From an uncultured Cetobacterium sp. (GTDB taxonomy: Bacteria > Fusobacteriota > Fusobacteriia > Fusobacteriales > Fusobacteriaceae): a DNA stretch of 64,000 nt. The notes beneath the pieces are model-generated. The model did not search any database. It had not been told where the DNA came from and saw nothing but the letters and a program-made list of their open reading frames with translations. Location: positions 6,832 through 70,831 of the forward strand of contig NZ_CAMFHX010000005.1 in NCBI RefSeq assembly GCF_945952365.1, in the 5' to 3' direction. Shown here in pieces: positions 1 to 64,000 of the stretch (positions within the stretch are counted from its first letter, which is position 1; every line of letters begins with the position of its first letter). The position numbers and the translations under genes were made by a program.

Positions 1-2485
1 TTTAGATGGACAGGTAAGTATTTTAGAGGAGTATTTAAAATATATGCCAAAAAATTTCGAACAAATTAAAAAATTAGCTTCTGAAAAAAAACTCTTAATT
101 GGTCCTTGGTATACACAAACAGATGAACTTATCATTTCAGGAGAATCTATCGTTCGAAATCTATTTTACGGAATAAAAAGTTGTACGCAGTTTGGTGACT
201 ATTTTAAAGTTGGTTATCTTCCTGATTCATTTGGTCAAACTAAAGATTTACCAAAAATTTTAAATGGATTTAATATCCACAATTTTATATTTTGGAGGGG
301 TCTTCCAAAAAATCTTTGCTCTGATAGAGAGTTCATTTGGGAATCTGAAGATGGAAGTGAAGTTTTAGCAAGTAATATAAAAAATGGGTATTACTATGGT
401 GGAAATCTTATATATAACGATGATATTGAGAATGTTGAAAAAACCTTTTTAGATGGTGTATCTAAAGATAATATTTTACTATCTGTTGGTGGAGATCAAA
501 GATACGTTGATTTTAATCTAAAAGAACGAATAGAATTTTATAATAAAAATAGTAAAAATAACCTATTGTATATCGAAAGTAACTGCGAAGAGTATTTCAA
601 AGAGTTAAGAAAAGAGGATAATTTTAAAAGAGTTAAAGGAGAACTTATATCTCCTTCAAACTCAAAAATCCATCGTTCTATCTACTCATCTAGATATGAT
701 CACAAATACTTAAACGATAAAATCGAACGAAGATTACTCTATCAGTTAGAACCTCTTTTTGTCATCGGACAATCTTTGGGTCTCTCTCCTAAAACTGATA
801 TGTTAGAAACCATTTGGAAAAAATTGCTTTTAAATCATGCTCATGATAGTGCGTGCGGGTGTAACAGTGATAAAACAAATAGAAGTATATCATCTAGACT
901 GATTGATGTAGATCAACTGTCTTACTCAGCTTCGGATTATATAGTTAGAAAAATTTGCGAATCAATTGAAGATAAAGAAAACAATGATCTATTTATTTTT
1001 AATACTTTACCTTATAAAAGAAGTAATCCTATTAAATTAAACGTATCCACAAAATCTAAATTTTTCACTATTAAAAATGAAAGTGGAAACGAGATTAAAT
1101 ATAATATTTTGTCTCAAGAAAAAGTTTATAGAGGCAGTATCAAAAGAAATGAATCTGAACATAACCCTGAACTTTACTATTATATAACTACACTACTTAT
1201 AGAGCATACTCTTTCACCTTTATCTTTAGAAAGAATAAAAATCTACGAAACTGAGAGTTTTGAAAGTTCAAAGGCAAACAATTCTGATAACTTTATCGAG
1301 GATTCATTCTATAAAATATATTTCTGTGATGGTAAACTTACACTATTTAATAAAAGCACAAAAGTTTTACTTCAAGATTTTATAACTTTAGAGGATAGTG
1401 GGGATGACGGAGATACTTATGATTACTCTCCACCTATTTTAGACAGAAAAATACAGCACAGTTTCTCTGAGAGTTCTGCTATTTTTAATAACGATTCTAT
1501 TTTTAAAAACTTAGAGATGCAAAGCTATATAAGACTTCCTTTAAACTTAAAAGATAGAGAACTTAATATTTTAAATACATATCTAAAGTATGATTTAAAA
1601 ATTGAACTAAATAACTCTGGAAATATTTCAGTTCATCTCACTGTTGACAACCACACTCAAGATCACAGATTAAGAGCTGTTATAAATACAGGAATAGCCA
1701 GTAATATATCTATCGCCGATACTCCTTTTGGAACTATCGAAAGATTAAATACTCCTGAAAATATTGATTCTTGGCGTGAGATTGGATGGAAAGAGGAACC
1801 TTCACCGATATATCCATTTTTAAATTTTGTCACACTAAAAAATAAAGATATCTCAGCCTCTATTTTATCTAAAGGAATAAAAGAGTATGAAATTCTTGAA
1901 AATAGTAAAATTGCTATAACTTTATTTAGAAGTGTGGGCTTCTTAGGAAAACCAGATCTTTTAAGAAGACCTGGTATTGCATCTGGCCAAGAGTTTAAAT
2001 ATATTCCAACTCCAGATAGCCAACTCCAAGAAAAATTAAAGTTTAAATTTTCTATAAGATTTGAAGATAATTCTATTGTAGAATTTGATGCTAACTCACT
2101 CAAAAAAGAGTACCAACTCTACGCTGTAATGACACCTTACTATCAAGTTCAAGAGTTGAATCTATTTACAAACACTCTAAAATATTTTGTGATGCATCCT
2201 TTAAAAGACAAATTAAAATCTTTTAAAAACTTAATTGATTTTTCAGAATGTGGTTTAGCTCTATCATCTATTTTTCCAATAGATGAATTCAGTTATGGAT
2301 TGAGATTAGTTAATTTGAATTCTAAAAAGGAAAATGAAGTTATTAAAGTAAACTTTGGAAAAGCTTATGAAATAATCAATATGTTGCAGGAAAGTGTTCA
2401 TCAGAAAAGAGAGATAAAAAACTCAAAAATTATATTAAACAACATTAAACATGGGGAAATTATAAATCTAAAGATTTATATTTAA
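1..2485 (+). CDS. Glycoside hydrolase family 38 alpha-mannosidase (MngB-like), 5'-partial. Frame is open from position 2; N-terminus lies upstream of the window.
   Basis: Translation LDGQVSILEEYLKYMPKNFEQIKK...GPWYTQTDELIISGESIVRNL...GYLPDSFGQ...LPKIL matches the conserved GH38 N-terminal catalytic region. No stop between position 2 and the annotated ATG at 44. Confidence 0.75.
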   Translation, partial: LDGQVSILEEYLKYMPKNFEQIKKLASEKKLLIGPWYTQTDELIISGESIVRNLFYGIKSCTQFGDYFKVGYLPDSFGQTKDLPKILNGFNIHNFIFWRGLPKNLCSDREFIWESEDGSEVLASNIKNGYYYGGNLIYNDDIENVEKTFLDGVSKDNILLSVGGDQRYVDFNLKERIEFYNKNSKNNLLYIESNCEEYFKELRKEDNFKRVKGELISPSNSKIHRSIYSSRYDHKYLNDKIERRLLYQLEPLFVIGQSLGLSPKTDMLETIWKKLLLNHAHDSACGCNSDKTNRSISSRLIDVDQLSYSASDYIVRKICESIEDKENNDLFIFNTLPYKRSNPIKLNVSTKSKFFTIKNESGNEIKYNILSQEKVYRGSIKRNESEHNPELYYYITTLLIEHTLSPLSLERIKIYETESFESSKANNSDNFIEDSFYKIYFCDGKLTLFNKSTKVLLQDFITLEDSGDDGDTYDYSPPILDRKIQHSFSESSAIFNNDSIFKNLEMQSYIRLPLNLKDRELNILNTYLKYDLKIELNNSGNISVHLTVDNHTQDHRLRAVINTGIASNISIADTPFGTIERLNTPENIDSWREIGWKEEPSPIYPFLNFVTLKNKDISASILSKGIKEYEILENSKIAITLFRSVGFLGKPDLLRRPGIASGQEFKYIPTPDSQLQEKLKFKFSIRFEDNSIVEFDANSLKKEYQLYAVMTPYYQVQELNLFTNTLKYFVMHPLKDKLKSFKNLIDFSECGLALSSIFPIDEFSYGLRLVNLNSKKENEVIKVNFGKAYEIINMLQESVHQKREIKNSKIILNNIKHGEIINLKIYI

Positions 2486-2515
2486 ATTAAATTAAATTAA
2501 CACGGGAGGATTTTT

Positions 2516-3847
2516 ATGAGTAATTTTATGAATTTAATCGAACAAAAGCTTATGCCTGTTGCGGCAAAAGTTGGACAAAATCGGTATTTGAATGCAATTA
2601 AAGATGGTTTCGTTTACACAATGCCGTTTTTAATCATCGGATCTTTTATTCTTCTATTGGTAAACCTACCATTTACAGATCCAAACACTGTTCTTTATAT
2701 GGAGTGGTACAGTAATTTAATGGGAGCTTTCAAAGGAGATTTAGTTCAACCGTTCTATGTTAGTATGGGAATAATGTCTTTATTCGTTTCATATGGTATC
2801 GGAATGTCTTTATCTAATTTTTATAAATTGAATGGAACTACTGGTGGATTTTTATCTATGTATGCCTTTTTACTTACATCTGCTAAATTAGATTGGCTAC
2901 CTGTTGGGCAAGCTGAAGGAGCTACATCACTATTTCTTATAGCTGAAGGTGGATGGATGCCGATTATGGATGCTAGATACCTTGATGCCAAAGGACTGTT
3001 CACTGCAATTTTAGGAACTATTATTGCAATTGAAATATTTAGAGTTCTTGTACAGAAAAAATTTGTTATTAAGCTTCCTGACTCTGTTCCACCTGCAATT
3101 GCAAAATCTTTCGAACTATTGATTCCAATTGTTGTTGTAACTATTTTATATCATACTGTGAATATCTTAGTTATGAAAAATTTAGAAGTTATGGTTCCAG
3201 AAGTTATTCTAAAAACTTTTGCTCCACTTTTAAATATGTCTGATTCACTTTTATCTTTAATAATTTTACTTGTGATTATACATCTATTCTGGTTTGCTGG
3301 ACTACACGGAACAAATATTGTTGTTGCTATTGTTAACTCAATAACTCTATCTAATCTAGCTACTAACCAAGCTGCACTTCAAGCTGGAGAAGCTATTCCA
3401 AAAATATTTGCAGGTGGATTCGTAGATTCATTCATCTTTATGGGAGGAGTTGGAACAACTCTTGGTTTAACTCTTGCTATGATTAGAAGTAATAACACAC
3501 ATATAAAATCGATTGGAAAGCTATCTTTACTTCCAGCTATTTTTAATATCAATGAACCTATTATGTTTGGAACACCTATTGTTATGAATCCACTGCTGTT
3601 TATACCATTCATAACTGTTCCTATTATAAATGGAACTATTGCATGGTTTGCTACTAAGTATGGTCTTGTTTCAAAAATTGTAACTCTTGTGCCTTGGACA
3701 ACTCCAGGACCGCTAGCTGCATTACTTGCTACAAACTTTGATATCTCTGCTGCTCTTTTAAGTTTGGCTCTGATATTACTTTCTTACTTTATATATACAC
3801 CATTTTTAAAAATCTATACTAACTCATTAAAAGAAGGAGAGATGTAA
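2516..3847 (+). CDS. PTS sugar transporter subunit IIC, lactose/cellobiose family
   Basis: N-terminus LMPVAAKVGQNRYLNAIKDGFVYTMPFLIIGSFILL is the hallmark of cellobiose-type EIIC; polytopic membrane protein. RBS GGGAGG upstream. Confidence 0.85.
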   Translation: MSNFMNLIEQKLMPVAAKVGQNRYLNAIKDGFVYTMPFLIIGSFILLLVNLPFTDPNTVLYMEWYSNLMGAFKGDLVQPFYVSMGIMSLFVSYGIGMSLSNFYKLNGTTGGFLSMYAFLLTSAKLDWLPVGQAEGATSLFLIAEGGWMPIMDARYLDAKGLFTAILGTIIAIEIFRVLVQKKFVIKLPDSVPPAIAKSFELLIPIVVVTILYHTVNILVMKNLEVMVPEVILKTFAPLLNMSDSLLSLIILLVIIHLFWFAGLHGTNIVVAIVNSITLSNLATNQAALQAGEAIPKIFAGGFVDSFIFMGGVGTTLGLTLAMIRSNNTHIKSIGKLSLLPAIFNINEPIMFGTPIVMNPLLFIPFITVPIINGTIAWFATKYGLVSKIVTLVPWTTPGPLAALLATNFDISAALLSLALILLSYFIYTPFLKIYTNSLKEGEM

Positions 3848-3850
3848 ACT

Positions 3851-5227
3851 ATGATTAAATTTAACGATAACTTCTACTTCGGTAGTGCTTCATCTGCTAC
3901 TCAAAGCGAAGGAGCTTGGAATACTGATGGAAAAGGACAAAATATTTGGGACTACTGGTTTGAAACAGAGAGCTTCAGATTTCACAATAAAATAGGGCCT
4001 TACGAAACTTCTACTTTTTATAGAAATTACAAAGAGGATATAAAACTTTTAAAAGAGACCGGACACAACTCTTTTAGATTTTCTATCAGCTGGTCTAGAT
4101 TACTACCGAATGGTTTTGGAGAAGTAAATCCTAAAGCGATTGATTTTTACAACAATGTGATAGATGAGTTATTAGCTAATAAGATTGAACCATTTATCAA
4201 CCTTTTCCATTTTGATATGCCTATGTGTATGCAAAATGTAGGTGGATGGGAAAATAGAGAAGTTGTCGAACACTATGCTAATTTCGCTAAAATATGTTTC
4301 GAACATTTCGGCGATAGAGTTAAAAGATGGTTTACATTTAACGAGCCTATTGTTCACGTTGAATGCGGTTATTTACTTGGTTATCACTATCCATATAAAG
4401 TAGACCCTAAAGCTGCGGTACAAGTTGGTTACCATACTGCACTTGCTAATGCTCTTGCAATTAAAAACTATAGAGAATTAAATGGAGATGGAAAAATAGG
4501 AATTATTTTAAATCTTTCACCTTGTTATCCAAGAAGTGAAAACAAATGGGATTTAAAAGCTTCGTTTATAGCTGATCTTTTTGCCAATAAAAGTTTCTTA
4601 GACCCAGCAGTAAAAGGGTATTTTCCAATTGAATTAATCGATATTATTAAAGAACACGATTTAATGCCTGAGTATATAGAGAGCGATTTAAAGATAATCT
4701 CTGAAAATACCGTTGATTACTTAGGTGTTAACTACTACCAACCTAGAAGAGTTGCTGCTAGAGCCTCTCTTCCAAACCCAGAAGCTCCATTTATGCCTGA
4801 ATATTACTACGACTACTATGTTATGCCCGGAAGAAAAATTAACCCCCATAGAGGTTGGGAGATTTTTGAAAAAGGTATCTATGATATAGCCATAAATATT
4901 AGAGATAACTATGGAAATATTGAGTGGTTGATATCTGAAAATGGAATGGGTGTTGAAGGTGAAGAGAAGTTCTTAGTTGATGGAGTTATTCAAGATGACT
5001 ATAGAATTGATTTTTATAAGGACCATTTAAAATGGTTACACAAAGGAATTGAAGAGGGATCAAACTGTATCGGATATCACGTTTGGACTTTTATTGATAA
5101 CTGGTCTTGGTTGAATTCATACAAAAATAGATACGGCTTGGTTTCATTGGATCTTTCTACTCAAAAGAGAACTATTAAAAAAAGTGGAAGATGGTTTAAA
5201 GAACTTTCTGACAAAAAGGGGTTTTAA
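3851..5227 (+). CDS. Glycoside hydrolase family 1 6-phospho-beta-glucosidase
   Basis: GH1 signatures: FGSASSATQSEGAW N-terminus, TFNEP acid/base motif, ISENGMG nucleophile motif. Adjacent to a PTS IIC gene. Confidence 0.85.
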   Translation: MIKFNDNFYFGSASSATQSEGAWNTDGKGQNIWDYWFETESFRFHNKIGPYETSTFYRNYKEDIKLLKETGHNSFRFSISWSRLLPNGFGEVNPKAIDFYNNVIDELLANKIEPFINLFHFDMPMCMQNVGGWENREVVEHYANFAKICFEHFGDRVKRWFTFNEPIVHVECGYLLGYHYPYKVDPKAAVQVGYHTALANALAIKNYRELNGDGKIGIILNLSPCYPRSENKWDLKASFIADLFANKSFLDPAVKGYFPIELIDIIKEHDLMPEYIESDLKIISENTVDYLGVNYYQPRRVAARASLPNPEAPFMPEYYYDYYVMPGRKINPHRGWEIFEKGIYDIAINIRDNYGNIEWLISENGMGVEGEEKFLVDGVIQDDYRIDFYKDHLKWLHKGIEEGSNCIGYHVWTFIDNWSWLNSYKNRYGLVSLDLSTQKRTIKKSGRWFKELSDKKGF

Positions 5228-6097
5228 ATGAAAAATTATTTAGTTTTTGACTTTGGAGGAACCTCTATTAAATATGGTGTTTTATCTGAGAATGGAGATA
5301 TTTTAGAGCACTCAAGTTTCAATACACCAAATAGTTTAGATGCTCTTTATTCTGAGATTTTTAAAATCAAAAACAGTTATGATTATAAATTTTCTGGTGT
5401 AGCTTTGAGCTGTCCTGGAGCTGTTAACACTGATACTGGCTTTGTTGCCGGTGTCAGTGCCCTTCCTTATATACATGGACCTAATATAAAAAAAGAGTTA
5501 GAAGAACTTTTAGAACTTGAAGTTCATCTTGAAAACGATGCTAACTGTGCTGCTCTTGCTGAAGTTTGGCTTGGAGAAGCACAATTTAATGACGATGTTG
5601 TTTTCATTGTACTCGGAACTGGAGTTGGGGGAGCTATTGTTAAAAACAAACAGATTCATAAAGGTAAAAATTTACAAGCTGGTGAATTTGGAATTATGTA
5701 TTTTGAAAGTGAGAAGGGGGTTCCAGGAACTTGGGGCTCTGTTTCTATTGGACAGCTTACAAGTAGAGTCTCTAAAAAACTTAATCGTGATATAAATGGA
5801 GTTGAACTTTTTAATCTAGTCAATAAGAATGAGATTATTTCTAATGAGGTTAAAAATTGGTATAGTGATTTAGCTAAAGGGATTTTAAGCATTCAATATG
5901 TTTATGATCCTGAAAAAATAATTATTGGTGGTGGAGTTAGTGCTGATCAAAATATTATTAACAATATTCAAGCTAGCGTAACTAATCTTGTAGATAAAAT
6001 TGACTCTGCTACTATATACCCAGAAATTAAATCTTGTAAATTTAACAATAATTCAAATTTGATTGGTGCATTATATAATTTTTTACAGAACTGTTAA
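5228..6097 (+). CDS. ROK-family sugar kinase or regulator (glucokinase-like)
   Basis: N-terminal LVFDFGGTSIKYGV ATP-binding motif and ROK-like GxGxGG motif (LGTGVGGAIV). Start ATG overlaps the upstream stop. Confidence 0.75.
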   Translation: MKNYLVFDFGGTSIKYGVLSENGDILEHSSFNTPNSLDALYSEIFKIKNSYDYKFSGVALSCPGAVNTDTGFVAGVSALPYIHGPNIKKELEELLELEVHLENDANCAALAEVWLGEAQFNDDVVFIVLGTGVGGAIVKNKQIHKGKNLQAGEFGIMYFESEKGVPGTWGSVSIGQLTSRVSKKLNRDINGVELFNLVNKNEIISNEVKNWYSDLAKGILSIQYVYDPEKIIIGGGVSADQNIINNIQASVTNLVDKIDSATIYPEIKSCKFNNNSNLIGALYNFLQNC

Positions 6098-6247
6098 ATT
6101 TAGATACCTATTTTTGAATAACAAGTCAACTTTTGGAAAAGTTTTATTGTTTTTTATAAAAAAATAAAAAAACTCTTTTATTTTTACATTTGATATAGTA
6201 TCTTATACTAAACATTTTTATCAAAATAAAAAAATAGGAGTTTTTAT

Positions 6248-7456
6248 ATGAAAAGAAGAGAAAGATACATTATTAGCGGTTTAGTCATGTTCTTATGTAT
6301 GGGAACTATCTATTCTTGGGGAGTATTTCAAACCCCTTTGAGACAAACTTTAGAAACACTTTACGGAGAGAAAATATCTCCTACTTTAATAAGTATGCCA
6401 TATACGACATTTTTATTTTGCTATGCATTTTCAATGCCTGTAGCTGGTTTATTTATTAAAAAAATCAATCCAAAAATTTTAGCAATAGCTGGTTCACTTT
6501 TGATATCTTTGGCTTGGATTTTAGCTGGATATGCTACGAGTATTGAATTTATAATTTTAACTTATGGAATTTTAGGTGGAATAGGAGTAGGTATTGTTTA
6601 CGGTATTCCTATGGCTATTGTTTCTGAGTGGTTTCCAGATAAAAAAGGATTTGCAATTGGATTAACTCTTTTAGGATTTGGACTTTCACCATTTGTAACT
6701 GCTCCTTTAGCTGGAGAACTAATAATCAAATTCGGTGTATTTTCTACCTTTAAAATTTTAGGAGTAGCCTTTGGAATTATTCTTACACTATTATCATTGA
6801 CTTTAAGATTTCCAAATAAAAATGAAACTATTATTACAGAAACTAGAAGCGAAGAGTTTAGTCTTGATATTGCCCCTAAAGAGATGATTAAAACAACTAA
6901 GTTCTATGCTCTTTGGATTTGTTATGCTATTGGTGCTTTTTCAGGACTTTTAGCAATCGGAGTTGCAAGCTCATACGCTCAGCAGGTAATCGGAATATCT
7001 CCATTAAAAGCGGCTTTCTTCACATCATTTTTCGCTATTTTTAACGGAGCAGGAAGACCATTATTTGGAGCTATTACAGATAAATTAGGTTCAAAAAAAG
7101 CTATCTTGATATCATATTCATCAATTATTTTTGCAGCGGGACTTTCTTTAATTTCAAAAGATAGTCTTGTAGCTTTCATTATTGCCTTCTCTATTTTATG
7201 GTTAAATCTTGGTGGATGGTTGTCAATAGCTCCAGCTTCAACTGCAAATATTTTTGGAAAACCTCATTATACAGCAAACTACGGGATTCTTTTCACATCT
7301 TATGGTGTTGGAGCTTTATCTCAAGGGTTTATTGGTGGATATTTTAAAGAAACTTTCGGATCGTATATCTATATTTTTTATCCTGTTATTGCTGCTTGTA
7401 TTTTAGGGATATTTATATGTTTAATTTTTCTAAGAAAAAAAAGTGTCAAAGATTAA
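6248..7456 (+). CDS. MFS transporter (oxalate/formate antiporter-like family)
   Basis: 12-TM-like hydrophobic profile of a 402-aa protein; MFS motifs (GxxxDKxGxK-like: ITDKLGSKKA). Confidence 0.7.
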   Translation: MKRRERYIISGLVMFLCMGTIYSWGVFQTPLRQTLETLYGEKISPTLISMPYTTFLFCYAFSMPVAGLFIKKINPKILAIAGSLLISLAWILAGYATSIEFIILTYGILGGIGVGIVYGIPMAIVSEWFPDKKGFAIGLTLLGFGLSPFVTAPLAGELIIKFGVFSTFKILGVAFGIILTLLSLTLRFPNKNETIITETRSEEFSLDIAPKEMIKTTKFYALWICYAIGAFSGLLAIGVASSYAQQVIGISPLKAAFFTSFFAIFNGAGRPLFGAITDKLGSKKAILISYSSIIFAAGLSLISKDSLVAFIIAFSILWLNLGGWLSIAPASTANIFGKPHYTANYGILFTSYGVGALSQGFIGGYFKETFGSYIYIFYPVIAACILGIFICLIFLRKKSVKD

Positions 7457-7543
7457 TAAAGTTTGACTTTTTTTAACAAAAATTTTATAATCTGAACAAA
7501 AGATAAATTAAAAAGCACACACAACACTTTTAAGGATGGTTCT

Positions 7544-7753
7544 ATGAAAAATAATAGTTTTATGCAAAACAAAAGAAAAAGAACTCTTTTTTTTGCGAAT
7601 ATAATGATGATTACATTTATAATATTTCAGTTTTCTGTGATGGGATTTGATAGCCCTGATAGTAAAACATTTTTAATTTTCCTACTTGGAGATCTTCTTC
7701 TTTTAGGATTCCAAGTAAGAGAAATTATTAAAGGAAACAAATCTAAAATTTAA
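7544..7753 (+). CDS. Small hypothetical membrane protein (69 aa)
   Basis: ORF with one or two hydrophobic segments; no recognisable domain; may be spurious. Confidence 0.25.
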   Translation: MKNNSFMQNKRKRTLFFANIMMITFIIFQFSVMGFDSPDSKTFLIFLLGDLLLLGFQVREIIKGNKSKI

Positions 7754-7813
7754 TAAAAAAATAATGAAAACATGCTATAATTGTTATATCTTAGATATTA
7801 AAAGGAGGAAATT

Positions 7814-8134
7814 ATGGCAGCAAATACTATAATTTGTCACTGTAAAAATGTAGATTATATAACAATTAGAATGGCGATGGTTAAAGGCGCACGTACTTTA
7901 GAAGAGATAAAAGAGATGACTGGGGCAGGAACTGGTTGTGGAAGATGCACTGGTGAGATTGAAAAAATATTAGCTTCTGTTTGTGGATGTACTGGTGCTT
8001 CTATGAAAGACGTTGTCGAGGCTGTTAATAATGGTGCTGACACAGTTGAAAAAGTAGCAGAAATAACTAAAGCAGGTGCTGCTTGTGGAAGATGTAAAGT
8101 TTTAGTTCAAGATATTATCGAAAGAAAATATTAA
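7814..8134 (+). CDS. BFD-like [2Fe-2S]-binding domain protein (two tandem domains)
   Basis: Two repeats of the C-x-C...C-G-x-C pattern (CHCKNV...GCGRCTG and CGCTG...ACGRCK) typical of Fer2_BFD domains. Strong RBS AAAGGAGG. Confidence 0.65.
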   Translation: MAANTIICHCKNVDYITIRMAMVKGARTLEEIKEMTGAGTGCGRCTGEIEKILASVCGCTGASMKDVVEAVNNGADTVEKVAEITKAGAACGRCKVLVQDIIERKY

Positions 8135-8224
8135 TTTTTTTACTCGTCTGAGTTAACCTTTTATACCTTTGATTAAGTTAGTCAAATATGATACAATGTA
8201 CTAAAAAAACAAGGTGGTATTTCT

Positions 8225-8629
8225 ATGGCAAAAAGATGGAGCGAAAAGATTAAAGATCTGGAAAATGCTATTTCAAGATTAGATGAAGCTATTAAAGATA
8301 GTCAAAAATTTGAGTTATCTACGTTAAAAGATGGAGCCATACAAAGATTTGAATTTACATTAGAGTTATCTTGGAAAATTTTAAAAACACACTTAGCAAA
8401 TGAAGGTATAGATTGTATTAATACTCCAAAAAGTGTTATCAGACAAGCATATAAAGCTGAAATTATTAAAAATGGAGAAGTTTGGTTAGAGATGGTTGAC
8501 GATAGAAATTTAACATCTCATATTTACAGTCAATCAATGGCTGATGAGATTTATTTAAGAATCACAAAAAAGTATTTCAAAGAGTTAGATTCTTTGCTTT
8601 CTTATTTAAAGGAGATGAGTTTTAATTGA
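8225..8629 (+). CDS. HEPN-domain protein, HI0074-like nucleotidyltransferase substrate-binding family (TA toxin component)
   Basis: 134 aa, all-helical. 4-nt ATGA overlap with the downstream MNT gene, as in HI0073/HI0074-type modules. Confidence 0.65.
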   Translation: MAKRWSEKIKDLENAISRLDEAIKDSQKFELSTLKDGAIQRFEFTLELSWKILKTHLANEGIDCINTPKSVIRQAYKAEIIKNGEVWLEMVDDRNLTSHIYSQSMADEIYLRITKKYFKELDSLLSYLKEMSFN

Positions 8630-8922
8630 ACTTAGGACTAAAAGAAAGAGAGATTGATGAAATAAAAATCTTGCATTATCTCTTTCCTCAAATAAACCAG
8701 ATTATAATTTTTGGCTCTAGAGCAAGAGGTGACTATAATCGAACTTCAGATATAGATATAGCAATAACAGGACAAATAGATGAAATCATATATAAAATAA
8801 GAGATTACTTTGAAGAAAGTAATCTCTTATATACTGTAGATGTCGTTAACTATAACTCAATAACAGATATGGAATTTAAAAAAAATATAGATACCGAAGG
8901 TATCATTCTTAACTGTTATTAA
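8626..8922 (+). CDS. Minimal nucleotidyltransferase (MNT), HI0073-like (TA antitoxin component)
   Basis: GSRARGDYNRTSDIDIAI = GS...[DE]xD nucleotidyltransferase motif; 98 aa. Confidence 0.75.
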   Translation: MNLGLKEREIDEIKILHYLFPQINQIIIFGSRARGDYNRTSDIDIAITGQIDEIIYKIRDYFEESNLLYTVDVVNYNSITDMEFKKNIDTEGIILNCY

Positions 8923-9672
8923 TTAATATTGGTCACTAGCTCAGCTAGTAATCCTTTAAGAAAACGATATCTTGGAAAAATAACTGGCAGAGCTTTAAGA
9001 CTATATACTTTTCTCATCACTAAATCTGACATGGTGATTCGCTTTTAAATTTTCAAAATATTTTATACCTTGACCTTTCGATAAAAGTAAATAGAAAAGG
9101 AGATTACCATATCCAATGATATCGCAATCTCCTACTATTCTAAGGCTAACTTATCTGATTCTTTTCCAGTTCTCTTATTTTTTTTATATAATCTAAAATT
9201 CATCCATTTCATCTACTGAAATTTCATAAACTCTTCAATATCGTACGTAAACTGTATTATATTTCTTTTTGCTTTAGACATATATAACACTTCCTAATAT
9301 CTCTTCTTTTACTTTTTCTTTGTAGTCTTTTACATCTGGATTTTTAAACTTATAATCAAAGACACTTTTTTCAACTAAATCTATCAGTACATAGTATACC
9401 ATATTTAAATTAGAATTTTACTTTACAAATCTACTATAATGATCTAAACACTAAATACTTTTAAAAAAATAATTTTTAAACTCTTCTCTTTTTTATACAA
9501 TATCAGATTTTGTAAAATTAAAGTTGACCTATCATTTAACATATGAGAGTACTTTTATTACTTTTTTAATTAATTATAACACAAAATTAAAAAAAACTGC
9601 CAACATTTATTGTCGACAGCTAGAAATAGAATATAAGTAGATTTTCTTTCAATATAATTTTTTATTTATTTT

Positions 9673-12662
9673 TTAAATCTTCTCAAAAAAATTCTCAAAA
9701 CTGTGAGCTACTTTAAAATCTATTCCAGTATCAATAGCTTTGAAGTGCTCTTTTCCACATTTTATCTTTAGGTTTTCTGTTTCTCTTCTATCCTCTTCAA
9801 ATAGAGAACCTTTAGTTTCAACAACGAAATATAGTTTCTCTTCAGCTCTATCTAAATTAGGTCTTACTAAAACAGCCCAGTCAGGATTATAGTTTCCTAG
9901 AGGTGTTGCTATTTTAAACCAAGCTGGAAGCTTAGCATATACAACAACATTTTTATTTCTCTCTAAATCTTGAGCAAAACTACCTTCTATATCTGAATCT
10001 ATAATAGCGTGAGAATATGGTGACTTTGAACTTTCAATCATATTTCCATTTTTATTCATCTCTGTTTTTAAGTACCCAAATAAATCCTCTGTTTCGAATA
10101 ACTCTTGGCAATAGTACTCCTCTTCACCTAGCTTTTCATACTTAATTCCATCAACTATAAATGCTCTCATAGTTCTTTTTATAACTTCTGTAACCTGCTC
10201 TAAATAAAGTTGTGGATCCTTTTTAAAACTGTATAAAGTTGATGTTCCTGTAAGAATCTCTACTATACTTTTTCTTGTTAAGTTAGTTTCATTTTGTAGA
10301 TAGCTTACAATATCTGGCAGCTTATATCTATTATAAATCTTCATTTCCTCATGCTCAGATACTCCTAACCCATCCTCTTCTATTCCGCCTTGAGTTATTT
10401 GTAATCTCTTTTTTTCGAATAAAAACTTTTCAGATGGTATATATACTGTATTATCAATATTCTCTATACATTTTTTTATTAACTCTTCTTTATTAAAATT
10501 AACTCTGTAAGTAGTTTTATATTTCACCTTTTCCCAAAGTTCTTTAAACTCCTCACTCAATAAAACACCCTTATTAAGAGCAATCTTCTTTTTGTCATCA
10601 GCATTCTTGATAACTAATTTTCCAGCAGTAGATTTTAACTTTTTAATAATAGCAAGTTCTAAAGGTTTGAACTCCTCTGGTAAAACTACTTTATTATCTC
10701 TTAAATCTATTTTTAGTTTATCCTCTGCAATACCTTTAGAGTTTATATAGTTTTGAGTTAACAGATAACTATATATCTCTTCTGATTTTTCATGTCCTAA
10801 ATAAACTTCTTTTCCATACTTTATCTCTGTCACTATATTTGAGAATATATGACTTTCAATAACACCAAATTTGATATTCTCCTCTTTTTCCATCTCTTTT
10901 TGTAGACTATCAACAAATTGTTCATAAGACTCATTTGCCATAACTGTTAAAGTATTCACTTCAAATCCACGAACTCTTTCTCCGTGTTGGTTAACGGCAA
11001 TTCTAAGACCTCTTCCAATCTCTTGTCTTTTCTTTATTTCAGATGTAGTTTCATTCAAAGTACAAATTTGGAATACATTTGGATTATCCCATCCCTCTTT
11101 AAGAGCAGAGTGAGAGAAGATAAATGATAGTGGTTCATCAAAGCTTAATAGCCTTTCTTTATCTCTCATTATTTTGTTAAATGTATCGTTGTCTGCATTA
11201 GTATTTCCCTTTGTATCTTTTTCTTCAAAGTATTCTTTACCACTCTTACTTTTCTTTTTATCCATTGAAAAATAACCATCGTGAACAACAGCAGGTCTTT
11301 CATGCAGAGGAACAGATAATGTACCTAAATCGTGGTACTCAGGATGCTGGATAAGATTAAGATATTCCTCTTCAAACATAATAGCATACTTACCTTTTTT
11401 AGGTTCACCAGTTTCAGTATCATAGATTCTATAGTTTGATACTTTATCAATAAAGAATAGAGATAAAACTTTTATCCCTTGATACTTCAACCTTTTTTGT
11501 TTGTCTAGATGCTCTTTTATAGTTTTTCTAATCTGTAATCTTTTTATAGTATCTGGATTTTCTCCACCGTTTAGTTGTCCTAGAGTAAGTTTAACCTTTC
11601 CTAGATCTACAAAAGATTTAGCAGGGTCCTCTTCATTAAATGTTATTTCATTTACCATATAGCCATCATAGATATCTCTTTTAGTTTTTTCACTTAGAAT
11701 ATCACCATGTTTTATTGAAACCTCTTTTCTAGTTACTTTAGCTCCACTTTTAACATCTAACTCTAACTTTGCACTGATTCCAGTTTTAGTAGCTTTTATA
11801 TCTGTAACTCTTATATATTCTGTATTAGAATTACTACTTACACCTACAGTTGCAACTTCAATCTGTTTAACAAGTTGCTTTTCATAAGCATCCACAGAAT
11901 CTAATTTGAACACAGGATTATATTTTTCTTTATGAGTAGCTGAATATCTTAAAGTACAAAGCGGATTTAAATCTTTTATAGCTTCTTTTGCTTTATCACT
12001 TTCCATGTTTTGAGGTTCATCTATTATTACTACTGGATTACACTGTTGGATATAATCTATTGGTCTATATCTCTTTCTTGCTTTATAACGTTGCTGTCTT
12101 TATTAAAAGAATCTATATTGATAACCATAATTTGAATAGTATCATTAACAGCAAAGTTTCTTATCATATCTATCTTTTTAGAATCATATATGAAATAATC
12201 ATAAGGTACATTATCATACAATCCTTTAAAGTGATCTTTAGTAATCTCTAAAGTTTTGTAAACTCCCTCTTTGATAGCTATTGATGGAACAACTATTATA
12301 AATTTTGTAAAATTATATTGTTTGTTTAGTTCCATTATAGTTCTTAAATAAACATACGTTTTTCCTGTACCTGTTTCCATCTCTACTGAGAAGTTGTAAT
12401 CATCTTTTTTTAGTTTCTTAGTTTGTGGTAATCCGTTTTTAACTTGAATAGAGTTTAAATTTTTTAAAATCTCTTCAGGAAATAGCATCAAGCCATTTCC
12501 TATACCAAGTTCATTTTCAACTGTTCCTAAAACCATTTGAGCTCCTGTTGATTTTTCCACAGTAAACATTGTTTTGTTGCTCTCTTGACCAGAGAATATA
12601 TCTGTAATAGATCCGATTGCATCTAATTGATAACTTAAATCATCTTCAAATTTTATTTTCAA
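9673..12662 (-). pseudogene. res: Type III restriction endonuclease Res subunit, split by a frameshift near 12057-12090 (N-terminal 201-aa ORF 12057..12662 plus C-terminal ORF that is open to 12093)
   Basis: N-terminal ORF carries helicase motif I (TGTGKTYV). Upstream of the annotated Met, the downstream frame reads ...RPIDYIQQCNPVVIIDEPQNMESDK with motif II (DEPQ). The two halves are in frames offset by one nucleotide. Confidence 0.7.
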
Positions 12663-12664
12663 TA

Positions 12665-13663
12665 TTATTCCTCCTCCATAATTAATTTTTTTATATCCTC
12701 TTTTGAAGGAAGAATTGTTTCATATCTACTTGCAAAGATTTGCTCGTTGTTTTCTGGCAGTGTTATCTCTACCAATGTATCATTTTTTTCACGACATATT
12801 ATTATTCCAATAGTTTTATTTTCTTCTGGTAATTTAATAAATCTATCATAGTAGTTAACATACATTTGCATTTGACCTAAATCTTGGTGAGTTACTTCTC
12901 CTATTTTCAAATCAATAAGAACAAAGCATCTCAATAATCTATTATAAAAAACTAAATCTACTCTAAAATGTTTTTCATCAAAAGTAAATCTAACTTGTCT
13001 TCCTACAAAAGTGAATCCTTTTCCTAGTTCTAATAAAAACATCTCTAGCTTGTTAATTATTTCTGATTCTAAATCATGCTCTGAATACTGGTGCTTCTCT
13101 GGAAGCCCTAAAAATTCTAGTACATATGGATCTTTTATTACGTCTATTGGTTTTTCTATTATTTGACCTTTTAACGATAACTCTTTTACAGATTCTTTAT
13201 TTCTACTTAAAACTAATCTTTCATAAAGAGCTGAATCTAATTGTCTTCTAAGTTCTCTTAAACTCCAATTACTGTTAAAAGCTTCAATTTCATAAAACTG
13301 TCTTTCCTCTATATTAGATATTCTCATAAGAATAAGATAATGAGACCAAGATAGATTGAATTCGTCAGACAGTGTCTGACGAATCTTATAAACATCATAA
13401 AAGGTTTTCATCTGCTTTAAATTTGTTTCAGAAAATCCCTTTCCAAAATCCTTTGTTAATCTTATAGAGAGATTTTTTAAAAGTTCTTTACCATAAGTAC
13501 CTCGATATTCACCTTTTTGCTCCTCTTCTAAAATTAGCCTTCCTATTTCAAAATAGGTTTTTACCATGGTTATATTTACTGTTTTCAATACCTTTTCTCT
13601 AGAATTTTTTAAAATATTTAAAATATTTTCATAAAAAATTTCGGTTTTATTTTGCATCTCCAT
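12665..13663 (-). CDS. DUF1016/YhcG-like PD-(D/E)xK nuclease-fold protein inserted between mod and res
   Basis: C-terminal FRVDLVFYN...FVLIDLKIGE resembles the YhcG (DUF1016) nuclease core. 2-bp gaps to both neighbours. Confidence 0.6.
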   Translation of the reverse strand: MEMQNKTEIFYENILNILKNSREKVLKTVNITMVKTYFEIGRLILEEEQKGEYRGTYGKELLKNLSIRLTKDFGKGFSETNLKQMKTFYDVYKIRQTLSDEFNLSWSHYLILMRISNIEERQFYEIEAFNSNWSLRELRRQLDSALYERLVLSRNKESVKELSLKGQIIEKPIDVIKDPYVLEFLGLPEKHQYSEHDLESEIINKLEMFLLELGKGFTFVGRQVRFTFDEKHFRVDLVFYNRLLRCFVLIDLKIGEVTHQDLGQMQMYVNYYDRFIKLPEENKTIGIIICREKNDTLVEITLPENNEQIFASRYETILPSKEDIKKLIMEEE

Positions 13664-13665
13664 AA

Positions 13666-15549
13666 CTATATGCTCCTAATCTCTTTTATTCCAGCTTGTT
13701 TTAGCTTTTGAATAGCGTTTGTTTTATCAACATCATTACTAAATGAGCTATCTCTTAGTACTACTGTAGTTTTATAATCTTCATCTATTTCTAATAGCAT
13801 CTTATACTCTTCACATATAGAATCTATGACATCTAAAGTTATCTCTTTATCCAGGTTAACTAAAAGAGTTCCCCCTCCTATCGAATAGAAATCTTTATTC
13901 TCTACGATTGAAACATTAAGATCTAATCCATATTTTAAAAGAATTTCATAAAGAACATCTAGTGAAGTTCTATCAGCTTTTATATTATCTACTGAATCAA
14001 ATAAAGTTTGCTTTAAATCCTCTGTTTCTGAATCCCACTCTTTAATATTAGAAGTGTCTAGCTTAAATACTTTAAATCCAACGTCTAATTTTTCTCTATT
14101 TTCTAAAGGTAAACTTTCATCAGATTTAATTTTTTCTCCAGCTCTTCTGATTCTTTCTTTTCCTATTTCACAGATGTTTTTGTATCCTGCTTTTGCTGCT
14201 TCTGAATTTTCAGGTGTAGGCTCAGGTAGTTGCACCATTATATATTTTCTATTTCCCCCATCCTCTGCATTTAACTGCATAGTAGCATGAGCCGTTGTTG
14301 CTGAGCCTGAGAAGAAATCTAAGATAATATCTCTACTTTTTGAACTCAAAATTAACATTCTTTTTAATAAATCTATTGGTTTTGGATAATCAAAAAATGC
14401 ATTCCCATCAAAAAGTTTTTTCAACTCTTGTGCTGCTTGTTGATTATGCCCTACTTCATTATAAAACCATAGTGAATTAGGAACAATTCCTGAACTGACT
14501 TCTGATAAAAAAGTTTTTAACCTTGGTGGATTTTCACCACTTGTTCCAAACCAAATTCTGTTTTCAGATACCAATTTATTAAAGTTTTCTTTATTCGTTC
14601 CCCAATATCTACCATTTGGAGGATAAACTTCTTTTCCCGAAGGCGTTGTTATCTTATATTTTAACTTTTCTGTTCCAGATGCTGTTGAAAATACAACTGA
14701 TCTCCATGGTCCCCTAGAATCATTATCAATATTTTTATAATCTTTATTGTCTTCTTCCGTTCTTTCTAAACGATACAATTCAAACCCATCTTTACTATCT
14801 TTTGTTTTCTTTTTAAGCTTTGAATATACTAAAATTGTTTCATGCATAATTGAAAAGTAAGTTGCATCATTTTGTCTCGCAAATTTCTTTTGCCAAGCTA
14901 TATCGACTATGAAATTTTCTTCTCCAAATATTTCATCACATATTTTTTTTAAATTTGTAACTTCATTATCATCTATCGATATAAATATTACTCCATCATC
15001 TGTTAGTAGATTTCTTGCTAGCTTTAATCTTGGATATATCATATTAAGCCAATCAGAGTGGTATCTTCCACTGCTGTCTGAATTTGTACTTAGCTTTTGT
15101 CCCTCTTCTCCAGTTTGCCCTGTTATTTCTAAATAATTCTTTAAACTGTCTTTAAAGTTATCAGGGTATACAAAATCTTTTCCAGTATTATACGGAGGAT
15201 CTATATATATCATTTTAACTTTGTTATGATATGATTTTTGAAGTAGTTTTAACACTTCTAGATTATCACCTTCTATATATAAATTATCTGTGTTATCCCA
15301 ATTTTTAGAGTCTTCTTTTGAAGGTAAAAGTGTTCCAGTACTCGTTTCTTGTGCTATTCTTCTTGCATTAGATTTCCCATGCCAATTGAAAGAGTATCTC
15401 TCGTTTTCTGTATCAATATGTTCCCCTAATACAACTTTTAAAGCATTAAAATCAATCTTATTTTCTGAAAATATTTCAGGAAATATTTGTTTTAATTTCT
15501 CTATATTATCTTGAACTATATTCATGCTTGTTCCATTTAGTTTTTCCAT
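13666..15549 (-). CDS. mod: Type III R-M Mod subunit (N6-adenine DNA methyltransferase, beta class)
   Basis: Motif IV IYIDPPYNTG precedes motif I FFSGSATTAHA. N-terminus KLKQIFPEIFSENKIDFNALK...ERYSFNWHGK is typical of Type III Mod. Confidence 0.85.
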   Translation of the reverse strand: MEKLNGTSMNIVQDNIEKLKQIFPEIFSENKIDFNALKVVLGEHIDTENERYSFNWHGKSNARRIAQETSTGTLLPSKEDSKNWDNTDNLYIEGDNLEVLKLLQKSYHNKVKMIYIDPPYNTGKDFVYPDNFKDSLKNYLEITGQTGEEGQKLSTNSDSSGRYHSDWLNMIYPRLKLARNLLTDDGVIFISIDDNEVTNLKKICDEIFGEENFIVDIAWQKKFARQNDATYFSIMHETILVYSKLKKKTKDSKDGFELYRLERTEEDNKDYKNIDNDSRGPWRSVVFSTASGTEKLKYKITTPSGKEVYPPNGRYWGTNKENFNKLVSENRIWFGTSGENPPRLKTFLSEVSSGIVPNSLWFYNEVGHNQQAAQELKKLFDGNAFFDYPKPIDLLKRMLILSSKSRDIILDFFSGSATTAHATMQLNAEDGGNRKYIMVQLPEPTPENSEAAKAGYKNICEIGKERIRRAGEKIKSDESLPLENREKLDVGFKVFKLDTSNIKEWDSETEDLKQTLFDSVDNIKADRTSLDVLYEILLKYGLDLNVSIVENKDFYSIGGGTLLVNLDKEITLDVIDSICEEYKMLLEIDEDYKTTVVLRDSSFSNDVDKTNAIQKLKQAGIKEIRSI

Positions 15550-15552
15550 TTT

Positions 15553-18270
15553 TTAATCATCTCCATTTATATATTCTAAATACGCTTCTAATATTATGTC
15601 ATTTTTATTTTTTGATTTTATATAATTTTGTAGTAAACAAAGTAAATTTTTATTATTATTTGAATTTTTAATTAATTCTCTTAGTCCTTTTTTAGTAAAA
15701 ATTTCAAAATCATATAATTTAAATAGAGAATAATCAAAGTTTTTTTTATCTAAAGAATAATTTAAAATATTTTGAAATTCTTTTTTCTCAATATACTTAA
15801 TCACATTTTCATTGTCATAATTTTTCATATATTCTATGAATTCAATCGTTACTAAGTTGTTTAAAAGTAAATAAAAAATATTATTTAAAATAACATCTGC
15901 CGTACTTACTAAGGATTTATCTAAATCTAAACTTTGTAACTGCTCTATAATCAATTTTTCTTGAGAAAAATTAGGAGTTATTAATTCTAAATCTATCATT
16001 AATATATATGTTAACATTTCAAATTTTTCTTCTAACTTTATTTTTTCTTCGTTAACAATCTTTTGAATTAAACTTTCCTCTAAAATTCTTGTAAAATATA
16101 ATCTAATCTCTGAATTACTTTTTTCTAAAAAATTTAAAATTTCTTTAGACTCTATAATTTTATCTTCTGTTTTTTCTTTAAAATGATAGGTTAAAAAGTT
16201 AATCAAATCCGAGCTCGGATTAATGAAATCTTTTTCATCAACTATTTTTAAAATTAAATCTTTTAATATATCGCTCTTTAGCTTCTTTATTATTGTATAA
16301 AGAAAATTTATAAAATTGGAAACAGTCTCTCGATACAAAATGTGACTAGAAATAAATAATTCAAAAAAAATAGTGTCATTTAAAATAGTAGTTATACATT
16401 TATTAGCCTGTTCTTCTGTTAGAGACATTTTTGATAATAAAAAAAATATCTTTTGAAGTATTCCATTTACCTTTTCTTTCGATTTTTCTGAAAAATCAAG
16501 AATATTTTTCAAACTCAGAATTAGATTTTCAACACATGATTTATCACATTTTAACTCATCTATAAAATAATCTTTAAATAATAGCTTTAAATCATTTAAA
16601 TTTAATTGTATCATTAAAAAAATATCAAGATAACAAACCTTATCTATTTTTTCAAATTTTGAACCTTTACCTAAAAACTTTTTACCATCTTGAACTTCAT
16701 TAGTATAAGCTATAAATAGTATTTCTAAATATTTTTTTGTAATTTTATACATCTCAAAGCTATTCAAACTTATTCCATTAAATATACAATGATTGAAAGC
16801 TTCTTTTATATAATATTCTGAATTTTCTATTACTGTCATTCCTAAATGACAACTATTTTTATTTCCTCTTATTTTATATAAATAATTTTCAAATTTTTGT
16901 TCAATTTTGCTCAAAGTTAAATTTTCAAAAATTTCTTTATATAACTCTGTCTCATTTTTAAAAAACTTTCTATATATTTTATTCAAATCAATTTTATCCT
17001 TATTTTCAAAGTTGAATCTGTGTTCTTCATTTTGAATATTTGACAAAATAAAATTATTCCAAATAATTTTCTCTCTGGGTAACTTTTGAATTTTATATTC
17101 TTCAATTACTTCTTTAGCTTTTTGAAATTCATTAAAAAATGTAAAGCCGCACGCTATTAGATAATTATTTTTTATTTCATGGATTAAATTTTCAAATTTA
17201 TTTTTATCAAAAATCATTATTGAATTTACTATGCTATTCTCATATTCATTAGAAAACAACTCATTAATCTCTATTTTCTCAGGTTTATTTATAACTATAT
17301 TATTAACCCGAGCTTTAAAAAATATGTCTTTATATTTATATGAATCATCCATTTTTTCTACTGTTATTCCTTTAGTTGTTATTATCCCTTCATCCGAAAG
17401 AAAGTATTTAGAAACGCTTATATCTTTTATAATTTTTTTTAAATTATCTTCTGTTATATAATTTAAATTTTCATAAATCTTAAAGTTTTCTTTCATTTCA
17501 TTATTTTTCCTTCTAGACTCTAAATCTTTTAAAAATTCAGCCAATGTTTCACCTTTGTTACCATTTAAACATTCCAATGAAATCTCATTTATTAATTTAT
17601 TATTATTTTCATTATTTTCAAAATTAACAAGGTATACTTTTCTAAAGTCCTCATTCAATATATCACTAATCCACTTCATAATATTTTTAACATTTATATC
17701 ATTCAATGAATAACCTATAAACAGAACCGTATTTGTTGTAAATAAACTTTTTACAAATGTTGTTATTAATGGAAAGTTTTGTTCATATTTATCATAATCA
17801 CTTTTTTTTAAAACAACATTTCTATTTTCTATATCGCCATGCATTTTAATTATCATTTTTTTGGATTTTGAATATGCTAACTCTTCATCTTTAGTTACCA
17901 AATCATATTCATTATTTTCATTTAATTCAGTTTCAATCAAATTATCATAATTTGTTGTTATTATATAGTCTAAATTAAGTTTACTCAAAGCTTTATGAAT
18001 AAAGTTTGGTTCGTGATTACCCTTAAATGTTTTTTCTAAAATATCATAATACTTTATTTTTCCAAAATGATTATAAAATTTTTCAGGAATTTCTAACATT
18101 TCTTCAGAGCTATAATTATCTTTTTTTATTCCCATATATTCTGCATAACATTTTACCAATGAACTCCAACTAGGCAAATCGCTATTCATTGAAACTCCTG
18201 CTCCAACAAAAATAACTAATTTTTGATTTTGTAATTCTTCTGCTAAAAAATCAATATACTTTTCGTTCAA
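15553..18270 (-). CDS. SIR2-like domain protein (905 aa; N-terminal SIR2_2 NADase-like domain plus long helical C-terminal region; DSR2/ThsA-like)
   Basis: LVIFVGAGVSMNSDLPSWSSLV, TTNYDNLIE, KMHGD and VLFIGYSLND match SIR2_2 core motifs. Stop is 3 nt from the mod start, and the mod RBS (GGAGA) lies inside this ORF. Confidence 0.7.
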   Translation of the reverse strand: MNEKYIDFLAEELQNQKLVIFVGAGVSMNSDLPSWSSLVKCYAEYMGIKKDNYSSEEMLEIPEKFYNHFGKIKYYDILEKTFKGNHEPNFIHKALSKLNLDYIITTNYDNLIETELNENNEYDLVTKDEELAYSKSKKMIIKMHGDIENRNVVLKKSDYDKYEQNFPLITTFVKSLFTTNTVLFIGYSLNDINVKNIMKWISDILNEDFRKVYLVNFENNENNNKLINEISLECLNGNKGETLAEFLKDLESRRKNNEMKENFKIYENLNYITEDNLKKIIKDISVSKYFLSDEGIITTKGITVEKMDDSYKYKDIFFKARVNNIVINKPEKIEINELFSNEYENSIVNSIMIFDKNKFENLIHEIKNNYLIACGFTFFNEFQKAKEVIEEYKIQKLPREKIIWNNFILSNIQNEEHRFNFENKDKIDLNKIYRKFFKNETELYKEIFENLTLSKIEQKFENYLYKIRGNKNSCHLGMTVIENSEYYIKEAFNHCIFNGISLNSFEMYKITKKYLEILFIAYTNEVQDGKKFLGKGSKFEKIDKVCYLDIFLMIQLNLNDLKLLFKDYFIDELKCDKSCVENLILSLKNILDFSEKSKEKVNGILQKIFFLLSKMSLTEEQANKCITTILNDTIFFELFISSHILYRETVSNFINFLYTIIKKLKSDILKDLILKIVDEKDFINPSSDLINFLTYHFKEKTEDKIIESKEILNFLEKSNSEIRLYFTRILEESLIQKIVNEEKIKLEEKFEMLTYILMIDLELITPNFSQEKLIIEQLQSLDLDKSLVSTADVILNNIFYLLLNNLVTIEFIEYMKNYDNENVIKYIEKKEFQNILNYSLDKKNFDYSLFKLYDFEIFTKKGLRELIKNSNNNKNLLCLLQNYIKSKNKNDIILEAYLEYINGDD

Positions 18271-18294
18271 GTTAACTCCTTTCCTTACCTATCT

Positions 18295-18356
18295 AAAAAA
18301 AAGACCCCTATGTTACCACTTATTTCTAAGCGATATGCCTTTCGGCTATAGGGGTA
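18295..18356 (-). terminator. Terminator-like structure between the 226-aa gene and the SIR2 gene
   Basis: Minus-strand ACCCCTAT...ATAGGGGT 8-bp stem (long loop with a GCCGAAAGGC sub-hairpin) followed by T8. Confidence 0.35.
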
Positions 18357-18418
18357 CGGATCTTATTTATTCATTGATAAAATTATAACTCAAAAATAAA
18401 TACGTGTCAATCAAATCC

Positions 18419-19099
18419 CTATTTAAACTCTTTTTTTTCTTTCATTTTAGCCACTAGTTTAGTTTGAATCTCAGCTATTTTATTAAGTTGAGTCTCTTTT
18501 TTTCTAAGAGCTTTCAATTCCTCTATCTCTTTATTTAAAGCCTCTAGTTTTTCTATGTTCCTAGTATCTATGTTTGAATCTATTTTTAGAGTTTTAGATA
18601 GATTATATATTTTTATTTTTTCTATTATGCTTTCGTAGAATAGTTTCAAATTAGTTGAATTAAAATTTTTATAAATAAGTTCTTTTAAATATTCGTCATC
18701 ATTGTTTATCCATAAACTATTTTGCAACTCTTCGACTTTAAAAGTATTCTCTGTAATCTCCTTTTTAGCTAAAGAGATTAGTATCTCATTTTCGAAGCCT
18801 AAGATTACAACAGTTGCTTTAGGAATAAGCTGATGTAATAGCTTTGAAACTGTATTTTCTTTTCCCTTTTCTTTTAATTCAACTTTCAAAAAGTTAATCT
18901 CTTCATAACGCTCTTTACTGTCTATATAGCTTTCAATATTTGTATTCTTATAATTTAATATATATTGGAGTCTGATTCTTTCCACATTTTCTACAAATAT
19001 TCTTTTTAATTTTTCATCTGCATCTGCAACCCTATAAATTATCTCTTTAGGTACAATCTTATCTATCTTCAACTCTTTAGGAAAATTAAATATCTCCAT
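18419..19099 (-). CDS. Hypothetical protein (226 aa) with a K/E-rich coiled-coil C-terminus; last gene of the helicase/ATPase operon
   Basis: Intact ORF 49 bp downstream of the ATPase gene. No motif recognised by eye; possibly DUF4391-like, unverified. Confidence 0.4.
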   Translation of the reverse strand: MEIFNFPKELKIDKIVPKEIIYRVADADEKLKRIFVENVERIRLQYILNYKNTNIESYIDSKERYEEINFLKVELKEKGKENTVSKLLHQLIPKATVVILGFENEILISLAKKEITENTFKVEELQNSLWINNDDEYLKELIYKNFNSTNLKLFYESIIEKIKIYNLSKTLKIDSNIDTRNIEKLEALNKEIEELKALRKKETQLNKIAEIQTKLVAKMKEKKEFK

Positions 19100-19148
19100 A
19101 CGCTTCGACTCCTTTATCTATTTTCTACCTATTTTTTATAACTTATAA

Positions 19149-20039
19149 TTAAAGCTCTAATTCCATAACATTTTCTAAAATATTGTCCATAGATTGACCA
19201 TATGTTAACTCATTCAGTTTTTTTATCTCTATTCCTGAACTGCTCTTTTTCATTACTCTTACATTCTCATTCTTAACACTTCCTATTATGTGTGGAGAAT
19301 GTGTTGCAATTATTACTTGGTTGTTATCACCTATATTCTGATATATTTTTATTATCTTTTGTTGCCATTTTGGATGTAAAGATATCTCTGGTTCATCAAT
19401 TAATATTATCGCATTTTCAGCCTCTATCATCTTAAGGGTAAGTGCTCTCATAAAAAGTTGCTTTTCTCCAGAAGAAAGTCCATTAATATCAAAAACTTCT
19501 CCAAAAGAGTTACTAAATAATGGTAAATCTTTTTCATCAGGAGTAAATCCAATCATTTTTATATCTAACTCTAACTCTTTGAATATTTTATTTGTTTCCT
19601 CTGAAACTTTATCCTTTATCTGCTTATAAGTCATATCTTCGTTATTTTTTTGCATCAGTTTTACTTTTGTTGCTAAATATGATGGAATATCTTTTACTAT
19701 ACTCGAATCAACTTTATTTAAAAATTTGTACTCATATTTATATTTATCACTAGCATTTTTTATCTCTGAAAAATTTATTTCTGTTGGCATATATATAACT
19801 TTAGATAATTTCTTTAAATCAGCTTCTTCATTTAAAAATTCAATTTCTGTTTCGCTTACCACTTCATTATTTTTATTCAAAAAATAATTATAAATAGCTT
19901 CTAATAAATTCGTTTTACCACTCCCATTGCTTCCAGCTATAACTATAAGTTCTTGAGCTTTTCCATCTTTATCCAAAAAATCTATATTTAAATTTTTTAA
20001 TATTTCATGATTTTTTAATTGTATATTTTTAATTTTCAA
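19149..20039 (-). CDS. Small ABC-type/AAA_21-like ATPase (296 aa)
   Basis: Walker A VIAGSNGSGKTNLLEAI; Walker B/D-loop AIILIDEPEISLHP; ABC signature-like LSSGEKQLF. Confidence 0.7.
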   Translation of the reverse strand: MKIKNIQLKNHEILKNLNIDFLDKDGKAQELIVIAGSNGSGKTNLLEAIYNYFLNKNNEVVSETEIEFLNEEADLKKLSKVIYMPTEINFSEIKNASDKYKYEYKFLNKVDSSIVKDIPSYLATKVKLMQKNNEDMTYKQIKDKVSEETNKIFKELELDIKMIGFTPDEKDLPLFSNSFGEVFDINGLSSGEKQLFMRALTLKMIEAENAIILIDEPEISLHPKWQQKIIKIYQNIGDNNQVIIATHSPHIIGSVKNENVRVMKKSSSGIEIKKLNELTYGQSMDNILENVMELEL

Positions 20040-20052
20040 TTTTATTCTCCTC

Positions 20053-23000
20053 CTACTTTATAACTAAAAATGATATCAACTCAAAATCATCCATGTTTTG
20101 TGCTGAGTTATTTAGAATAGTTTCTCCAAAGCTGAATAAGCTCTCTAGACCTTTCTCCTCTTCTTTTCCAATTATGTTTTGAACTGTTTTTTCCAAGAAG
20201 TTAGTAAACTTTTTCATATCTTTAGCTTCACTTGTTTCTGTATTAAACTGTGCTATTAAATCTGTATAAACCTTATCCTCTCCACTACAAACTTTCTTGT
20301 AAAGATCCAAGATTTTTTTACTTTGAATAAAGTTTAGTAAAACCTCTCCATCATCTTTTATATAAACTAGGAAATAAGGATTTAATGGATTATGCTCACT
20401 TGGCTTCAATTCATTATTAATCTGTTTTAAGCAGAATATAACCCCTTTTTCAGCTTCCTCTATATTACTTTTAGCAACAGCATACATTCCAGTTGATGTA
20501 TTTTCTAAAACCTCTTTATTCTTTTTCATATAGTTAACTAAATCCATTTTGAAATCATTAAATGTCAAATCTGTTATAGAGATTCCACCGCTTATGTCTT
20601 CTAAATCAACGACTTGCTCTTGAAGTTGATGTAGCTGCTTCTTTCTGTAATCTAAATCATTCATATTCTCACTGTCAGTTATTATGTTTTCCTCTCCAGT
20701 AGCAGACATATCTAGCATTACCATTCTTCCACTAACTCTAGCTTCTAAGTTGATATATTCATCCAACTCCATATTAGGCCAGAAGTTAACAAGTTGTATA
20801 ACTTCATTTTTAGATCCAATTCTATCAACTCTTCCGAACCTTTGAATAATACGAACAGGATTCCAGTGAATATCATAGTTTATTAAATAATCACAATCTT
20901 GTAAGTTTTGTCCCTCTGAAATACAATCAGTTGCAATTAAAATATCAATCTCAGGTAGATTTGATTCTCCTCTTTCTTTAGATCTTGGAGAGAAGTTTGT
21001 AAGAATTGTATTGAATTCATTTTTAATACCTTTTAAAGTACTTTTAGGATTGTCACTTCCAACTACAAGAGCTGAATGAATTCCTAACTCTTCAGAACAG
21101 TATTTTGAAATATTGTCATATAGATATTTTGCAGTATCCGCAAAAGCTGTAAAGACTATAACCTTTTTATTTTCTGAATTTAGTGGAGATTGTACTTTAT
21201 TAGTTATAAGTTTTTTTAACTCTAATAACTTTTTATCTCTTCCTGGATTTATTAAATAAGCCTCTTTTAAAAGCTTTTCTAAAATCTCCTTATCTTTTTC
21301 CAGTTCAGATTTCCATTTAATTTGATCAATATCTTTTAAAAGAACTTTAACTTTCTTACTTCCTATTAAAACACCATCTAATCTATTATCATCTATATCA
21401 ATCTCTTCAATATCAAAGTCTTCTACAATATCTTCACAACTATCTAATTTTTGTAATGCAGAATCTATATTTTTCAGTAACTTTGAAACTGTTAATCCAA
21501 ATGAGTAAATAGAACTTTCCATTCTTTTTAAGATATTTATTCTCATTAGGTGTACTAAACTTTCCTCTCTATCCACTTGCTTAAATACAGACTTTCCAGT
21601 TTTAGTATCATATTTTTTACTATATTCATCTATCTTACTAGGAAGAACATATTTAATAGAACAATAGATTGCTAAGTTTAAACTTCTTATCAATCTATTT
21701 AAATCTGGAAGAGGTATAAACTCGTTTAATTTATCTATGTCAGCTTTTATATTTATTGGTTTCAATCTTTCAGGGAATTTACCAATACTTGATGTATCAT
21801 AATACTTTTGAATGTGTTTTCTAGATCTAGCTATAGTAAGCATATCTAAAAGTTTAAAATAATCCATCTCTAAAAACTCTAAAAGAGTTTCTAACTTCTT
21901 TTTCTCTTCAGGTAGATCAGACCATCTGTTAAAAGCCATTTGAGCTTTTCTTAAAGTTTGCTCTATACTTTTTATTCCATGAATATTAAGAGCTGCATCC
22001 TCTCCCTCTGTTGCAAAAGCGATTTGATTTTTCAAATCGTTCATCTTATTGTTAACAGGAGTTGCAGAAAGCATCAGAACCTTTGTTTTAATACCTTTTC
22101 TAATAATTTGATTTAATAGTCTAGAATATCTAGTTTCTTTATCATCTTTTTTATTATTGTTATTTCTAAAGTTATGTGATTCATCTATAACAATTAGATC
22201 ATAATTTTCCCAATATATTTTCTCTAAATTTATTTCACCACTATATCCAGAGTATCTAGAAAGATCTGTATGATTTAACACATCATAGTTAAGTCTATCT
22301 TTTTCTAAAACATTATCTTTTCTATTTCCTTTATATGTCAGCCAGTTATCTCTTAACTTTTTAGGACATAGTACAAGAACTCTGTTGTTTCTTGATTCAT
22401 AATACTTTATTACAGCAAGAGCCTCAAAAGTTTTACCAAGTCCAACTGAATCAGCTAAGATACAGCCGTTATATTTTTCTAGCTTATCTATTGCTCCTAA
22501 AACGCCATCTTTTTGGAAATTATATAGTTTATTCCAAACAACACTCTCTTTAAATCCAGTTTTACTTTTTACAATATCCTCTTCACTTAGATTATCTAAG
22601 TAATCTTTAAAAATATTGTAAAGAGTAACAAAATAAATAAATTCTGAAGTGTTTTCTTTATAAACTCCCTCTAAAGTTTCTAATAGTGATTTTTTTACAT
22701 CTTTAACTTTTGAGGTATCGTTCCAAAACATATTAAATTGGTTAACCATTTGAGAGGTATACATGCTGTTTTTAACATATGTATTCATTTCAGGTTTAGA
22801 TGAGGCTACTAGTCCAAGTCCTCCAGAAGTGAAATCTGAACTTCCAATAATACAAGAACTTTCCTGTTTTTTATTCTCCATCAAATACATTTTTTGTGGA
22901 AGAGAATACTCTTCATCATAAGCTCTAACTTCTACCTTATTTCTAATCCAATCTGCACACTCTTTAGCTATCTCAGATTGTTTAAGTTCATTTTTAAGGC

Positions 23001-23268
23001 TCATTTCATATCTATCCCCAGCTAAGCCTCTTTCGTAACTTCCACTTAATTTAAACTCTCTGTTTATATCTTTTTTATCTTTTATAAAAGTTGGCTCAGA
23101 AAAAAGTAATCTTAAACTTTCTATTTTCCCTAACTCTTTTCTTAAGTGCTCATAGGCATAAATAGTGAAATATGCTGAGATAATAGAAACCTTTGTTCCT
23201 GATCTCAGATCATCCTTCAACTTATCTATAACCCTTCCATTGGTTTTATTATCTAAAAACTCCATCAA
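20053..23268 (-). CDS. PLD-like nuclease domain fused to SNF2-family helicase (1071 aa)
   Basis: N-terminal PLDc_2-like segment (VSIISAYFT...GSSDFTSGGL). SNF2 motif I ILADSVGLGKTFEA, motif II LIVIDESHNFRN, motif VI IIQRFGRVDRIGS. Confidence 0.75.
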   Translation of the reverse strand: MMEFLDNKTNGRVIDKLKDDLRSGTKVSIISAYFTIYAYEHLRKELGKIESLRLLFSEPTFIKDKKDINREFKLSGSYERGLAGDRYEMSLKNELKQSEIAKECADWIRNKVEVRAYDEEYSLPQKMYLMENKKQESSCIIGSSDFTSGGLGLVASSKPEMNTYVKNSMYTSQMVNQFNMFWNDTSKVKDVKKSLLETLEGVYKENTSEFIYFVTLYNIFKDYLDNLSEEDIVKSKTGFKESVVWNKLYNFQKDGVLGAIDKLEKYNGCILADSVGLGKTFEALAVIKYYESRNNRVLVLCPKKLRDNWLTYKGNRKDNVLEKDRLNYDVLNHTDLSRYSGYSGEINLEKIYWENYDLIVIDESHNFRNNNNKKDDKETRYSRLLNQIIRKGIKTKVLMLSATPVNNKMNDLKNQIAFATEGEDAALNIHGIKSIEQTLRKAQMAFNRWSDLPEEKKKLETLLEFLEMDYFKLLDMLTIARSRKHIQKYYDTSSIGKFPERLKPINIKADIDKLNEFIPLPDLNRLIRSLNLAIYCSIKYVLPSKIDEYSKKYDTKTGKSVFKQVDREESLVHLMRINILKRMESSIYSFGLTVSKLLKNIDSALQKLDSCEDIVEDFDIEEIDIDDNRLDGVLIGSKKVKVLLKDIDQIKWKSELEKDKEILEKLLKEAYLINPGRDKKLLELKKLITNKVQSPLNSENKKVIVFTAFADTAKYLYDNISKYCSEELGIHSALVVGSDNPKSTLKGIKNEFNTILTNFSPRSKERGESNLPEIDILIATDCISEGQNLQDCDYLINYDIHWNPVRIIQRFGRVDRIGSKNEVIQLVNFWPNMELDEYINLEARVSGRMVMLDMSATGEENIITDSENMNDLDYRKKQLHQLQEQVVDLEDISGGISITDLTFNDFKMDLVNYMKKNKEVLENTSTGMYAVAKSNIEEAEKGVIFCLKQINNELKPSEHNPLNPYFLVYIKDDGEVLLNFIQSKKILDLYKKVCSGEDKVYTDLIAQFNTETSEAKDMKKFTNFLEKTVQNIIGKEEEKGLESLFSFGETILNNSAQNMDDFELISFLVIK

Positions 23269-23339
23269 TTTCTCCCCTAATAAAATTTTTAATTTTACTT
23301 AATTATAACACTTTTTGATATTTCTTTTCAAATTTTTAA

Positions 23340-23372
23340 CAAAAAAATAGAGTGTGTATTTTCTCACACTCT
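23340..23372 (-). terminator. Rho-independent terminator after the helicase/PC4 operon
   Basis: Minus-strand hairpin AGAGTGTG-(loop)-CACACTCT followed by ATTTTTTTG. Confidence 0.5.
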
Positions 23373-23379
23373 CTTCACT

Positions 23380-23622
23380 TTATATATTTTCAAGTATTTC
23401 TAATTCTCTCTCTATCAAATCCTTTAATTTTCTTAACTCTTCTTCTGTTAATGTTATTCCTTTCCCCATTTTTTTATGTTCAGGATCCCAAGTTCTAATA
23501 TCATACTTTGGTTCTTCTCCATTCCAACTTATACGAGTTAATTCTTTTTTCCACCCCTTACTTCCCTCTGAGAGAATTCCCAATTCATTTAAAATTTCAA
23601 ATTTTAATTCTTGTTTACTCAT
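23380..23622 (-). CDS. PC4-like (YdbC-family) ssDNA-binding protein, 80 aa
   Basis: ISWNGEEPKYDIRTWDPEHKKMGKGITLTEEE matches the bacterial PC4/YdbC fold signature. Start overlaps the stop of the upstream 1615-aa gene. Confidence 0.55.
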   Translation of the reverse strand: MSKQELKFEILNELGILSEGSKGWKKELTRISWNGEEPKYDIRTWDPEHKKMGKGITLTEEELRKLKDLIERELEILENI

Positions 23623-23623
23623 T

Positions 23624-26600
23624 CTAAGCCTCCTTCATTTTTATTCTCCAAGCTTTTCTATTTCCTGTAGCTTTTGCTCCTCTTTTATCAAAAGTATATC
23701 CATAGTTTTCAGTCTGTAAAAACATCTCTACTTTTCCTTCTATTTCAGGAGTATAGATAATCCACAGCAATCCAGAACTCTCATTATTATCGATATATTC
23801 TATCTGGTGTTCATTTAAAAAAGTATATATGTTCTTTTTTTCTATTTTTTTCATCTCTTTTTCAAACGATAAATTTAATTGTAACTCCTTGCTATTATTT
23901 AAAGTTTCTATAATATTTTTTTGAATTCTTTCAACTTTTTCTGTTTCTTCTAATCCTAGGTTTACTTCTTTAATATCTAAAACATTCTCTTCTTTCACAT
24001 CTATAATTTCAGGATTTTTATAATTCTCTCTCCATTCTTCAAGAAGTTCTAAAGATCTATTTTTTATTTTATTTGTAATCTCCATCTCACTTTCTGTTTT
24101 TACAGCTCTAATATCCTCTGGATAAATCTCTCTTTTCTCCAACTCTTTTATCACATTTTCCATTGTTAAATCTTTATTTCTAAAGTATTTACTTCCTCTT
24201 ATTCTAATAAACTCCCAGCCACATCTCTCTAGTACTTCTTGACGCTCCATATCATTTCGAATTTGTTCTTCACTGCTATGCCATCTATCTCCATCACATT
24301 CGATTGCTACTCTTTTATTTCCATAAGAAATAACCATATCAATTCTATAGGCACCTACCTGCCATTGTTGTTCAATATTATAATTTCTAGCTGAAAGATA
24401 CTTTGCAACCTCTTCTTCAAAAATAGAGTCTGATTTTTTTTCAATATTCTCTCCTTGCATAAAATAATTTGGATTTTCTGCAAATTCTAAAAGTTCTCTT
24501 CTTATATCATCATTTTTTAAATCATTTAATTTATCCAGAGAGTGTACTATCCACATCTGATTTTTTGCTCTACTTGTCGCTACATTATATCTTTTCTTTA
24601 CTGAACCCTCTGCCCCATCACCTGTTTTTCTTAAAGGTCCATCCTCGTTTAGATTACTATCAACCATACTCAAAAATATAACATCTCTTTCATCTCCTTG
24701 AAAATGACTTGCATCTCCACAAAGAATATTATGTTTTTCTATTTTAGAGCTCCCTACTTTTTCTACCAGCAATTTTTGAATTACATCTACTTGCTCTTTT
24801 CCTAACAATGATATTACTCCAAATGATGAATTTTCATATATTTCTTCTTCTAAACAAGCACAAATCAAACTTACAATCGCTTCAGCTTCAACTATGTTAG
24901 TTTTACCATCTACTCCTCTTTCTCCTAAGACCCTATGATTTATAACAGCTGGTTTTAATTTAGAGCTATTAGCTTCTCTTAAAGGCTTTATTTTGTAGTC
25001 ATATGATGTTTTATTGCTATATGAAATAATTTCTGGAACACATCTAAAATGTTCTCTTAGCATTAAAGGTTGATATGTTGTTGAAGCAATTGAATATAAA
25101 GAGCTTTTAGTATCATATAAATCATAATTACTGATTCGTCCCTTCAAGTATTTTTCTCTCAATATATTTTCTTTTTCTATTTTTTGCCCTATTCCTAGAG
25201 GACTAACTTGCTTATCATCTCCAACAATTATTACTTTTTTAGCCATATATAATAATACCAATGAAGAAATATCCGATTGACTAGCTTCATCTATTATTAC
25301 TATATCGAATTTGTTTTTAGCAGGATTTAAAGTATCAATAACTTTACCCATAGGCATTATCCAAACTGGCACAGCTTTTTGACAACTTGATATTTTTTCT
25401 TTTGCTTGAGCTCGATACATTTCAACATTTTTTCCTGTTCCTTTACCCATTTTTTCAATTGTTTGCTTCCATCCTCTTAAAGCTTGACTTATTAATAAAT
25501 TATCTTTTCTCTCTACAAAACATAAAACATGATACCATGATTTTTTTTCAACTAATTTCAATGTCAATCTTTTCAAATTTAAAGACCTTTGCTTTAGTTG
25601 TTCTTGCAATTCTTCATAAGGCTCTTTTTCTAATTCCTCCATTTTTTTCGAAAGTTGACTCCATTTCCAAACTTCGTAAATATCTTCAATCTCTTCTTCG
25701 AAAGTTCCATTTTTTAAACTCATACAAAAATCCCTTGCTACAACTTCTATTTTGTTTAATAATTCGTGCTTTTTATTATATAGCACTCTTTTTTCTGACG
25801 TATTTTCTAATATCTGTAACCACCTAGCATACTCTTCATAATTCTCATTATAAATAGCCAACCTAATATTTGTTTCAATCATGGATGATTGCTTTGAATT
25901 TTTCAAAATTAAACTATAATATGTCGCATATTCTTTCTTTACTTTTAATAAGTTCATTCCAGCTTGAATTACCTTCAAGGTCTTTTCTAATTTATGACCT
26001 AGACTACAAATCATTTTGACTTGTTCAAACATAAATTCTGTTTTTTTATTATCTAAAAGATAGTCTATATTTAAACCTGCATCTTCTATATTTTTTAAAA
26101 AAATTTGCTTTTGATTTTTATTCCATTCTAGGAAATAGTTTAATTTATTTATGTAATTATAGGCATATTCTAAAAATTCATCCCCTTCTTTCTTAGAAAT
26201 TTCATTTATTTTTATCAATATATCCCATTTTTTCTTTAAATTTTGCTTTTCTTTTTCTATCTCTAAAAAGTTTAAAACTAATTCACAGTCTTCATTTGTT
26301 ACTATTTCTTTTCCATTATAATAAATTTTTCCCTTCAAATTATCTTTTGCTTTTTTTAAATTATTTTTAAACAAAAAACCCGGATTTTTTAAGGCTTCTT
26401 TAAATTTTTTCAAAAGTTCTATTCCTTCTGAAATGTCTATAAAATTATGCTCTATTATCTTATCAAAATATATTTTCCTACTTTTATCAACCAGATTATA
26501 AACTTCCTCAATATTTTTTATCAAATCTTTATAAAGATCCTTTTTTGAATTCTCATTACATCCTACTAATATAATTTCAAGTTGCCATTCTTCTATTTTT

Positions 26601-28471
26601 CTTAATTCCGAAGGAAGTAATTCATCTTTATAATTATATCTTTCATACTTTTCTAAATCTGCAATTTTTTCTCCTTCAATATACAAGATTTCCTCTTGAA
26701 AATTAAATCTTTTTTCTTCGATAATTTTTATAAATAAATTTTCTATATCACTTTTTTTATCTAATAGTTGCTTAAATTCATCTTTATTTTTAAAAACTTC
26801 TAACTCTGTTAAACCATTTTTTATTTCAGTTTCTTCTTCTTTTGTTATTTTGTTTTTATAATTATATAAAAATTTGAACTCTTCATTTGAGATTGGGCAT
26901 GCTTTTCCTACTGCTACTTCTCCTGTTATTTTATTTAATTCCTTTTCATTTTTTCTTAAGTAGTCTCCAATCTTTTTTACAGAAAAACCCTCGCCATTAT
27001 AAACAATTGATTGATTTTCTTTATACTTTATTGAATACATTTTGTTTTTTATCTCTTTTAATTCATTATACTCGTCCTTTCTTTTTTCTTCTAATATCTT
27101 AATTTCTCTTTTTAATTCCTGCGAATCTAAACGTCCTATATTTTCTGATATCCCATCTACCGAACGTTTCATATCTCCATTATCATCATCTAATACAGAT
27201 ATGCATAAATTTTGAATTTCTTCAGGTATTTTATCTTTTAAAACCTTTAGTGCTTTTTTAGTCTGACTTGTCACTAAAACATTTTTTCCTTGTGCTAAAA
27301 AATGACCTAGTAAATTTGCAATCGTATGAGTTTTTCCTGTTCCTGGTGGACCTTGAACTATAACTGCATTATTTTGATTTATTCTTTGAGCTATTTCTAT
27401 TTGCTCTTTATTCGACTCCTTTACAAATAAGATATCCTCAATAGGAGTTACTGATTTAGTATCTTTCTCTTGAAAAGTTTTTTCTGATTTTACAATTCCT
27501 ACTAATTCAGAAAGTTGAGTTGGTATATTTTCAAACTCTTGTACATCTTTAATTATTTCATCTATAGTCTTTAATATTCCATTCTCCCTTTTTCTTATAA
27601 AGAAAAACGGGTTACTTTCTATAATTAAACTATTTTTTGTCAGCGATTGCTCGTTTTCTACATCTTTTATATATATTCCATCTTTACTCAATTTATGAAT
27701 AAATTCTCTAAAAAAGCCACCTATTTCTACCTCTTTACAAATAGAGATATCTTTAATCTTTTTTTCTAATTCTAATACCCCTGTTAAATCAACCTCTTCT
27801 TCATTTAAAAAATCTGTATAAAGCATTATTGGATTTTTATCTTCTAAATCGGAAATTAATATTTTATTATTTTCTGCTTCAAAATTAATTCTTACTTTTT
27901 TTAATAAAATTGGATAGCAAATTCCACTTAATTCTTTCCTTAATATTCCATTTCCTAATAGTAATTCTAAATTTTCACTATCTCTATTCAGTTCTAAATA
28001 TCTAATATAAAAATTATCAAAAACATCTCGAACTTTTTGAATTATCCCTTGTTCATGAGTCCATTTTTTTCTTTTTTCTATCTCTAGTTCCAGTTTTAAC
28101 AATATCTCTTCTGGAATTTTAAAAATTTCACTAACAACTTCTTTATCTTCTACTCCAACATTTCTTTCAATCTCAATTATCTTTTCTGATTTTATAGTTA
28201 TCTTCGATCTATAATCTTTCCAATCTCCAACTATCCACTCTACTAATTCATTTTCTATAAATAATGGTTTCAATAAATGAGGTTTAGTTATTTCTAAAAA
28301 AATTCCATCTTCGTCAAAATTAACTTTAATGCTTTTATGCTCTGGTAAATTCTGTAAAAAATAACTCCATTTTTCTTTTTCTATATTTTTTAAAATATTT
28401 CTTGAATTTTTACTTATCTCTAAAAGGTAACTATATAATGATATTATTTTATCCTGCTCTTCTACTTTCAT
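23624..28471 (-). CDS. Large SF1 (Upf1/DNA2-like) helicase fused to a DUF559/Vsr-like endonuclease domain, with about 370-aa N-terminal and about 200-aa C-terminal regions of unknown function (1615 aa)
   Basis: Motif I VIVQGPPGTGKTHT; motif II DIVIIDEASQ; motif III VIIVGDDKQVSPLG; motif VI YNVATSRAKNQMWIVHS. DUF559-like RIDMVISYGNKRVAIECDGDRWHSSEEQIRNDMERQEVLERCGWEFIRIRG. Confidence 0.75.
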   Translation of the reverse strand: MKVEEQDKIISLYSYLLEISKNSRNILKNIEKEKWSYFLQNLPEHKSIKVNFDEDGIFLEITKPHLLKPLFIENELVEWIVGDWKDYRSKITIKSEKIIEIERNVGVEDKEVVSEIFKIPEEILLKLELEIEKRKKWTHEQGIIQKVRDVFDNFYIRYLELNRDSENLELLLGNGILRKELSGICYPILLKKVRINFEAENNKILISDLEDKNPIMLYTDFLNEEEVDLTGVLELEKKIKDISICKEVEIGGFFREFIHKLSKDGIYIKDVENEQSLTKNSLIIESNPFFFIRKRENGILKTIDEIIKDVQEFENIPTQLSELVGIVKSEKTFQEKDTKSVTPIEDILFVKESNKEQIEIAQRINQNNAVIVQGPPGTGKTHTIANLLGHFLAQGKNVLVTSQTKKALKVLKDKIPEEIQNLCISVLDDDNGDMKRSVDGISENIGRLDSQELKREIKILEEKRKDEYNELKEIKNKMYSIKYKENQSIVYNGEGFSVKKIGDYLRKNEKELNKITGEVAVGKACPISNEEFKFLYNYKNKITKEEETEIKNGLTELEVFKNKDEFKQLLDKKSDIENLFIKIIEEKRFNFQEEILYIEGEKIADLEKYERYNYKDELLPSELRKIEEWQLEIILVGCNENSKKDLYKDLIKNIEEVYNLVDKSRKIYFDKIIEHNFIDISEGIELLKKFKEALKNPGFLFKNNLKKAKDNLKGKIYYNGKEIVTNEDCELVLNFLEIEKEKQNLKKKWDILIKINEISKKEGDEFLEYAYNYINKLNYFLEWNKNQKQIFLKNIEDAGLNIDYLLDNKKTEFMFEQVKMICSLGHKLEKTLKVIQAGMNLLKVKKEYATYYSLILKNSKQSSMIETNIRLAIYNENYEEYARWLQILENTSEKRVLYNKKHELLNKIEVVARDFCMSLKNGTFEEEIEDIYEVWKWSQLSKKMEELEKEPYEELQEQLKQRSLNLKRLTLKLVEKKSWYHVLCFVERKDNLLISQALRGWKQTIEKMGKGTGKNVEMYRAQAKEKISSCQKAVPVWIMPMGKVIDTLNPAKNKFDIVIIDEASQSDISSLVLLYMAKKVIIVGDDKQVSPLGIGQKIEKENILREKYLKGRISNYDLYDTKSSLYSIASTTYQPLMLREHFRCVPEIISYSNKTSYDYKIKPLREANSSKLKPAVINHRVLGERGVDGKTNIVEAEAIVSLICACLEEEIYENSSFGVISLLGKEQVDVIQKLLVEKVGSSKIEKHNILCGDASHFQGDERDVIFLSMVDSNLNEDGPLRKTGDGAEGSVKKRYNVATSRAKNQMWIVHSLDKLNDLKNDDIRRELLEFAENPNYFMQGENIEKKSDSIFEEEVAKYLSARNYNIEQQWQVGAYRIDMVISYGNKRVAIECDGDRWHSSEEQIRNDMERQEVLERCGWEFIRIRGSKYFRNKDLTMENVIKELEKREIYPEDIRAVKTESEMEITNKIKNRSLELLEEWRENYKNPEIIDVKEENVLDIKEVNLGLEETEKVERIQKNIIETLNNSKELQLNLSFEKEMKKIEKKNIYTFLNEHQIEYIDNNESSGLLWIIYTPEIEGKVEMFLQTENYGYTFDKRGAKATGNRKAWRIKMKEA

Positions 28472-28928
28472 TCAAGACCCCTTTTTATATAAAATATTTT
28501 TTATTTAATTATAGCACTTTTTTATCTTTTTTTTCAATTCTTCTATTCCTATAAACAAACTAAAAAAATAACTTAACAAATTAATTTTCTCTCTAAAACC
28601 ATCTATAATCAAGACTTTATAGAAATTTTTCAAACACTTTTTTTGACCCACACCACTCTTTCTAAAGCGATATTTTTTCACCCATATCTAGAATAAGCCT
28701 CTTTTTTTAGCAATCCCTTAAAATAAAAATAAGAGCGTCATTTTTGCAAACTTTTGTTCTAATTTTAGTAAATTTCACTTTTTTATCTAAAAAACACTTA
28801 TAAAAAAGTATTTTGATCAAAATAGTTCATATATGAAGTCTTTTTTCTAACTCTAAACAATCTTTAATTTAATCAAAAAACCGCAGGCTTTTACCCACGG
28901 TTTTTAACAAATCTATTTAATTTTTTCT

Positions 28929-29474
28929 CTATCTTTTAACTTTTAAATCCCCTGATTTCATATCAATTATAAAATCTATATCTGGATAATCATTGATAAA
29001 TCTATTCAAAACACTAAATAAAACTTTCACTCTATTTGTCACTTTATTCTCTTCAATTTTGTTATTTAAAGATAGCTCATACATAGCTCTATACTCTTTC
29101 ACACGTTCATTTGAAACATCATTTAAAGCTAAATTTCCAGCATTTCTAAAACGATATAGATCTGTAACTAAATCCGTTCCATTCCACTTTTCTAAATCTT
29201 TAATTGTAACTCCATTTCTTTTTAAAATCTCTTCTGCACCCTTTTCATTTCCTACTGCTAAGAGGTTAAACATATCTTTTCCTGACATCGGTACAATATT
29301 CGTTTTAATATCCTCTGGCCAATCTTTTGGTAAGAATCTAAGCCTTACTAACTCTTGAATATGCCAATTTGTAAACTCTTTGTAATTTTTAGACTTTAAG
29401 ATATCCTTATTCCAAATATTTTTTGCTCCTGATTTTTCTAGTTGAATATACTCTTTTTCATAGTGCTCAAACAA
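28929..29474 (-). CDS. Hypothetical protein (181 aa), probable TTG start
   Basis: ORF begins right after an in-frame stop at 29484-29486, next to the IS right end. No recognisable motifs. Confidence 0.35.
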   Translation of the reverse strand: MFEHYEKEYIQLEKSGAKNIWNKDILKSKNYKEFTNWHIQELVRLRFLPKDWPEDIKTNIVPMSGKDMFNLLAVGNEKGAEEILKRNGVTIKDLEKWNGTDLVTDLYRFRNAGNLALNDVSNERVKEYRAMYELSLNNKIEENKVTNRVKVLFSVLNRFINDYPDIDFIIDMKSGDLKVKR

Positions 29475-29486
29475 CTCAGTGAACTA

Positions 29487-29508
29487 CTCCCACTTATAGA
29501 AGTGGGAG
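29487..29508. repeat. IS right-end subterminal hairpin, within the probable omega-RNA scaffold region downstream of the tnpB stop
   Basis: Perfect 9-bp stem CTCCCACTT-ataga-AGTGGGAG. More palindromes at 29521-29540 and 29558-29572. Confidence 0.5.
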
Positions 29509-29582
29509 CTTCTTGGGAAGTACTTAACTAGTGTTAAGTATATTGACCAAGCTCTATGGGTAGTTCCTACCCTGTATATATT

Positions 29583-30680
29583 TTAATAAGCCAGTAGTGT
29601 TCTACCAACTTCACGAATATTTATACTTGCATTTAGGTCTCTATCCATACTATGACCACATTCACAGTTATATACTCTATCTCCTAAAGAAAGCGAGTCT
29701 TTTATGTTTCCACAAGAAGAACAAGTTTTTGACGATGGAAACCACTTATCTATTTTTATTACTTGTTTACCTAAAAACATAGCCTTGTACTGAAGCATGA
29801 CTGTGAATAATCCCCAAGAGTTATCAGCGACAGATTTACCAAAGTTTAATGCCTGACTCATACCTTTCATGTGCAGGTCCTCAATGATAATCGCATTATA
29901 CTTTGTAACTAATTCTCTTGATAACTTGTGGAGAAAGTCTTTTCTACTGTTTTTAATAGATTGATGGATTTTAGCAACTTTCAATTTAGCTTTATACCAA
30001 TTACTTGAAAATTTAACTTTTCTTGACAGCTCTCTTCCAGCTTTAGCTAATTTAGTTTCTAATTTTCTAAAAAATCTAGGATAATCAGCTCTTTGGTTAT
30101 CAGAGCTAACGAATAATTCAGACATAGAAAAATCAAGTCCAACGATATTGTTATCGCTAGGTACTTCTTTTATATCTCTTTGAAATTCAGTAAGAATAGA
30201 AACGTAAAAAGCCCCATTAGGTTCTTGGCTAATGGTAGCAGATTTAATTTTATAATTTTGAGGTATATTTCTATGAAGTTTAGCTTTAACTAATCCCAAT
30301 TTAGGAAGCTTTAAGAAAGTACTCTCTATTCTAATAGAGTTATTAACACTATTTGTAGAATAAGATTTTCTAGCTGTTTTTTTAGATTTAAACTTAGGAA
30401 AAGCTGTTCTTTTCTGAAAAAAATTAGTGAATGCAGTTTTTACATTCATTTGAGCATTGGCTAAAGCTAGACTATCAATTTCTTTCAAAAATGGAAATTC
30501 AGATTTAAGAGAAGCAGGAGTAATAATTTTATTTTTACCCTCCAATTCATAAATCTCTTTAGCTTTACCCAAAATCTTATTATATACAAACCTAACACAA
30601 CCAAAAGTTTGTAAAATCAAATTCGATTGAACTTCATTTGGGTATATTCTAAATCTAAAAGCTAAATTATATGTCTTCAT
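29583..30680 (-). CDS. tnpB: TnpB (OrfB) RNA-guided nuclease / IS605-family transposase accessory protein
   Basis: N-terminal RFRIYPNEVQSNLILQTFGCVRFVYNKIL OrfB_IS605 motif. RuvC-like core. C-terminal zinc finger CSSCGN...CECGHSMDRDLNASINI. Confidence 0.85.
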   Translation of the reverse strand: MKTYNLAFRFRIYPNEVQSNLILQTFGCVRFVYNKILGKAKEIYELEGKNKIITPASLKSEFPFLKEIDSLALANAQMNVKTAFTNFFQKRTAFPKFKSKKTARKSYSTNSVNNSIRIESTFLKLPKLGLVKAKLHRNIPQNYKIKSATISQEPNGAFYVSILTEFQRDIKEVPSDNNIVGLDFSMSELFVSSDNQRADYPRFFRKLETKLAKAGRELSRKVKFSSNWYKAKLKVAKIHQSIKNSRKDFLHKLSRELVTKYNAIIIEDLHMKGMSQALNFGKSVADNSWGLFTVMLQYKAMFLGKQVIKIDKWFPSSKTCSSCGNIKDSLSLGDRVYNCECGHSMDRDLNASINIREVGRTLLAY

Positions 30681-30765
30681 AGTTTTACACCTCCATTTTT
30701 ATAGATTATCCCAATATTATAAAGGACTTTACACTAAAAATCAACAAAAAAAGAAAGGCAATTCA

Positions 30766-30790
30766 TCTCACCACCTAAAGAGGTGGGAGA
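30766..30790. repeat. IS left-end subterminal hairpin
   Basis: TCTCACCACCT-aaag-AGGTGGGAGA, imperfect (one bulge). Shares a GTGGGAG core with the right-end hairpin. Confidence 0.45.
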
Positions 30791-30957
30791 ATTCTTGCCC
30801 AAACACTGTTAAAATCCCCATACACATCATGAAAATGTACATCCGATACAAATGCAACTTTATGTTGCTCCTGAGCATTTACCATTGCCGCTCCCATCAC
30901 TGCTAATAATCCAATTAAACTTTTCTTTACACTAAACATTTTTCTCCCTTTTCCCAT
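30775..30957 (-). pseudogene. Truncated ORF: signal peptide plus start of a mature domain (KVAFVSDVHFHD, metallophosphoesterase-like) that runs into the IS left-end hairpin and stops
   Basis: 60-aa ORF with a Lys-rich N-region and hydrophobic core. Its last codons (ILPPL*) are encoded by the IS end hairpin. Confidence 0.35.
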
Positions 30958-31075
30958 TTATTGTTATATTTAATTAGATTATACACCAACGATGTTAAAA
31001 TTATCTTTATTCCATGCAAAAAACAAGTTAATTTATATAAATATTTTTTGTATTAAAAATATATTTGTTTTCTAT

Positions 31076-31104
31076 TTTGACAATCCTAATTTTAAAGAGT
31101 ATAC
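31076..31104 (+). promoter_or_regulatory. Sigma70-type promoter for the nfeD-SPFH operon
   Basis: TTGACA, 17 bp, TATACT. RBS AAAGGAG 6 nt before the ATG at 31137. Confidence 0.5.
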
Positions 31105-31136
31105 TCTTAGTGAAATACATTTAGAAAGGAGTCGTT

Positions 31137-31544
31137 ATGCTAATATGGTTTATTGCTGGCTTAGTGCTTTTAGGAGTTGAACTTTTAACTTTTGGACTTA
31201 TTTCAATCTGGTTTGCTCTTGGAGCTTTTTTAACAATGCCATTTTATAATTTAGCTTTAGAGCATCAATTTTATATTTTTGTGGGTACATCACTTCTTTC
31301 TTTAATCTTGGTTAGAAAAATTGCTTTAAAATATTTCAAAACCAATTCAAAAGAATTAAACCGTATCACAGAAAAAGAAGTAACTATCGAAGATATTACT
31401 TTAAAAGGAAACCAAACCTTTTACACAGTTTATCTAGATGGAAAAATTTGGGAAGCAATATCTTCAGATGATTTTAAAATTGGAGAGAATGCTATTGTTC
31501 AAAAGATTGTCGGAAACAAACTATTTTTAATTAAAAAATTATAG
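31137..31544 (+). CDS. NfeD-family membrane protein (short form, stomatin partner)
   Basis: Two N-terminal TM helices plus C-terminal OB-fold-like soluble part. Immediately upstream of an SPFH gene. Confidence 0.7.
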   Translation: MLIWFIAGLVLLGVELLTFGLISIWFALGAFLTMPFYNLALEHQFYIFVGTSLLSLILVRKIALKYFKTNSKELNRITEKEVTIEDITLKGNQTFYTVYLDGKIWEAISSDDFKIGENAIVQKIVGNKLFLIKKL

Positions 31545-31561
31545 ATTTTAGGGAGGGTTTT

Positions 31562-32440
31562 ATGTTGTTTATATTTATTTTAATCTTTATTGCGATATTT
31601 CTAATAGGAACACACGTTAGAATTGTTGCTCAATCTCAGGCTTTCGTCATTGAAAGACTTGGAGCTTACCTTACTACTTGGGACGTTGGTCTTAATGTAT
31701 TGATACCTTTTATTGATAGAGTAGCTAAAAGGGTATCTTTAAAAGAGCAAGTTATTGATTTCCCACCACAACCAGTTATAACAAAAGATAATGTTACTAT
31801 GCAAATTGATTCAGTTGTATATTTCCAAATAACTGATCCTAAGTTATATACTTACGGTGTTGAAAATCCATTGAATGCTATTGAGAATTTAACTGCAACA
31901 ACTCTTAGAAATATCATCGGAGAGATGGAACTTGATGCTACTCTTACATCAAGAGATACTATTAATACTAAGATGAGAGCTATTTTAGATGAAGCTACAG
32001 ATCCTTGGGGAATAAAAATTAATAGAGTTGAACTTAAAAATATCATTCCTCCAGCTGAGATTCAAGACGCTATGGAAAAGCAGATGAAAGCTGAAAGAGA
32101 GAGAAGAGAATCTATTCTTAGAGCTGAGGGACAAAAAACTGCGGCTATCCTTGTTGCTGAAGGAGAAAAAGAATCTACAATTTTAAGAGCAGAAGCTAAA
32201 AAAGAAGCTGCTATTAGAGAAGCGGAAGGAGAAGCGGAAGCTATTTTAAGTATTCAAAAAGCTCAAGCTGAAGCTATCAGACTTATAAAAGAAGCTGCAC
32301 CTGATAAGAGTGTTCTAACTCTTAAAGGAATGGAAGCTTTTGAAAAGGTTGCAAATGGTCAAGCTACAAAAATTATAATTCCTAGTGAATTACAAAGCAT
32401 CGTAACTTTAAGTGAGTTATTCCACGAAGCTAAAAAGTAA
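31562..32440 (+). CDS. SPFH/band-7 (stomatin-like) protein
   Basis: Single N-terminal TM, SPFH core, C-terminal Ala/Glu-rich coiled coil (AEAKKEAAIREAEGEAEA). Confidence 0.85.
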   Translation: MLFIFILIFIAIFLIGTHVRIVAQSQAFVIERLGAYLTTWDVGLNVLIPFIDRVAKRVSLKEQVIDFPPQPVITKDNVTMQIDSVVYFQITDPKLYTYGVENPLNAIENLTATTLRNIIGEMELDATLTSRDTINTKMRAILDEATDPWGIKINRVELKNIIPPAEIQDAMEKQMKAERERRESILRAEGQKTAAILVAEGEKESTILRAEAKKEAAIREAEGEAEAILSIQKAQAEAIRLIKEAAPDKSVLTLKGMEAFEKVANGQATKIIIPSELQSIVTLSELFHEAKK

Positions 32441-32544
32441 AAATTGAATATAGATTCAATTTTTACTTGACTTATAGAGTTTTTTGAATTATAATTCAAG
32501 GAGTAAGAAATTTTTTAACTTTTTCCAACAATCAAATAAATATG

Positions 32545-32578
32545 AAAAAAGCTCTTTTTTATCAGAGCTTTTTTTTAT
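32545..32578 (+). terminator. Rho-independent terminator after the SPFH gene
   Basis: AAAAGCTCT-tttttatc-AGAGCTTTT followed by a T-run. Confidence 0.5.
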
Positions 32579-32656
32579 ATAAAAAAATCACATATCTTTT
32601 TAACTTATCTAAATAAAACTTTAAATAAATTAAAACTATATGTGATTTAAAATAAA

Positions 32657-32743
32657 TGGTGCCTGAGGGGGGACTCGAACCCCCAAGGTGTTAGCACCGG
32701 CGGATTTTGAGTCCGCTACGTCTACCAATTCCGTCACTCAGGC
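32657..32743 (-). tRNA. tRNA-Leu (anticodon CAA), class II with long variable arm; CCA encoded
   Basis: 7-bp acceptor stem GCCTGAG/CTCAGGC. Anticodon loop CU-CAA-AA. Long variable arm. T-loop GGTTCGAGTCC. 3' CCA. Confidence 0.9.
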
Positions 32744-32754
32744 TTTACAAATTC

Positions 32755-32783
32755 ATTCTATACCAATTAGAGAGCTTTGTCAA
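32755..32783 (-). promoter_or_regulatory. Sigma70-type promoter driving tRNA-Leu
   Basis: Minus strand: TTGACA, 17 bp, TAGAAT, about 11 nt before the tRNA 5' end. Confidence 0.5.
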
Positions 32784-32804
32784 CACATTTTCTTTAAAAA
32801 AACC

Positions 32805-32837
32805 AAAAAAAGCCACCAAATTTTAGAATTTGATGGC
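32805..32837 (-). terminator. Terminator of the lipoprotein gene (minus strand)
   Basis: 11-bp stem GCCACCAAATT/AATTTGATGGC (one G-U pair), followed on the minus strand by T7. Confidence 0.45.
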
Positions 32838-32844
32838 CTGTTTT

Positions 32845-33291
32845 CTATTTTTTTGTAGGTTTTAAAGTCGATTCTAAAGTTTTAAACGAAAACTCTAAAT
32901 CCTCTGGTGACCCACCTGTATTTAGCATAATGTTATTTTTATAATTTGCCGATAAAATAAAAGCATAATTTTTTATTGAAGGATTTGCAAATACTAAGAT
33001 TCCATTTCCAAAATCACACTCTGCTGGAACTAAATCAAACCCCTTCTCTTCCAAAAGATTTATTGAATTAGCTATTGCAGTATTAAGCTCTCCATAACTT
33101 TTATACTCTACAACCTCTGTATGAGCATTTGCTTTCTTAAAGTTAAACCCAACTTTTTCTGTTGCATATTCCAATTTATATCCATTTTTCTCCATCTTTT
33201 GTTTTAATGTTGGAAAATTATAGTTATCTCCACTTGCAAATGCACTTAAAGATAGTGTTAGAGAGAATAAAAATAAAAATATTTTCTTCAT
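32845..33291 (-). CDS. Hypothetical lipoprotein or secreted protein (148 aa)
   Basis: N-terminal signal peptide (MKKIFLFLFSLTLSLSAFASG). Confidence 0.45.
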   Translation of the reverse strand: MKKIFLFLFSLTLSLSAFASGDNYNFPTLKQKMEKNGYKLEYATEKVGFNFKKANAHTEVVEYKSYGELNTAIANSINLLEEKGFDLVPAECDFGNGILVFANPSIKNYAFILSANYKNNIMLNTGGSPEDLEFSFKTLESTLKPTKK

Positions 33292-33309
33292 AAACGTCCT
33301 CCTAGAATC

Positions 33310-33555
33310 TTAATAGTTGTATCTTCTTCTATAATAGTTCTTTTGTCTTTCATGACCTATAGCCGATCCTGCTAAAGCACCTATCCCTGCTCCTATCAAT
33401 GTACTTGTTGTGTCTCTACCTATAAGCTGTCCAGCAATAGCTCCAACAGCTGCTCCACCTACTGCATTTCTTCGAACATAAGGTGTATTATAAGAAGCAG
33501 AACATCCAACTAAAATAGAGATTAAAACTGAAAGAAAAACCAATCTTTTTAGCAT
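33310..33555 (-). CDS. Glycine-zipper (YMGG/17-kDa-antigen-like) small lipoprotein
   Basis: Signal peptide with lipobox LVGCSAS. Gly-zipper GAAVGAIAGQLIG...GAGIGALAGSAIG. Confidence 0.5.
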   Translation of the reverse strand: MLKRLVFLSVLISILVGCSASYNTPYVRRNAVGGAAVGAIAGQLIGRDTTSTLIGAGIGALAGSAIGHERQKNYYRRRYNY

Positions 33556-33660
33556 AAAAACCTCCTCTAATAAAAAATAATAAAGCTTAAAATATCTTAC
33601 GAAATTGAAGGAAGAGTTCCTTCTAAAAAACTAACTCTAATTTGCTTAAGAAAAAAATTC

Positions 33661-33689
33661 TTGACTTTTTAATCTTTTAATACTATGAT
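33661..33689 (+). promoter_or_regulatory. Sigma70-type promoter upstream of the leader peptide and ABC transporter
   Basis: TTGACT, 17 bp, TATGAT. Confidence 0.5.
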
Positions 33690-33718
33690 TAATGAATAAA
33701 AAAACTTAGGAGGAAAAT

Positions 33719-33772
33719 ATGTCACAACTGTTCGTTAATTTAAACACATTACATCATCATCATAGATATTAG
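33719..33772 (+). CDS. 17-codon leader peptide MSQLFVNLNTLHHHHRY with four consecutive His codons (not in the supplied ORF track)
   Basis: RBS AGGAGG 6-7 nt upstream of the ATG. CAT x4 at 33752-33763. Followed by alternative hairpins and a terminator. Confidence 0.45.
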   Translation: MSQLFVNLNTLHHHHRY

Positions 33773-33875
33773 AGTTTGTTACTATGAATTTTCGTAGATA
33801 CAGGCTCTTGTTGTTTTGACTTGAGTCTGTATCTATGGTGTGTGAATAACGAAGAAAGTAAACATATTTTCTTGA

Positions 33876-33913
33876 AGCCATCTAGATACGTCTAGGTGGC
33901 TTTTTTGTTTTTG
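33876..33913 (+). terminator. Attenuator terminator: 11-bp stem AGCCATCTAGA/TCTAGGTGGCT followed by TTTTTTGTTTTTG, 24 nt before the transporter RBS
   Basis: Stem plus U-tract read directly. The upstream hairpin 33795-33835 and the segment 33827-33838 can pair alternatively with the terminator left arm. Confidence 0.5.
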
Positions 33914-33936
33914 TGAATTTATACGGAGGTTATATT

Positions 33937-34698
33937 ATGAAAAAACTATTTAAACTTTTATTTTTAACACTTACTATTTTTACTACAACTTTCTCGAAAG
34001 AAAACTCTTTAGAGAAGATACAAAAAAAAGGCGAAATTATTATTGGTCTTGATGATACCTTCGCACCTATGGGATTTAAAGATGAAAATGGAAACATCAT
34101 TGGATTTGATATTGATTTAGCTAACGAGGTTGCTAAAAGAATTGGAGTTAAGGCTACATTTAAGCCAAGTGAATGGGATGGAATTGTCTTTGCTTTAAGA
34201 AGTAAAAAAATCGATTTAGTTTGGAACGGGATGACAATAACCCCCGCTAGAGAAAAGCAGATTCTTTTCTCTGAACCTTATTTCAATGATGACCAAATAG
34301 TTATTGTAAAAAATAGCTCTATTCAAACTTTAAACGACTTACAATCTAAAAATATTGGTGTTCAAATGGGAAGTACATCACACTTCGCTTTTGAAGCTTC
34401 AAAATATTCAAAAGATGCTAAAGAGATAAAAAAATACTCTACAAATGTAGAAGCACTTTTAGATTTAGAAGCTGGTAGAACAGATGCAGTTATTATGGAT
34501 GCGGTTGTTGGAAGATACTATATAGCTAAAAAAGATGGGTTCACTGTTTTAAATGAAGCAATCGCTAGAGATAAAATGGCAGTCGGTCTTAGAAAAGAGG
34601 ATATCTCTTTAAAAAATGAGATTGATAAAACTTTAAATGATATGAGAGCTGACGGAACATTTAAAGATATATACACAAAATGGTTTGGAGATAAATAA
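33937..34698 (+). CDS. Polar amino-acid ABC transporter substrate-binding protein (family 3). True start is probably the ATG at 33937 after the GGAGG RBS.
   Basis: Signal peptide, then the SBP_bac_3 pattern (IIGLDDTFAPMGF, EWDG, VWNGMTIT). Confidence 0.85.
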   Translation: MKKLFKLLFLTLTIFTTTFSKENSLEKIQKKGEIIIGLDDTFAPMGFKDENGNIIGFDIDLANEVAKRIGVKATFKPSEWDGIVFALRSKKIDLVWNGMTITPAREKQILFSEPYFNDDQIVIVKNSSIQTLNDLQSKNIGVQMGSTSHFAFEASKYSKDAKEIKKYSTNVEALLDLEAGRTDAVIMDAVVGRYYIAKKDGFTVLNEAIARDKMAVGLRKEDISLKNEIDKTLNDMRADGTFKDIYTKWFGDK

Positions 34699-35324
34699 TG
34701 GAAAATAACTTAATATATATACTAAAAGGTTTAAACCTTACATTAAAACTTTACTTTTTCACACTGATTTTTGCACTTCCTTTCGGTATTCTATTATCAC
34801 TTGGAAGAGTTTCAAAATCAAAACTACTAAACAATAGTATCCAAATATACACTTGGATTTTTAGAGGAACTCCTCTTTTACTACAGCTTTTCTTTGTTTA
34901 TTATGGTCTACCTGTAGTTGGTATAACTCTTGAACCATTTAATGCAGCTTTAATAACTTTTGTCATCAACTACTCTGCTTATACATGTGAGATTTTCAGA
35001 GGAAGTATTCTTGGAATAAACAAAGGGCAGTATGAAGCTGCCACAGTTTTAGGATATAACTATTGGCAAACTATGTTTAAAGTTATTCTTCCTCAAAGCT
35101 TAGTTACAGCTCTTCCATCTTTATCAAATGAAGCTATATCTCTTGTGAAAGATACATCTTTAATCTCGGCTATAGGTATGGCAGAGATTCTGAGAAACTC
35201 TAAAGAGATTGTAACTAGAGAGTTCAATATAACTCCTTTTATTCTTTGTGCAGGAGTTTACTTAACGCTTTCAACAATTATAATTTTTATATTAAAAAAT
35301 ATTGAAAAAAAGGTGAATGTATAA
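34698..35324 (+). CDS. Amino-acid ABC transporter permease (HisM/GlnP-like)
   Basis: Five TM segments. EAA-like loop EAATVLGYNYWQTMFKVILPQ. Confidence 0.85.
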   Translation: MENNLIYILKGLNLTLKLYFFTLIFALPFGILLSLGRVSKSKLLNNSIQIYTWIFRGTPLLLQLFFVYYGLPVVGITLEPFNAALITFVINYSAYTCEIFRGSILGINKGQYEAATVLGYNYWQTMFKVILPQSLVTALPSLSNEAISLVKDTSLISAIGMAEILRNSKEIVTREFNITPFILCAGVYLTLSTIIIFILKNIEKKVNV

Positions 35325-35917
35325 TGGGTATTAAAGTAAAAAATTTAAATAAAACTTTTGGAGATAGTGTTGTTTTTAAAAATTTAAATCTAGAGATTGA
35401 AAAAGGGGAGATTGTATCTATAATAGGTCCTTCAGGTCGTGGAAAATCAACTTTTTTAAGATGTGTAATAGGTTTAGAAACTTATGATTCTGGTGAAATC
35501 ATTTGCAATAGAAAAAAAATGGGAATGGTTTTCCAAAACTTCAATCTTTTTCAAAATAAAACAGTTTTAGAAAATATTGTTGAACCTTTAATCTTAGTTG
35601 ATAAATTAGATAAAACTACTGCTAAAGACAGAGCCATATCTCTTCTACAAAAAGTTGGATTAGAGGATAAAAAAAATTCATATCCTAAATATCTTTCTGG
35701 TGGCCAACAACAAAGGGTTGCTATAGCAAGAGCTCTTGCTAAAGAACCTGAAGTTCTACTCTTTGATGAACCTACATCAGCTCTTGATCCTTTCATGACA
35801 AATGAGGTTCTTAAGGTTATAGAGGAGTTAAAAAATAGTAGCGATATCACAATGGTTATTGTGAGCCACGAGATGGATTTTGTAAAAAAAATCTCTACTA
35901 GGATAATTGAATTTTAA
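35324..35917 (+). CDS. Amino-acid ABC transporter ATP-binding protein (short, 197 aa)
   Basis: Walker A GPSGRGKST, signature LSGGQQQRVAIARAL, Walker B LLFDEPTSALD. Confidence 0.85.
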   Translation: MGIKVKNLNKTFGDSVVFKNLNLEIEKGEIVSIIGPSGRGKSTFLRCVIGLETYDSGEIICNRKKMGMVFQNFNLFQNKTVLENIVEPLILVDKLDKTTAKDRAISLLQKVGLEDKKNSYPKYLSGGQQQRVAIARALAKEPEVLLFDEPTSALDPFMTNEVLKVIEELKNSSDITMVIVSHEMDFVKKISTRIIEF

Positions 35918-36030
35918 TATTCAACTTATATTTTGAAAAAGTTTTTTCATAAAATAAGAAAAAAGAATTTACTTTTTATATTTAATGTGATAAAATTAAC
36001 AAGAATAATATAGATAGGAGATTAAATTTT

Positions 36031-37242
36031 ATGAAAAAACTTAGTAGTAGTACAGCAATAATTATTTCTATGATATTAGGTATAATATCTGGAATTTTCT
36101 TACAGGAAAAAGCAGTTATCTTTGCACCTTTGGGAGATCTTTTTTTAAAACTAATTACAATGCTAATAGTTCCGTTAGTATTTTTCAATATCATTCTTGG
36201 AGCTATGTCTCTTGGAAAAACAAAATCAGCAGGAAAAGTTGGTTTCTTAACTTTAAGTTATTATTTGGTAACATCATGTATTGCAGTAGTTATTGGAATA
36301 GGTGCTGGATATATCTTTAATCCTGGAGTTGGAATAGTAGTTCCTGCATCACTATTAGCAAAAGATGGAGCTTTCGCAGCTGCAACAACAAACCCTGGAT
36401 TCTGGAGCACAATTTTAAGTATGATTCCAGATAATCCATTTAAATCATTGATTGAGGGAAATATTCTTCAAATTATATTCTTCTCTCTTTTCTTTGGAAT
36501 CTGTATGTCTAAACTACCTGATGAAAAACAAAAACCAGTTGTCGATATTTTAGAAACGATAAATGATACTTTAATAAAAATGGTTGAGAAAATACTTTTA
36601 GTTGCACCGATAGGAGTTTTTGGTTTAATGGCCAACTCGATAGCACTATTTGGAATAGAAATTTTAGTGTTAGTTACAAAACTATTCTTAGTGTTCTCAT
36701 TGGCACTAGCTTTAATTCATTTTGGAATGTTACCAGGACTTGTAAAATTATTTACGGGTATCTCTCCAATAAAGTTTATTAAAAAAACAGCCCCAGCTCA
36801 GATTTTAGCTTTCTCTACAGCTTCATCTATGGCTGCTTTACCTGTAAACACAGAATGTTGTAAACAACTTGGAGTTAAAAACTCTACGGCTTCATTTATT
36901 TTACCTCTTGGAGCTACTGTTAATATGAATGGAAACTCAATGCTATATGGACTTCTTGCTATGTTCTTTGCTCAGATGTTCAATATAGAATTAGGACCCG
37001 TTCAATACATTGGAATAGTTTTAACATCTGTTCTTGGAGCAGTTGGAACTGCTGGAGTTCCTGGACCATCACTTCTTGTTGTAGCTGTTCTAGCTACTGC
37101 TGGAATCCCAGTTGTCGCTTTACCATTAGTTTTTGGAATCGATAGAATTATGGATATGATGAGAACATCTACAAACATCTTAGGAGATGCTTCTTGTGCA
37201 GTTATTATGGAAAATATTTTATCTAAGGATGAAAATCAGTAA
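36031..37242 (+). CDS. Dicarboxylate/amino-acid:cation symporter (DAACS, GltP/SstT-like)
   Basis: About 400-aa polytopic protein with DAACS motifs (GAMSLGK, PLGATVNMNG, GIPVVALPLVFGIDRIMDMMRT). Confidence 0.8.
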   Translation: MKKLSSSTAIIISMILGIISGIFLQEKAVIFAPLGDLFLKLITMLIVPLVFFNIILGAMSLGKTKSAGKVGFLTLSYYLVTSCIAVVIGIGAGYIFNPGVGIVVPASLLAKDGAFAAATTNPGFWSTILSMIPDNPFKSLIEGNILQIIFFSLFFGICMSKLPDEKQKPVVDILETINDTLIKMVEKILLVAPIGVFGLMANSIALFGIEILVLVTKLFLVFSLALALIHFGMLPGLVKLFTGISPIKFIKKTAPAQILAFSTASSMAALPVNTECCKQLGVKNSTASFILPLGATVNMNGNSMLYGLLAMFFAQMFNIELGPVQYIGIVLTSVLGAVGTAGVPGPSLLVVAVLATAGIPVVALPLVFGIDRIMDMMRTSTNILGDASCAVIMENILSKDENQ

Positions 37243-37270
37243 TAAAAAGAAAAATTATTAAAATTTGAAA

Positions 37271-37306
37271 AGGGTAGGCTTTAGAAATTTAAAGCTTACC
37301 CTTTTT
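37271..37306. terminator. Bidirectional rho-independent terminator between the DAACS gene (+) and kamE (-)
   Basis: AAGGGTAGGCTTT-agaaat-TTAAAGCTTACCCTT with flanking T/A runs. Confidence 0.55.
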
Positions 37307-37307
37307 T

Positions 37308-38096
37308 CTACTTAATCTCTCTTCGAACCAACTCTTGAACAGCATACGAAGCTACATCATCAGCATAAGTTCCAGTTCCAAACCCAGCATCATATCCTAA
37401 CTCTTTTGCAAGCTCATGTGTTATTCTAGCTCCACCACATATAACTAGCATCTTCTCTCTAAGCCCCTCAGCTTCTATCATCTCAATAAGCTCAACTAAG
37501 TTTTTTATATGAACATCTTTTTGAGTTACAGTTTGTGAAACTAAAAGTACATCCGCTTTTATCTCAATAGCTTTTGCTATAAAATCTTCATTCAAAACTT
37601 GACTTCCCATATTTAAAGCTTCTATCATCTCATATCTTTCTAAACCGTAATGCCCTGCATACCCTTTCATATTCATAACTGCATCTATTCCAACAGTATG
37701 AGCATCCGTTCCTGTACTTGCCCCTAAAACTACAATTTTTCTACCTATATTCTCTTTTACAAATTTATCAGTTGCTTCCATCGACCAAGTTGTGGCTTCA
37801 ACTTTTGGAACATATATAGATTCATAATCTACAGTATGTGTACAACTTCCATAGCAGTTGAAAAATGTAAACCCCTCTGTCAGCTCTTTAAAATATGAAA
37901 CTTGTGGATTTAAAAAACCCATCTTTTTCATCAACTGCTTTGCTGCCTCAACTCCTTCGGCTCCTGCTGGAACTGGTAAGGTAAACGAAAGGTGAGTTTT
38001 ACCATCATTCATTGTATCTCCATATGGTTTTACAGCTTTTAAATCCAGTGTTGTATCAAATCCTTTCTCTTCCATTGAATATAATCCACCGCTCAT
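37308..38096 (-). CDS. kamE: D-lysine 5,6-aminomutase beta subunit (B12-binding)
   Basis: 262 aa with a C-terminal B12-binding Rossmann region (GASTGTDAHTVG = DxHxxG motif). Directly downstream of kamD. Confidence 0.8.
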   Translation of the reverse strand: MSGGLYSMEEKGFDTTLDLKAVKPYGDTMNDGKTHLSFTLPVPAGAEGVEAAKQLMKKMGFLNPQVSYFKELTEGFTFFNCYGSCTHTVDYESIYVPKVEATTWSMEATDKFVKENIGRKIVVLGASTGTDAHTVGIDAVMNMKGYAGHYGLERYEMIEALNMGSQVLNEDFIAKAIEIKADVLLVSQTVTQKDVHIKNLVELIEMIEAEGLREKMLVICGGARITHELAKELGYDAGFGTGTYADDVASYAVQELVRREIK

Positions 38097-39655
38097 TACT
38101 TCACCTCTCCTAACATTTTTGAAATAAACAGATTCATATAGTTAGCTTTTTTAGCTACAACTCCAGCTAATCCTTTTCCACCTGTTCTGCTTCTTTTTAT
38201 ATCTGCAAACGTTCCCTTCTCTAAAGAGTTAAACAATCCATCGTGAACCATTTTTTCTAAAAGTTGCACTGATTCCTCTAGAACAGATTGAGCTCTTTTT
38301 TGAATTATTCCATCTGTTTTAAACTCTATTTCAGACCCAAAATCTCTCATGTTGTTGAATATATATCTTGCATTTTCTATTGCTAAATATCTATCAGACA
38401 TAAACGGTGTATGTATAGCTTCTGTCATCATTCCTAAAAGTTGTAACCCTTGTCCTGTCATTATTGCAACTTGATTAAATAGTGCATCTTGAATATGACC
38501 TTTAAAAACATTTCCTGTCATAAATTTTGTCGGTGGCATATATTTTAACGGTGCATTTGGGAAAATCTCTCTTGTCATCTGAGCTTGAGATAACTCTAAA
38601 AGGAACCCATTTTCTAATTCAGGATCAATTTCAAAGGCATGTCCAAGTCCCATCTGCTCCTCTGGTAATCCAGCCATAAATGCAAGTTGTTCATTTATTA
38701 AATCTGAAGCTAAAACAGTATGAGCGTTTTCAACTGCATCTGCCGTTGTTAAATAGTTATCCTCTCCTGTATTTATTATAACCCCTGCAAATCCATTTAT
38801 AACTCTCGAGAAGAATTGATCTACAAGTGTTCTTTGCATATTTATATCTCTAAACAAAATTCCATAAAGAGCATCATTTAACATTACATCCAATCTTTCT
38901 AATGCTCCCATAGCTGCTATCTCTGGCATACATAATCCTGAGCAGTAGTTACAAAGTCTTATATATCTTCCAACCTCTTCCCCTACTTCATCCAGAGCTT
39001 TTCTCATAATTCTAAAGTTTTCCTGAGTCGCAAAAGTTCCTCCGAACCCCTCTGTCGTAGCACCATACGGTACATAATCAAGTAAACTTTGTCCTGTTGT
39101 TCTTATAACTGCTATTATATCTGCTCCTTGTCGTGCAGCAGCTTGAGCTTGAATAACATCTTCATATATATTTCCAGTTGCAACTATAACATAAAGGTAA
39201 GGTTTTGGTCCCTCTCCTATTCTATTTAAATACTCATCTCTTTTCTCTCTATTAGATTTTATTCTCTCCACCGAAGAGTTCACAAGTGGCTCAATAGCTT
39301 TCTCCACTTTATCTTTCGAATTCTGATTTAATTTTGTTAAATCTAGTTCTCCAGCACTCACTTTTTCCGCTATCTCTTGCGGAGACAATCCAGTTTCCAA
39401 AATAGCATTTCCTATAAAGTACATAACCCCCTCAGATAAAACCCCTTTATCTTTTAGATGATCTACAACTATATTTGGTAAAGGAACTTCATCTATGTCG
39501 ACTCCATCTATCCCTAGAAGTCTGCATATAGTTCTTTCAACTGCTACTGTTGTATATGAATCCACAAATTTTTGAACATCCATAGCTATATCTTTTGCCA
39601 GCCCTCTAGCTTTCTGAACTTTATTAAAATCTAAACCCAATTTACTTTTAAACAT
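38096..39655 (-). CDS. kamD: D-lysine 5,6-aminomutase alpha subunit
   Basis: 519-aa TIM-barrel-type subunit in the lysine fermentation cluster. Overlapping start/stop with kamE. Confidence 0.8.
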   Translation of the reverse strand: MFKSKLGLDFNKVQKARGLAKDIAMDVQKFVDSYTTVAVERTICRLLGIDGVDIDEVPLPNIVVDHLKDKGVLSEGVMYFIGNAILETGLSPQEIAEKVSAGELDLTKLNQNSKDKVEKAIEPLVNSSVERIKSNREKRDEYLNRIGEGPKPYLYVIVATGNIYEDVIQAQAAARQGADIIAVIRTTGQSLLDYVPYGATTEGFGGTFATQENFRIMRKALDEVGEEVGRYIRLCNYCSGLCMPEIAAMGALERLDVMLNDALYGILFRDINMQRTLVDQFFSRVINGFAGVIINTGEDNYLTTADAVENAHTVLASDLINEQLAFMAGLPEEQMGLGHAFEIDPELENGFLLELSQAQMTREIFPNAPLKYMPPTKFMTGNVFKGHIQDALFNQVAIMTGQGLQLLGMMTEAIHTPFMSDRYLAIENARYIFNNMRDFGSEIEFKTDGIIQKRAQSVLEESVQLLEKMVHDGLFNSLEKGTFADIKRSRTGGKGLAGVVAKKANYMNLFISKMLGEVK

Positions 39656-39667
39656 AAATTTTCCTCC

Positions 39668-41002
39668 CTATAAATACTCATATGCATTTTTTATAATCTC
39701 ATCATCTATCTTAAGAAGTTTAGCTATTGTGAGAGCTTCTTCTGGAACATCCCCATCATCAACCTCCACTAAAGAGTAATCTATATAATCCTCAATATTT
39801 TTATAGTCCACACTTTCTAAAAGTATATCTTTTTTTATTCCTACAACTCTAAGTTTTGTTACATCTTTTCCTATATCATCGTAGTGGGTTGTTATAATCG
39901 CCTCAATGGAATATCTATCCAAAATTTTAACAACAGACTTCAAAAGTGCTCGTCCCTCTTCTGGATTTGTTGTTCTAGCTAACTCATCAATAAGAACTAA
40001 GGGTCTTACACCTTTTTTTATTTTTTTTACTATTCCATCAATCTCTAACATCTCAGCTGCAAAAGATGACAATCCCTCTTCTAAAGATTGTGAATCTCCG
40101 ATAGATAAACAGATATCATCTAGTAGTTGAAGTTCTGCTGACTCTGCTGAAACAAAGAATCCTGTTTGAGCCATCACTTGAATCAATCCCAAAGTTTTCA
40201 ACGTCAAAGTTTTCCCTGACATATTAGCTCCTGTTATAACTGTGACTCTCTTTCCTAAAGATATATCTACCTTTTGATAAACTCTTTCTTTCTCTTCTAA
40301 TGATTTTAAAACTTTCGGATTGAACATCCCTACAATTTTTGTTTTGTTAGCAAAAGTTGGTTTAACCAAATTTAACTTATTAGCAATCTGAGCTTTTGCA
40401 AAAACAAAATCTAGATATCCCAATCTTTTTATTGAACTTTTCAAAACTTGATTATAGTTTAGTAATTTTTTACTGATAAATTTTCTTACATTATCTTCTA
40501 ACTCTATCTCTTTATCATATAAACTTTCATCTTTTGTTTCTTTTATTTTATCTCTTATCTGACTTAACTCAATTGAATATGAGTTATAGATATGAAAACT
40601 TGCTATTCTAATTTTATCTGGGTCCAAAATATCTATAACCTTTTCTAAATTTTGTGGAGCTAAATCTTTATAATTCTCTTTTAACAATTCATACATCTCT
40701 TGGGAAATCATAGAAAAAATTTTAATCTCAAAAAGCTCAACATCATCTAATACATATCCATTTATGAGTCGTTCAAGTATACTACTTATATCTTTTAGAT
40801 TAGACAATTTTCTTTTCATTACAGAATATATCTTCGGATTTTTTTCCAATAGATTTATTACAACTTCTAAATTAAAAAACTCTTTTTCTAAGAAGAGAGA
40901 ATCATTTGTAAATTGAATCTCTTTTACTCTTTTTTTTCCAAGCTTACTGCTGATATCTAAGTTTTCTAAAATATAATCAAAATTTAATTTTTCAAATTTC
41001 AT
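39668..41002 (-). CDS. MutS-related ATPase (domain V only, no mismatch-binding domains), conserved in lysine-fermentation clusters
   Basis: VTVITGANMSGKTLTLKTLG Walker A and MutS-type ABC ATPase motifs (SSFAAEMLEI, LVLIDELARTTNPEEG). 444 aa. Confidence 0.65.
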   Translation of the reverse strand: MKFEKLNFDYILENLDISSKLGKKRVKEIQFTNDSLFLEKEFFNLEVVINLLEKNPKIYSVMKRKLSNLKDISSILERLINGYVLDDVELFEIKIFSMISQEMYELLKENYKDLAPQNLEKVIDILDPDKIRIASFHIYNSYSIELSQIRDKIKETKDESLYDKEIELEDNVRKFISKKLLNYNQVLKSSIKRLGYLDFVFAKAQIANKLNLVKPTFANKTKIVGMFNPKVLKSLEEKERVYQKVDISLGKRVTVITGANMSGKTLTLKTLGLIQVMAQTGFFVSAESAELQLLDDICLSIGDSQSLEEGLSSFAAEMLEIDGIVKKIKKGVRPLVLIDELARTTNPEEGRALLKSVVKILDRYSIEAIITTHYDDIGKDVTKLRVVGIKKDILLESVDYKNIEDYIDYSLVEVDDGDVPEEALTIAKLLKIDDEIIKNAYEYL

Positions 41003-42014
41003 ACCCCTCCTCCCTTAAATTTAAGACCGGAACATCTGTAAACTGTTTAATCTCCTCTACAAGTTCTTTCCAATCTAAAATATAACCTGCTGGAGATACT
41101 GGATTTACAGTGACTGCAACTAACTCTGTATTTAAAAGAACCCTTAACTTTCCACCTCGCCGAATAAATCTATTTAGTACATCCGGTGATAAAAATATTT
41201 TTGTAAAATCTTTAACTAAAATTTCTACATTTTCTATAAAACTTTGTTTTATAAGATTCTCTACAAACCTTTCAGTTAAAACTCCTGTTAAATAAAGAGT
41301 ACATGGTTCTTCAAATATATTCTCCTCTAGTTCTGAAAAATTTAAAATCGATCTTATTGGAAGTTTATTTATAATCTCTCCATTTAAAACTATTTTATAT
41401 ATTCCATCCTCTAATTTTAAAATTGACTCTCTATTTTGCCAATTCACTCTTTCTAATTTCAAAAGATTTATAACATGTTTAGTTTTCTTTACAATCTCTT
41501 TCTGATTTATTGAAACCGAGGCTCCTGTGGACAAAACTATCCCCTCTGTAATAATAGGAGACCCCACACTCATTCGTGATAGGGCCCCATCTACTAAAAC
41601 ACACTCCATACCTTTTCCCAGCATCTCATCTATTATATCTTTTACCCAGTAACTACTCGATGGTCCAGATAGTAAAACTTTTCCCTCTCCTAATGCTCGT
41701 GCAGTTACAACTCTACCTAAAGCTGTGGATTTTTCACTCACATTTAAAATCTCTGCTGCAAATCTTTTTTTACAATAGTGTTTTTCACTTGTAACGAAAA
41801 CCATGCCTTCATATATTGTTATCTCTGGCTTTGATGTATCTGTAACTATATCAATCTTTTCCCCATCTATGCCTATAGATGTAACCCCCGCTAAAATCCC
41901 TTCAGCATTAAATCTTTTTAAGATATAATTCATAGTTTCTGTTTTCCCCACATTTTTTTCCAATCCAATAGTTGCGATACTTCTATATTTTTTTATATCT
42001 TTTATAAAGGGCAT
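40992..42014 (-). CDS. Hypothetical P-loop protein (340 aa), partner of the MutS-like gene
   Basis: Walker A-like IGLEKNVGKTET. Overlaps the MutS-like gene by 11 nt. Confidence 0.45.
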   Translation of the reverse strand: MPFIKDIKKYRSIATIGLEKNVGKTETMNYILKRFNAEGILAGVTSIGIDGEKIDIVTDTSKPEITIYEGMVFVTSEKHYCKKRFAAEILNVSEKSTALGRVVTARALGEGKVLLSGPSSSYWVKDIIDEMLGKGMECVLVDGALSRMSVGSPIITEGIVLSTGASVSINQKEIVKKTKHVINLLKLERVNWQNRESILKLEDGIYKIVLNGEIINKLPIRSILNFSELEENIFEEPCTLYLTGVLTERFVENLIKQSFIENVEILVKDFTKIFLSPDVLNRFIRRGGKLRVLLNTELVAVTVNPVSPAGYILDWKELVEEIKQFTDVPVLNLREEGYEI

Positions 42015-42047
42015 GGTTTTCCTCCTTTTTGTGAGCCTTCTATATTT

Positions 42048-43304
42048 TTAATGAGCGTTTCTTTGCTTTCTATCAAGTTGTCTTGGCTCTAGTGTCTCTT
42101 CACACCCACTCATAAGACCTGCTACTCCAACCTGTTTTTTCTTAGTCTCTCCTTTACAAACTTCACACTCACATGTATTTACATAGTTTGTCGGTTGAGT
42201 ATATGTAGTTATTACCCCTTCAAAGTTTCTTAATATAACTTTATCTGGTGATTGAGAGATTATATAGTTTGGCATAACTGGAGTTTTCCCTCCTCCACCT
42301 GGAGCATCTACAACAAATGTTGGAACAGCATATCCAGATGTATGTCCTCTTAATCCCTCTATTATCTCTATTCCTTTTGAAACTGGAGTTCTAAAGTGCT
42401 CAATTCCCATTGATAAATCACATTGATATATGTAGTATGGTCTAACTCTCATCTTTACTAAGTTATGAACTAACTCTTTCATTACATGAACACAATCATT
42501 CACCCCTTTTAAAAGTACCGATTGATTTCCTAGTGGAACCCCTGCATTTGCTAACATCTCACAAGCTTTTTTAGCTTCAGGTGTAATCTCTTTTGAATGA
42601 TTAAAATGAGTATTTAACCAGATTGGATGATATTTTTTTAACATATTGCAAAGCTCAGGTGTTATTCTTTGTGGCATAACAACAGGAGTTCTTGAACCTA
42701 TTCTAATAATCTCTACATGTGGAATAGCTCGAAGTTTACTTATAATATGCTCTAATTTCTCATCAGATAAAAGTAAGGCATCTCCTCCTGAAAGCAATAC
42801 ATCTCTAACTTGTGGAGTATTTTTGATATACTCAATAGCTTTTTCAATTCTCTCCATAGGAACAGCTTGGTCTGTTTGTCCAGCAAATCTTCTTCTTGTA
42901 CAATGTCTACAATACATTGCACACATATCTGTAACTAGTAGTAAAACTCTATCTGGATATCTATGAGTTAATCCTGGAACTGGTGAATCTCCATCCTCAT
43001 GCAACGGATCTAATTGATCTGCTTCTGATCTATGTAGTTCATTTATTGAAGGCACAGCTTGCATTCTCACTGGGCATTTAGGATCATCTAAATCCATAGT
43101 ACTCAAATAGTATGGCGTTATTCCCATTCTGATAGTTTCTAAAGATTTACTAATTCCCTCTTTCTCCTCTTCAGTTAAAGTCATTAACGCTTCTAACTGC
43201 TCTATATTCTCGATTCTATTTCTAATTTGCCACTTCCAATCATTCCATTGCTCATCTGCTACGTTAAATCTCTCTCTCAAATTTATCATCCTAGACTCCT
43301 TCAA
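42048..43304 (-). CDS. kamA: Lysine 2,3-aminomutase (radical SAM)
   Basis: CAMYCRHCTRRR CxxxCxxC motif plus conserved KamA context (SGGDALL, PYYIYQCDLSMG). Confidence 0.9.
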   Translation of the reverse strand: MKESRMINLRERFNVADEQWNDWKWQIRNRIENIEQLEALMTLTEEEKEGISKSLETIRMGITPYYLSTMDLDDPKCPVRMQAVPSINELHRSEADQLDPLHEDGDSPVPGLTHRYPDRVLLLVTDMCAMYCRHCTRRRFAGQTDQAVPMERIEKAIEYIKNTPQVRDVLLSGGDALLLSDEKLEHIISKLRAIPHVEIIRIGSRTPVVMPQRITPELCNMLKKYHPIWLNTHFNHSKEITPEAKKACEMLANAGVPLGNQSVLLKGVNDCVHVMKELVHNLVKMRVRPYYIYQCDLSMGIEHFRTPVSKGIEIIEGLRGHTSGYAVPTFVVDAPGGGGKTPVMPNYIISQSPDKVILRNFEGVITTYTQPTNYVNTCECEVCKGETKKKQVGVAGLMSGCEETLEPRQLDRKQRNAH

Positions 43305-43338
43305 ATTTTCTATAAATCTTTTTTATTTTTCAACCCCA

Positions 43339-44373
43339 CTAAACGTATAGTTTTTCAAATAACTCTCTTATAGCTTTTGACTCTCTTATAATTTCTAGTG
43401 TCAAATTAGCGTGTCCCTTTGTGTATCCATTTCCAACTATCATAGTCACATCTTTTCCTACACCCTCTGCCCCTAGTGCAGCTTTTGTGAATGATGTCGC
43501 CATCGAGAAGAAATACACCACTCCGTCATCTTTTGTTATAAGAATTGATGACATCTCTGTTCCTGGAACGTTTACATTATTTATAACAACATCACAAAGT
43601 TCCCCATTTGTAATCTCATTTATTTTATTGTATATCTCCACCGGCTTTGTTGCATCCCCTACCAATACAACATGAGCTAATCCTAAATCTCTTATTCTTG
43701 AAGCATTGCTCTCTGAGTATTCAAACACTATAACTTTCCCATCTTTTCCCACATTTTTCATGGCTTGATAACAGCAAAGAATTCCTGATTTTCCTCCTCC
43801 ACCAATTATACAAACTGTGTCTCCCTCTTTAACTAACTTTTCAACTTGAGCAGGTGCTCCAGCTACATCTAAAGCTGCAAGAGCTAGTTTCTCTGGAACA
43901 TCATTTGGTAATACAGCATATATTCCACTTTCGAAAAGAACAGCTTTTGCATCTACATCAACTTGATCATTAGATATATTTACATTTTTTATCTCCTCTA
44001 TTTTTAAAGGTGTCAATGATAATGAAACTAACGTTGCTATTTTATCTCCTACTTTTAAGTTTTTATCTGGGAAATCCTCTCCTATTTTTTCAATCGTTCC
44101 TATCAACATTCCACCAGAACCTGTTACAGGATTTTGCATCTTTCCTCTTTCTGCAACTATATTTTCTATCATCTCCGCCATCTTTTTTTCATCTCTATCA
44201 CAAGCTTCTTTTATCTGTGTAAAACTAGCTGAATCTATATTTAAAGTCTGAACATTTATTAAAACTTCATTAGACATAATATCCATATTGTTACATATTT
44301 TTAAAGCTCCTTGCGGCAGTGATCCAACTGGTTCTATTACTCTATGTGTTCCAAATTTACATCCTTTTTTCAT
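43339..44373 (-). CDS. kdd: L-erythro-3,5-diaminohexanoate dehydrogenase
   Basis: 344-aa dehydrogenase with a Gly-rich dinucleotide motif (VCIIGGGGKSG), sitting between kamA and kce. Confidence 0.75.
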   Translation of the reverse strand: MKKGCKFGTHRVIEPVGSLPQGALKICNNMDIMSNEVLINVQTLNIDSASFTQIKEACDRDEKKMAEMIENIVAERGKMQNPVTGSGGMLIGTIEKIGEDFPDKNLKVGDKIATLVSLSLTPLKIEEIKNVNISNDQVDVDAKAVLFESGIYAVLPNDVPEKLALAALDVAGAPAQVEKLVKEGDTVCIIGGGGKSGILCCYQAMKNVGKDGKVIVFEYSESNASRIRDLGLAHVVLVGDATKPVEIYNKINEITNGELCDVVINNVNVPGTEMSSILITKDDGVVYFFSMATSFTKAALGAEGVGKDVTMIVGNGYTKGHANLTLEIIRESKAIRELFEKLYV

Positions 44374-44382
44374 AATACCCTC

Positions 44383-45201
44383 CTAGTTTAAACCTAATAT
44401 TTTTCTTGCCTCAGTTGGATTTGCTATCTCTCTTCCAAACTCATTCGCAAGTCTTACAACTTTTTGAACTAATTCACCATTACTCTTTGCTAAAACTCCC
44501 TTACTTATATATATATTATCTTCAAACCCAACTCTTACGTGGCCTCCCGAAACTATCGAAGCCGCCGCAAGAGTGAATTCAAATTTTCCAATACCTGCAA
44601 CCGAAAATGTAGACCCACATGGAATACTTTCTTTTAAAAATATAAAATCTCTTAACTCTCCTGAGATTCCACCGTTTACTCCCATTACAAAACTAAAGTG
44701 AATCGGCTCTTTTATAAATCCCTTTTTAGATAATCTAACAGCCATATCTATCATTGATTTATCAAAAACTTCAACCTCTGGCTTAACACCCAAATCTATC
44801 ATCTTTTTTCCAAACTCTTTTATCATATTCTCAGTGTTTACAAAAATCTCATCTCCACCAAAATTCAAAGTTCCGCAATCTAATGTCGCCATCTCAGGTT
44901 TTAGATAAACTGGCTCTAATCTCTCCTCTGAAGTCATCCCCACTGACCCACCTGTAGATGGTTGAATAATTACATCTGGACACTTTTCTCTAATGGCTTT
45001 TATACACTCATCATATCTTTCTTTTCTTTGAGTTGGAGTTCCATCATCCTCTCTTACATGAAGATGGATAACACTCGCCCCCGCTTCATATGCACTATAG
45101 GCTTCTCTAGCTATCTCTTCTACTGTATATGGAACAGCTGGATTATGTTCTTTTGTCACCTCAGCTCCACAAATTGCGGCTGTTATTATTAACTTCTCCA
45201 T
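44383..45201 (-). CDS. kce: 3-keto-5-aminohexanoate cleavage enzyme (BKACE/DUF849). Start is probably the internal Met (MEKLIITAAICG), giving a 4-nt overlap with kal.
   Basis: TIM-barrel BKACE family features. Located between kdd and kal. Confidence 0.8.
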   Translation of the reverse strand: MEKLIITAAICGAEVTKEHNPAVPYTVEEIAREAYSAYEAGASVIHLHVREDDGTPTQRKERYDECIKAIREKCPDVIIQPSTGGSVGMTSEERLEPVYLKPEMATLDCGTLNFGGDEIFVNTENMIKEFGKKMIDLGVKPEVEVFDKSMIDMAVRLSKKGFIKEPIHFSFVMGVNGGISGELRDFIFLKESIPCGSTFSVAGIGKFEFTLAAASIVSGGHVRVGFEDNIYISKGVLAKSNGELVQKVVRLANEFGREIANPTEARKILGLN

Positions 45202-45203
45202 AA

Positions 45204-45590
45204 TTACCCCTTTCTTTGAACAGCTTTTGGAACTACACAAGTACCAACTGCTTTACACACTACAATAGGCTCTTCTAAAAAATCTGCGGCTGAATCACAT
45301 ATATCAGCTCTTGGTATAATTACTTTTCTAGCTTCAAAACACATAACTCTAGAACTATTCCCAACTTTTGTAATCTCTCCAACAACCTCTAAATAATCTC
45401 CAGCATAAACAGGAGCCATAAACTCTACCTCACTATAAGCTTTAAATAAACCCTCATCCCCATCATGTTTTATCAATAGCTCTGTTGCTACATCTCCAAA
45501 CAACTGTAAAATTCTTGCTCCGTCTACTAAATTTCCTCCATAATGAGCGTCTGCTGTACTCATTCTTAGTCTTATCATCGATTTTGTCAT
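45204..45590 (-). CDS. kal: 3-aminobutyryl-CoA ammonia-lyase (hot-dog fold)
   Basis: 128-aa small protein between kce and the membrane transporter, as in characterised lysine fermentation loci. Confidence 0.7.
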
Positions 45591-45618
45591 AACTCCTATC
45601 TCCTTTACTCTTTTTTTA

Positions 45619-47115
45619 TTATGCTAACTCCTCTGTTTCTACCATCATATCAATCTCTTCATTCTCACCTGCTAAGCTAACTTCTGGTTCTGATGGAAGA
45701 GCAAATCTTGGAATAAGTCTATCTAATCCAGTTAAAGTCAGTATTAAAATACTTCCAACAGCTATATAAGCCATAAAGTTAAACTTTATAATACTCATAG
45801 CTGTGAATGATGCTAATGGATAAACTGCATTTGCAATCCCTAGATAGAATCCTATATATACATGCCATGGAATAAGTTGAGAGCCGAAAACTCCAAGTGC
45901 GTCGCTGAATGTGGCATTTCTTAATCTCAATGTCTCTATAGCTTCAGGGCTTCCTTTAACATTTTTCTCAACAAGCTCTTTTATGATTGGACCTATTGTA
46001 ACTATCTGTGCCATCTCGTCAGCTAGTGCTGCATTTCCTAAAACTGACAAAACACCGTTGTAAAACATAAGCTGTCTAACATTTCCTGATATTCTTTTAA
46101 TCAGAATTGATATCGGTCTAAACGCATCCATGATTTTCATTATTCCACCAAAAGCTGCAACCCACATCATCATTACAATTACCCAAGACCCTGCTCCTTC
46201 AAATCCAGTGTAAATCAGATCTAAAAAAGCTCCTGGACTCTCTACTGTTCCTGCAAACATTCCACATATAAATGAGGCAAATATTCCAAGGAATAAGCAT
46301 AATAAAGTATTTACTCCTTTAAAAGCTGAAATTAATACTAACACTAGAGGAATAACCATATAATAAGGCACTCCACTTTTAACTTGGTTAAGTAGCGCTA
46401 CTGCACTCTCTCTCTTTTCTGCTAGAGCGGCCCATGCTGATTCAGGTATTTGATTTATAGCTTCAACTGGACTTCCAACCTCTGTTGGTAATCCCATAGC
46501 AACACTAACTACGTAGAAAGTTATAACCGCACATACCAATACCATCCCTGACCATACACCTTGATGTCTTATTCTTTTTACAACTTCAACTCTTTGAATC
46601 CCCGAGCTTACAATTGTAGTATCTGATATAAGACCTATGTTGTCTCCGAAACATGCTCCTCCAGCTATTGCTGCTAAAGTTAAATACATATCTCCTCCAA
46701 CTATATGATTCAGCCATAAAAATATTGGTGCACACGCTGCAAATGTTCCCCAGCTTGTCCCTGTAGCTATAGACAAAATTGATGTAACTATTATTCCAAC
46801 CACGGCTACTGTTCTTGCTGTTAATCCAAATCCTAAAGCTATATTAATTATTGACGCTCCAACTCCTGTAGCCATAAAAGCTTCAGCCATTGCATACGCC
46901 ATCATTAGGATGAAAAAGGCTATTTGCATCTCTCTTGCATTTTTTATACATGCGTCGATAATTTCATTTATCTTCTTTTTTCCAACTAATCCTGCTACTA
47001 ACGCTGCATATACTGTTGCTAAAGGTGCTGCTAATAATGCATCATACCCGCTCATCATTAGTCCTGCCAAAACTAAAACTGGACTAAGCTTTATTATTGC
47101 CGTTACCGTTCCCAT
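45619..47115 (-). CDS. NhaC-family Na+/H+ antiporter-like membrane transporter (possible substrate/ion transporter of the lysine operon)
   Basis: 498 aa, highly hydrophobic, about 12 TM. First gene of the minus-strand lysine operon. Confidence 0.6.
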
Positions 47116-47412
47116 ATCTTCCTCCTAAAATGTTTATTTTCTCATAAAATTTAGAGTAGGATGTAAGTGAGTGCTTACTTTAGTTTTGTCATTAGCTATA
47201 TATACCTCACCTTTTTTCCTAAGTCAATAGCATTTTTTTTAAAAAATATTTTTAAAAGTTTTATTTCAGTGCTAAAACATCTTATTACAGACACTTTTGA
47301 ACCTAAAAAATATTTTTGAAATTAAAAAAAATTTGACAAATTTAATTATTTTGAGGTAATAAGGGACCGTTAAATATTTTTTAATTACAATTTTGAGAAT
47401 AGGGAGGAAAAA

Positions 47413-48192
47413 ATGGTATTTGAAAATATTCTAGTTCAATTTCATGAAAAGATTTGTGTCGTAAAAATAAACAGGCCAGAATCTTTAAACGCTTTAAACG
47501 AAAAAACATATAAGGAGATTTCTGAATGTTTTTTAGAACTTGAAAAAAATAGTGATGTTGATGTTATTCTTTTAACTGGCGAAGGAAGGTCTTTTGTTGC
47601 TGGAGCAGATATATCTTTTATGAAAGATTTAACTACAAAAGCTGCTAAAGAGTTTGGTATTTTAGGAACTAATGCATTTAATGCTGTCGAAAATATCAAT
47701 AAAGTTGTTATTGGAGTAATAAATGGTTTTGCTCTTGGAGGTGGATGTGAACTTGCAATGGCTTGCGATATTCGTTTAGCTTCTGACAAAGCTAAACTTG
47801 GTCAGCCTGAAGTTGCTCTTGGAATTACACCTGGTTCTGGTGGAACTCAAAGACTTCCAAGGCTTGTTGGAGTTGCAAAAGCAAAAGAACTTATCTACAC
47901 AGGATCAATAATTGACGCTTATGAAGCTGAAAAAATAGGCTTGGTAAACAAGGTTATTGAACACGATAAACTTATGGATTCAGCTTTTGAAATGGCAAAA
48001 AAAATAAGTTCTAACGCTAAGTTGGCTGTCCAATACTCAAAAGAAGCTATAAACAAAGGAATTCAAGTGGATGAAGCCACATCTATGTTTATCGAGAGTA
48101 GTTTATTTGGACTTTGCTTCTCAACTGCTGATCAAAAAGAGGGAATGGCTGCATTTCTAGAAAAAAGAAAACCTAATTTTACTAACAAATAG
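47413..48192 (+). CDS. crt: Short-chain enoyl-CoA hydratase (crotonase / 3-hydroxybutyryl-CoA dehydratase)
   Basis: Crotonase fold: LNALN, GEGRSFVAGADI, GGGCELAMACD catalytic region. Confidence 0.85.
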   Translation: MVFENILVQFHEKICVVKINRPESLNALNEKTYKEISECFLELEKNSDVDVILLTGEGRSFVAGADISFMKDLTTKAAKEFGILGTNAFNAVENINKVVIGVINGFALGGGCELAMACDIRLASDKAKLGQPEVALGITPGSGGTQRLPRLVGVAKAKELIYTGSIIDAYEAEKIGLVNKVIEHDKLMDSAFEMAKKISSNAKLAVQYSKEAINKGIQVDEATSMFIESSLFGLCFSTADQKEGMAAFLEKRKPNFTNK

Positions 48193-48210
48193 ATTTATAG
48201 GAGGAGTTTT

Positions 48211-49050
48211 ATGAAAGTATTTATTATTGGTGCTGGAGTTATGTCAACTGGTATAGCTCAAGTTTTTGCAACAGGAGGACACGATGTTTTAATTACTGAT
48301 ATCTCTGAAAGTGCTCTTTTGAACTCTAAAAAAAGTATAACGAAATCTTTGAGTAAACTTGTAGAAAAAGAGAAAATTACAGAAGATATTAAAATCAACA
48401 TTTTAAGCAAAATTGAAACTACTTTAAATTTAGAGGATGCAAAAGATGCTGACTTAGTTATCGAGGCTATCTCTGAAAAAATCTCTCTAAAAAAAGAGTT
48501 ATTTTCTAAACTAGATTCTATCTGTTCTGAAAAAACTATATTCGCTACAAATACCTCGTCTCTTTCAATTACAGAGATTGCAACTGCTACAAAATATCCT
48601 GAAAGATTTATTGGAATGCACTTCTTCAATCCTGCACCTGTTATGAAGTTGGTTGAGATTATAAAAGGGTATACAACAAGTTCAGAGGTATATGAAACTA
48701 TTCTCTCTCTTTCTAAAAATTTAGGAAAAGAACCTGTTCTTTGTGAAGAAGCTCCAGGTTTTGTTGTTAATCGTATTCTTATTCCAATGATTAACGAAGC
48801 CGTTGGAATTTTGGCAGATGGTGTTGCTAGTACTGAAGATATTGATAACGCTATGAAATATGGAGCTAATCACCCTATCGGCCCTCTTGCTCTTGGAGAT
48901 TTAGTTGGTTTAGATGTCGTTTTAGCTATAATGGATGTTCTAAGTTCTGAATTTGGTGATTCAAAATATCGTGCTCATCCACTTTTAAAGAAAATGGTCC
49001 GTGCTGGAAAACTTGGTAGAAAATCTGGTGAAGGATTCTATAAATATTAA
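48211..49050 (+). CDS. hbd: 3-hydroxybutyryl-CoA dehydrogenase
   Basis: N-terminal Rossmann IIGAGVMSTGIAQV. 3HCDH motifs (HFFNPAPVMKLVEI). Confidence 0.9.
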   Translation: MKVFIIGAGVMSTGIAQVFATGGHDVLITDISESALLNSKKSITKSLSKLVEKEKITEDIKINILSKIETTLNLEDAKDADLVIEAISEKISLKKELFSKLDSICSEKTIFATNTSSLSITEIATATKYPERFIGMHFFNPAPVMKLVEIIKGYTTSSEVYETILSLSKNLGKEPVLCEEAPGFVVNRILIPMINEAVGILADGVASTEDIDNAMKYGANHPIGPLALGDLVGLDVVLAIMDVLSSEFGDSKYRAHPLLKKMVRAGKLGRKSGEGFYKY

Positions 49051-49053
49051 CAA

Positions 49054-49092
49054 AAAACGAGAGAGAATTTTTACTATTCTCTCTCGTTTCAA
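49054..49092. terminator. Bidirectional terminator between hbd (+) and the tetR-family gene (-)
   Basis: AAACGAGAGAGAAT-ttttact-ATTCTCTCTCGTTT, 14-bp stem. Confidence 0.55.
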
Positions 49093-49661
49093 TCAACTTT
49101 TTTATATTTATTTAAAGAGTTTTGATAAAACTTTATCTTCTCATCTAAAAAATACCCATCTCTATCTTTTGTAAACTCTCCTTGTGTCAATATTTTCAAA
49201 AGAAAACTTCCCATAATACTACTCAGTAAATCATTTACAAAAACTTCTGGTGAAAACTGTATTCTATTTTTATAAAAAACTTCAATAAAATGATCAACTA
49301 AATAGTTTCGAAAGTCAATCGTTCTAATAAATTTTTGATTGTCACTATCTGATAGTTTTAATTGCAATCTAAAAATTATTTCATGTTGTTGTAAAAAACT
49401 TTGATAAAGTAAAATACTTTTTGCTATATCCTGCTCTAAGTCTCCCGTCAAACTTTCGTGCAAAGATTTTATTATTTTACTCTCTTCTACAAACTTATTT
49501 ATAATCTCTTCAAGAACATTATTCTTACTTCCAAACAATCTAAAAATTGTCACTTCATTACAACCAGCTTCTTTTGCTAATCGTTTTGTAGATACTCTTT
49601 CAAATCCCTCTTCTGAAAAAAGCCTTTGTGCACACTCTAATATTTTATCCCGTGTTTTCAT
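49089..49661 (-). CDS. TetR/AcrR-family transcriptional regulator
   Basis: N-terminal HTH TRDKILECAQRLFSEEGFERVSTKRLAKEAGCNEVTIFRLFGSK. Confidence 0.8.
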   Translation of the reverse strand: MKTRDKILECAQRLFSEEGFERVSTKRLAKEAGCNEVTIFRLFGSKNNVLEEIINKFVEESKIIKSLHESLTGDLEQDIAKSILLYQSFLQQHEIIFRLQLKLSDSDNQKFIRTIDFRNYLVDHFIEVFYKNRIQFSPEVFVNDLLSSIMGSFLLKILTQGEFTKDRDGYFLDEKIKFYQNSLNKYKKVD

Positions 49662-49715
49662 ACATTCTCTCCCTCATCTAAATATTTTACACTATCCCAA
49701 TTATATACCTTATTC

Positions 49716-49731
49716 TTGACTTGGTTGTCAA
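49716..49731. promoter_or_regulatory. Candidate operator palindrome TTGAC-ttggtt-GTCAA in the tetR-atoD divergent intergenic region
   Basis: 5-bp inverted repeat with 6-bp spacer, read directly. Position is consistent with a TetR-type operator. Confidence 0.3.
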
Positions 49732-49923
49732 TTCTTTTCAAAAAAATAAAAATTTATTTTTATTTTTTTACAAAGTCTCTACAATATAACGTTTATAATA
49801 TAAATTTTATGTTCGAAAAAAATATTTTTCATTTCACTATTGACTTTTCCTTTTTCTATGAGGTATATATTCATACTGAAAATACGCAAGTATGTACTTG
49901 CTAACTTTAAAAAGGAGTGAGTT

Positions 49924-50574
49924 ATGAAAAAATTAGTCTCTGTTGATTTTGCAGCTTCACTTATAAAAAATGATTCATCTCTTATGATTGGAGGATTTTT
50001 AAAATGTGGTTCTCCAAAAGAGATAATTGAAAAACTATTAGAAAATGGTACTAAAGATTTAACTATTATTGCAAACGACACTAGCTTCCCTGATTTTGAA
50101 AAAGGAAAGTTGATTGTCAATAAAAGAGTTAAAAAAGCGATTGTTTCTCATATTGGTACTAACCCTGAAACAGGAAAACAGATGAACAATGGAGAGTTAA
50201 AAGTCGAACTTGTCCCTCAGGGAACTTTGGCTGAAAGAATTCGAGCAGCTGGTTCGGGACTTGGTGGTATTTTAACTCCTACTGGAGTTGGAACTGTCGT
50301 TCAAGAGGGAAAAGAAATTATTGAAGTTGATAATAAAAAATACCTTCTAGAAAAACCATTAAAAGCCGATGTCGCTCTTATTTATGGTACAAAGGTAGAT
50401 TCATTTGGAAATGTCTCTTTCTTTGGTTCTACTCGAAACTTTAACACAATTATGGCAACAGCCGCAGATATTGTTATTGTTGAAGCAGATGAAATTGTCA
50501 AAGGGGCTTTAGAGCCTAATGAGATTGTTATTCCTGGAATCTTTATTGATTATGTTGTTAAAGGAGGGAAGTAG
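49924..50574 (+). CDS. atoD: 3-oxoacid (acetoacetate:butyrate/acetate) CoA-transferase subunit A
   Basis: CoA-transferase family I alpha-subunit motifs (MIGGFLKCGSP, GSGLGG). Confidence 0.85.
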   Translation: MKKLVSVDFAASLIKNDSSLMIGGFLKCGSPKEIIEKLLENGTKDLTIIANDTSFPDFEKGKLIVNKRVKKAIVSHIGTNPETGKQMNNGELKVELVPQGTLAERIRAAGSGLGGILTPTGVGTVVQEGKEIIEVDNKKYLLEKPLKADVALIYGTKVDSFGNVSFFGSTRNFNTIMATAADIVIVEADEIVKGALEPNEIVIPGIFIDYVVKGGK

Positions 50575-51240
50575 ATGGAACTTACTAAAGAGAAAGTTAG
50601 AGAGATTATTGCCAGAAGAGTAGCTAAAGAGTTTAACGATGGCGATGTTGTCAATCTAGGAATTGGACTTCCAACTGAAGTAGCTAACTATATTTCAGAT
50701 TCTATATACGTCGCTTTACAATCTGAAAATGGATTGATTGGAATGGGCCCAACACCTTGTGACGATGATGCTGATTGCAGAATTTCAAATGCAGGTGGAT
50801 CTCTTGTCTCTATTGCTGAGGGCGGATGTTTCTTTGATAGCTTTACATCTTTTGGAATAATTCGTGGTGGTCATGTCGATGCCACAGTTTTAGGGGCTCT
50901 ACAAGTTGATGAAAAAGGAAATCTTGCAAACTGGATGGTTCCTGGAAAAATGGTTCCTGGAATGGGTGGAGCTATGGATTTAGTTGTAGGAGCTAAAAAA
51001 GTTATTATCGCTATGGAGCATACTGCTAAAGGAGCTACTAAAATTTTAAAAAATTGTACTTTACCTCTAACTGCAGCAAATCAAGTTAACCTTATCGTTA
51101 CTGAAAAGGGCGTTATGGAGATTTGTGACAATAAAATATTTTTAAAAGAGATCAGTCCCTATTCTTCAATTGAAGATATCAAAAAATTCACTGAGGCTGA
51201 ACTGATAATAGACAATAATCTAAAAACTATGGAGATTTAA
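50575..51240 (+). CDS. atoA: 3-oxoacid CoA-transferase subunit B
   Basis: Beta-subunit with the catalytic glutamate region (QSENGLIGMGP). Confidence 0.85.
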   Translation: MELTKEKVREIIARRVAKEFNDGDVVNLGIGLPTEVANYISDSIYVALQSENGLIGMGPTPCDDDADCRISNAGGSLVSIAEGGCFFDSFTSFGIIRGGHVDATVLGALQVDEKGNLANWMVPGKMVPGMGGAMDLVVGAKKVIIAMEHTAKGATKILKNCTLPLTAANQVNLIVTEKGVMEICDNKIFLKEISPYSSIEDIKKFTEAELIIDNNLKTMEI

Positions 51241-51263
51241 AATGCTTTATTGGGAGGATTAAA

Positions 51264-52472
51264 ATGGAAAAAGTTTATATTGTTAGTGCAAAAAGAACTG
51301 CTATCGGATCATTTCTTGGTTCTTTAAGCAAAGTATCTCCAAGTGATCTTGGAGCAGCAGTTATTAAAAATATTCTTGATGAAACTAAGTTAGACCCAAA
51401 GTTTTTAGATGAGGTTATTATTGGAAATGTTTTATCGGCGGGACAAGGGCAAGGTGTTGCAAGACAAGCTTCTATCAAAGGTGGAGTTCCACACACAGTT
51501 CCAGCATACTCTTTAAACCAAATTTGTGGTAGTGGTATGAAAGCTGTAATGTCAGCATATCAAATTATAAAATCTGGAGAAGCTAACCTTATTTTAGCTG
51601 GTGGTACAGAATCTATGTCTGAAGCACCTCTTCTTATGAATAGTAATCTTCGAACTGGAGTTAAAATGGGGGACTCAATAGCTAAAGACCACATGATTTT
51701 AGATGCTCTAACAGATGCTTTTCACGGAGTTCACATGGGGATAACTGCAGAAAATATTGTTGAAAAACACTCTATCTCTCGTGAAGAGCAAGATTCTTTT
51801 GCTATATCTTCACAGGAAAAAGCAATCGCTGCAATTCAAAACGGTAAATTCAAAGATGAAATCGTTCCTATTTCTATATCTGATAGAAAAGGAACTATTA
51901 CTATTGATACTGATGAATATCCAAATAGAAATACATCCTTAGAAAAATTATCACAACTTAGACCAGCATTTAAAAAAGATGGCTCTGTTACTGCTGGTAA
52001 CTCATCTGGTTTAAATGATGGTTCTGCAATACTTTTATTAGCGTCTGAATCAGCTATAAAAAAATATAATCTCGCTCCTCTAGTTCAAATTGTTGGAGTG
52101 GGTCAAGGTGGAGTAGACCCTTTAGTTATGGGGCTTGGACCAGTTCCAGCTATACAAAATGTACTACAAAAAACAAATTTAAATTTAAAAAATATGGATT
52201 TGCTTGAACTAAATGAAGCTTTTGCTGCTCAAGCTATTGGAGTAATAAAAGAGCTTTCTGAAATCTACTCTATCAATCCAGAATGGTTTAAAGATAAAAC
52301 AAATATAAATGGTGGAGCTATCGCCTTAGGTCACCCGGTTGGAGCTAGCGGAGCTAGAATTTTAACAACTTTGATACATGAAATGAAAAAGAAAAATTCT
52401 GAATATGGTCTTGCTAGCCTTTGTATAGGCGGAGGCATGGGTACAGCTATAATCATCAAAAATATTGGATAA
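51264..52472 (+). CDS. thl: Acetyl-CoA C-acetyltransferase (thiolase II)
   Basis: Active-site Cys region NQICGSGMKAV and C-terminal GHPVGASGARIL / CIGGGMG motifs. Confidence 0.9.
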   Translation: MEKVYIVSAKRTAIGSFLGSLSKVSPSDLGAAVIKNILDETKLDPKFLDEVIIGNVLSAGQGQGVARQASIKGGVPHTVPAYSLNQICGSGMKAVMSAYQIIKSGEANLILAGGTESMSEAPLLMNSNLRTGVKMGDSIAKDHMILDALTDAFHGVHMGITAENIVEKHSISREEQDSFAISSQEKAIAAIQNGKFKDEIVPISISDRKGTITIDTDEYPNRNTSLEKLSQLRPAFKKDGSVTAGNSSGLNDGSAILLLASESAIKKYNLAPLVQIVGVGQGGVDPLVMGLGPVPAIQNVLQKTNLNLKNMDLLELNEAFAAQAIGVIKELSEIYSINPEWFKDKTNINGGAIALGHPVGASGARILTTLIHEMKKKNSEYGLASLCIGGGMGTAIIIKNIG

Positions 52473-52492
52473 AATATATTAGGAGGAAATAA

Positions 52493-53638
52493 ATGGATTT
52501 TACTTTGACTAAATCACAAGAACTTTTTAAGCAAATGATTACAGCTTTTGCTGAAAATGAGGTAAAGCCTCTAGCTGCTGAAATTGATGAAGAGGAAAGA
52601 TTTCCCGAAGAAACTGTAAAAAAAATGTGTGATACTGGACTTATGGGAATTGTTATTCCCACTCAATATGGTGGTGCTGGTGGAGACCAGATTATGTATA
52701 CTATGGCTGTTGAAGAGCTTTCAAAAGTTTGTGGAACAACTGGTGTTATCCTTTCAGCTCATACATCTTTAGGTGTTGCTCCTATTTTAGAGTTTGGAAC
52801 TGAAGAGCAAAAACAAAAATATCTTCCTAAGATGGCTTCGGGTGAATGGGTTGGTGCTTTTGGATTAACTGAACCAAATGCTGGAACTGATGCTGCTGGA
52901 CAACAGACTACAGCTGTTTTTGATGAGAATACTAACGAGTGGATTTTAAATGGTTCTAAAATATTTATAACTAATGCTGGATACGCTCACGTATATATAA
53001 TATTTGCTATGACAGATAAATCCGCAGGATTAAAAGGAATCTCAGCTTTTATTGTTGAATCTGATGCTGCTGGATTCTCTATCGGAAAAAAAGAGAAAAA
53101 ACTTGGAATCAAAGGTTCTGCTACTTGTGAACTTATATTTGAAAACTGTAGAATTCCGAAAGATAATCTTCTTGGAGCAATCGGTAAAGGATTTAAAATA
53201 GCTATGATGACTCTTGATGGTGGTAGAATTGGAATTGCTGCTCAAGCTCTTGGAATCGCTGGTGGAGCTTTAGATGAAACTATAAAATATGTAAAAGAGA
53301 GAAAGCAATTTGGAAGAACTCTTGGACAGTTCCAAAATACGCAATTCCAAATAGCTGATATGTATGCTAAAGTTGAAGCTTCAAAACTTCTAGTTTATAA
53401 AGCTGCATGGAAGAAATCAAGAAAAGAAAATTACTCTGTGGACGCAGCTACTGCAAAACTGTTCGCCGCTGAAACTGCTATGGAAGTTACAACAAAAGCT
53501 GTTCAACTTCATGGTGGATATGGATATACTAGAGAATATCCTGTTGAAAGAATGATGAGAGATGCTAAAATCACAGAGATATACGAAGGTACATCTGAAG
53601 TTCAAAGAATGGTTATTGCTGGTTCATTACTAAAGTAA
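52493..53638 (+). CDS. bcd: Butyryl-CoA dehydrogenase (acyl-CoA dehydrogenase family)
   Basis: ACAD motifs (GAFGLTEPNAGTD, YEGTSEVQRMVIA). Followed by etfBA. Confidence 0.9.
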   Translation: MDFTLTKSQELFKQMITAFAENEVKPLAAEIDEEERFPEETVKKMCDTGLMGIVIPTQYGGAGGDQIMYTMAVEELSKVCGTTGVILSAHTSLGVAPILEFGTEEQKQKYLPKMASGEWVGAFGLTEPNAGTDAAGQQTTAVFDENTNEWILNGSKIFITNAGYAHVYIIFAMTDKSAGLKGISAFIVESDAAGFSIGKKEKKLGIKGSATCELIFENCRIPKDNLLGAIGKGFKIAMMTLDGGRIGIAAQALGIAGGALDETIKYVKERKQFGRTLGQFQNTQFQIADMYAKVEASKLLVYKAAWKKSRKENYSVDAATAKLFAAETAMEVTTKAVQLHGGYGYTREYPVERMMRDAKITEIYEGTSEVQRMVIAGSLLK

Positions 53639-53656
53639 ATTGGGAGGATTAAGGAA

Positions 53657-54442
53657 ATGAAAATAGTTGTATGTATAAAACAAGTACCTGATACTACAGA
53701 GATTAAATTAGATCCAATAAAAGGAACTCTTATTAGAGATGGAGTTCCTAGTATTATAAATCCAGATGATAAAGGTGGTTTAGAAGAAGCTTTAAAATTA
53801 AAAGATAAGTTTGGAGCTCATATCACAGCTATCACTATGGGACCTCTTCAAGCTGATGCAGCTCTTAGAGAAGCAATCGCTATGGGAGTTGACAGAGCTA
53901 TCCTTTTAACTGACAGAAAATTTGCAGGAGCGGATACTTTAGCTACATCACACGCCATCTCCTCTGCTCTTAAAGAGTTGGAATATGATTTAATCATTGC
54001 TGGAAGACAAGCTATTGATGGGGATACTGCACAAGTAGGGCCACAAATTGCTGAATTTTTAGATATTCCTCAGATTACATACGTAAAAGATATCGAATTC
54101 GATGGAAAAAGTAGTTTCACAGTTAAAAGAGCTACAGAGGAAGGATATATGCTTCTTGGAGTGGAATCTCCGTGTCTGATGACAGTTCTAGCTGAAGCCA
54201 ATAAACCTAGATATATGAATGTTAAAAATATTGTTGAAGCTTTCAATAAAGAGGTTGAAATCTGGGGTGTAGATAGATTATCTGATGTCGTAGAGGAAAA
54301 GCTAGGATTAAAGGGTTCGCCAACAAAAGTAAAAAAATCATTCACTAAAGGAATCAAAGCTGCTGGACAACTTCATGTTGTTGACCCTCAAGAAGCTGCA
54401 AAAATTATTGTTGAAAAGCTAAAGGAAAAATTTATAATCTAA
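53657..54442 (+). CDS. etfB: Electron transfer flavoprotein beta subunit
   Basis: MKIVVCIKQVPD N-terminus typical of EtfB. Confidence 0.9.
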   Translation: MKIVVCIKQVPDTTEIKLDPIKGTLIRDGVPSIINPDDKGGLEEALKLKDKFGAHITAITMGPLQADAALREAIAMGVDRAILLTDRKFAGADTLATSHAISSALKELEYDLIIAGRQAIDGDTAQVGPQIAEFLDIPQITYVKDIEFDGKSSFTVKRATEEGYMLLGVESPCLMTVLAEANKPRYMNVKNIVEAFNKEVEIWGVDRLSDVVEEKLGLKGSPTKVKKSFTKGIKAAGQLHVVDPQEAAKIIVEKLKEKFII

Positions 54443-54464
54443 AACTTTAAAAAAGGAGAGTAGC

Positions 54465-55472
54465 ATGAATTTAAATGAATATAAAGGAATCCTTGTTTTT
54501 GCTGAGCAAAGAGAGGGAGTATTACAAAATGTTGGGTTAGAATTAATTGGAAAAGGAAAAGAGTTAGCAGAAACTTTAAACGAAAAAGTTACTGCCGTAC
54601 TTTTAGGATATAATATAGAAAAGTTATCTAAAGAACTTATAGCTTATGGTGCTGATCAAGTTATCGTTGTAGATTCTAAAGAACTGGCAATATACGATAC
54701 AGAAGCTTACACTCAAGCATTTTCAACAATCATTAATACTGTTAAACCTGAAGTTGTTTTAATTGGTGCAACAACTTTAGGAAGAGATTTAGGACCTAGA
54801 ATCTCTTCTAGAGTAGAAACAGGTTTAACGGCTGATTGTACTATGCTAGAAATTGGTGAAAACAGAGAGCTACTTATGACTAGACCAGCTTTTGGTGGAA
54901 ATCTAATGGCAACAATTATCTGTCCTGATCATAGACCACAGATGTCAACAGTTAGACCAGGTGTTATGACTAGACTTTCAAAGGATTTAAATAAAGTGGG
55001 TGTTATAACTAACTTTAAAGTTAACTTTGACCATTCAAAAATGAAGGTTAAAGTTTTAAATATAATAAAAGAAGCAAAAGCAAAAGTTGATATCACAGAA
55101 GCAAAAATTTTAGTTGCTGGTGGTAGAGGGGTAGGATCTTCTGGTGGATTTGATAATTTAGAGCTTCTAGCTAATGAGTTGGGTGGAGTTGCTGCTGCAT
55201 CTAGAGCTCTTGTTGATGCTGGGATAGTTAATCATGATAGACAAGTGGGACAAACAGGAAAGACTGTTAGACCTGATGTTTACTTTGCATTTGGAATCTC
55301 TGGGGCTATACAACATTTAGCTGGAATGGAGGAATCTGAATATATTATTGCAATCAATAAAGATAAATCAGCTCCTATTTTCGGAAGTGCTGATTTAGGA
55401 TTAGTTACTGATTTAGCTAAGACAACCACATATTTAATAGAAGAGATAAAAAAAGCTAAAGCTGAAAAGTAA
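54465..55472 (+). CDS. etfA: Electron transfer flavoprotein alpha subunit
   Basis: C-terminal FAD-binding region (PDVYFAFGISGAIQHLAGM). Confidence 0.9.
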   Translation: MNLNEYKGILVFAEQREGVLQNVGLELIGKGKELAETLNEKVTAVLLGYNIEKLSKELIAYGADQVIVVDSKELAIYDTEAYTQAFSTIINTVKPEVVLIGATTLGRDLGPRISSRVETGLTADCTMLEIGENRELLMTRPAFGGNLMATIICPDHRPQMSTVRPGVMTRLSKDLNKVGVITNFKVNFDHSKMKVKVLNIIKEAKAKVDITEAKILVAGGRGVGSSGGFDNLELLANELGGVAAASRALVDAGIVNHDRQVGQTGKTVRPDVYFAFGISGAIQHLAGMEESEYIIAINKDKSAPIFGSADLGLVTDLAKTTTYLIEEIKKAKAEK

Positions 55473-55491
55473 AAAATATTAGAAATAAGAA

Positions 55492-55518
55492 AAGGTTGCT
55501 TCCGCAACCTTTTTTTTA
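55492..55518. terminator. Bidirectional terminator between etfA (+) and the permease gene (-)
   Basis: AAGGTTGC-ttcc-GCAACCTT followed by T8. Confidence 0.6.
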
Positions 55519-56865
55519 TTTATTATCTCTATATACAAATAGTCCTGTTAGTGTTAAAGCCACAGATATTGCCATATATCCTGGGTTAGAGATTGCTGCA
55601 TATACAAATATAGAAGCTCCTCCTATTAACGCTAATACTGGTACTACTGGATAGAAAGGTACTTTGTATGGTCTTTCTAAATTTGGCTCTCTCTTTCTTA
55701 AAATGAATAAACCTAAGAATACTAGACAGTAGAATAACCAGAATAACGCCACTGGGACATCTCCAAATATATCTGGATTTCCAGTTGCTAGCATCGCTAT
55801 AAGGAAAATTATTCCTAATACATACATAACAACTGATGAGTTAACTGGTTGCTTATATTTATCATCAATCTTAGAGAAGAACTCTTTTTTTGGAAGGTGT
55901 CCCTCTATAGCTAATGTATAAGGTATTCTTGTTGAAGCCAAAGTCATTCCATTTAATCCACCAAAAGCTGAAATCATAATTCCTAAGAATATAAACTTAG
56001 CTCCCATAGGTCCAAATAACTTTGTTGCTACTCCAAACATACCTTGCTGTACAATCTCCTCTGCTGTGAACACATTTAAAAGTGCTACATTCAATGCCAC
56101 ATAGAAAACAGCAATGAATCCTAATCCTAATATAATCGCCTTAGGAAGGTCTTTTTTTACATTTTTTAAATCCCCAGCAATTGTTCCAACATATATCCAT
56201 CCATCAAATGCAAACATAATTGGAACTAAAGATAATCCAAGAAGTACTAATGGTGAAGATGAAGTTACTTCTCTTGTAACCTCTGTCATATAAAATACTC
56301 CAGAAGTGTTATCTCCAGAAATGAATCCAAAAATAGTTATTAATAATAATGGAATTATTTTTGCTGCTGTTGCTGCTGTTTGAATTTTTCCACCTACATT
56401 TTTTGTGAATATGTTTATTCCAAATAAGAATGTTATTGCCACAAAAGCTGTTCCACCTAAAAATGCTGTATTACTTGGATCTATATTTAAGAAGTTTCCT
56501 GTAAAAACTGCAAAATAATATGCTATTAAAGCTATTAAAGCTGGGAAATATATTATCAACTGAGCCCATCCAACTAAGAATGCAATTCTCTCACCATAGA
56601 TTCTCTTTATCCAAGCTATCATTCCTCCTGTTTCAGGAATTGCAGCTCCGACTTCTGCTGCTGTCAGCCCTGATAAGATAGAGATTATTCCTCCAAGAAC
56701 CCAAGCTGCTATCGCTATTTTAGGATTCATATTTGCTGCTGTTAAAATTTGTCCTGCTTTAAAGAAAATTCCTATTCCTATAACAATCCCAACAACCATT
56801 GAAAAAGCTACAGAAAACCCATATCTTTTTTCTAAATTTTCACTCATTTTTCTTTTCTCCTTCAT
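55516..56865 (-). CDS. APC-superfamily amino-acid permease
   Basis: 449-aa, 12-TM protein. APC family N-terminal region (GIFFKAGQ...GGIISILSGLTAAEVGAAIPETGG). Confidence 0.8.
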   Translation of the reverse strand: MKEKRKMSENLEKRYGFSVAFSMVVGIVIGIGIFFKAGQILTAANMNPKIAIAAWVLGGIISILSGLTAAEVGAAIPETGGMIAWIKRIYGERIAFLVGWAQLIIYFPALIALIAYYFAVFTGNFLNIDPSNTAFLGGTAFVAITFLFGINIFTKNVGGKIQTAATAAKIIPLLLITIFGFISGDNTSGVFYMTEVTREVTSSSPLVLLGLSLVPIMFAFDGWIYVGTIAGDLKNVKKDLPKAIILGLGFIAVFYVALNVALLNVFTAEEIVQQGMFGVATKLFGPMGAKFIFLGIMISAFGGLNGMTLASTRIPYTLAIEGHLPKKEFFSKIDDKYKQPVNSSVVMYVLGIIFLIAMLATGNPDIFGDVPVALFWLFYCLVFLGLFILRKREPNLERPYKVPFYPVVPVLALIGGASIFVYAAISNPGYMAISVALTLTGLFVYRDNK

Positions 56866-57195
56866 CGTTCTGTTCTATTTTTTTAGCATTAACCTACTTA
56901 TTAAAAAGTATTTTTCGATTAGTAATTTTAGCATAAATCAACTTCTAAAACAACTGTTTTTTATTTCTTGCATAAATATAAAAAGTGGTATATAATGATT
57001 TTTGTAAATAAAAGGGGTGAAGAAAAAACAAAATGCTAGACAAAAAAAGAACAAATAATAACTCTATTGTAGACTATTCAGCTAAGTTCTACTTATTCCC
57101 ACTACTTTTAATTGGATTACTTCTTAGAGCTGTAGATAATTTATTTTTAAAATTAAAATACCAAAGATAAAAAAAGAGAGCCTAGCTCTCTTTTT

Positions 57196-58041
57196 TTATC
57201 TTTGATAGATATTAAATCTATCTGTTATTTTTTTCAATTTATCTAATCTCTCAATACTTTCCTCTTTATTTTGTTTTCCAAACTTAAGAAGTAACGCATT
57301 TAAAATTATTATTCCTGGAACAAAAGTATAAGCTTTTCCTCCATTTTTAGTTGTGATTACTAAATCCGATATATTACCTAATACAGAATCCTTCTTATCC
57401 GTCATAGTAATTATTTTATTACCTTGCTCTTTAAAGAACTCAGTAACTTGACATGTGAAGTTTGTATATGGATGGAATGATATTGTAAACAATACATCAT
57501 CAGGACTTGAGTATAATAGTTTATCTGTGAAATCAGAAGCTCCTGATATCATCAGCTCTACATCCTCTCTTAACTCTTTTAACATAAAGTATAAGTAATA
57601 AGCTAATGCATAAGAACCTCTAGCTCCTAATATATATAACTTTCTACTACTTTTTATCATTTCCATTGCTGATTCTAATTGTCCTTCAATAGCTGCAACA
57701 TCCATCTCTTCTAAAAGTTCAATATTTGTAGTTATGATTTCAGAAAGTATTCCATCACCTGACATAGAGTCGATTTCCTCTCTAAATTCTTTCATTTGAG
57801 AAGTTGAAATCTCTACATCTTTTTGGAAAACTCTTTGGAAATCAGGATACCCTTTAAATCCTAAATTTTTTGAAAATCTTGTTATTGTAGCTGGACTCGT
57901 TCCTGTTTCCTTAGCAAGTTCGTTTATAGAAATAAATGAAACTATACTTTGGTTATGTTTTATAAAATCTACAATTTTTTTAAAACTTTTACTATACGTT
58001 GAATAATTCTGCTCTAAATTAGCTAATACCGCCTTTTTCAT
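57196..58041 (-). CDS. MurR/RpiR-family transcriptional regulator (HTH plus SIS domain)
   Basis: N-terminal HTH_6 (SINELAKETGTSPATITRFSKNLGFKGYPDF). C-terminal SIS-like sugar-phosphate binding region. Confidence 0.8.
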   Translation of the reverse strand: MKKAVLANLEQNYSTYSKSFKKIVDFIKHNQSIVSFISINELAKETGTSPATITRFSKNLGFKGYPDFQRVFQKDVEISTSQMKEFREEIDSMSGDGILSEIITTNIELLEEMDVAAIEGQLESAMEMIKSSRKLYILGARGSYALAYYLYFMLKELREDVELMISGASDFTDKLLYSSPDDVLFTISFHPYTNFTCQVTEFFKEQGNKIITMTDKKDSVLGNISDLVITTKNGGKAYTFVPGIIILNALLLKFGKQNKEESIERLDKLKKITDRFNIYQR

Positions 58042-58057
58042 CTCACACCTCTATAGA

Positions 58058-60409
58058 CTATACATTCGGGTTTAATACAAACTCCGTTAAATCATTTACA
58101 AAATTCATTGTTTTCTCATTCTTATCATTTACTGGATTAAACTCTACGATATCTACTGATGTTATAGAGTAATTTTTAAATAAGAATCTGAATGTTTTAA
58201 ACATTTCATCAGGGGTAAATCCATTTCTTACTGGTGTACTTACTCCTGGTGCAAACTCAGGATCAACTGAATCTACATCGAAACTTATATGAATGTTATC
58301 GATTTTTAAGTAATCTCTAATCTCATCTAAAACATTTTCTAATCCTTTATGAACAACTTCATCATAAGGAATTACTTTAACTCCTAACTCTTCTATTACT
58401 TCTCTCTCTTTTACATCAAGATCTCTAGCACCTAAAATTACAACATTTTTGCTTTCAATTTTAGCTCCTTCATAGAAACAGTTAACTAAATCTCTATCTC
58501 CAGCTCCTTGTAAAAGTGCAAGAGGCATTCCGTGAATGTTTCCTGACATAGTTGTTTCATCTGTATTCATATCTCCATGAGCATCAATCCATACTACTCC
58601 AACCTCTTTTTCTAACGCAACTCCAGATATTGATCCTAAAGCTATTGAGTGATCTCCACCAACAGTTATTGGTCTATATCCATCTCTTACTGCTGCATTT
58701 ACTGCTGAAGCTAACTTTTCACAAGTGTTTAATATTGTATTCTTATACTTTAATGACCACTCGTTGAAGTTTTCTCTTTGCTTTTCTACATCTATATAAG
58801 TCATCTCTCCAAATGTATCTGGGAAGTGCTCTGCTAATACTTCTGGTCCAAATTCGATACCTGCTTTATTTGCTCCTAAGTTCATCGGAACAGCAAACAT
58901 CTTGTTCTTCATTTTTTCAGTATATAGGTATACTGCATCCTCTTCATCTATAACTTTTATAAATTCTAACTCAGGGTCTTCCATACCTTGAACATGAAGT
59001 TTAGCTGCTTTTAGGTTTTGAATATAAGTGATTGTATCTTTTGATATTCTTTCCCCTGGAGTGATTACTGGAATTCCTGGCGGATATGCCATTACCATCT
59101 CAGCACAAATCTTTCCTTCACTTTCTAAGAATTTAATTCTATTGTTCTCACTGTAGAATGCTTCTCTTGGAATTAAAACTGATTCAGGAATAGCTGGCAT
59201 TTTTCCAACTGATTCTGCTATAGTTTTTCCTTTACCGAAGAATCTCTTACTTATATCTTTTAAAGCTTCTAAAAGCTTTCCAGTACTAGTTTCGTCGTCT
59301 CCTAATGTAACTAATCCTAATACATTATAGAAGTCTGATAACTCAACTTGGATATTGTAATCATCAACTAATAAAGTTTCTAATTCAAATCCAGTTAATC
59401 CTAACTCTCTTGCTGATATAGAAAGTTTTGTATCATCAAAATCATGTATTCCGTATCTTCCAATGATCTCTTTTCCGAATGAGAAGATTCCTGGAATTTT
59501 ATTGATTTCAGCTCTTAAATCTCTAGCTAATTTCAATGTTCTTGTTAATAACTCTCTTCCTTCTGTAGCTATCTGTCTTCTAGCACAGTCTAATGATGCC
59601 ATTAGTGGGTATGAAGGAGATGTCGTATGTAATATACTTAATATTTGTTGAATTCTGTTAACATCAACTCTTGTTGAGTTTACATGTAACATTGACATTT
59701 GTGTCATTGCTCCAATTATTTTATGTGTACTTTGACAACAAATATCCGCTCCTGCATCTATCGCTGATATTGGTAACTCTTCATGGAAGTGTAAGTGAGC
59801 TCCGTGAGCCTCATCAACTATTAAAGGAATATCGTAGCTATGAACTATATCTGCAATCTTTTTAATATCAGTTGCTGCTCCATAGTATGTTGGGTTAATG
59901 ATTAACACAGCCTTTGTATCTGGATGCTGTTTTAGCATATTTTCAACAACCTCTGGTCTAACTCCATGAGCTATTCCTAATTCGTCATCCACTTCAGGAT
60001 TCATGTAAACTGGAATTGATCCACTTAATATTATTCCACCAGAAACCGATTTATGAACGTTTCTCGGGACTAATATTTTCTCTCCTGGCTTTACAACAGA
60101 CATTATCATAGCTTGAATTGCTCCTGATGTTCCGTTGACAGCGAAGAAGGTCTTCTTTACTCCATAAGCGTCAGCTGCTAATTCTTGTGCTTCTTTTATA
60201 CAACTCTTTGGATTGTGTAATCCATCAACCATCTTAAAGATAGTTACATCAATTGAAAAGGGATTTGGTCCCATAAACTCATAAAACTCTTTATCCATTC
60301 CCTTTCCTCTCTTATGCCCTGGAACATGGAATGGAGTGATATCTCTTTTCGCATATACGTCCTTCAGTGTTGAGAATATAGGTGTTTGATATTGATTTAA
60401 TTTAGTCAT
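58058..60409 (-). CDS. Fusion protein: PLP-dependent Orn/Lys/Arg decarboxylase (SpeA-like, Bacillus type) N-terminal about 490 aa, plus arginase-family (agmatinase/SpeB-like) C-terminal about 290 aa
   Basis: N-terminal FHVPGHKRG and the HK PLP-lysine region (STHKIIGAM). C-terminal arginase-family Mn-binding motifs (DAHGD, ISFDVDSVDPEFAPGVSTP). 783 aa. Confidence 0.75.
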   Translation of the reverse strand: MTKLNQYQTPIFSTLKDVYAKRDITPFHVPGHKRGKGMDKEFYEFMGPNPFSIDVTIFKMVDGLHNPKSCIKEAQELAADAYGVKKTFFAVNGTSGAIQAMIMSVVKPGEKILVPRNVHKSVSGGIILSGSIPVYMNPEVDDELGIAHGVRPEVVENMLKQHPDTKAVLIINPTYYGAATDIKKIADIVHSYDIPLIVDEAHGAHLHFHEELPISAIDAGADICCQSTHKIIGAMTQMSMLHVNSTRVDVNRIQQILSILHTTSPSYPLMASLDCARRQIATEGRELLTRTLKLARDLRAEINKIPGIFSFGKEIIGRYGIHDFDDTKLSISARELGLTGFELETLLVDDYNIQVELSDFYNVLGLVTLGDDETSTGKLLEALKDISKRFFGKGKTIAESVGKMPAIPESVLIPREAFYSENNRIKFLESEGKICAEMVMAYPPGIPVITPGERISKDTITYIQNLKAAKLHVQGMEDPELEFIKVIDEEDAVYLYTEKMKNKMFAVPMNLGANKAGIEFGPEVLAEHFPDTFGEMTYIDVEKQRENFNEWSLKYKNTILNTCEKLASAVNAAVRDGYRPITVGGDHSIALGSISGVALEKEVGVVWIDAHGDMNTDETTMSGNIHGMPLALLQGAGDRDLVNCFYEGAKIESKNVVILGARDLDVKEREVIEELGVKVIPYDEVVHKGLENVLDEIRDYLKIDNIHISFDVDSVDPEFAPGVSTPVRNGFTPDEMFKTFRFLFKNYSITSVDIVEFNPVNDKNEKTMNFVNDLTEFVLNPNV

Positions 60410-60567
60410 CTTACCTCCTTGTTTAATAAATTTTGTTATTAAAAAATGATATTAAAAAGTTACAAAATAATATATAATTTACATTATTAATTTCTTTTAA
60501 AATACGAGATATTGTAGAGCTTTTTAGAAATTAAGTCAACTATTTTTTGAAAGGAAGTAGAATTTTT

Positions 60568-61161
60568 ATGAAAAAAATTTTAATTTTTGCTTCAAACGGC
60601 TTCGAAACCCTAGAATTAGCACCTTTTCTTGATGTCTTTGGTTGGAATAATATTGTCGGAAATAAAAAAATTTTTTCAACAGTTTGTGCCCTTCATGATG
60701 AACTTAATGCAACTTGGAACTTAAAAATTGTACCTGAAATTAACTTAAAAACTACTAATTTATCACTTGATGAATTTGATGCTCTTGTTATCCCTGGTGG
60801 ATTTGGTAAAGCTGGATTCTTTAATGATATTCAATCTGATGAATTAAAATCCTTGTTAAATTATTTTATTTTAAATAAAAAGATAGTTATTGGGATTTGT
60901 ACTGGAGCTCTTGCTATTGCAATTCATGGTTTTTTAAAAAATATTCCTGCAACAACTTATTTATTAGATAATGAAAGATATTTTAAACAATTGAAAACTT
61001 ATGGTGCTATTCCAGTTCAAGAGGATATTGTTATATCTGATAATATTATTACATCTTCTGGCCCAAGTACAGCTCTTGATATAGCTTTTCATCTATTAAA
61101 AGAGTTTACAGATGAAAAAAATTGTAAGATTGTCAAAAAAAATATGGGATTTTTTAAATAA
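60568..61161 (+). CDS. DJ-1/PfpI-family protein. Probable start is the ATG at 60568 after the AAAGGAAG RBS.
   Basis: DJ-1 motifs (DALVIPGG, nucleophile elbow IGICTGALA). Confidence 0.75.
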   Translation: MKKILIFASNGFETLELAPFLDVFGWNNIVGNKKIFSTVCALHDELNATWNLKIVPEINLKTTNLSLDEFDALVIPGGFGKAGFFNDIQSDELKSLLNYFILNKKIVIGICTGALAIAIHGFLKNIPATTYLLDNERYFKQLKTYGAIPVQEDIVISDNIITSSGPSTALDIAFHLLKEFTDEKNCKIVKKNMGFFK

Positions 61162-61257
61162 TTTAAGATTTTTAATGAAATTTATTTCGTTTTATGCTAT
61201 GCTTTAAAGTATCAAATAACCCTATCTTATATAGGGATTTTAGTGAGGTGTTTTATA

Positions 61258-61742
61258 TGAAAATAGAAGAAGGAAAAGTAGTAACACTTGAGTTTAAAGT
61301 TTACGACAAAAACAACGGAGAACTTTTAGAGGATACACAAGATGTAGGACCATTTTTCTATATCCACGGATTTGGAAACTTTGTTCCAGCTATCGAAGAA
61401 GCTTTAGAAGGTAAAGAAAAAGGACATACTGCTACTATTGAGTTAACTCCAGAAGAAGGATACGGAGAGTACGACGAAGAGTTAATCATCGAAATGGATA
61501 AATCTGAGTTCGTTGAATTCGACGATCTTTACGAAGGTCTTGATTTCATAGCTGATATGGACGACGATACTGAGCAATCATTCATTATCACAAAAATCGA
61601 AGACGAAGTTGTAACTGCTGATGGAAACCACCCATTCGCTGGTAAAAACTTAAAGTTTGACGTTACAGTTTCTGACGTTAGAGAAGCTACAGAAGAGGAG
61701 ATCGAGCACGGTCACGCTCACTTCCACGGATTCGAAGACTAA
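61258..61742 (+). CDS. slyD: FKBP-type peptidyl-prolyl cis-trans isomerase SlyD-like, with a His-rich metal-binding tail
   Basis: MKIEEGKVVTLEFKVYD start, FKBP plus insert-in-flap architecture, C-terminal HGHAHFHGFED. Probable start at the ATG at 61258, not 61194. Confidence 0.8.
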
Positions 61743-61782
61743 TCTAAAAATATTACTATAAGAGTTTAAGGAGTATAAATAA

Positions 61783-62211
61783 ATGAAAATAGCTTTAGGT
61801 GCAGATCATGGTGGATTTGCTTTAAAAGAGATTGTTAAAAAACACTTAGAAGGAAAAGGATTTGAAGTTTTAGATAAAGGATGTTACTCAACAGATTCTG
61901 TTGATTACCCTACTTACGCAAAATCTGTTGCTAACTCTGTTTTAGATAAAGAAGCTGATTTTGGAATCCTTATCTGTGGAACTGGAATTGGAATTTCAAT
62001 TGCAGCAAATAGATTTAAAGGAATCAGAGCAGCACTTTGTTCAAATACAACAATGGCTAAATTAACTAGAGAGCATAATGATGCTAATATTTTAGCTCTT
62101 GGTGCTAGAATGACTGGTGATATCTTAGCTCTTGAAATTGTTGATGAGTTTTTAAGAACTGAATTCGAAGGTGGAAGACACTTAACAAGAATCGAAGCTA
62201 TAGAACTTTAA
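61783..62211 (+). CDS. rpiB: Ribose-5-phosphate isomerase B
   Basis: MKIALGADHGGFALKE and CGTGIGISIAANR motifs. Confidence 0.85.
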   Translation: MKIALGADHGGFALKEIVKKHLEGKGFEVLDKGCYSTDSVDYPTYAKSVANSVLDKEADFGILICGTGIGISIAANRFKGIRAALCSNTTMAKLTREHNDANILALGARMTGDILALEIVDEFLRTEFEGGRHLTRIEAIEL

Positions 62212-62230
62212 TTAAAAAAGGAGTAAACTT

Positions 62231-62575
62231 ATGGCTACTATATTTACTAAAATTATAAATAGAGAGATTCCAGCTTCTATCGTTTTCGAAAACGATAAAG
62301 TTATTGCTTTTAAAGATATAAATCCTGCAGCACCAATTCATATCTTGGTTGTTCCTAAAAAGGAGATTCCAACTTTAAATGATATTACAGCTGAGGATTC
62401 AGAATATCTAACTGCTATGTATTTAGCTATTAAGGATATTACTAAAGATTTAAATATCTCTGAAAATGGGTACAGAGTAATTACAAATTGTAACTCTCAC
62501 GGTGGACAAGAAGTGTTTCACTTACACTTCCACATCTTAGGTGGTCAACACCTTGGACCTATGCTATCAATTTAA
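62231..62575 (+). CDS. HIT-family (histidine triad) protein
   Basis: HLHFHILGG histidine triad motif; 114 aa. Confidence 0.85.
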   Translation: MATIFTKIINREIPASIVFENDKVIAFKDINPAAPIHILVVPKKEIPTLNDITAEDSEYLTAMYLAIKDITKDLNISENGYRVITNCNSHGGQEVFHLHFHILGGQHLGPMLSI

Positions 62576-62587
62576 TAGTAATTAATA

Positions 62588-62617
62588 AGAGGTTGCTAAA
62601 AGCAACCTCTATTTTTA
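62588..62617. terminator. Bidirectional terminator between the HIT gene (+) and the aas-like gene (-)
   Basis: AGAGGTTGC-taaaa-GCAACCTCT followed by TTTTT. Confidence 0.55.
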
Positions 62618-62631
62618 TACTCTATATATTT

Positions 62632-64000
62632 TTATTTCTCTACCCATTCTTTTATATCTTTAAAGTTCTTTTTTACAATCTCTTCAACACTTAAAGAAGT
62701 TGGTGAAACCTTAGGGAAGAACTTAACTTTTACAGTTCCACTTGTTGGAGTTTTTCTATGAGCTGGGAATAATTCGTAAGCACCTTTAATTCCAAATGGA
62801 ACTATATCAGCACCTAACTCTTTTGCTAAAATAGCATAGAACTTCTTAAACTCTTTCATCTCTCCATCTCTTGTTCTTGTTCCTTCTGGGAATATAACTA
62901 TATTCTTTCCTTTTCTTAAAGCCGTTGCAGCACTTTGTAATGTCTCTGCTAAGTTTTTATTTATATCTATCAACATTACATTTGAGTTTTCACCTAAAGA
63001 TTTCATAAATCCTTTTTGGAAATGAGCTACTTTTGCTAAATAATATGTGTTATCTAAGATTTTATTATCCACACTTTGATTGAAAATAAATCCATCTAAG
63101 AAACTTTGATGGTTTCCTACAAATATTGTTGGCGTATTTACATTTGAGTTTTCCACTGTTTCTTTCTCAACTTTAATATATGCAGAGAATACTGGTTTTA
63201 AAATTGTTTTTACTATTTTTCCAGCACAGTTAGATTTAGGGAAGCCTTCTAAACTCTCCTTCTCTAATATTGTTTTCCAATCTATATCCTTTACTTCTAA
63301 ACCATTTGAGTTCTCTTTTAAATACTCAGCAATAGCTATTACAGTTGGATTCTCTGTTAAAACTTCCTCTGTTAAATTTACGCCAAAACTACTTTGAACA
63401 AACGCCATAAATTCAACTAAGTCTAATGAATCTAATCCTAAATCTAATTCTAAGTGAGCCTTAGATGTAACTTTTTTACTTTTTAAGTTACTTAAATATT
63501 CTGAAATTACAGTATACTCTTCAAACGTTGGAGCGTTCTCCTCTTTTTCTACTTCAACTTTTCCTTCTAATAAATCAGCTACCATAAATCTTCTAATTTT
63601 TCCAATCTTTGTTTTAGGTAGCTCTTGTTGAACTATTTTTAAATCTAAAATTTTCTTATAGTTTGGAACCTTGCCATTATATTTATCAATAACATCATTT
63701 TTTAATGTCTCGGCAATATTTGTTATTCTATGCTCTTTTACTTTTGCAAAGTTTGGATATACAACAGCTGTCAATAAAGCATTGTATTCTGTTACAACCA
63801 TCTCTTCTATTAAATCAGTATTAGACATTATCCACTGCTCTATCTCTATTGGATTGATATTTTTACCATTTGATAAAACAATCATCTCTTTCTTTCTTCC
63901 AGTTACATATAGGTATTCATCTTTTACCTCTCCTAAATCCCCTGTATGGAACCAACCATCAGCATCAATTACTTCTGCTGTTGCCTCTGGTTTATTATAG
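62632..64000 (-). CDS. Aas-like multidomain acyl-activating/acyltransferase protein, 3'-portion only (C-terminal end of AMP-binding domain, phosphopantetheine-binding domain, LPLAT/PlsC acyltransferase domain). Gene continues beyond the window end.
   Basis: IVLSNGKNINPIEIE (AMP-binding C-domain). LDLGLDSLDLVEF (PP-binding Ser). FVGNHQSFLDG (HxxxxD) and FPEGTRT acyltransferase motifs. The annotated Met is internal and the frame is open to the window edge. Confidence 0.7.
   Translation of the reverse strand, partial: YNKPEATAEVIDADGWFHTGDLGEVKDEYLYVTGRKKEMIVLSNGKNINPIEIEQWIMSNTDLIEEMVVTEYNALLTAVVYPNFAKVKEHRITNIAETLKNDVIDKYNGKVPNYKKILDLKIVQQELPKTKIGKIRRFMVADLLEGKVEVEKEENAPTFEEYTVISEYLSNLKSKKVTSKAHLELDLGLDSLDLVEFMAFVQSSFGVNLTEEVLTENPTVIAIAEYLKENSNGLEVKDIDWKTILEKESLEGFPKSNCAGKIVKTILKPVFSAYIKVEKETVENSNVNTPTIFVGNHQSFLDGFIFNQSVDNKILDNTYYLAKVAHFQKGFMKSLGENSNVMLIDINKNLAETLQSAATALRKGKNIVIFPEGTRTRDGEMKEFKKFYAILAKELGADIVPFGIKGAYELFPAHRKTPTSGTVKVKFFPKVSPTSLSVEEIVKKNFKDIKEWVEK

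Follow-up and report, generated by a model that had tools for sequence, protein, structure and literature searches.

Genes and features of the locus

Between a gene for a BFD-like protein and the nfeD/SPFH genes, the 64,000-nucleotide window analyzed here, which comes from an uncultured Cetobacterium sp., carries the genes and features collected in Table 1. Profile searches agreed with the gene identities (HEPN, MNT, split Type III res, SIR2_2 protein, AAA_15/21 ATPase, SNF2, PC4-like protein, helicase-nuclease and TnpB) that an earlier note had proposed from the sequence.

Table 1. Predicted genes and other features, in window coordinates
Feature	Coordinates	Strand	Matches and remarks
HEPN-type toxin (NTase_sub_bind, HI0074-like)	8225..8629	+	Pfam PF08780, E = 8e-38
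MNT antitoxin, minimal nucleotidyltransferase	8626..8922	+	GSxxxG...SDIDI; Pfam Polbeta / NTP_transf_2
Decayed remnant of second MNT gene	8923..9258	-	backbone common to insert-less relatives
Type III res, C-terminal 777 codons, pseudogene fragment	9673..12006	-	helicase C-terminal part and PD-(D/E)XK RE_endonuc; PADLOC REase_III, Pfam RE_endonuc
Type III res, N-terminal 201 codons	12057..12662	-	PADLOC REase_III profile positions 1-195
YhcG/DUF1016 PD-(D/E)XK nuclease, mod-to-res cargo	12665..13663	-	Pfam YhcG_C, DUF1016_N; PADLOC candidate PDC-S02, 456 bits
Type III Mod adenine methyltransferase, intact	13666..15549	-	PADLOC MTase_III, 765 bits, full length; Pfam N6_N4_Mtase
905-aa SIR2_2 protein, DUF4391-to-mod cargo	15553..18270	-	Pfam SIR2_2, E = 1e-26
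Leader: sigma-70 promoter and branched hairpin	18296..18410	-	promoter TTGACA-17-TATAAT (perfect), 18410-18382
DUF4391 protein, module core	18419..19099	-	Pfam PF14335, E = 1e-39
296-aa ABC/OLD-type ATPase (AAA_15/AAA_21, PtuA-like), SNF2-to-DUF4391 cargo	19149..20039	-	PADLOC PtuA, 360 bits; Pfam AAA_15/21
1071-aa SNF2-like SF2 ATPase, N-terminal PLD-like domain, module core	20053..23268	-	Pfam SNF2-rel_dom, Helicase_C
Promoter-like site of SNF2 unit	23302..23331	-	TTGAAA-18-TATAAT, extended -10 TG; 11/12 matches
Bidirectional hairpin, intrinsic terminator of helicase-PC4 unit	23349..23372	.	minus-strand T run
80-aa PC4/YdbC-family ssDNA-binding protein	23380..23622	-	Pfam PC4, E = 3e-13
1615-aa Upf1-like SF1 helicase (AAA_11/AAA_12) with C-terminal Vsr-type MTES_1575/DUF559 nuclease	23624..28471	-	
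Promoter-like site of helicase-PC4 unit	28508..28537	-	TTGAAA-18-TATAAT with TG
Metallophosphoesterase C-terminal remnant, residues 437-617	28929..29474	-	87% identity to L003 5905-7758
TnpB-only IS200/IS605-type element	29479..30808	-	tnpB 29583-30680; Pfam HTH_OrfB_IS605, OrfB_IS605, Cas12f1-like_TNB
Metallophosphoesterase N-terminal remnant, residues 1-43	30775..30957	-	signal peptide; 86% identity

The translation of the HEPN gene, which overlaps the MNT gene by 4 nt, contains the R-x4-H motif as RNLTSH. Mod carries the DPPY and FxGxG motifs, and it diverges from the Mod of the related locus L013 in the central target-recognition region, where positions 14331-14811 of the window are not alignable. 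In the SIR2_2 protein, encoded by the gene with the lowest GC content in the island (20.6%), the N-terminal ~235 aa form a NADase-type domain with GAGVS, TNYD and KMHGD motifs and the C-terminal region comprises ~650 aa; PADLOC matches to ThsA and Dsr2 were partial, and the NCBIfam Dsr2 model scored 82.6 bits (cut-off, 1400). For DUF4391, neither PADLOC nor NCBIfam contains a model, and its AF2 model (pLDDT 86.9) had no significant match in the PDB.

The Type III system combines an intact mod with a res that is indeed broken, as had been noticed before. The larger res fragment covers positions 222-985 of the 989 in the REase_III profile (755 bits), and alignment with the intact 1000-aa res of L013 indicates that the frame was lost by a 13-bp deletion (GATCAAGCAAATG, between window positions 12071 and 12072). 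Gene calls show the identical split in five assemblies, all of which come from one study and may mark a single clone.

Three minus-strand transcription units can be delineated, in agreement with the earlier reading, each headed by a promoter. The terminator placed at about 23340-23372 is present at 23372-23349 and, together with the promoters, sets apart two units, here denoted A and B. A hairpin with a U8 tract also exists at 18295-18356, where a second terminator had been proposed, but it is located downstream, not upstream, of a perfect sigma-70 promoter. This leader hairpin (18356-18296) is branched, with a GNRA tetraloop, and has a minimum free energy of -24.6 kcal/mol (z = -3.7).

Boundaries and variability among relatives

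Blastn comparisons, for which L003, L016, L004, L009 and L013 served to define the island and its boundaries, and the gene tables of the relatives showed that the block is missing from close relatives within Cetobacterium, the flanks of which are 99.4% identical and enclose metabolic genes instead. At least five alternative contents of the BFD-like-to-nfeD interval occur within Cetobacterium, and the flanks diverge by 0.4-0.6%, with up to 2.8% beside the junction. These differences in gene content, with the defense block absent from several relatives, bear out the suggestion of a variable accessory and defense region, and the stretch is a real, strain-variable anti-phage defense island, of an ordinary kind and with an under-described module architecture, in which functions are predicted from the sequences.

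The insert itself spans approximately 9259-28580 (~19.3 kb) and consists of two independent units; the limits of 8225-30960 given previously have to be drawn in at both ends. On the left, the toxin-antitoxin pair was correctly recognized but is not cargo of the island: HEPN/MNT is an older, separate variable unit outside the insert because it is present in the insert-less L003, L005 and L019 and is reduced in L016 to an 80-bp scar matching window positions 8774-8853. This pair is encoded on the plus strand and is thus an exception to the claim that all cargo genes lie on the minus strand. In the adjacent 8923-9258 segment, stop codons occur throughout all three minus-strand frames; positions 9075-9258 are 90% identical to L003 2489-2673, just past which a 56-aa NTP_transf_2 fragment (2712-2882) is called, and similar fragments of 69 aa (L005) and 48 aa (L019) are found at the same place.

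On the right, 28.6-31.07 kb is decayed resident DNA and a TnpB element. As judged from blastn homology breakpoints, the element, with hairpins close to both ends, replaces codons 44-436 of the metallophosphoesterase gene, so that 28929-30957 represents a resident gene for a 617-aa secreted protein gutted by the element, and not cargo. The ORFs at both ends of the segment, being pieces of a resident metallophosphoesterase, contradict the view that the block contains only defense and mobility functions. The resident amidohydrolase, permease, HxlR and FMN oxidoreductase genes would have been deleted here.

The impression that the block is AT-rich holds as far as GC content is concerned: it is 26.7% in the insert vs 32.3% in the flanks (Mann-Whitney p = 1e-4 for per-gene values), and the 19.6-kb segment with the lowest GC within the whole 64 kb begins at 9001. 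However, GC3 does not differ between insert and flanks (0.189 vs 0.197, p = 0.58); the AT excess resides in the first two codon positions and hence in amino acid composition. Because GC3 matches the flanks, the AT-richness is not a signature of foreign DNA, and composition is uninformative on the origin of the block.

The tRNA-Leu(CAA) gene at 32657-32743 does lie 1.7 kb beyond the block and, together with the transposon-type tnpB at the right edge, might point to a classical integrative mobile element inserted site-specifically at or near this tRNA. We consider such an element extremely improbable. No integrase or recombinase gene is found among the window ORFs, no direct repeats flanking the insert were detected, and in every relative, whether it carries the insert or not, nfeD/SPFH separate the tRNA gene from the variable region, which deprives the tRNA of relevance; furthermore, the TnpB element lies inside a resident gene, without tnpA. 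The internal backbone remnants show 77-90% identity, against 99.4% in the flanks, which fits allelic exchange by homologous recombination. The defense block could also be ancestral, having been lost from L003, L016 and the like, with the metabolic genes as later arrivals, given that presence and absence alone give no polarity, that the locus has multiple states, and that L016 has clearly lost HEPN/MNT. This scenario is very improbable too: the window retains broken metabolic remnants (the two ends of the metallophosphoesterase gene and amidohydrolase 3'-flanking DNA), and therefore the metabolic genes were apparently there first and were then deleted; moreover, relatives lack any remnant of the defense genes, and L021 has the module in a different context. 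The polarity would more probably be insertion here than loss elsewhere. Overall, we regard as probable that this is a hypervariable Cetobacterium locus, the contents of which would be exchanged by homologous recombination, and which here holds a module with cargo slots (unit A) and unit B, followed by wreckage of resident genes.

A probable four-gene module with cargo slots

Unit A (9671-23300), which accounts for most of the island, appears to be a single widespread, unnamed four-gene Type III-like restriction-modification operon, with the SNF2-like ATPase, DUF4391, Mod and Res genes in colinear order. This gene order recurs in Cetobacterium, Fusobacterium and Leptotrichia (L013 and L020-L026), and the full-length loci from Fusobacteriota (L021-L024 and L026) contain all four core genes in colinear arrangement. 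SNF2, DUF4391 and methyltransferase genes, often overlapping or abutting, are colinear in all 8 plasmid loci inspected, from three phyla (Lactococcus, Enterococcus, Bacillus cereus, Acinetobacter, Desulforapulum, Methylotuvimicrobium, Aeromonas and Acetobacter), with a downstream Res-type helicase annotated in 6. The SNF2 orthologs in other phyla are 46-56% identical to the window protein, and the DUF4391 family comprises 2369 clusters at 50% identity. Neither PADLOC nor NCBIfam defines such a four-gene system, and no published definition joining these genes was found in an incomplete literature search, so that an earlier description is possible.

All three junctions among the core genes hold variable cargo, in this case the PtuA-like ATPase, the SIR2 NADase and YhcG, and elsewhere AbiD, SIR2-HerA, a GajB-like UvrD helicase, HEC-01A/B, YhcG or unknown genes. 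Between SNF2 and DUF4391, the ATPase is missing in L020 and L021, and L026 has an unknown protein of 219 aa instead; between DUF4391 and mod, a 363-aa unknown protein (L013) or AbiD (L021) takes the place of SIR2_2; and between mod and res, YhcG is absent in L023 and L026 and internally deleted in L013. The promoter and hairpin leader are conserved 5' of all three different genes in the DUF4391-to-mod slot (window, L013 and L021), and the cargo boundary comes immediately after the U tract.

In such a module, Mod would mark host DNA, Res (an SF2 motor with a PD-(D/E)XK nuclease) would cut DNA lacking the mark, and the SNF2-like motor and DUF4391 might form an accessory motor/adaptor pair loading or regulating Mod/Res; alternatively, SNF2 and DUF4391 may constitute a two-gene system of their own that simply travels alongside Type III restriction-modification. 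The junctions would serve as cargo slots, with the PtuA-like ATPase, the putative NAD-depleting SIR2 effector and the YhcG nuclease most likely providing back-up, abortive-infection layers. Because the 13-bp deletion shifts the frame of res, this lineage has probably lost the module's capacity for classical restriction, while the cargo, Mod and the accessory pair are intact.

In the earlier note, the Type III system, the SIR2 protein and a PLD-SNF2/ATPase operon were parsed as separate systems that accumulated side by side with the helicase-nuclease. This parse accommodates the matches of SIR2, the PtuA-like ATPase and YhcG to stand-alone PADLOC families or candidates, the promoter and terminator-like hairpin that divide SNF2-ATPase-DUF4391 from SIR2-mod-YhcG-res, and the lack of a uniting definition. 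However, it appears unlikely in view of the colinearity of the core genes across phyla, the gain and loss of extra genes at fixed junctions, and the recurrence of 9671-23300 as a single piece in L021, at 85-88% DNA identity; these observations argue for one conserved module with three embedded cargo genes. A further possibility is that a functional PLD domain makes the SNF2 protein a motor nuclease comparable to SauUSI or MANTIS MtsD, in which case the module would keep a working nuclease despite the broken res. The PLD-like N-terminus and SF2 motor of this protein match PADLOC 'HKD+Snf2' (C3a139, 487 bits) over the full length, and the protein is similar both to HKD-helicase effectors found in Type-2 BREX-related systems (PMC12839542) and to MtsD, in which His122 is catalytic (bioRxiv 10.64898/2026.09.23.753747). 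Nevertheless, the HxK motif is absent from all 13 orthologs, with His, Lys and Asp unconserved at the HxK(x)4D position and only a GSxxFT-like segment left; PLDc_2 scores 25.5 bits, under the Pfam cut-off of 27; and a PDB sequence search retrieved no PLD protein. An active nuclease is thus quite improbable, and the PLD-like domain is predicted to be catalytically dead.

A helicase-nuclease with a PC4-like partner

Unit B (23349-28580) appears to be a second, conserved two-gene system related to Hhe; the 1615-aa protein is also related to PDC-S37 and ProA. The pairing with a PC4-like partner noticed earlier proved to be conserved, PC4 genes adjoining those for AAA_11/AAA_12/MTES_1575 helicases in 8 lineages, with two different gene orders. 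The two proteins are probably translationally linked, and the PC4/YdbC protein would presumably hold the strand unwound by the helicase. The helicase homolog of F. vincentii has no PC4 neighbor, and more distant PC4/YdbC genes are located in conjugation operons.

A putative four-component restriction-modification module

The minus-strand genes at 9671-23300 (hereinafter, Unit A) had been read in an earlier note as separate systems, namely, Type III restriction-modification (R-M), a SIR2 protein and a PLD-SNF2/ATPase operon. The colinearity of these genes in other genomes, the movement of the cargo between them and the recurrence of the entire block in another locus, L021, instead indicate that Unit A is most likely a single four-gene module. 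The core of the module consists of an SNF2-like ATPase, a DUF4391 protein, Mod and Res, whereas the remaining genes are cargo located in the junctions. Nearly all individual gene identities proposed in that note agree with the Pfam, PADLOC and NCBIfam scans; it is the family-by-family scoring that splits the four-gene operon into three seemingly unrelated “systems”.

Features of the defense island and its surroundings (window positions)
Feature	Position	Strand	Characteristics
HEPN	8225-8629	+	Rx4H motif RNLTSH
MNT	8626-8922	+	GSx10DxD motif GSRARGDYNRTSDIDI; 4-nt overlap with HEPN
res, two fragments	9673-12006 and 12057-12662	-	Type III res
YhcG/DUF1016	12665-13663	-	
mod	13666-15549	-	Type III mod
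SIR2_2 protein	15553-18270	-	905 aa
Leader hairpin	18356-18296	-	branched, GNRA tetraloop and U8; MFE -24.6 kcal/mol, z = -3.7
Promoter of SIR2	18410-18382	-	perfect TTGACA-17-TATAAT sigma-70
DUF4391	18419-19099	-	
AAA_15/21 ATPase	19149-20039	-	
SNF2 protein	20053-23268	-	1071 aa, weak PLD-like N-terminus
Promoter of SNF2	23331-23302	-	near-consensus
Terminator of helicase-PC4 unit	23372-23349	-	hairpin, then T run
PC4-like protein	23380-23622	-	80 aa
SF1 helicase with MTES_1575/DUF559 nuclease	23624-28471	-	1615 aa
Promoter of helicase	28537-28508	-	near-consensus
tnpB	29583-30680	-	PF12323, PF01385, PF07282
tRNA-Leu(CAA)	32657-32743		

A profile search of genome contigs with the DUF4391 alignment retrieved 7 further loci, 6 of these labelled Cetobacterium, Fusobacterium or Leptotrichia and thus from Fusobacteriota, and one from a MAG labelled Sarcina sp.; all 7 show the order SNF2-like, DUF4391, mod, res where the contig is long enough. 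A tblastn search of plasmids with DUF4391 yielded 51 records, of which we inspected 8, from Lactococcus, Enterococcus, Bacillus cereus, Acinetobacter, Desulforapulum, Methylotuvimicrobium, Aeromonas and Acetobacter, with DUF4391 proteins only 22-31% identical to that in the window. All 8 encode, in this order, a “helicase-related / SNF2-related protein”, DUF4391 and a “site-specific DNA-methyltransferase”, with the genes overlapping or abutting; 6 include an annotated downstream DEAD/DEAH (Res-type) protein, and the other two end after the methyltransferase, which is followed by an IS1380 transposase in the Acetobacter plasmid. Overall, the methyltransferase gene is preceded by SNF2 and then DUF4391 in 8 of the 8 plasmid loci and in every Fusobacteriota locus examined, and the module is represented in Fusobacteriota, Bacillota, Pseudomonadota and Thermodesulfobacteriota. 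Between phyla, the SNF2 orthologues share 46-56% identity, and the DUF4391 family, at an E-value of 1e-3 or better, encompasses 2369 clusters at 50% identity. In L021, where the flank matches the window at 55.2 kb, positions 9671-23300 recur at 85-88% DNA identity, which indicates that the module moves as a unit. Locus L013 carries a variant in which res is intact (1000 aa), the YhcG gene has an internal deletion and mod differs in its central region; DUF4391, the ATPase and the start of SNF2 are the same as in the window, the locus ending 161 nt into the SNF2 gene.

Mod is intact in the window (PF01555, E = 7e-42; PADLOC MTase_III, 765 bits over the full length) and contains the sequence “IDPPYNTG”. 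Res retains both domains, but its ORF is split, compared to L013, by a 13-bp deletion (GATCAAGCAAATG, with GAT microhomology) between 12071 and 12072. The res gene is intact in L013 and L021, and the same split gene call is present in five assemblies, all from one study. Phase variation was considered as the cause of the break and rejected, given that the deletion lies between GAT microhomologies and involves no simple-repeat tract. With res broken, the module of this strain has no obvious restriction nuclease besides the cargo YhcG. In a comparison of the window mod with its counterpart in L013 (15422-17284), the ends are 87-95% identical, and the center (window 14331-14811), presumably, the target-recognition domain, is unalignable, implying different methylation specificities in near-identical islands.

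The PLD-like N-terminal domain of the SNF2 protein scores 25.5 bits against a Pfam threshold of 27 (PLDc_2), and an alignment of 13 orthologues reveals no conserved His, Lys or Asp at HxK(x)4D, with a GSxxFT-like segment alone surviving. Given this subthreshold score and the missing HKD residues, we read the protein as a putative motor without nuclease activity. The confident structural model of DUF4391 (pLDDT 86.9) consists of an alpha/beta N-terminal domain followed by long C-terminal helices and has no significant relative in the PDB. We also looked for a Rosetta-stone fusion of SNF2 and DUF4391, but the sole long DUF4391 protein found (library protein P0446, 1419 aa) joins a different helicase: DUF4391 is located at the C-terminus, after RNase_H_2 (RecB-like) and an SF1 AAA_11/AAA_12 helicase. 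Thus, SNF2 is not the only class of helicase with which DUF4391 is paired, which fits the role of a helicase-associated adaptor.

Interchangeable cargo and a probable shared leader

The cargo differs between loci while occupying the same junctions between the core genes, so that these fixed operon slots provide a guilt-by-embedding handle for new defense genes.

Cargo in the junctions between core genes
Locus	SNF2 to DUF4391	DUF4391 to mod	mod to res
Window	PtuA-like ATPase	SIR2	YhcG
L013	same ATPase	363-aa unknown	truncated YhcG
L021	none	AbiD	YhcG
L026	219-aa unknown	none	none
Fusobacterium L022, L024	none	none	SIR2-HerA, YhcG, second mod
Leptotrichia L023	none	none	SIR2-HerA
Aeromonas L033	none	GajB-like UvrD helicase	HEC-01A/B

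Three slot genes, in L013 (17310-18401), L026 (3255-3914) and L020 (4234-4891, 219 aa, truncated where the contig ends), are without a match in Pfam or PADLOC; because they fill slots taken in other loci by SIR2, AbiD or an ATPase, they are, by position, candidate new defense genes. The Aeromonas locus, on the A. media plasmid NZ_CP067418.1 (3774-18651), is a dense defense cluster, with DUF262, NUDIX, ADP-ribosylglycohydrolase and WYL genes ahead of the module.

The three minus-strand transcription units that had been read off the sequence are borne out by near-consensus promoters in front of the helicase, SNF2 and SIR2 genes. Of the two terminators proposed to delimit them, the one downstream of PC4 does end the helicase-PC4 unit, but the hairpin at 18.3 kb lies 3' of the perfect promoter and 5' of the SIR2 ribosome-binding site, that is, in an apparent leader. 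The same promoter, hairpin and U tract also precede the 363-aa gene in L013 (~18390-18530) and AbiD in L021 (6760-6885); the tetraloop is GAAA except in L021, where it is GTGA, and the homology between the variants stops just past the U tract. This putative leader, common to interchangeable cargo, could function as an attenuator or as a small RNA. It matches no Rfam family, and of two pattern scans of metagenome contigs, the first returned nothing and the second returned 15 chance matches, in soil contigs of high GC content that lack the remainder of the motif.

The SIR2 protein contains a SIR2_2 domain (E = 1e-26) with the sequences GAGVS, TNYD and KMHGD, and thus resembles DSR2 and ThsA in the GAGxS, N and H motifs, and DSR1 and DSR2 in its large size as one polypeptide, much of which is a long non-catalytic part. 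However, the matches to DSR2 and ThsA are limited to residues 2-276 (Dsr2, 82.6 bits against 1400); the C-terminal region of ~650 aa has no match, and neither ThsB, nor a SLOG domain, nor a nearby TIR gene was detected. Its location within an R-M operon parallels that of YhcG in Type I R-M operons with embedded genes, such as that of a C. estertheticum plasmid. The ATPase scores 104 against the NCBIfam PtuA cut-off of 500 and, unlike in Septu, is not accompanied by a PtuB HNH nuclease, its neighbors being SNF2 and DUF4391.

Relationship to known defense systems

Each of three known types of systems accounts for a part of the module. Type III R-M of the EcoP15I/EcoP1I type is matched by the full-length Mod with its DPPY motif and by the architecture of Res, an SF2 ResIII helicase with a C-terminal PD-(D/E)XK RE_endonuc domain, and the intact Res of L013 matches the NCBIfam model of Type III endonucleases from end to end, albeit at 320 bits against a cut-off of 564. 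Type III R-M, however, consists of two genes, mod and res, whereas here SNF2-like ATPase and DUF4391 genes always come before mod and cargo lies between the core genes, in the window, with YhcG separating mod from a frameshifted res. Class 1 DISARM shares the pairing of an adenine methylase with a PLD-like domain, and DrmD models are the best named NCBIfam and PADLOC relatives of the SNF2 protein, with scores of 165 bits against 610 (NF038317) and 119 against 950 (NF038318); but neither DrmA nor DrmB (DUF1998) is encoded among the ORFs of the window block and, to our knowledge, DUF4391 and Res are not DISARM components.

The remaining relative, the Type-2 BREX-related/MANTIS (Gao_RL) systems, comprises an HKD-SF2 helicase effector, a small partner (DUF3780/MtsB), a methyltransferase and a DUF499 ATPase (PMC12839542; bioRxiv 10.64898/2026.09.23.753747). 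The module resembles these in the fusion of an N-terminal PLD fold to an SF2 motor and in the small uncharacterized alpha+beta partner beside the helicase, linked to an N6-adenine methyltransferase. Nevertheless, no ORF of the block encodes a DUF499 ATPase, methylation is assigned to a Type III Mod (PF01555) instead of the methyltransferase type of those systems, the partner is DUF4391 rather than DUF3780, and there is a separate Res; furthermore, the catalytic HKD residues are missing, whereas the MANTIS effector MtsD, of similar architecture, has a catalytic His122 in its PLD domain (bioRxiv 10.64898/2026.09.23.753747). Because a defining feature of each of the three is lacking, namely, two genes with an intact res in the window, DrmA/DrmB, and DUF499 with HKD, respectively, the module fits none of them. 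Literature searches for SNF2/PLD/Type III and HKD/Snf2/Mod/Res combinations returned no description of it; DUF4391 was named only in passing, once apparently as a slip for DUF7941, and PF14335 was absent, whereas PADLOC and NCBIfam have no DUF4391 model. As far as the searchable literature goes, we therefore consider the four-gene module, with its cargo slots, to be a putative new, or at least unnamed, R-M variant.

On a Bacillus cereus plasmid (NZ_AP022858.1, 784-14526), drmA and a DUF1998 gene directly precede SNF2-DUF4391-methyltransferase-Res. This arrangement suggests either that the two are combined in a hybrid or that class 1 DISARM and the module are linked in evolution.

A helicase-nuclease paired with PC4/YdbC

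Upstream of the module, at 23349-28580, the 1615-aa helicase-nuclease and the PC4/YdbC gene, which starts one base past the helicase stop codon, form a conserved two-gene unit. Relatives of the PC4/YdbC protein with 56-87% identity adjoin helicases of the same architecture in 8 lineages, including F. varium, F. perfoetens, F. nucleatum, two metagenome lineages and Acetoanaerobium; in Fusobacteria bacterium ZRK30, the gene order is reversed, and one helicase homologue, from F. vincentii, has no PC4 neighbor. Three PC4/YdbC relatives are located just downstream of Type I hsdR, and distant ones (41-54% identity) are found in conjugation operons of Gram-positive plasmids. Close relatives almost always neighbor the gene of a large ATP-dependent motor nuclease.

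The large protein contains Upf1-like AAA_11 and AAA_12 domains and C-terminal MTES_1575 (E = 9e-32) and DUF559 (Vsr-type) domains, and its N-terminal 330 aa have no match. It shares with Hhe, ProA and PDC-S37 the combination of an SF1 core and a Vsr-type nuclease in one polypeptide, but its NCBIfam scores are far below the equivalog cut-offs (ProA, 216.6 bits against 1500; Hhe, 149.1 against 2000). The match to PDC-S37, a model without a curated cut-off, is 241 bits over residues 330-1522; the “S” in this PADLOC name presumably denotes a single-gene candidate, whereas here the PC4/YdbC gene is a conserved partner. In view of the known biochemistry of YdbC (PMC3575825), the small protein could be an ssDNA-binding cofactor, and its recurrent pairing with giant helicase-nucleases and Type I HsdR points in the same direction. 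The PC4-like literature that we searched links PC4/YdbC neither to restriction nor to a cofactor role for giant helicase-nucleases, and no paper was found for the NCBIfam “ProA” protein.

Two F. nucleatum strains (L064/L065, ~5786-6279) differ at this unit: one lacks the 1619-aa helicase and keeps PC4, next to KilA-N and methyltransferase genes, together with an overlapping 78-aa ORF that, by its position, is probably a helicase stub; in the other, Type III res lies directly upstream of helicase-PC4.

Working model

From the observed composition, boundaries, linkage and lesions, we infer all the roles in the following model. Mod would mark host DNA, and Res would cleave unmarked DNA after translocating on it. 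SNF2 and DUF4391 could serve as an accessory motor and its adaptor, by analogy with DrmD in DISARM and with MANTIS, where methyltransferases are loaded in an ATPase-dependent manner. Abortive-infection back-up would come from the slot cargo, that is, a SIR2 NADase, an ABC-type ATPase and the YhcG nuclease; in this strain, restriction by Res would be lost. Foreign or damaged DNA would also be the target of the helicase-PC4 pair, acting on its own. The two natural alleles, with res intact in L013 and L021 and frameshifted by 13 bp in the window, are well suited for testing the contribution of SNF2 and DUF4391 to methylation and restriction.

A more inclusive reading is conceivable, although we would sooner doubt than endorse it as a whole. 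Under this reading, SNF2-like ATPase/DUF4391/Mod/Res would represent a distinct, widespread, unnamed four-component R-M class in which a nuclease-dead PLD-SNF2 and DUF4391 control a Type III-like Mod/Res, and the fixed junctions would be docking slots for interchangeable abortive-infection genes, which in Cetobacterium would have a promoter and a structured-RNA leader in common. Likewise, restriction-type motor nucleases (Hhe-like helicases and Type I HsdR) would have in PC4/YdbC a cofactor dedicated to binding ssDNA.

The island and its locus

With its clustered PADLOC matches of the defense type (REase_III, MTase_III, PDC-S02, ThsA/Dsr2-like SIR2, PtuA-like ATPase, HKD+Snf2 and PDC-S37/Hhe), the island itself is an ordinary defense island. 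Several Cetobacterium contigs were retrieved by exact-protein look-up with the SPFH and BFD-like proteins, and the junctions were mapped by blastn of the window against them. The alignment to relatives that the earlier note had called for shows that the block varies: it is missing between near-identical flanks (98.6-99.5%) in six loci, L003, L005, L019, L016, L004 and L009, whereas L013 carries a variant defense block. By contrast, metagenome contig ERZ12289984 NODE_29 is 100% identical to the window over 1-18134 and 99.97% over 21562-42440, the two stretches fetched.

L003 (GCA_051651205.1), with flanks 99.4% identical over window 6454-8928 and 31068-42440, keeps HEPN/MNT, which is followed, up to nfeD, by genes for an amidohydrolase, a cytosine/purine permease, a 617-aa metallophosphoesterase, HxlR and an FMN oxidoreductase. 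Pieces of this content persist in the window: by blastn, 9075-9258 matches a stretch beside a decayed second MNT gene (90%), 28850-28920 the 3' flank of the amidohydrolase gene (87%), and 28917-29478 and 30809-31065 the 3' (90%) and 5' (77%) parts of the metallophosphoesterase gene, respectively. At the protein level, a 181-aa ORF corresponds to metallophosphoesterase residues 437-617 (87% identity) and a 60-aa ORF to residues 1-43 (86%). Because these two remnants flank the TnpB element, the element (29479-30808) replaces codons 44-436 of a resident gene. The broken pieces argue that the metabolic genes were probably resident first, and the amidohydrolase, permease, HxlR and oxidoreductase genes appear to have been deleted in the window. 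Given that 28581-28878 is shared with L009 (78%), the foreign insert extends from ~9259 to ~28580. L016 and L004 (GCA_051653205.1) have a different content, with aminotransferase, Mga-type regulator, peptidase and PTS genes and MNT reduced to an 80-bp scar, and L009 has a third, so that the locus is hypervariable, with at least 5 states.

These comparisons also modify two claims of the earlier note: the block is not purely of defense and mobility functions, because it includes the metallophosphoesterase remnants, and not all of its cargo is on the minus strand, given that HEPN and MNT are on the plus strand. The latter two resemble HEPN-MNT toxin-antitoxin systems in both motifs and in the gene overlap, but differ in that HEPN comes first, followed by MNT. 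TnpB has all three domains typical of IS200/IS605 elements (HTH, RuvC-like OrfB and zinc ribbon), and the element is closest to the TnpB-only, non-autonomous members of this family. There is no tnpA ORF; hairpins are discernible by eye near both ends of the element, and it contains no omega-RNA family of Rfam.

As for the mode of acquisition, the tRNA-Leu(CAA), which is present as predicted, was considered as an integration site and rejected: nfeD/SPFH lie between the tRNA and the variable region in all relatives compared, and no direct repeats flanking the insert and no integrase or recombinase ORF in the block were found. Moreover, mismatches climb to 2.8% just right of the junction, and the backbone remnants are 77-90% identical compared to 99.4% for the flanks. 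Together, these features favor homologous recombination, acting through the conserved flanks, over site-specific integration as the likely mode of exchange.

The window has ~30% GC overall, and the block is indeed AT-richer than its surroundings (26.7% GC in the insert against 32.3% in the flanks; per-gene difference, p = 1e-4), the lowest-GC 19.6-kb window in the 64 kb beginning at 9001. In the proposed comparison of windowed GC and codon usage, GC thus differs, but GC3 is equal to that of the flanks (0.189 against 0.197, p = 0.58), so that base composition is not taken as evidence of origin. The A+T excess is confined to codon positions 1 and 2 and therefore reflects Lys/Asn/Ile/Glu-rich proteins rather than a foreign mutational bias.

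To the left of the island, window 7544-8134, encoding a 69-aa membrane ORF and the BFD-like protein, is 100% conserved at the protein level in a second context, in L011 and L018, with ThiS/ThiF upstream and CobB-type SIR2, DUF2141 and YkuD downstream; the “core” left flank itself thus occurs in two arrangements.

Follow-up and report, generated by a model that had tools for sequence, protein, structure and literature searches.

A DSR2-family sirtuin gene packed into a Type III restriction-type operon of an uncultured Cetobacterium

The 64,000-nucleotide stretch of DNA from an uncultured Cetobacterium sp. analysed here (the window) carries, on the minus strand at 15553..18270, a gene for a 905-aa SIR2-domain protein that ends directly in front of a Type III mod methyltransferase gene. 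This arrangement raises the question of whether the sirtuin is a defence effector in its own right that happens to travel with restriction genes, or a working part of the restriction system beside it. A previous reading of the letters alone (the sequence-only reading) had favoured a DSR2-like defence sirtuin coupled to mod, possibly acting in place of restriction.

Homology of the sirtuin to DSR2

The ORF list gave the gene a TTG start and a TAA stop. A Shine-Dalgarno sequence, AAGGAAAGGAG, was present upstream of the TTG, and this start codon together with the N-terminus MNEKYIDFLAEEL was kept in relatives. The translation contained FVGAGVSMNSDLPSW, ITTNYD, KMHGD and LFIGYSLND, all the motifs quoted in the sequence-only reading, and Pfam detected SIR2_2 with an E-value of 1.4e-26, so that the 905-aa SIR2-domain ORF was confirmed as described. 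More than 1100 homologues were found and the dN/dS ratio was 0.27 when compared with a 94% identical relative, indicating that the sirtuin is not a chance ORF.

Three regions were distinguished in the protein, all encoded on the minus strand: a predicted SIR2 NADase domain (aa 1-235; 17566..18270), a middle domain of mixed beta and helical structure (aa 236-480; 16831..17565), delimited by AF2 secondary structure and by HMMER and Foldseek alignments to DSR2, and an all-helical, alpha-solenoid-like C-terminal domain (aa 481-905; 15556..16830) predicted by AF2 with pLDDT mostly above 85, which is the presumed sensor. The residues N107, D109 and H144 in the SIR2 domain were invariant in alignments of both 22 and 120 sequences. 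Alignment of the family profile with the DSR2 chain placed N107 and H144 on N133 and H171, the catalytic residues of B. subtilis DSR2 (PMC11087589). The catalytic His and Asn, which the sequence-only reading could not assign by eye, were both retained.

The similarity to DSR2 extended over the full length. Positions 9-929 of the 120-sequence family profile aligned with residues 33-997 of the DSR2 PDB chains, with an E-value of 1.2e-57. The AF2 model of the sirtuin (pLDDT 85.6) was used for a Foldseek search, in which the best 44 matches were all DSR2 cryo-EM chains, with approximately 1030 aligned columns and TM scores of 0.46-0.60; E-values reached 5.6e-25 at TM scores of 0.57-0.60. A DSR2 chain of 659 residues was matched over 751 aligned columns (E 4.5e-13), when compared to about 270 columns for SIR2-domain matches. 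The motifs NGI..., YfDF and ENFDYxKF were common to the C-terminal parts of the sirtuin and DSR2, while the identity to B. subtilis DSR2 was about 19% overall and 32-34% within the SIR2 domain. The PADLOC Dsr2 model (E 1.3e-24) was limited to the N-terminus, matching sirtuin aa 5-276 at profile positions 12-305 of 1222, and no PDB match was obtained when the C-terminal 600 aa were searched by themselves with a profile of 10 sequences. A C-terminal profile built from 120 sequences picked up several more distant SIR2 proteins of 950-1000 aa (E 1e-8 to 1e-26), and did not reach a Bacillus velezensis SIR2 protein. The proposed homology of the C-terminal part to DSR2 is therefore carried by the full-length HMM alignment and the predicted fold. 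By profile and fold this part was DSR2-like, and the earlier statement that it held no recognisable domain had to be abandoned. The structure prediction returned a DSR2 fold, and the proposal of a DSR2-like single-chain defence sirtuin stood up, with homology to DSR2 along the entire length and conserved catalytic Asn and His.

Among systems already described, the DSR2 protein from Bacillus subtilis 29R (PDB 8WKN, 8K98, 8WYB and others) likewise consists of a SIR2 domain, a middle domain and a long helical C-terminal domain; it has the catalytic Asn and His in common with the sirtuin and was matched end to end by HMM and fold, although the sirtuin (905 aa) is about 100 aa shorter than DSR2 (1005 aa). 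The best PADLOC match was the SIR2 domain of Thoeris ThsA (E 8e-38, aa 3-225). Unlike ThsA, the sirtuin had no SLOG/STALD domain and its C-terminus was DSR2-like. The ThsA models covered aa 2-225 only, and no ThsB TIR gene was found among the neighbours.

Selection was uneven along the protein. The dN/dS ratio against L001 climbed from 0.05 in the SIR2 domain through 0.17 in the middle domain to 0.36 in the C-terminal domain, the top value in the locus, whereas neighbouring genes showed 0-0.13. The C-terminal domain shared 91% aa identity with that of the relative, compared with 98-100% for the neighbouring genes. This gradient is compatible with a sensor engaged in an arms race.

Operon layout and the broken res gene

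The sirtuin stop codon TAA (15555-15553) was followed by AAA and then by the mod ATG at 15549, and a GGAG sequence at 15564-15561 fell within the sirtuin reading frame. The junction was thus exactly as had been described, with the stop 3 nt before the mod start and the ribosome-binding site of mod inside the SIR2 frame. The spacing was 2 nt both between mod and the DUF1016 gene and between the DUF1016 gene and res, and a terminator scan detected no terminator between sirtuin, mod, DUF1016 and res. Tight packing and uninterrupted order supported the view that the sirtuin shares one operon with these three genes. An intrinsic terminator-like hairpin of 11 bp followed by T8 (9595..9621, minus strand) was detected after res and likely marks the operon end.

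The mod gene (13666..15549, minus strand; 627 aa) was intact, carrying the DPPY and FSGSATT motifs, and was assigned by Pfam N6_N4_Mtase (E 7e-42) and PADLOC MTase_III (E 1.5e-230). It was 81.5% identical overall to mod of L001, with a differing target-recognition region. Embedded between mod and res was a gene for a DUF1016/YhcG PD-(D/E)XK protein (12665..13663, minus strand; Pfam YhcG_C E 4e-58 and DUF1016_N E 4e-42; PADLOC PDC-S02 candidate E 2e-137). Upstream of the sirtuin on the same strand, Pfam and PADLOC identified genes for an HKD+SNF2 helicase (20053-23268), an orphan PtuA-like ATPase (19149-20039) and a DUF4391 protein (18419-19099), forming the upstream half of a conserved frame (18419..23268). 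The sirtuin was located in a 20-kb stretch of defence genes recognised by the same two resources.

A predicted consensus sigma-70 promoter, TTGACA-17-TATAAT, lay upstream of the sirtuin at 18382..18410 on the minus strand. With 12/12 matches, it was the top hit of a 15-kb scan; it was kept in L001 and L002 and absent from L084 and L085. Between this promoter and the ribosome-binding site, a terminator-like leader (18295..18354, minus strand) was found, composed of a Y-shaped hairpin (18354-18305) and U8 (18302-18295), with a folding energy of -29.9 kcal/mol and a z-score of -3.7. Among the fetched loci it was present only in L001 and L002, where two substitutions both kept the pairing. The hairpin corresponded to no Rfam family, and a search for further copies found no second one in the window and none in viral contigs.

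The res gene (9673..12662, minus strand) was split into ORFs of 201 aa and 777 aa, matching PADLOC REase_III at profile positions 1-195 and 222-985. Alignment with the intact res of L001 revealed that the window gene lacked TCAAGCAAATGGG, a 13-bp deletion with its junction between 12070 and 12069. The rest of the gene was 99% identical to that of L001 with a dN/dS of 0.04, and res was intact in the relatives (1000 and 998 aa). Mod and res were both intact in L001 and L088, and the window retained only mod in intact form. The deletion is a recent event. The sequence-only reading was right that res is frameshifted; the cause was a 13-bp deletion and not a single-base slip.

A conserved frame with variable cargo

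The genes were arranged on one strand in the order SNF2-HKD, DUF4391, sirtuin, mod, DUF1016 and res. The SIR2-mod junction recurred in other contigs at sirtuin identities of 94%, 85% and 39%, demonstrating that the adjacency seen in the window is conserved in other genomes even among distant sirtuins. The SNF2-HKD and DUF4391 genes had upstream counterparts in L001, L084 and L112; for L088 this was the case with DUF4391. Between lineages the frame genes were 53-80% identical, while the sirtuin was just 39% identical. In L088 and L112 the slot between DUF4391 and mod contained GmrSD, an SMC-like ATPase and Abi_2 beside the sirtuin, and the SNF2-HKD/DUF4391/mod/res frame without sirtuin was found in L121 and L122, the two being plasmids from E. 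faecium and from an archaeon. When plasmids were searched with the sirtuin itself, the only matches were to the SIR2 domain, covering at most 31% of the query.

The Hma system was rejected as the host frame, as PADLOC matched the helicase best to C3a139 HKD+Snf2 (487 bits, compared with 106 bits for HmaA), the methylase to MTase_III and the ATPase to PtuA. The sirtuin gene had the same orientation as the defence cluster around it, and the cluster is also known without the sirtuin (L121 and L122). Embedded defence genes, for instance BrxU within BREX or TgvAB within a Type I R-M system (bioRxiv 10.1101/2024.01.29.577857), are likewise nested in the same orientation in frames that also occur without the cargo, and GmrSD-like genes are a further shared feature, being found in the same slot. 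That survey (Payne et al. 2024) covered Hma, BREX, DISARM and Type I R-M, whereas the host in the present case is a Type III R-M system with HKD-SNF2 and DUF4391 genes; SIR2 and Dsr are absent from its main text.

In a GTDB scan seeded by SIR2 motifs, other SIR2 proteins accounted for many of the loci, and these were re-sorted by the family HMM; a metagenome scan with C-terminal motifs gave 10 loci only, mostly duplicates. Short SIR2-only proteins were dropped as a control set for R-M adjacency, since each depends on partners within its own system and offers no fair comparison. As a raw count in this sample, an R-M gene was the operonic neighbour in 8 of 45 clusters (80% identity); among the close clades, 8 were informative and 4 of these likewise had such a neighbour. 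Family members in the sample lay within 60 nt of, or overlapped, R-M genes of five kinds, namely Type III (three lineages), AlwI-type IIS, FokI-type IIS, Type I HsdR and Type ISP. These partners were unrelated proteins, with the sirtuin variously upstream or downstream of them. The clades P0013, P0023 and P0040 were solitary genes amid housekeeping genes with no R-M gene nearby. The frequent R-M linkage could reflect a functional tie rather than mere co-location.

Possible roles of the sirtuin in the operon

Such a tie can be pictured after PrrC, an anticodon nuclease encoded at the EcoprrI Type Ic locus, which is likewise an abortive-infection effector inside a restriction operon and is activated once T4 Stp inhibits EcoprrI (PMC12707154). 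By analogy, the neighbouring R-M enzyme would hold the sirtuin inactive or be monitored by it, an anti-restriction factor would serve as the trigger, and the coupling to mod would be functional. The association of family members with R-M genes of five kinds in this sample agrees with such a guard, which we nevertheless consider unlikely. PrrC is physically masked by its R-M enzyme and released by an anti-restriction peptide, whereas R-M association in the sirtuin family was frequent rather than obligate, three clades being solitary. Moreover, the R-M partners were unrelated to each other and lay on either side, the frame also occurred without the sirtuin, and the prototype B. subtilis DSR2 is activated by a tail-tube protein directly, without a partner. 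In a broader form of the same idea, the repeated coupling to five unrelated R-M kinds, in many cases with overlapping genes, may go beyond packing within defence islands and mark a general restriction-backup circuit, a PrrC-like guard acting through NAD+ depletion. The sirtuin in such a circuit would be set to respond to failure or inhibition of restriction, or to phase variation of mod to its off state; this we hold to be unlikely.

The suggestion of the sequence-only reading, that the sirtuin took over the nuclease role after decay of res, with Mod marking self and methylation-aware NAD+ depletion replacing restriction, appeared very unlikely. The broken res next to intact, tightly coupled mod and sirtuin genes agrees with it, but the break amounts to 13 bp in a gene otherwise 99% identical to the intact 1000-aa res of the 94% identical relative and still showing a dN/dS of 0.04, and res was intact in the 39% lineage as well. 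Pfam found only SIR2 in the sirtuin, with no DNA- or methyl-reading domain, and the fold matched the protein-sensing architecture of DSR2 throughout. With intact res in relatives, solitary clades and sirtuin-free frames, the notion of a hybrid or replacement for restriction lost its footing. It is more improbable still that the protein is an NAD-dependent deacylase of other proteins, with a housekeeping or regulatory role, placed in a defence island by chance. A weak match to Pfam SIR2 (PF02146; E 1e-3, under the curated cut-off) points in that direction, but the top matches were the defence sirtuins ThsA, Dsr2, Dsr1 and KomC, classical sirtuins reached just E 0.02-0.4 or so with the family profile, and the protein has the full DSR2 architecture within the 20-kb run of defence genes.

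In the likeliest reading, the sirtuin is a DSR2-type NADase that would act autonomously in abortive infection, its gene being embedded in the restriction operon as cargo. The three solitary clades speak indirectly for such autonomy. DSR2 functions as a single gene (bioRxiv 10.1101/2021.12.14.472415); DSR2 proteins are characterised by a tetrameric state and by phage-triggered NAD+ hydrolysis, with the tail-tube protein activating the prototype directly by binding to the C-terminal domain; the sirtuin differs from this prototype, cloned and active as a lone gene, in being translationally packed within a Type III R-M-type operon. As a divergent family member and single-chain effector, it would bind a phage protein through its C-terminal helical domain, upon which the N-terminal SIR2 domain would hydrolyse NAD+ and phage replication would stop, with Mod and Res taking no necessary part. 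The gene is cargo in a variable slot of the conserved four-gene frame of HKD-SNF2 helicase, DUF4391, Type III Mod and Res. Transcribed and packed together with mod, DUF1016 and res, it would allow the cell to co-express and co-transfer a first line of restriction and a second, protein-sensing abortive line.

Embedding has already been described for other defence systems, and the locus is a tidy example of it rather than a new mechanism or kind of immunity. Its value lies in placing about 650 aa formerly without a recognisable domain in the structurally understood DSR2 family, and in extending this family to Fusobacteriota and to oral and gut anaerobes (Cetobacterium, Leptotrichia and Streptobacillus). 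The HKD-SNF2/DUF4391/Mod/Res frame emerges as a landing pad for varied cargo, including DSR2-like, GmrSD, Abi_2, DUF1016 and RhuM genes, which extends the idea of embedded defence to Type III systems, and the slots on either side of mod offer a practical handle for finding more cargo genes.

Identity of the sirtuin

The 905-aa sirtuin is encoded on the minus strand of the window (15553..18270, ORF call) and starts with a TTG codon preceded by a strong Shine-Dalgarno sequence (AAGGAAAGGAG); relatives share both this start codon and the N-terminal residues. The four SIR2 motifs that a sequence-only reading had placed in the N-terminus were all present in the translation (FVGAGVS..LPSW, ITTNYD, KMHGD and LFIGYSLND), and SIR2_2 was detected with an E-value of 1.4e-26 (Pfam). 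PADLOC models covered the N-terminal domain only (SIR2 part of ThsA, E 8e-38; Dsr2, E 1e-24, aa 5-276). More than 1100 homologues, mostly full-length with approximately 38% identity, were found; Cetobacterium and Leptotrichia are among the named sources, and a copy from a metagenome is labelled CLOSPO_02616.

The same reading had called the protein DSR2-like, which was borne out, and had described its C-terminal part as lacking a recognisable domain, which did not hold. Positions 9-929 of a 120-homologue profile formed one continuous alignment with residues 33-997 of DSR2 chains from Bacillus subtilis (E 1.2e-57), and the C-terminal motifs NGI.., Y.DF and ENFDYxKF were common to the profile and DSR2. 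The AlphaFold2 model built on the 120-homologue alignment was confident (pLDDT 85.6, pTM 0.76). When it was compared with the PDB by Foldseek, the top 44 matches were all DSR2 chains, with approximately 1030 aligned columns, a best E-value of 5.6e-25 and TM of 0.46-0.60; a 659-residue DSR2 chain gave 751 aligned columns (E 4.5e-13), compared with approximately 270 for SIR2-domain matches. The catalytic Asn and His, left for checking earlier, are kept: N107, D109 and H144 were invariant across the family alignments, and N107 and H144 aligned with N133 and H171, the catalytic residues of DSR2 (PMC11087589). As the overall identity to DSR2 is approximately 19% and a small profile of the C-terminus only had no match in the PDB, the assignment rests on fold and full-length profile rather than on C-terminal sequence alone, and the sirtuin is accordingly classed as a divergent member of the DSR2 family.

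Operon structure and the sirtuin-mod junction

Only AAA separates the sirtuin stop codon TAA (15555-15553) from the mod ATG at 15549, and a GGAG ahead of mod lies within the sirtuin reading frame. The genes mod (13666..15549, minus), DUF1016/YhcG (12665..13663, minus) and res, the last split into two ORFs of 201 and 777 aa, follow with spacings of 2 nt each. Junction, internal ribosome-binding site and gene order are thus as described before, the earlier account differing only in strand. The sole strong terminator-like site downstream was located after res (9621-9595) by a terminator scan.

The adjacency of SIR2 and mod in other genomes, proposed as a check, was found in three contig sets. The contigs L001 and L002, with a sirtuin of 94% identity, carry sirtuin, 3 nt, mod, DUF1016 and an intact 1000-aa res. 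In L084 and L085 (85%), an ORF of 30 residues begins 2 nt after the sirtuin, and 28 of the 30 match the mod N-terminus. In the L088 to L093 lineage (39%), sirtuin and mod overlap by one base and a 998-aa res comes next. Between the window/L001 and the L088 lineage, identity was 75% for Res, 62% for Mod, 53% for DUF4391 and 39% for the sirtuin, within which it was 68% in SIR2 and approximately 30% elsewhere. The mod genes of L088-L093, directly 3' of the sirtuin, contain a poly-G tract (approximately 8.95-9.1 kb) ranging from G10 to G15 among otherwise identical contigs, the frame being on with G10 and G13 and off with G11, G14 and G15, which is the classic behaviour of a phase-variable Type III mod. 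The window mod has no poly-G tract.

A leader element (18295-18410) is placed between DUF4391 and the sirtuin ribosome-binding site. On the minus strand it comprises a perfect sigma-70 promoter, TTGACA-17-TATAAT (18410-18382), a Y-shaped hairpin (18354-18305; -29.9 kcal/mol, z -3.7) and, just ahead of the ribosome-binding site, a U8 tract (18302-18295). It is kept in L001 and L002 with two substitutions, both pair-preserving, and is wholly missing in L084/L085, where the gap between DUF4391 and the sirtuin is only 22 nt. The hairpin matched no Rfam family. It may terminate the helicase-DUF4391 unit, the promoter then sitting directly ahead of the terminator, act as an attenuator holding a toxic gene low, or be a small RNA.

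A conserved frame with variable cargo

The HKD-SNF2 helicase and DUF4391 upstream of the sirtuin (18419-23268, minus) were also present upstream in L001, L084 and L112, and DUF4391 in L088; there is almost no literature on DUF4391, with two papers mentioning it. The frame of helicase, DUF4391, Mod and Res was found with homologous mod and res and without any sirtuin on two plasmids, the conjugative plasmid CP142861 of Enterococcus faecium (3138-11958; helicase 45%, DUF4391 30%, mod 49% and res 47% identity) and NC_019972 of Methanomethylovorans (1978-12003; helicase 55%, mod 48%, res 54%, DUF4391 by annotation). The conservation of the four genes spans Fusobacteriota-like contigs, Enterococcus and the plasmid of a methanogen, with slots of variable content on either side of mod. 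In the window and L001, the sirtuin alone fills the slot between DUF4391 and mod. In L088 it shares this slot with GmrSD_N, an SMC-like ATPase, an unknown gene and GmrSD, and in L112 with Abi_2 and GmrSD; the archaeal plasmid has a hypothetical gene there. The slot between mod and res is taken by DUF1016 in the window, by RhuM in Thiodictyon and by a small unknown gene in Enterococcus. In L088 (4036-8566) and L112 (5192-8669), GmrSD (Type IV restriction) and the start of the DSR2-like gene share 8 nt, the pair recurring in the same slot in two lineages. The G+C content of the sirtuin gene (20.6%, GC3 15%) is the lowest in the island (neighbours 26-30%, window 30.4%), consistent with a separate origin of the cargo.

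The arrangement in the window is an "embedded defence gene" architecture. This architecture is known from a survey of Hma, BREX, DISARM and Type I R-M, in which 96.7% of the embedded genes had the host orientation (bioRxiv 10.1101/2024.01.29.577857). A further published case is TgvAB, which is embedded in a Type I R-M. Identification of the present frame as Hma was rejected on PADLOC scores.

The fetched loci were re-sorted by family HMM into 45 clusters at 80% identity, and genes overlapping or within 60 nt were annotated as operonic neighbours. Restriction genes were such neighbours in 8 of the 45 clusters: Type III R-M in three lineages, AlwI endonuclease with a double D12 methylase in two clusters, Type ISP, FokI with an M.FokI-like protein, and Type I HsdR. 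Further tight neighbours were SLFN/AlbA_2, KwaB, Tn7 TnsD, resolvase, a small SIR2 protein and GmrSD. Linkage to R-M is frequent in this sample, and is not obligate because three of nine close clades (P0013, P0023 and P0040) are solitary genes amid housekeeping genes.

Elsewhere in the island, helicase and DUF4391 are separated by an orphan PtuA-like ABC ATPase of 296 aa (19149-20039, minus; PADLOC PtuA E 6e-108, profile positions 112-338 of 404). It lacks a PtuB partner, has no counterpart in L001 and probably represents either a further cargo or what is left of a Septu system. Another gene (23624-28471, minus; PADLOC PDC-S37 E 8e-72, Hhe-like) encodes a 1615-aa SF1 helicase that carries an MTES_1575/DUF559 nuclease at its C-terminus; in L001 it is annotated as two separate genes (470 and 1114 aa). 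It is followed by the gene for an 80-aa PC4-like protein (23380-23622, minus). TnpB (IS605 OrfB/Cas12f-like, 29583-30680) and tRNA-Leu(CAA) (32657-32743), just past the defence genes, may mark the island boundary.

Selection and possible function

Comparison with L001 gave sirtuin identities of 100% in the SIR2 domain, 95% in the middle domain and 91% in the C-terminal domain, with dN/dS of 0.05, 0.17 and 0.36, respectively (neighbouring genes, 0-0.13). These values point to purifying selection on the gene overall, with the presumed sensor, the C-terminal domain, as its quickest-changing part. The flanking genes were 97-100% identical, except for mod, whose target-recognition region (approximately aa 195-410) is strongly diverged (window 13666-15549, L001 12028-13890); this divergence amid otherwise 97-100% identical genes implies a swap of methylation specificity.

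The decayed Res arm had suggested a hybrid defence, in which a methylation-aware sirtuin replaces Res. The res gene is indeed broken in the window, through the absence of 13 bp (TCAAGCAAATGGG; junction between 12070 and 12069) relative to L001, and mod is intact there. However, the rest of res is 99% identical to L001 (dN/dS 0.04), and res is intact in the L001 and L088 lineages. The loss is very recent, as the flanking sequence is approximately 99% identical, and is a strain-specific knockout, not an evolved "Res-less" design, leaving replacement very improbable; the DSR2-like identity and the operonic packing with mod stand, and the hybrid interpretation is unsupported. A guard model after the example of PrrC (PMC12707154) has a low probability, which still exceeds that of replacement.

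DSR2 works as a single gene; the tail-tube protein activates it and DSAD1 inhibits it. By homology, the C-terminal domain of the embedded sirtuin would bind a phage protein, which would release the SIR2 NADase, and NAD+ depletion would then abort infection. The sirtuin adds a new, divergent member to a known family, and its genomic arrangement is likewise of a known kind; through its embedding it would be transcribed together with the restriction genes and transferred horizontally along with them.

Follow-up and report, generated by a model that had tools for sequence, protein, structure and literature searches.

Introduction

Canonical type III restriction-modification (R-M) systems, such as EcoP1I/EcoP15I, need no regulator or safeguard resembling an SNF2 or DUF4391 protein, and it is commonly the R genes of R-M systems that decay first. 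Type III enzymes cleave DNA with unmethylated sites in inverse orientation, in an ATP-dependent reaction. The duo of an SNF2 ATPase and a methylase is known from class 1 DISARM and from ARMADA (bioRxiv 10.1101/2021.12.28.474362; PMC13463889; bioRxiv 10.1101/2025.09.15.676423), and the methylase of class 1 DISARM belongs to pfam13659. Hma is defined by the DUF499 AAA+ ATPase HmaC, the helicase HmaA and the methylase HmaB (PMC12839542). Septu is among the commonest guests embedded in Hma/DUF499-type systems, and the type-2 BR helicase has an N-terminal HKD domain (Payne et al., bioRxiv 10.1101/2024.01.29.577857; PMC12839542). Embedding, the basis of 'guilt-by-embedding', has been reported in Hma, BREX, DISARM and type I R-M (bioRxiv 10.1101/2024.01.29.577857), and HEPN/Abi2 genes are embedded within Fusobacterium R-M operons (PMC3710099). 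The C3a139 'HKD+Snf2' family was listed only for its proximity, in 4 cases, to type III CRISPR-cas cassettes; the same paper gives this family no function and no tie to DUF4391, Mod or Res (Shah et al. 2018, PMC6546367). In our literature search, no paper dealing with DUF4391 or with an SNF2–DUF4391–Mod–Res module turned up.

The DNA analysed here (the window) is a stretch of 64,000 nucleotides from an uncultured Cetobacterium sp. (contig NZ_CAMFHX010000005.1, positions 6,832 to 70,831). An earlier sequence-only reading had joined three of its genes, encoding an SNF2 protein, a 296-aa ATPase and a 226-aa protein, into one defence system. In our reading, to which we give a probability of roughly 70%, the locus is instead a partly decayed four-gene module with defence genes inserted at three junctions, in which the SNF2 and DUF4391 proteins would aid restriction by a mechanism that we infer.

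Results

The syntenic Cetobacterium genome L032 served as the comparison for the cargo, deletion and Res calls (blastn and gene table). As shown in Table 1, the three minus-strand ORFs first proposed as one system were borne out, separated by 13 and 49 bp. The predicted upstream terminator was also found, as a hairpin followed by a promoter-like site, and a GGGGAG ribosome-binding site can be read 3' of the latter. The terminator-like structure placed downstream does have a hairpin and T-run (about 18355..18293). However, since a perfect promoter precedes the hairpin, it is not simply the terminator of the operon. This promoter is also kept in L032, and the RNA element matches L032 up to the T-run, beyond which the cargo diverges. 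The element is present in one copy within the window and found no Rfam match; it is a candidate terminator, leader or small RNA bordering a variable cargo slot. The trio had been placed directly next to mod, but the gene of a 905-aa SIR2 protein stands between them.

Table 1. Features of the locus, from high to low window coordinates
Feature	Coordinates	Strand	Remarks
Intrinsic-terminator-like hairpin	23349..23372	-	8-bp stem, 4 GC pairs, T-run; ends upstream helicase/PC4-like unit
Promoter-like site TTGAAA-18-TG-TATAAT, ahead of SNF2 gene	23302..23331	-	11/12 matches, extended -10
Core gene 1: SNF2-family ATPase with N-terminal degenerate PLD-like domain, 1071 aa	20053..23268	-	
Embedded cargo remnant: truncated Septu PtuA ABC-type ATPase, 296/359 aa	19149..20039	-	
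Deletion scar, 35 bp replacing 774 bp of L032	19121..19155	-	blastn, window vs L032
Core gene 2: DUF4391 protein, 226 aa	18419..19099	-	Pfam PF14335, E 1.4e-39
Perfect sigma-70 consensus promoter TTGACA-17-TATAAT, just 3' of DUF4391 stop codon	18382..18410	-	12/12 matches
Structured RNA element: branched hairpin and T8	18292..18360	-	fold -24.6 kcal/mol, z = -3.1
Embedded cargo: 905-aa SIR2_2-domain protein	15553..18270	-	Pfam SIR2_2, E 1.4e-26
Core gene 3: type III Mod methyltransferase, 627 aa	13666..15549	-	PADLOC MTase_III PDLC03634, 1.5e-230
Embedded cargo: YhcG/DUF1016 PD-(D/E)XK nuclease	12665..13663	-	PADLOC candidate PDC-S02 and Pfam
Core gene 4: type III Res pseudogene, 201-aa and 777-aa ORFs	9673..12662	-	
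Terminator-like hairpin 3' of Res, locus end	9595..9621	-	11-bp stem, T-run

The likely true start of the SNF2 protein is the ATG at 23265, which gives 1070 aa, as called in L015. The protein carries the Pfam domains SNF2-rel_dom and Helicase_C and matches the PADLOC model C3a139 'HKD+Snf2' over its full length (E 4.2e-146); this model derives from the C3a139 family, to which the SNF2 protein belongs. As had been proposed, the SNF2 ATPase is complete, with motifs I, II and VI intact in the window copy and invariant across 13 representatives, and the PLD-like domain is degenerate. The Pfam model PLDc_2 scores 25.5 bits, under its 27-bit cut-off, and the His and Lys of the HxK(x)4D catalytic motif of PLD/HKD nucleases are missing in all 13 representatives; at this position the window has 'LPQKMY', and other members have 'AQPRLI', 'MQSF' or the like. 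Since the PLD domain lacks HxK in every member examined, 'helicase-nuclease' is the wrong label for the large protein. Of the methylation-coupled helicase-nuclease module that had been suggested, the tie of SNF2 and DUF4391 to a type III mod stood, but the PLD domain is no nuclease.

In PADLOC and NCBIfam, the SNF2 protein groups as DrmD/BrxH/DpdE-like. The matches to DrmD have E values of 6.1e-41 (PADLOC) and 2.6e-48 (NCBIfam NF038317, 165 bits against a cut-off of 610), and the protein stays under the NCBIfam cut-offs of both DrmD and DpdE. HmaA matches in the helicase C-lobe only (PADLOC, residues 652-829, E 4.1e-31), and the SNF2 core is similar to RapA and chromatin remodellers. These DrmD-like matches, together with the drmA and drmB (DUF1998) genes that lie immediately upstream of the four module genes on B. 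cereus plasmids, give some basis to the analogy with DISARM that had been drawn from the sequence.

For the 226-aa protein, the guess of DUF4391 proved right in the profile search. In its AF2 model (pLDDT 89.4), an alpha/beta head leads into three long helices. No PDB relative was found by sequence or by fold, and no catalytic motif or signature was recognisable.

The 296-aa ATPase has Walker A/B and signature motifs (Pfam AAA_15/AAA_21), as described earlier; however, it is not a 'minimal' enzyme. The protein is a C-terminally truncated Septu PtuA, a remnant rather than a system. It matches PADLOC PtuA (PDLC00289) with an E value of 5.6e-108, and the profile match stops at 338/404, compared with 398/404 for the 359-aa P0391 (PtuA), to which it is 99% identical (291/295 residues). 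Its close homologues are mostly 354-410 aa long. In L032, the same spot holds PtuA of 359 aa and a neighbour of 195 aa identified as PtuB (PADLOC 4.2e-48, weak HNH), and the 774 bp absent from the window hold the ptuA 3' end and nearly all of ptuB. The window PtuA has thus lost its last ~63 residues and its adjacent partner PtuB, the HNH nuclease of Septu, no ORF for which fits the 49-bp gap between the ATPase and DUF4391 genes. A PtuA and PtuB pair was also found alone in a separate locus, where no homologue of SNF2, DUF4391, Mod or Res was detected.

The module was defined as four genes in order on one strand: a dead-PLD SNF2 gene, a PF14335 gene, and then type III Mod and Res. The sample of about 17 lineages is not a census; one scan of genome contigs gave 9 loci. 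The SNF2 gene adjoins the DUF4391 gene in 17 lineages, which range from Fusobacteria through E. coli plasmids to one archaeon. In 16 of them, DUF4391 lies directly 3' of SNF2 with no intervening ATPase and with junctions of at most 9 bp or an overlap; the window lineage is the exception, with the ptuA remnant between. Mod and then Res follow wherever the downstream sequence was covered, Res being a mere remnant in three lineages, and no SNF2–DUF4391 pair without a downstream Mod was found among the loci with enough sequence. This order was seen in Fusobacterium, Cetobacterium, Clostridia, Desulfosporosinus, Acinetobacter, E. coli, Aeromonas, Phaeobacter, Desulforapulum, B. cereus, Lactococcus, Enterococcus and the archaeon Methanomethylovorans. 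A clean copy of the four genes lies at 3234-12562 of the E. coli plasmid CP057716.1. The DUF4391 and Mod genes overlap in L025, L030 and L043, many copies lie on conjugative plasmids and ICEs, and in several lineages a small HTH gene lies just upstream.

Because the pair lies together in 17 lineages with Mod and Res following, the real unit, by gene order, is SNF2–DUF4391–Mod–Res, a widespread four-gene type III R-M module without prior study. In the window, the four genes stand in this order on the minus strand and are full-length orthologues of the genes in modules elsewhere; for instance, SNF2, Mod and Res are 52%, 43% and 44% identical, respectively, to those of B. cereus. The claim of one three-gene system therefore did not hold: SNF2 and DUF4391 appear as conserved helpers with an unrelated Septu remnant between them, and all three genes occur together only in this lineage (L015, L032). 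Only the ATPase of the trio maps onto a named system. The neighbourhood of DUF4391 upheld its SNF2 partner, but not the intervening ATPase.

Mod, of 627 aa, is apparently intact. Its match to PADLOC MTase_III covers positions 2-621/621, Pfam assigns it to N6_N4_Mtase (PF01555, E 7.4e-42), and it has the DPPY and AdoMet motifs of a type III N6-adenine methylase; its translation contains IDPPYNTG and DFFSGSATT (DPPY and FSGS motifs). The central region of Mod (14908..14333) was unmatched in L032 by blastn, which suggests a different specificity. In Res, the SF2 helicase and the C-terminal RE_endonuc are recognisable in two halves, which match 1-195 and 222-985 of the 989 positions of PADLOC REase_III (PDLC03647). 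Compared with the intact L032 Res, a 13-bp deletion at 12072/12071 splits the gene and shifts the frame between motifs I and II, so that the helicase motifs and the PD-(D/E)XK endonuclease are not joined in a single polypeptide. Since Res is broken by this deletion, restriction is probably dead in this genome. The split is shared by L015, which represents 23 contigs, the other 22 being grouped with it as similar places.

The three cargo slots of the window hold the Septu stump (SNF2/DUF4391), the SIR2 gene (DUF4391/Mod) and the YhcG gene (Mod/Res). The SIR2 protein has a DSR/ThsA-like N-terminus (PADLOC ThsA 7.8e-38 and Dsr2 1.3e-24, both N-terminal only) and a C-terminus without assignment. 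In L032, a PHP/Ppl-like 918-aa gene takes the position of the SIR2 gene, and the YhcG gene is missing, so that Mod abuts Res. In this genome, neither the restriction arm nor the Septu cassette is likely to function; SNF2, DUF4391, Mod, SIR2 and YhcG look intact.

Discussion

Compared with EcoP1I/EcoP15I, the window Mod and Res have the usual order and sizes. However, SNF2 and DUF4391 genes precede Mod in 17 lineages, and in the window three foreign cassettes and a frameshifted Res are added. With class 1 DISARM, ARMADA, BREX type 3 and Dpd, the module shares an SNF2 ATPase near an adenine methylase that presumably marks self DNA, but it has no YprA-type helicase/DUF1998, no PglZ/BrxC and no active PLD, and its partners are a type III Res and DUF4391. 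The Hma/DUF499-centred BREX-related systems are likewise multi-gene helicase-plus-methylase systems whose junctions host other defence systems; in contrast, the window has no DUF499, its ATPase is the ABC-type PtuA, and the host is type III-like. The earlier statement that no canonical system is present was right for DISARM, BREX, PARIS and an intact Septu, but not for the ATPase, which is a Septu PtuA.

Gene order alone points to cooperation of SNF2 and DUF4391 with Mod and Res. Mod would methylate one strand of an asymmetric site and thereby mark self DNA, and on unmethylated DNA the Mod/Res enzyme would be the sole nuclease, Res being the only nuclease of the four-gene core. The SNF2 protein, which would not cut DNA itself, may translocate along dsDNA or remodel it. 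DUF4391, as a globular head on a coiled-coil stalk, could be a dimeric adaptor between the SNF2 motor and either the Mod/Res complex or DNA, and restriction would thereby be extended or safeguarded. Our best guess is that motor and adaptor assist methylation-gated type III restriction in this way.

It is very improbable that the trio of SNF2, ATPase and DUF4391 genes is an autonomous defence system of a new kind. Short gaps between co-directional genes, a promoter-like site upstream and the recurrence of the trio in L015, the representative of 23 contigs grouped as similar places, speak for this view; however, the comparative data already contradict it, since 16 of the 17 lineages have no ATPase between SNF2 and DUF4391, the full form of the truncated PtuA accompanies PtuB in L032, and the PtuA/PtuB pair is found alone elsewhere. 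The proposal of a class 1 DISARM variant can be practically dismissed. It draws on the DrmD models among the best named matches of the SNF2 protein and on the drmA and DUF1998 genes before the same four genes on B. cereus plasmids. Nevertheless, tblastn with B. cereus DrmA and DrmB (DUF1998) gave no hit across the whole window at E <= 1e-3, the DrmD score is far under the cut-off, the PLD is not active, the methylase is a type III Mod (PF01555) instead of pfam13659, and DrmAB is missing from 16/17 lineages.

It is unlikely, though worth weighing, that SNF2 and DUF4391 suffice as a pair for defence or plasmid interference and merely travel with type III R-M, perhaps relying on the methylation mark alone, like BREX and DISARM, to block unmethylated DNA without Res. 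A Thiodictyon plasmid carries a same-clade Mod–Res pair without SNF2 and DUF4391 (Res 57.5% identical to that of L025), so type III function is independent of the pair. Moreover, SNF2, DUF4391 and Mod are kept in three lineages with a broken or truncated Res (the window; L009/L011/L012; L039), SNF2-plus-methylase pairs act with other partners in DISARM and ARMADA, and many copies are on conjugative plasmids and ICEs. However, the pair always has a downstream Mod where enough sequence is available, and neither an active nuclease domain in the SNF2 protein nor a recognisable catalytic motif in DUF4391 was found. Persistence without Res could reflect Res-independent working, but it counts for little, because the R genes may simply have decayed first. 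Quite unlikely, too, is a role in regulating or safeguarding the type III enzyme outside the attack itself, for instance in stripping stalled Mod/Res complexes from self DNA, comparable to the recycling of RNA polymerase by RapA, or in timing restriction after horizontal transfer. The RapA- and remodeller-like core, the inactive PLD domain, the frequent location on mobile elements, where establishment control matters, and the small upstream HTH gene are consistent with it; nevertheless, the sequences fit an offensive role equally, and canonical type III systems work without such a factor.

A broader and so far doubtful proposal is that a widespread but unrecognised class of R-M, 'type III-plus', is defined by the dead-PLD SNF2 and DUF4391 and occurs in bacteria, archaea and many plasmids. 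A remodeller-type motor and a new-fold coiled-coil adaptor would then alter how a type III enzyme finds or attacks foreign DNA, and the three junctions of the module would be hot spots for defence cassettes, minable for new systems. The same slots elsewhere hold Pycsar, Abi_2, SIR2+DUF87, pEK499_p136 and RhuM.

Boundaries of the system and the Septu remnant

The three open reading frames that the sequence-only reading had combined into one candidate defence operon were recovered as described, all on the minus strand, with gaps of 13 and 49 bp and products of 1071, 296 and 226 aa (table below). The locus was worth a second look, but the boundaries drawn around it were wrong: the SNF2 and DUF4391 genes are part of a module, and the ATPase gene between them is a guest.

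The 296-aa protein matched the Septu PtuA-type ABC ATPase (PADLOC PDLC00289, E 5.6e-108), with the profile match ending at 338 of 404, and its close homologues are mostly 354-410 aa long. In the syntenic Cetobacterium locus L032 (GCA_051654765.1), whose flanks are 99% identical to those of the window, SNF2 and DUF4391 are separated by the gene for a PtuA of 359 aa and by a second, overlapping gene for 195 aa, whose product matched PtuB (PADLOC, 4.2e-48) and, weakly, HNH. The window ATPase was identical to the first 295 residues of the L032 PtuA at 291 positions. By blastn, 35 bp of the window (19155..19121) stand for 774 bp of L032, which in the L032 gene table include the 3' end of ptuA and almost the whole of ptuB. 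The sequence-only reading had passed over Septu for want of an HNH partner; this partner, PtuB, is present at the same spot in L032 and was deleted in the window. As judged from these alignments, the 296-aa ATPase is a broken Septu guest and the locus is not an intact Septu system. PARIS was rejected: the AriA models matched the ATPase, but PtuA did so far better, and the AriB/Toprim models matched no scanned protein. A lone PtuA+PtuB pair was found in a separate locus (PtuA cluster named for Fusobacterium ulcerans), in which no SNF2, DUF4391, Mod or Res homologues were detected.

Features of the locus and its surroundings (window positions)
Feature	Position	Strand	Remark
tRNA-Leu(CAA)	32657-32743	-	flanks upstream side of defence cluster, with TnpB/OrfB gene
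IS605-type TnpB/OrfB gene, 365 aa	29583-30680	-	Pfam families from L032 orthologue
SF1 helicase gene, 1615 aa	within 23380-28471	-
Terminator-like hairpin	23372..23349	-	closes unit upstream of SNF2 gene
Promoter-like site	23331..23302	-	ahead of SNF2 gene, then GGGGAG ribosome-binding site
SNF2 gene, 1071 aa	23268..20053	-	module
ptuA remnant, 296 aa	20039..19149	-	guest
DUF4391 gene, 226 aa	19099..18419	-	module
Perfect TTGACA-17-TATAAT sigma-70 promoter	18410..18382	-	downstream of DUF4391 gene
Branched hairpin + T8	about 18355..18293	-	-24.6 kcal/mol, z = -3.1; starts ~20 nt past promoter
SIR2_2 gene, 905 aa	15553-18270	-	guest
Mod gene	15549..13666	-	module
YhcG/DUF1016 gene	13663..12665	-	guest
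Res gene	9673-12662	-	module; split
Small nucleotidyltransferase (NTP_transf_2) gene + NTase_sub_bind partner	about 8626-8922	+	position inferred from L015 20178-20474; just beyond Res

The SNF2 and DUF4391 proteins

The 1071-aa protein matched PADLOC C3a139 'HKD+Snf2' over its full length (E 4.2e-146) and contains the Pfam domains SNF2-rel_dom and Helicase_C, while its N-terminal PLD-like domain scored 25.5 bits, below the Pfam cut-off of 27 bits. In an alignment of 13 members from 12 lineages, SNF2 motifs I (GLGKT), II (DESH) and VI (QRFGRxDRxGS) were invariant, and neither the His nor the Lys of the HxK motif was present in any member. Since HxK is absent and the three motifs are invariant, the 1071-aa protein is, on this alignment, a motor and not a nuclease; an active HKD nuclease-helicase was ruled out because the HxK motif is missing. 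The protein also fell far under the cut-offs of the NCBIfam DrmD, DpdE and ZorD models. The family has one earlier listing, 'C3a139 HKD+Snf2', among the neighbours of type III CRISPR loci and without an assigned function (PMC6546367). In the NCBI annotation the pair is no more than a 'helicase-related protein' and a 'DUF4391 domain-containing protein'.

The suspicion of the sequence-only reading that the 226-aa protein might be a DUF4391 member was borne out (PF14335, E 1.4e-39). In the AlphaFold2 model, which was confident (pLDDT 89.4, pTM 0.79), an alpha/beta head (residues 1-130) precedes three long helices (151-225). Few residues were invariant in the family alignment (K18, E67, I92, P93, W130, N150 and Y155), and a PDB sequence search with a profile of this alignment returned nothing below E 0.02. 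The most economical reading is a non-catalytic, coiled-coil-mediated adaptor; a divergent PD-(D/E)XK-like domain is a less likely alternative. A single-sequence search reached 405 clusters of the family at 50% identity; its genes were found on 63 plasmid records, and 10 of the 5426 complete E. coli genomes carried it. A literature search, with most subscription-journal papers outside its scope, found no work on DUF4391 or on the four-gene arrangement described below, and this absence is not proof of novelty. DUF4391 was mentioned in one statistics table and in one apparent slip for DUF7941; no paper was found for PF14335 or IPR025503, and nothing relevant for SNF2 combined with type III restriction-modification (R-M).

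A conserved SNF2–DUF4391–Mod–Res module

A DUF4391 profile scan of genome contigs gave nine loci, and the sample was widened with homologue-encoding contigs and a plasmid tblastn search. The neighbourhoods were taken from metagenome and genome contigs, annotated plasmids and a tblastn tally over all fetched loci, and covered DUF4391 genes at 22-100% identity from about 17 lineages: Fusobacterium, two Cetobacterium types, uncultured Clostridia, Desulfosporosinus, three metagenomic contig lineages (L025, L026-L028, L030-L031), Acinetobacter, E. coli IncF plasmids, Aeromonas, Phaeobacter, Desulforapulum, B. cereus, Lactococcus, Enterococcus and the archaeon Methanomethylovorans. The module thus reaches from Fusobacteria through plasmids of E. 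coli to methanogens.

Wherever a locus was covered by enough sequence, the genes came in one order: SNF2 (~1070-1115 aa), DUF4391 (~225-330 aa), then Mod and Res, both of type III. Res was reduced to a remnant in three lineages (that of the window, that of loci L009/L011/L012, and that of locus L039), where SNF2–DUF4391–Mod was kept. SNF2 and DUF4391 were separated by 9 bp at most or overlapped everywhere, the sole exception being the window's own lineage, and the DUF4391 and Mod genes overlapped in the metagenomic loci L025 and L030 and on the B. cereus plasmid (L043). SNF2, Mod and Res were orthologous across lineages; between B. cereus and the window, for example, they were 52%, 43% and 44% identical over full length, respectively. 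From this gene order, the window locus is best read as a type III R-M system with two conserved extra subunits and embedded cargo, the real unit being SNF2–DUF4391–Mod–Res. Type III R-M is commonly seen as a well-understood system of two subunits; the module carries two more, a SNF2 motor with an inactive nuclease-like domain and DUF4391.

Several distant lineages have a small HTH gene (~65-70 aa) directly upstream of SNF2 (L025 4918-5130, L039 6542-6739, and loci L044 1226-1429 and L045 1921-2121), which could encode a controller protein of the module; the window has none.

Embedded guests and the broken Res gene

Relative to the intact L032 gene, Res of the window lacks 13 bp (GATCAAGCAAATG) at 12071/12072, between helicase motifs I and II, and is thereby split into ORFs of 201 and 777 aa. 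A sequencing error is an unlikely source, since L015, an independent assembly, has the same split; 22 other contigs with an identical DUF4391 were collapsed with L015 as similar places. Because Res is split, the locus would not be a functional type III system. The practical message for this genome is therefore more modest than for the module: by comparison with L032, neither the Septu cassette nor the restriction subunit is intact.

A SIR2_2 protein of 905 aa in the window and a PHP-domain, Ppl-like protein of 918 aa in L032 are encoded at the identical position, which looks like a clean cassette swap. The N-terminus of the SIR2_2 protein resembles the ThsA/Dsr2 SIR2 domains, and its C-terminus (~650 aa) gave no match. 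Compared with L032, the window also has one gene more, for a YhcG/DUF1016 nuclease, placed exactly at the Mod/Res junction, and the central part of Mod differs, presumably as a different specificity domain.

The 'terminator-like structure' proposed after the third gene stood as far as its hairpin and T-run are concerned; since a perfect promoter precedes the hairpin, it may be a small transcription unit or leader. The promoter and hairpin element (18292-18410, minus strand) would give a unit of ~80 nt, is single-copy within the window, and is conserved with L032 as far as the T-run, the very point at which the variable cargo (SIR2 or PHP) starts. It could be a small RNA, or a leader or attenuator for the cargo–Mod–Res genes. 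An Rfam scan of 9-30 kb at E <= 1, this element included, returned no RNA family.

Guests at the same junctions in other lineages included Abi_2, SIR2_2 plus DUF87, the pEK499_p136 HEPN protein, Pycsar (PycTM plus cyclase), an 'RNA-binding domain' protein, RhuM, an IS1 element and second Mod copies. Across loci, the fixed-junction cassettes were Septu, SIR2, YhcG, Pycsar, Abi2, HEPN, RhuM and SIR2–HerA-like. Embedding of defence genes is known for Hma, BREX, DISARM and type I R-M, with Septu a frequent guest (bioRxiv 10.1101/2024.01.29.577857), and Abi2 and HEPN genes embedded in Fusobacterium R-M operons were noted in 2013 (PMC3710099). Judged by position, the guest pattern is one of embedding, now with a type III-like host, and the module junctions are a further hunting ground for new defence genes. 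In many Fusobacterium loci (L001-L008, L017-L018), Abi_2 or SIR2_2+DUF87+YhcG separated two Mod paralogues; several of the Mod genes were preceded by an overlapping 47-52-aa ORF, as with a frameshifted 5' end, which may reflect phase variation.

Proposed mechanism and alternatives

SNF2-plus-methylase pairs occur in class 1 DISARM, ARMADA, BREX type 3 and Dpd (for class 1 DISARM and ARMADA: bioRxiv 10.1101/2021.12.28.474362, PMC13463889, bioRxiv 10.1101/2025.09.15.676423). From this precedent, the strict co-occurrence and the overlapping genes (SNF2/DUF4391 and DUF4391/Mod), we infer that the pair cooperates with Mod/Res. Mod would mark self DNA, Res would be the sole nuclease of the core, the SNF2 protein would give dsDNA translocation or protein displacement, and DUF4391 would couple the motor to Mod/Res or to DNA. 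If so, the module would add a fourth partner type to the SNF2-plus-methylase theme of BREX, DISARM and ARMADA, and DUF4391 would gain a function.

Three observations limit this inference. The three lineages with a broken Res would suit an autonomous SNF2–DUF4391(–Mod) system, which we consider unlikely. On a Thiodictyon plasmid (L047, NZ_CP020372.1, 127750-133757), SNF2 and DUF4391 are missing upstream of Mod–RhuM–Res, whose Res is 57.5% identical to that of L025; the type III Mod/Res of this clade can thus exist alone, and the pair is an accessory, not a requirement. We give a slim chance to a role of the pair as safeguard or regulator. Finally, on a B. cereus plasmid (L043/L046, NZ_AP022875.1, 274723-288456) SNF2–DUF4391–Mod–Res is immediately preceded on its strand by drmA and a DUF1998 (drmB-like) gene, in a six-gene array read from this one of the 18 Bacillus plasmid records found by a Res search. 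This context hints at a link with DISARM-type machinery, and the array is possibly a hybrid of DISARM and the module. That the window locus is a DISARM variant is very improbable: tblastn with B. cereus DrmA and DrmB gave no hit in the window at E <= 1e-3, and its SNF2 protein scored 165 bits with DrmD against a cut-off of 610. Cooperation of the pair with Mod/Res remains our preferred reading.

Other known systems were ruled out as well: DISARM, ARMADA and Druantia by the lack of a YprA/DUF1998 helicase, Hma/BR by the lack of DUF499, and BREX by PglZ/BrxC models that matched none of the nine locus proteins scanned.

Surroundings of the locus

The TnpB/OrfB gene and tRNA-Leu(CAA) flank the cluster on its upstream side, a hint of an island at about 9.6 to 30 kb. 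Just upstream of the SNF2 gene, the 1615-aa SF1 helicase carries an MTES_1575/DUF559 endonuclease domain at its C-terminus (PADLOC candidate PDC-S37, E 8e-72). Its gene and that of an 80-aa PC4-like protein (PF02229 by the L015 table) are apparently coupled in translation; the two are a candidate separate defence gene pair. At the other end, the NTP_transf_2 and NTase_sub_bind pair looks like an MNT/HEPN-type toxin-antitoxin.
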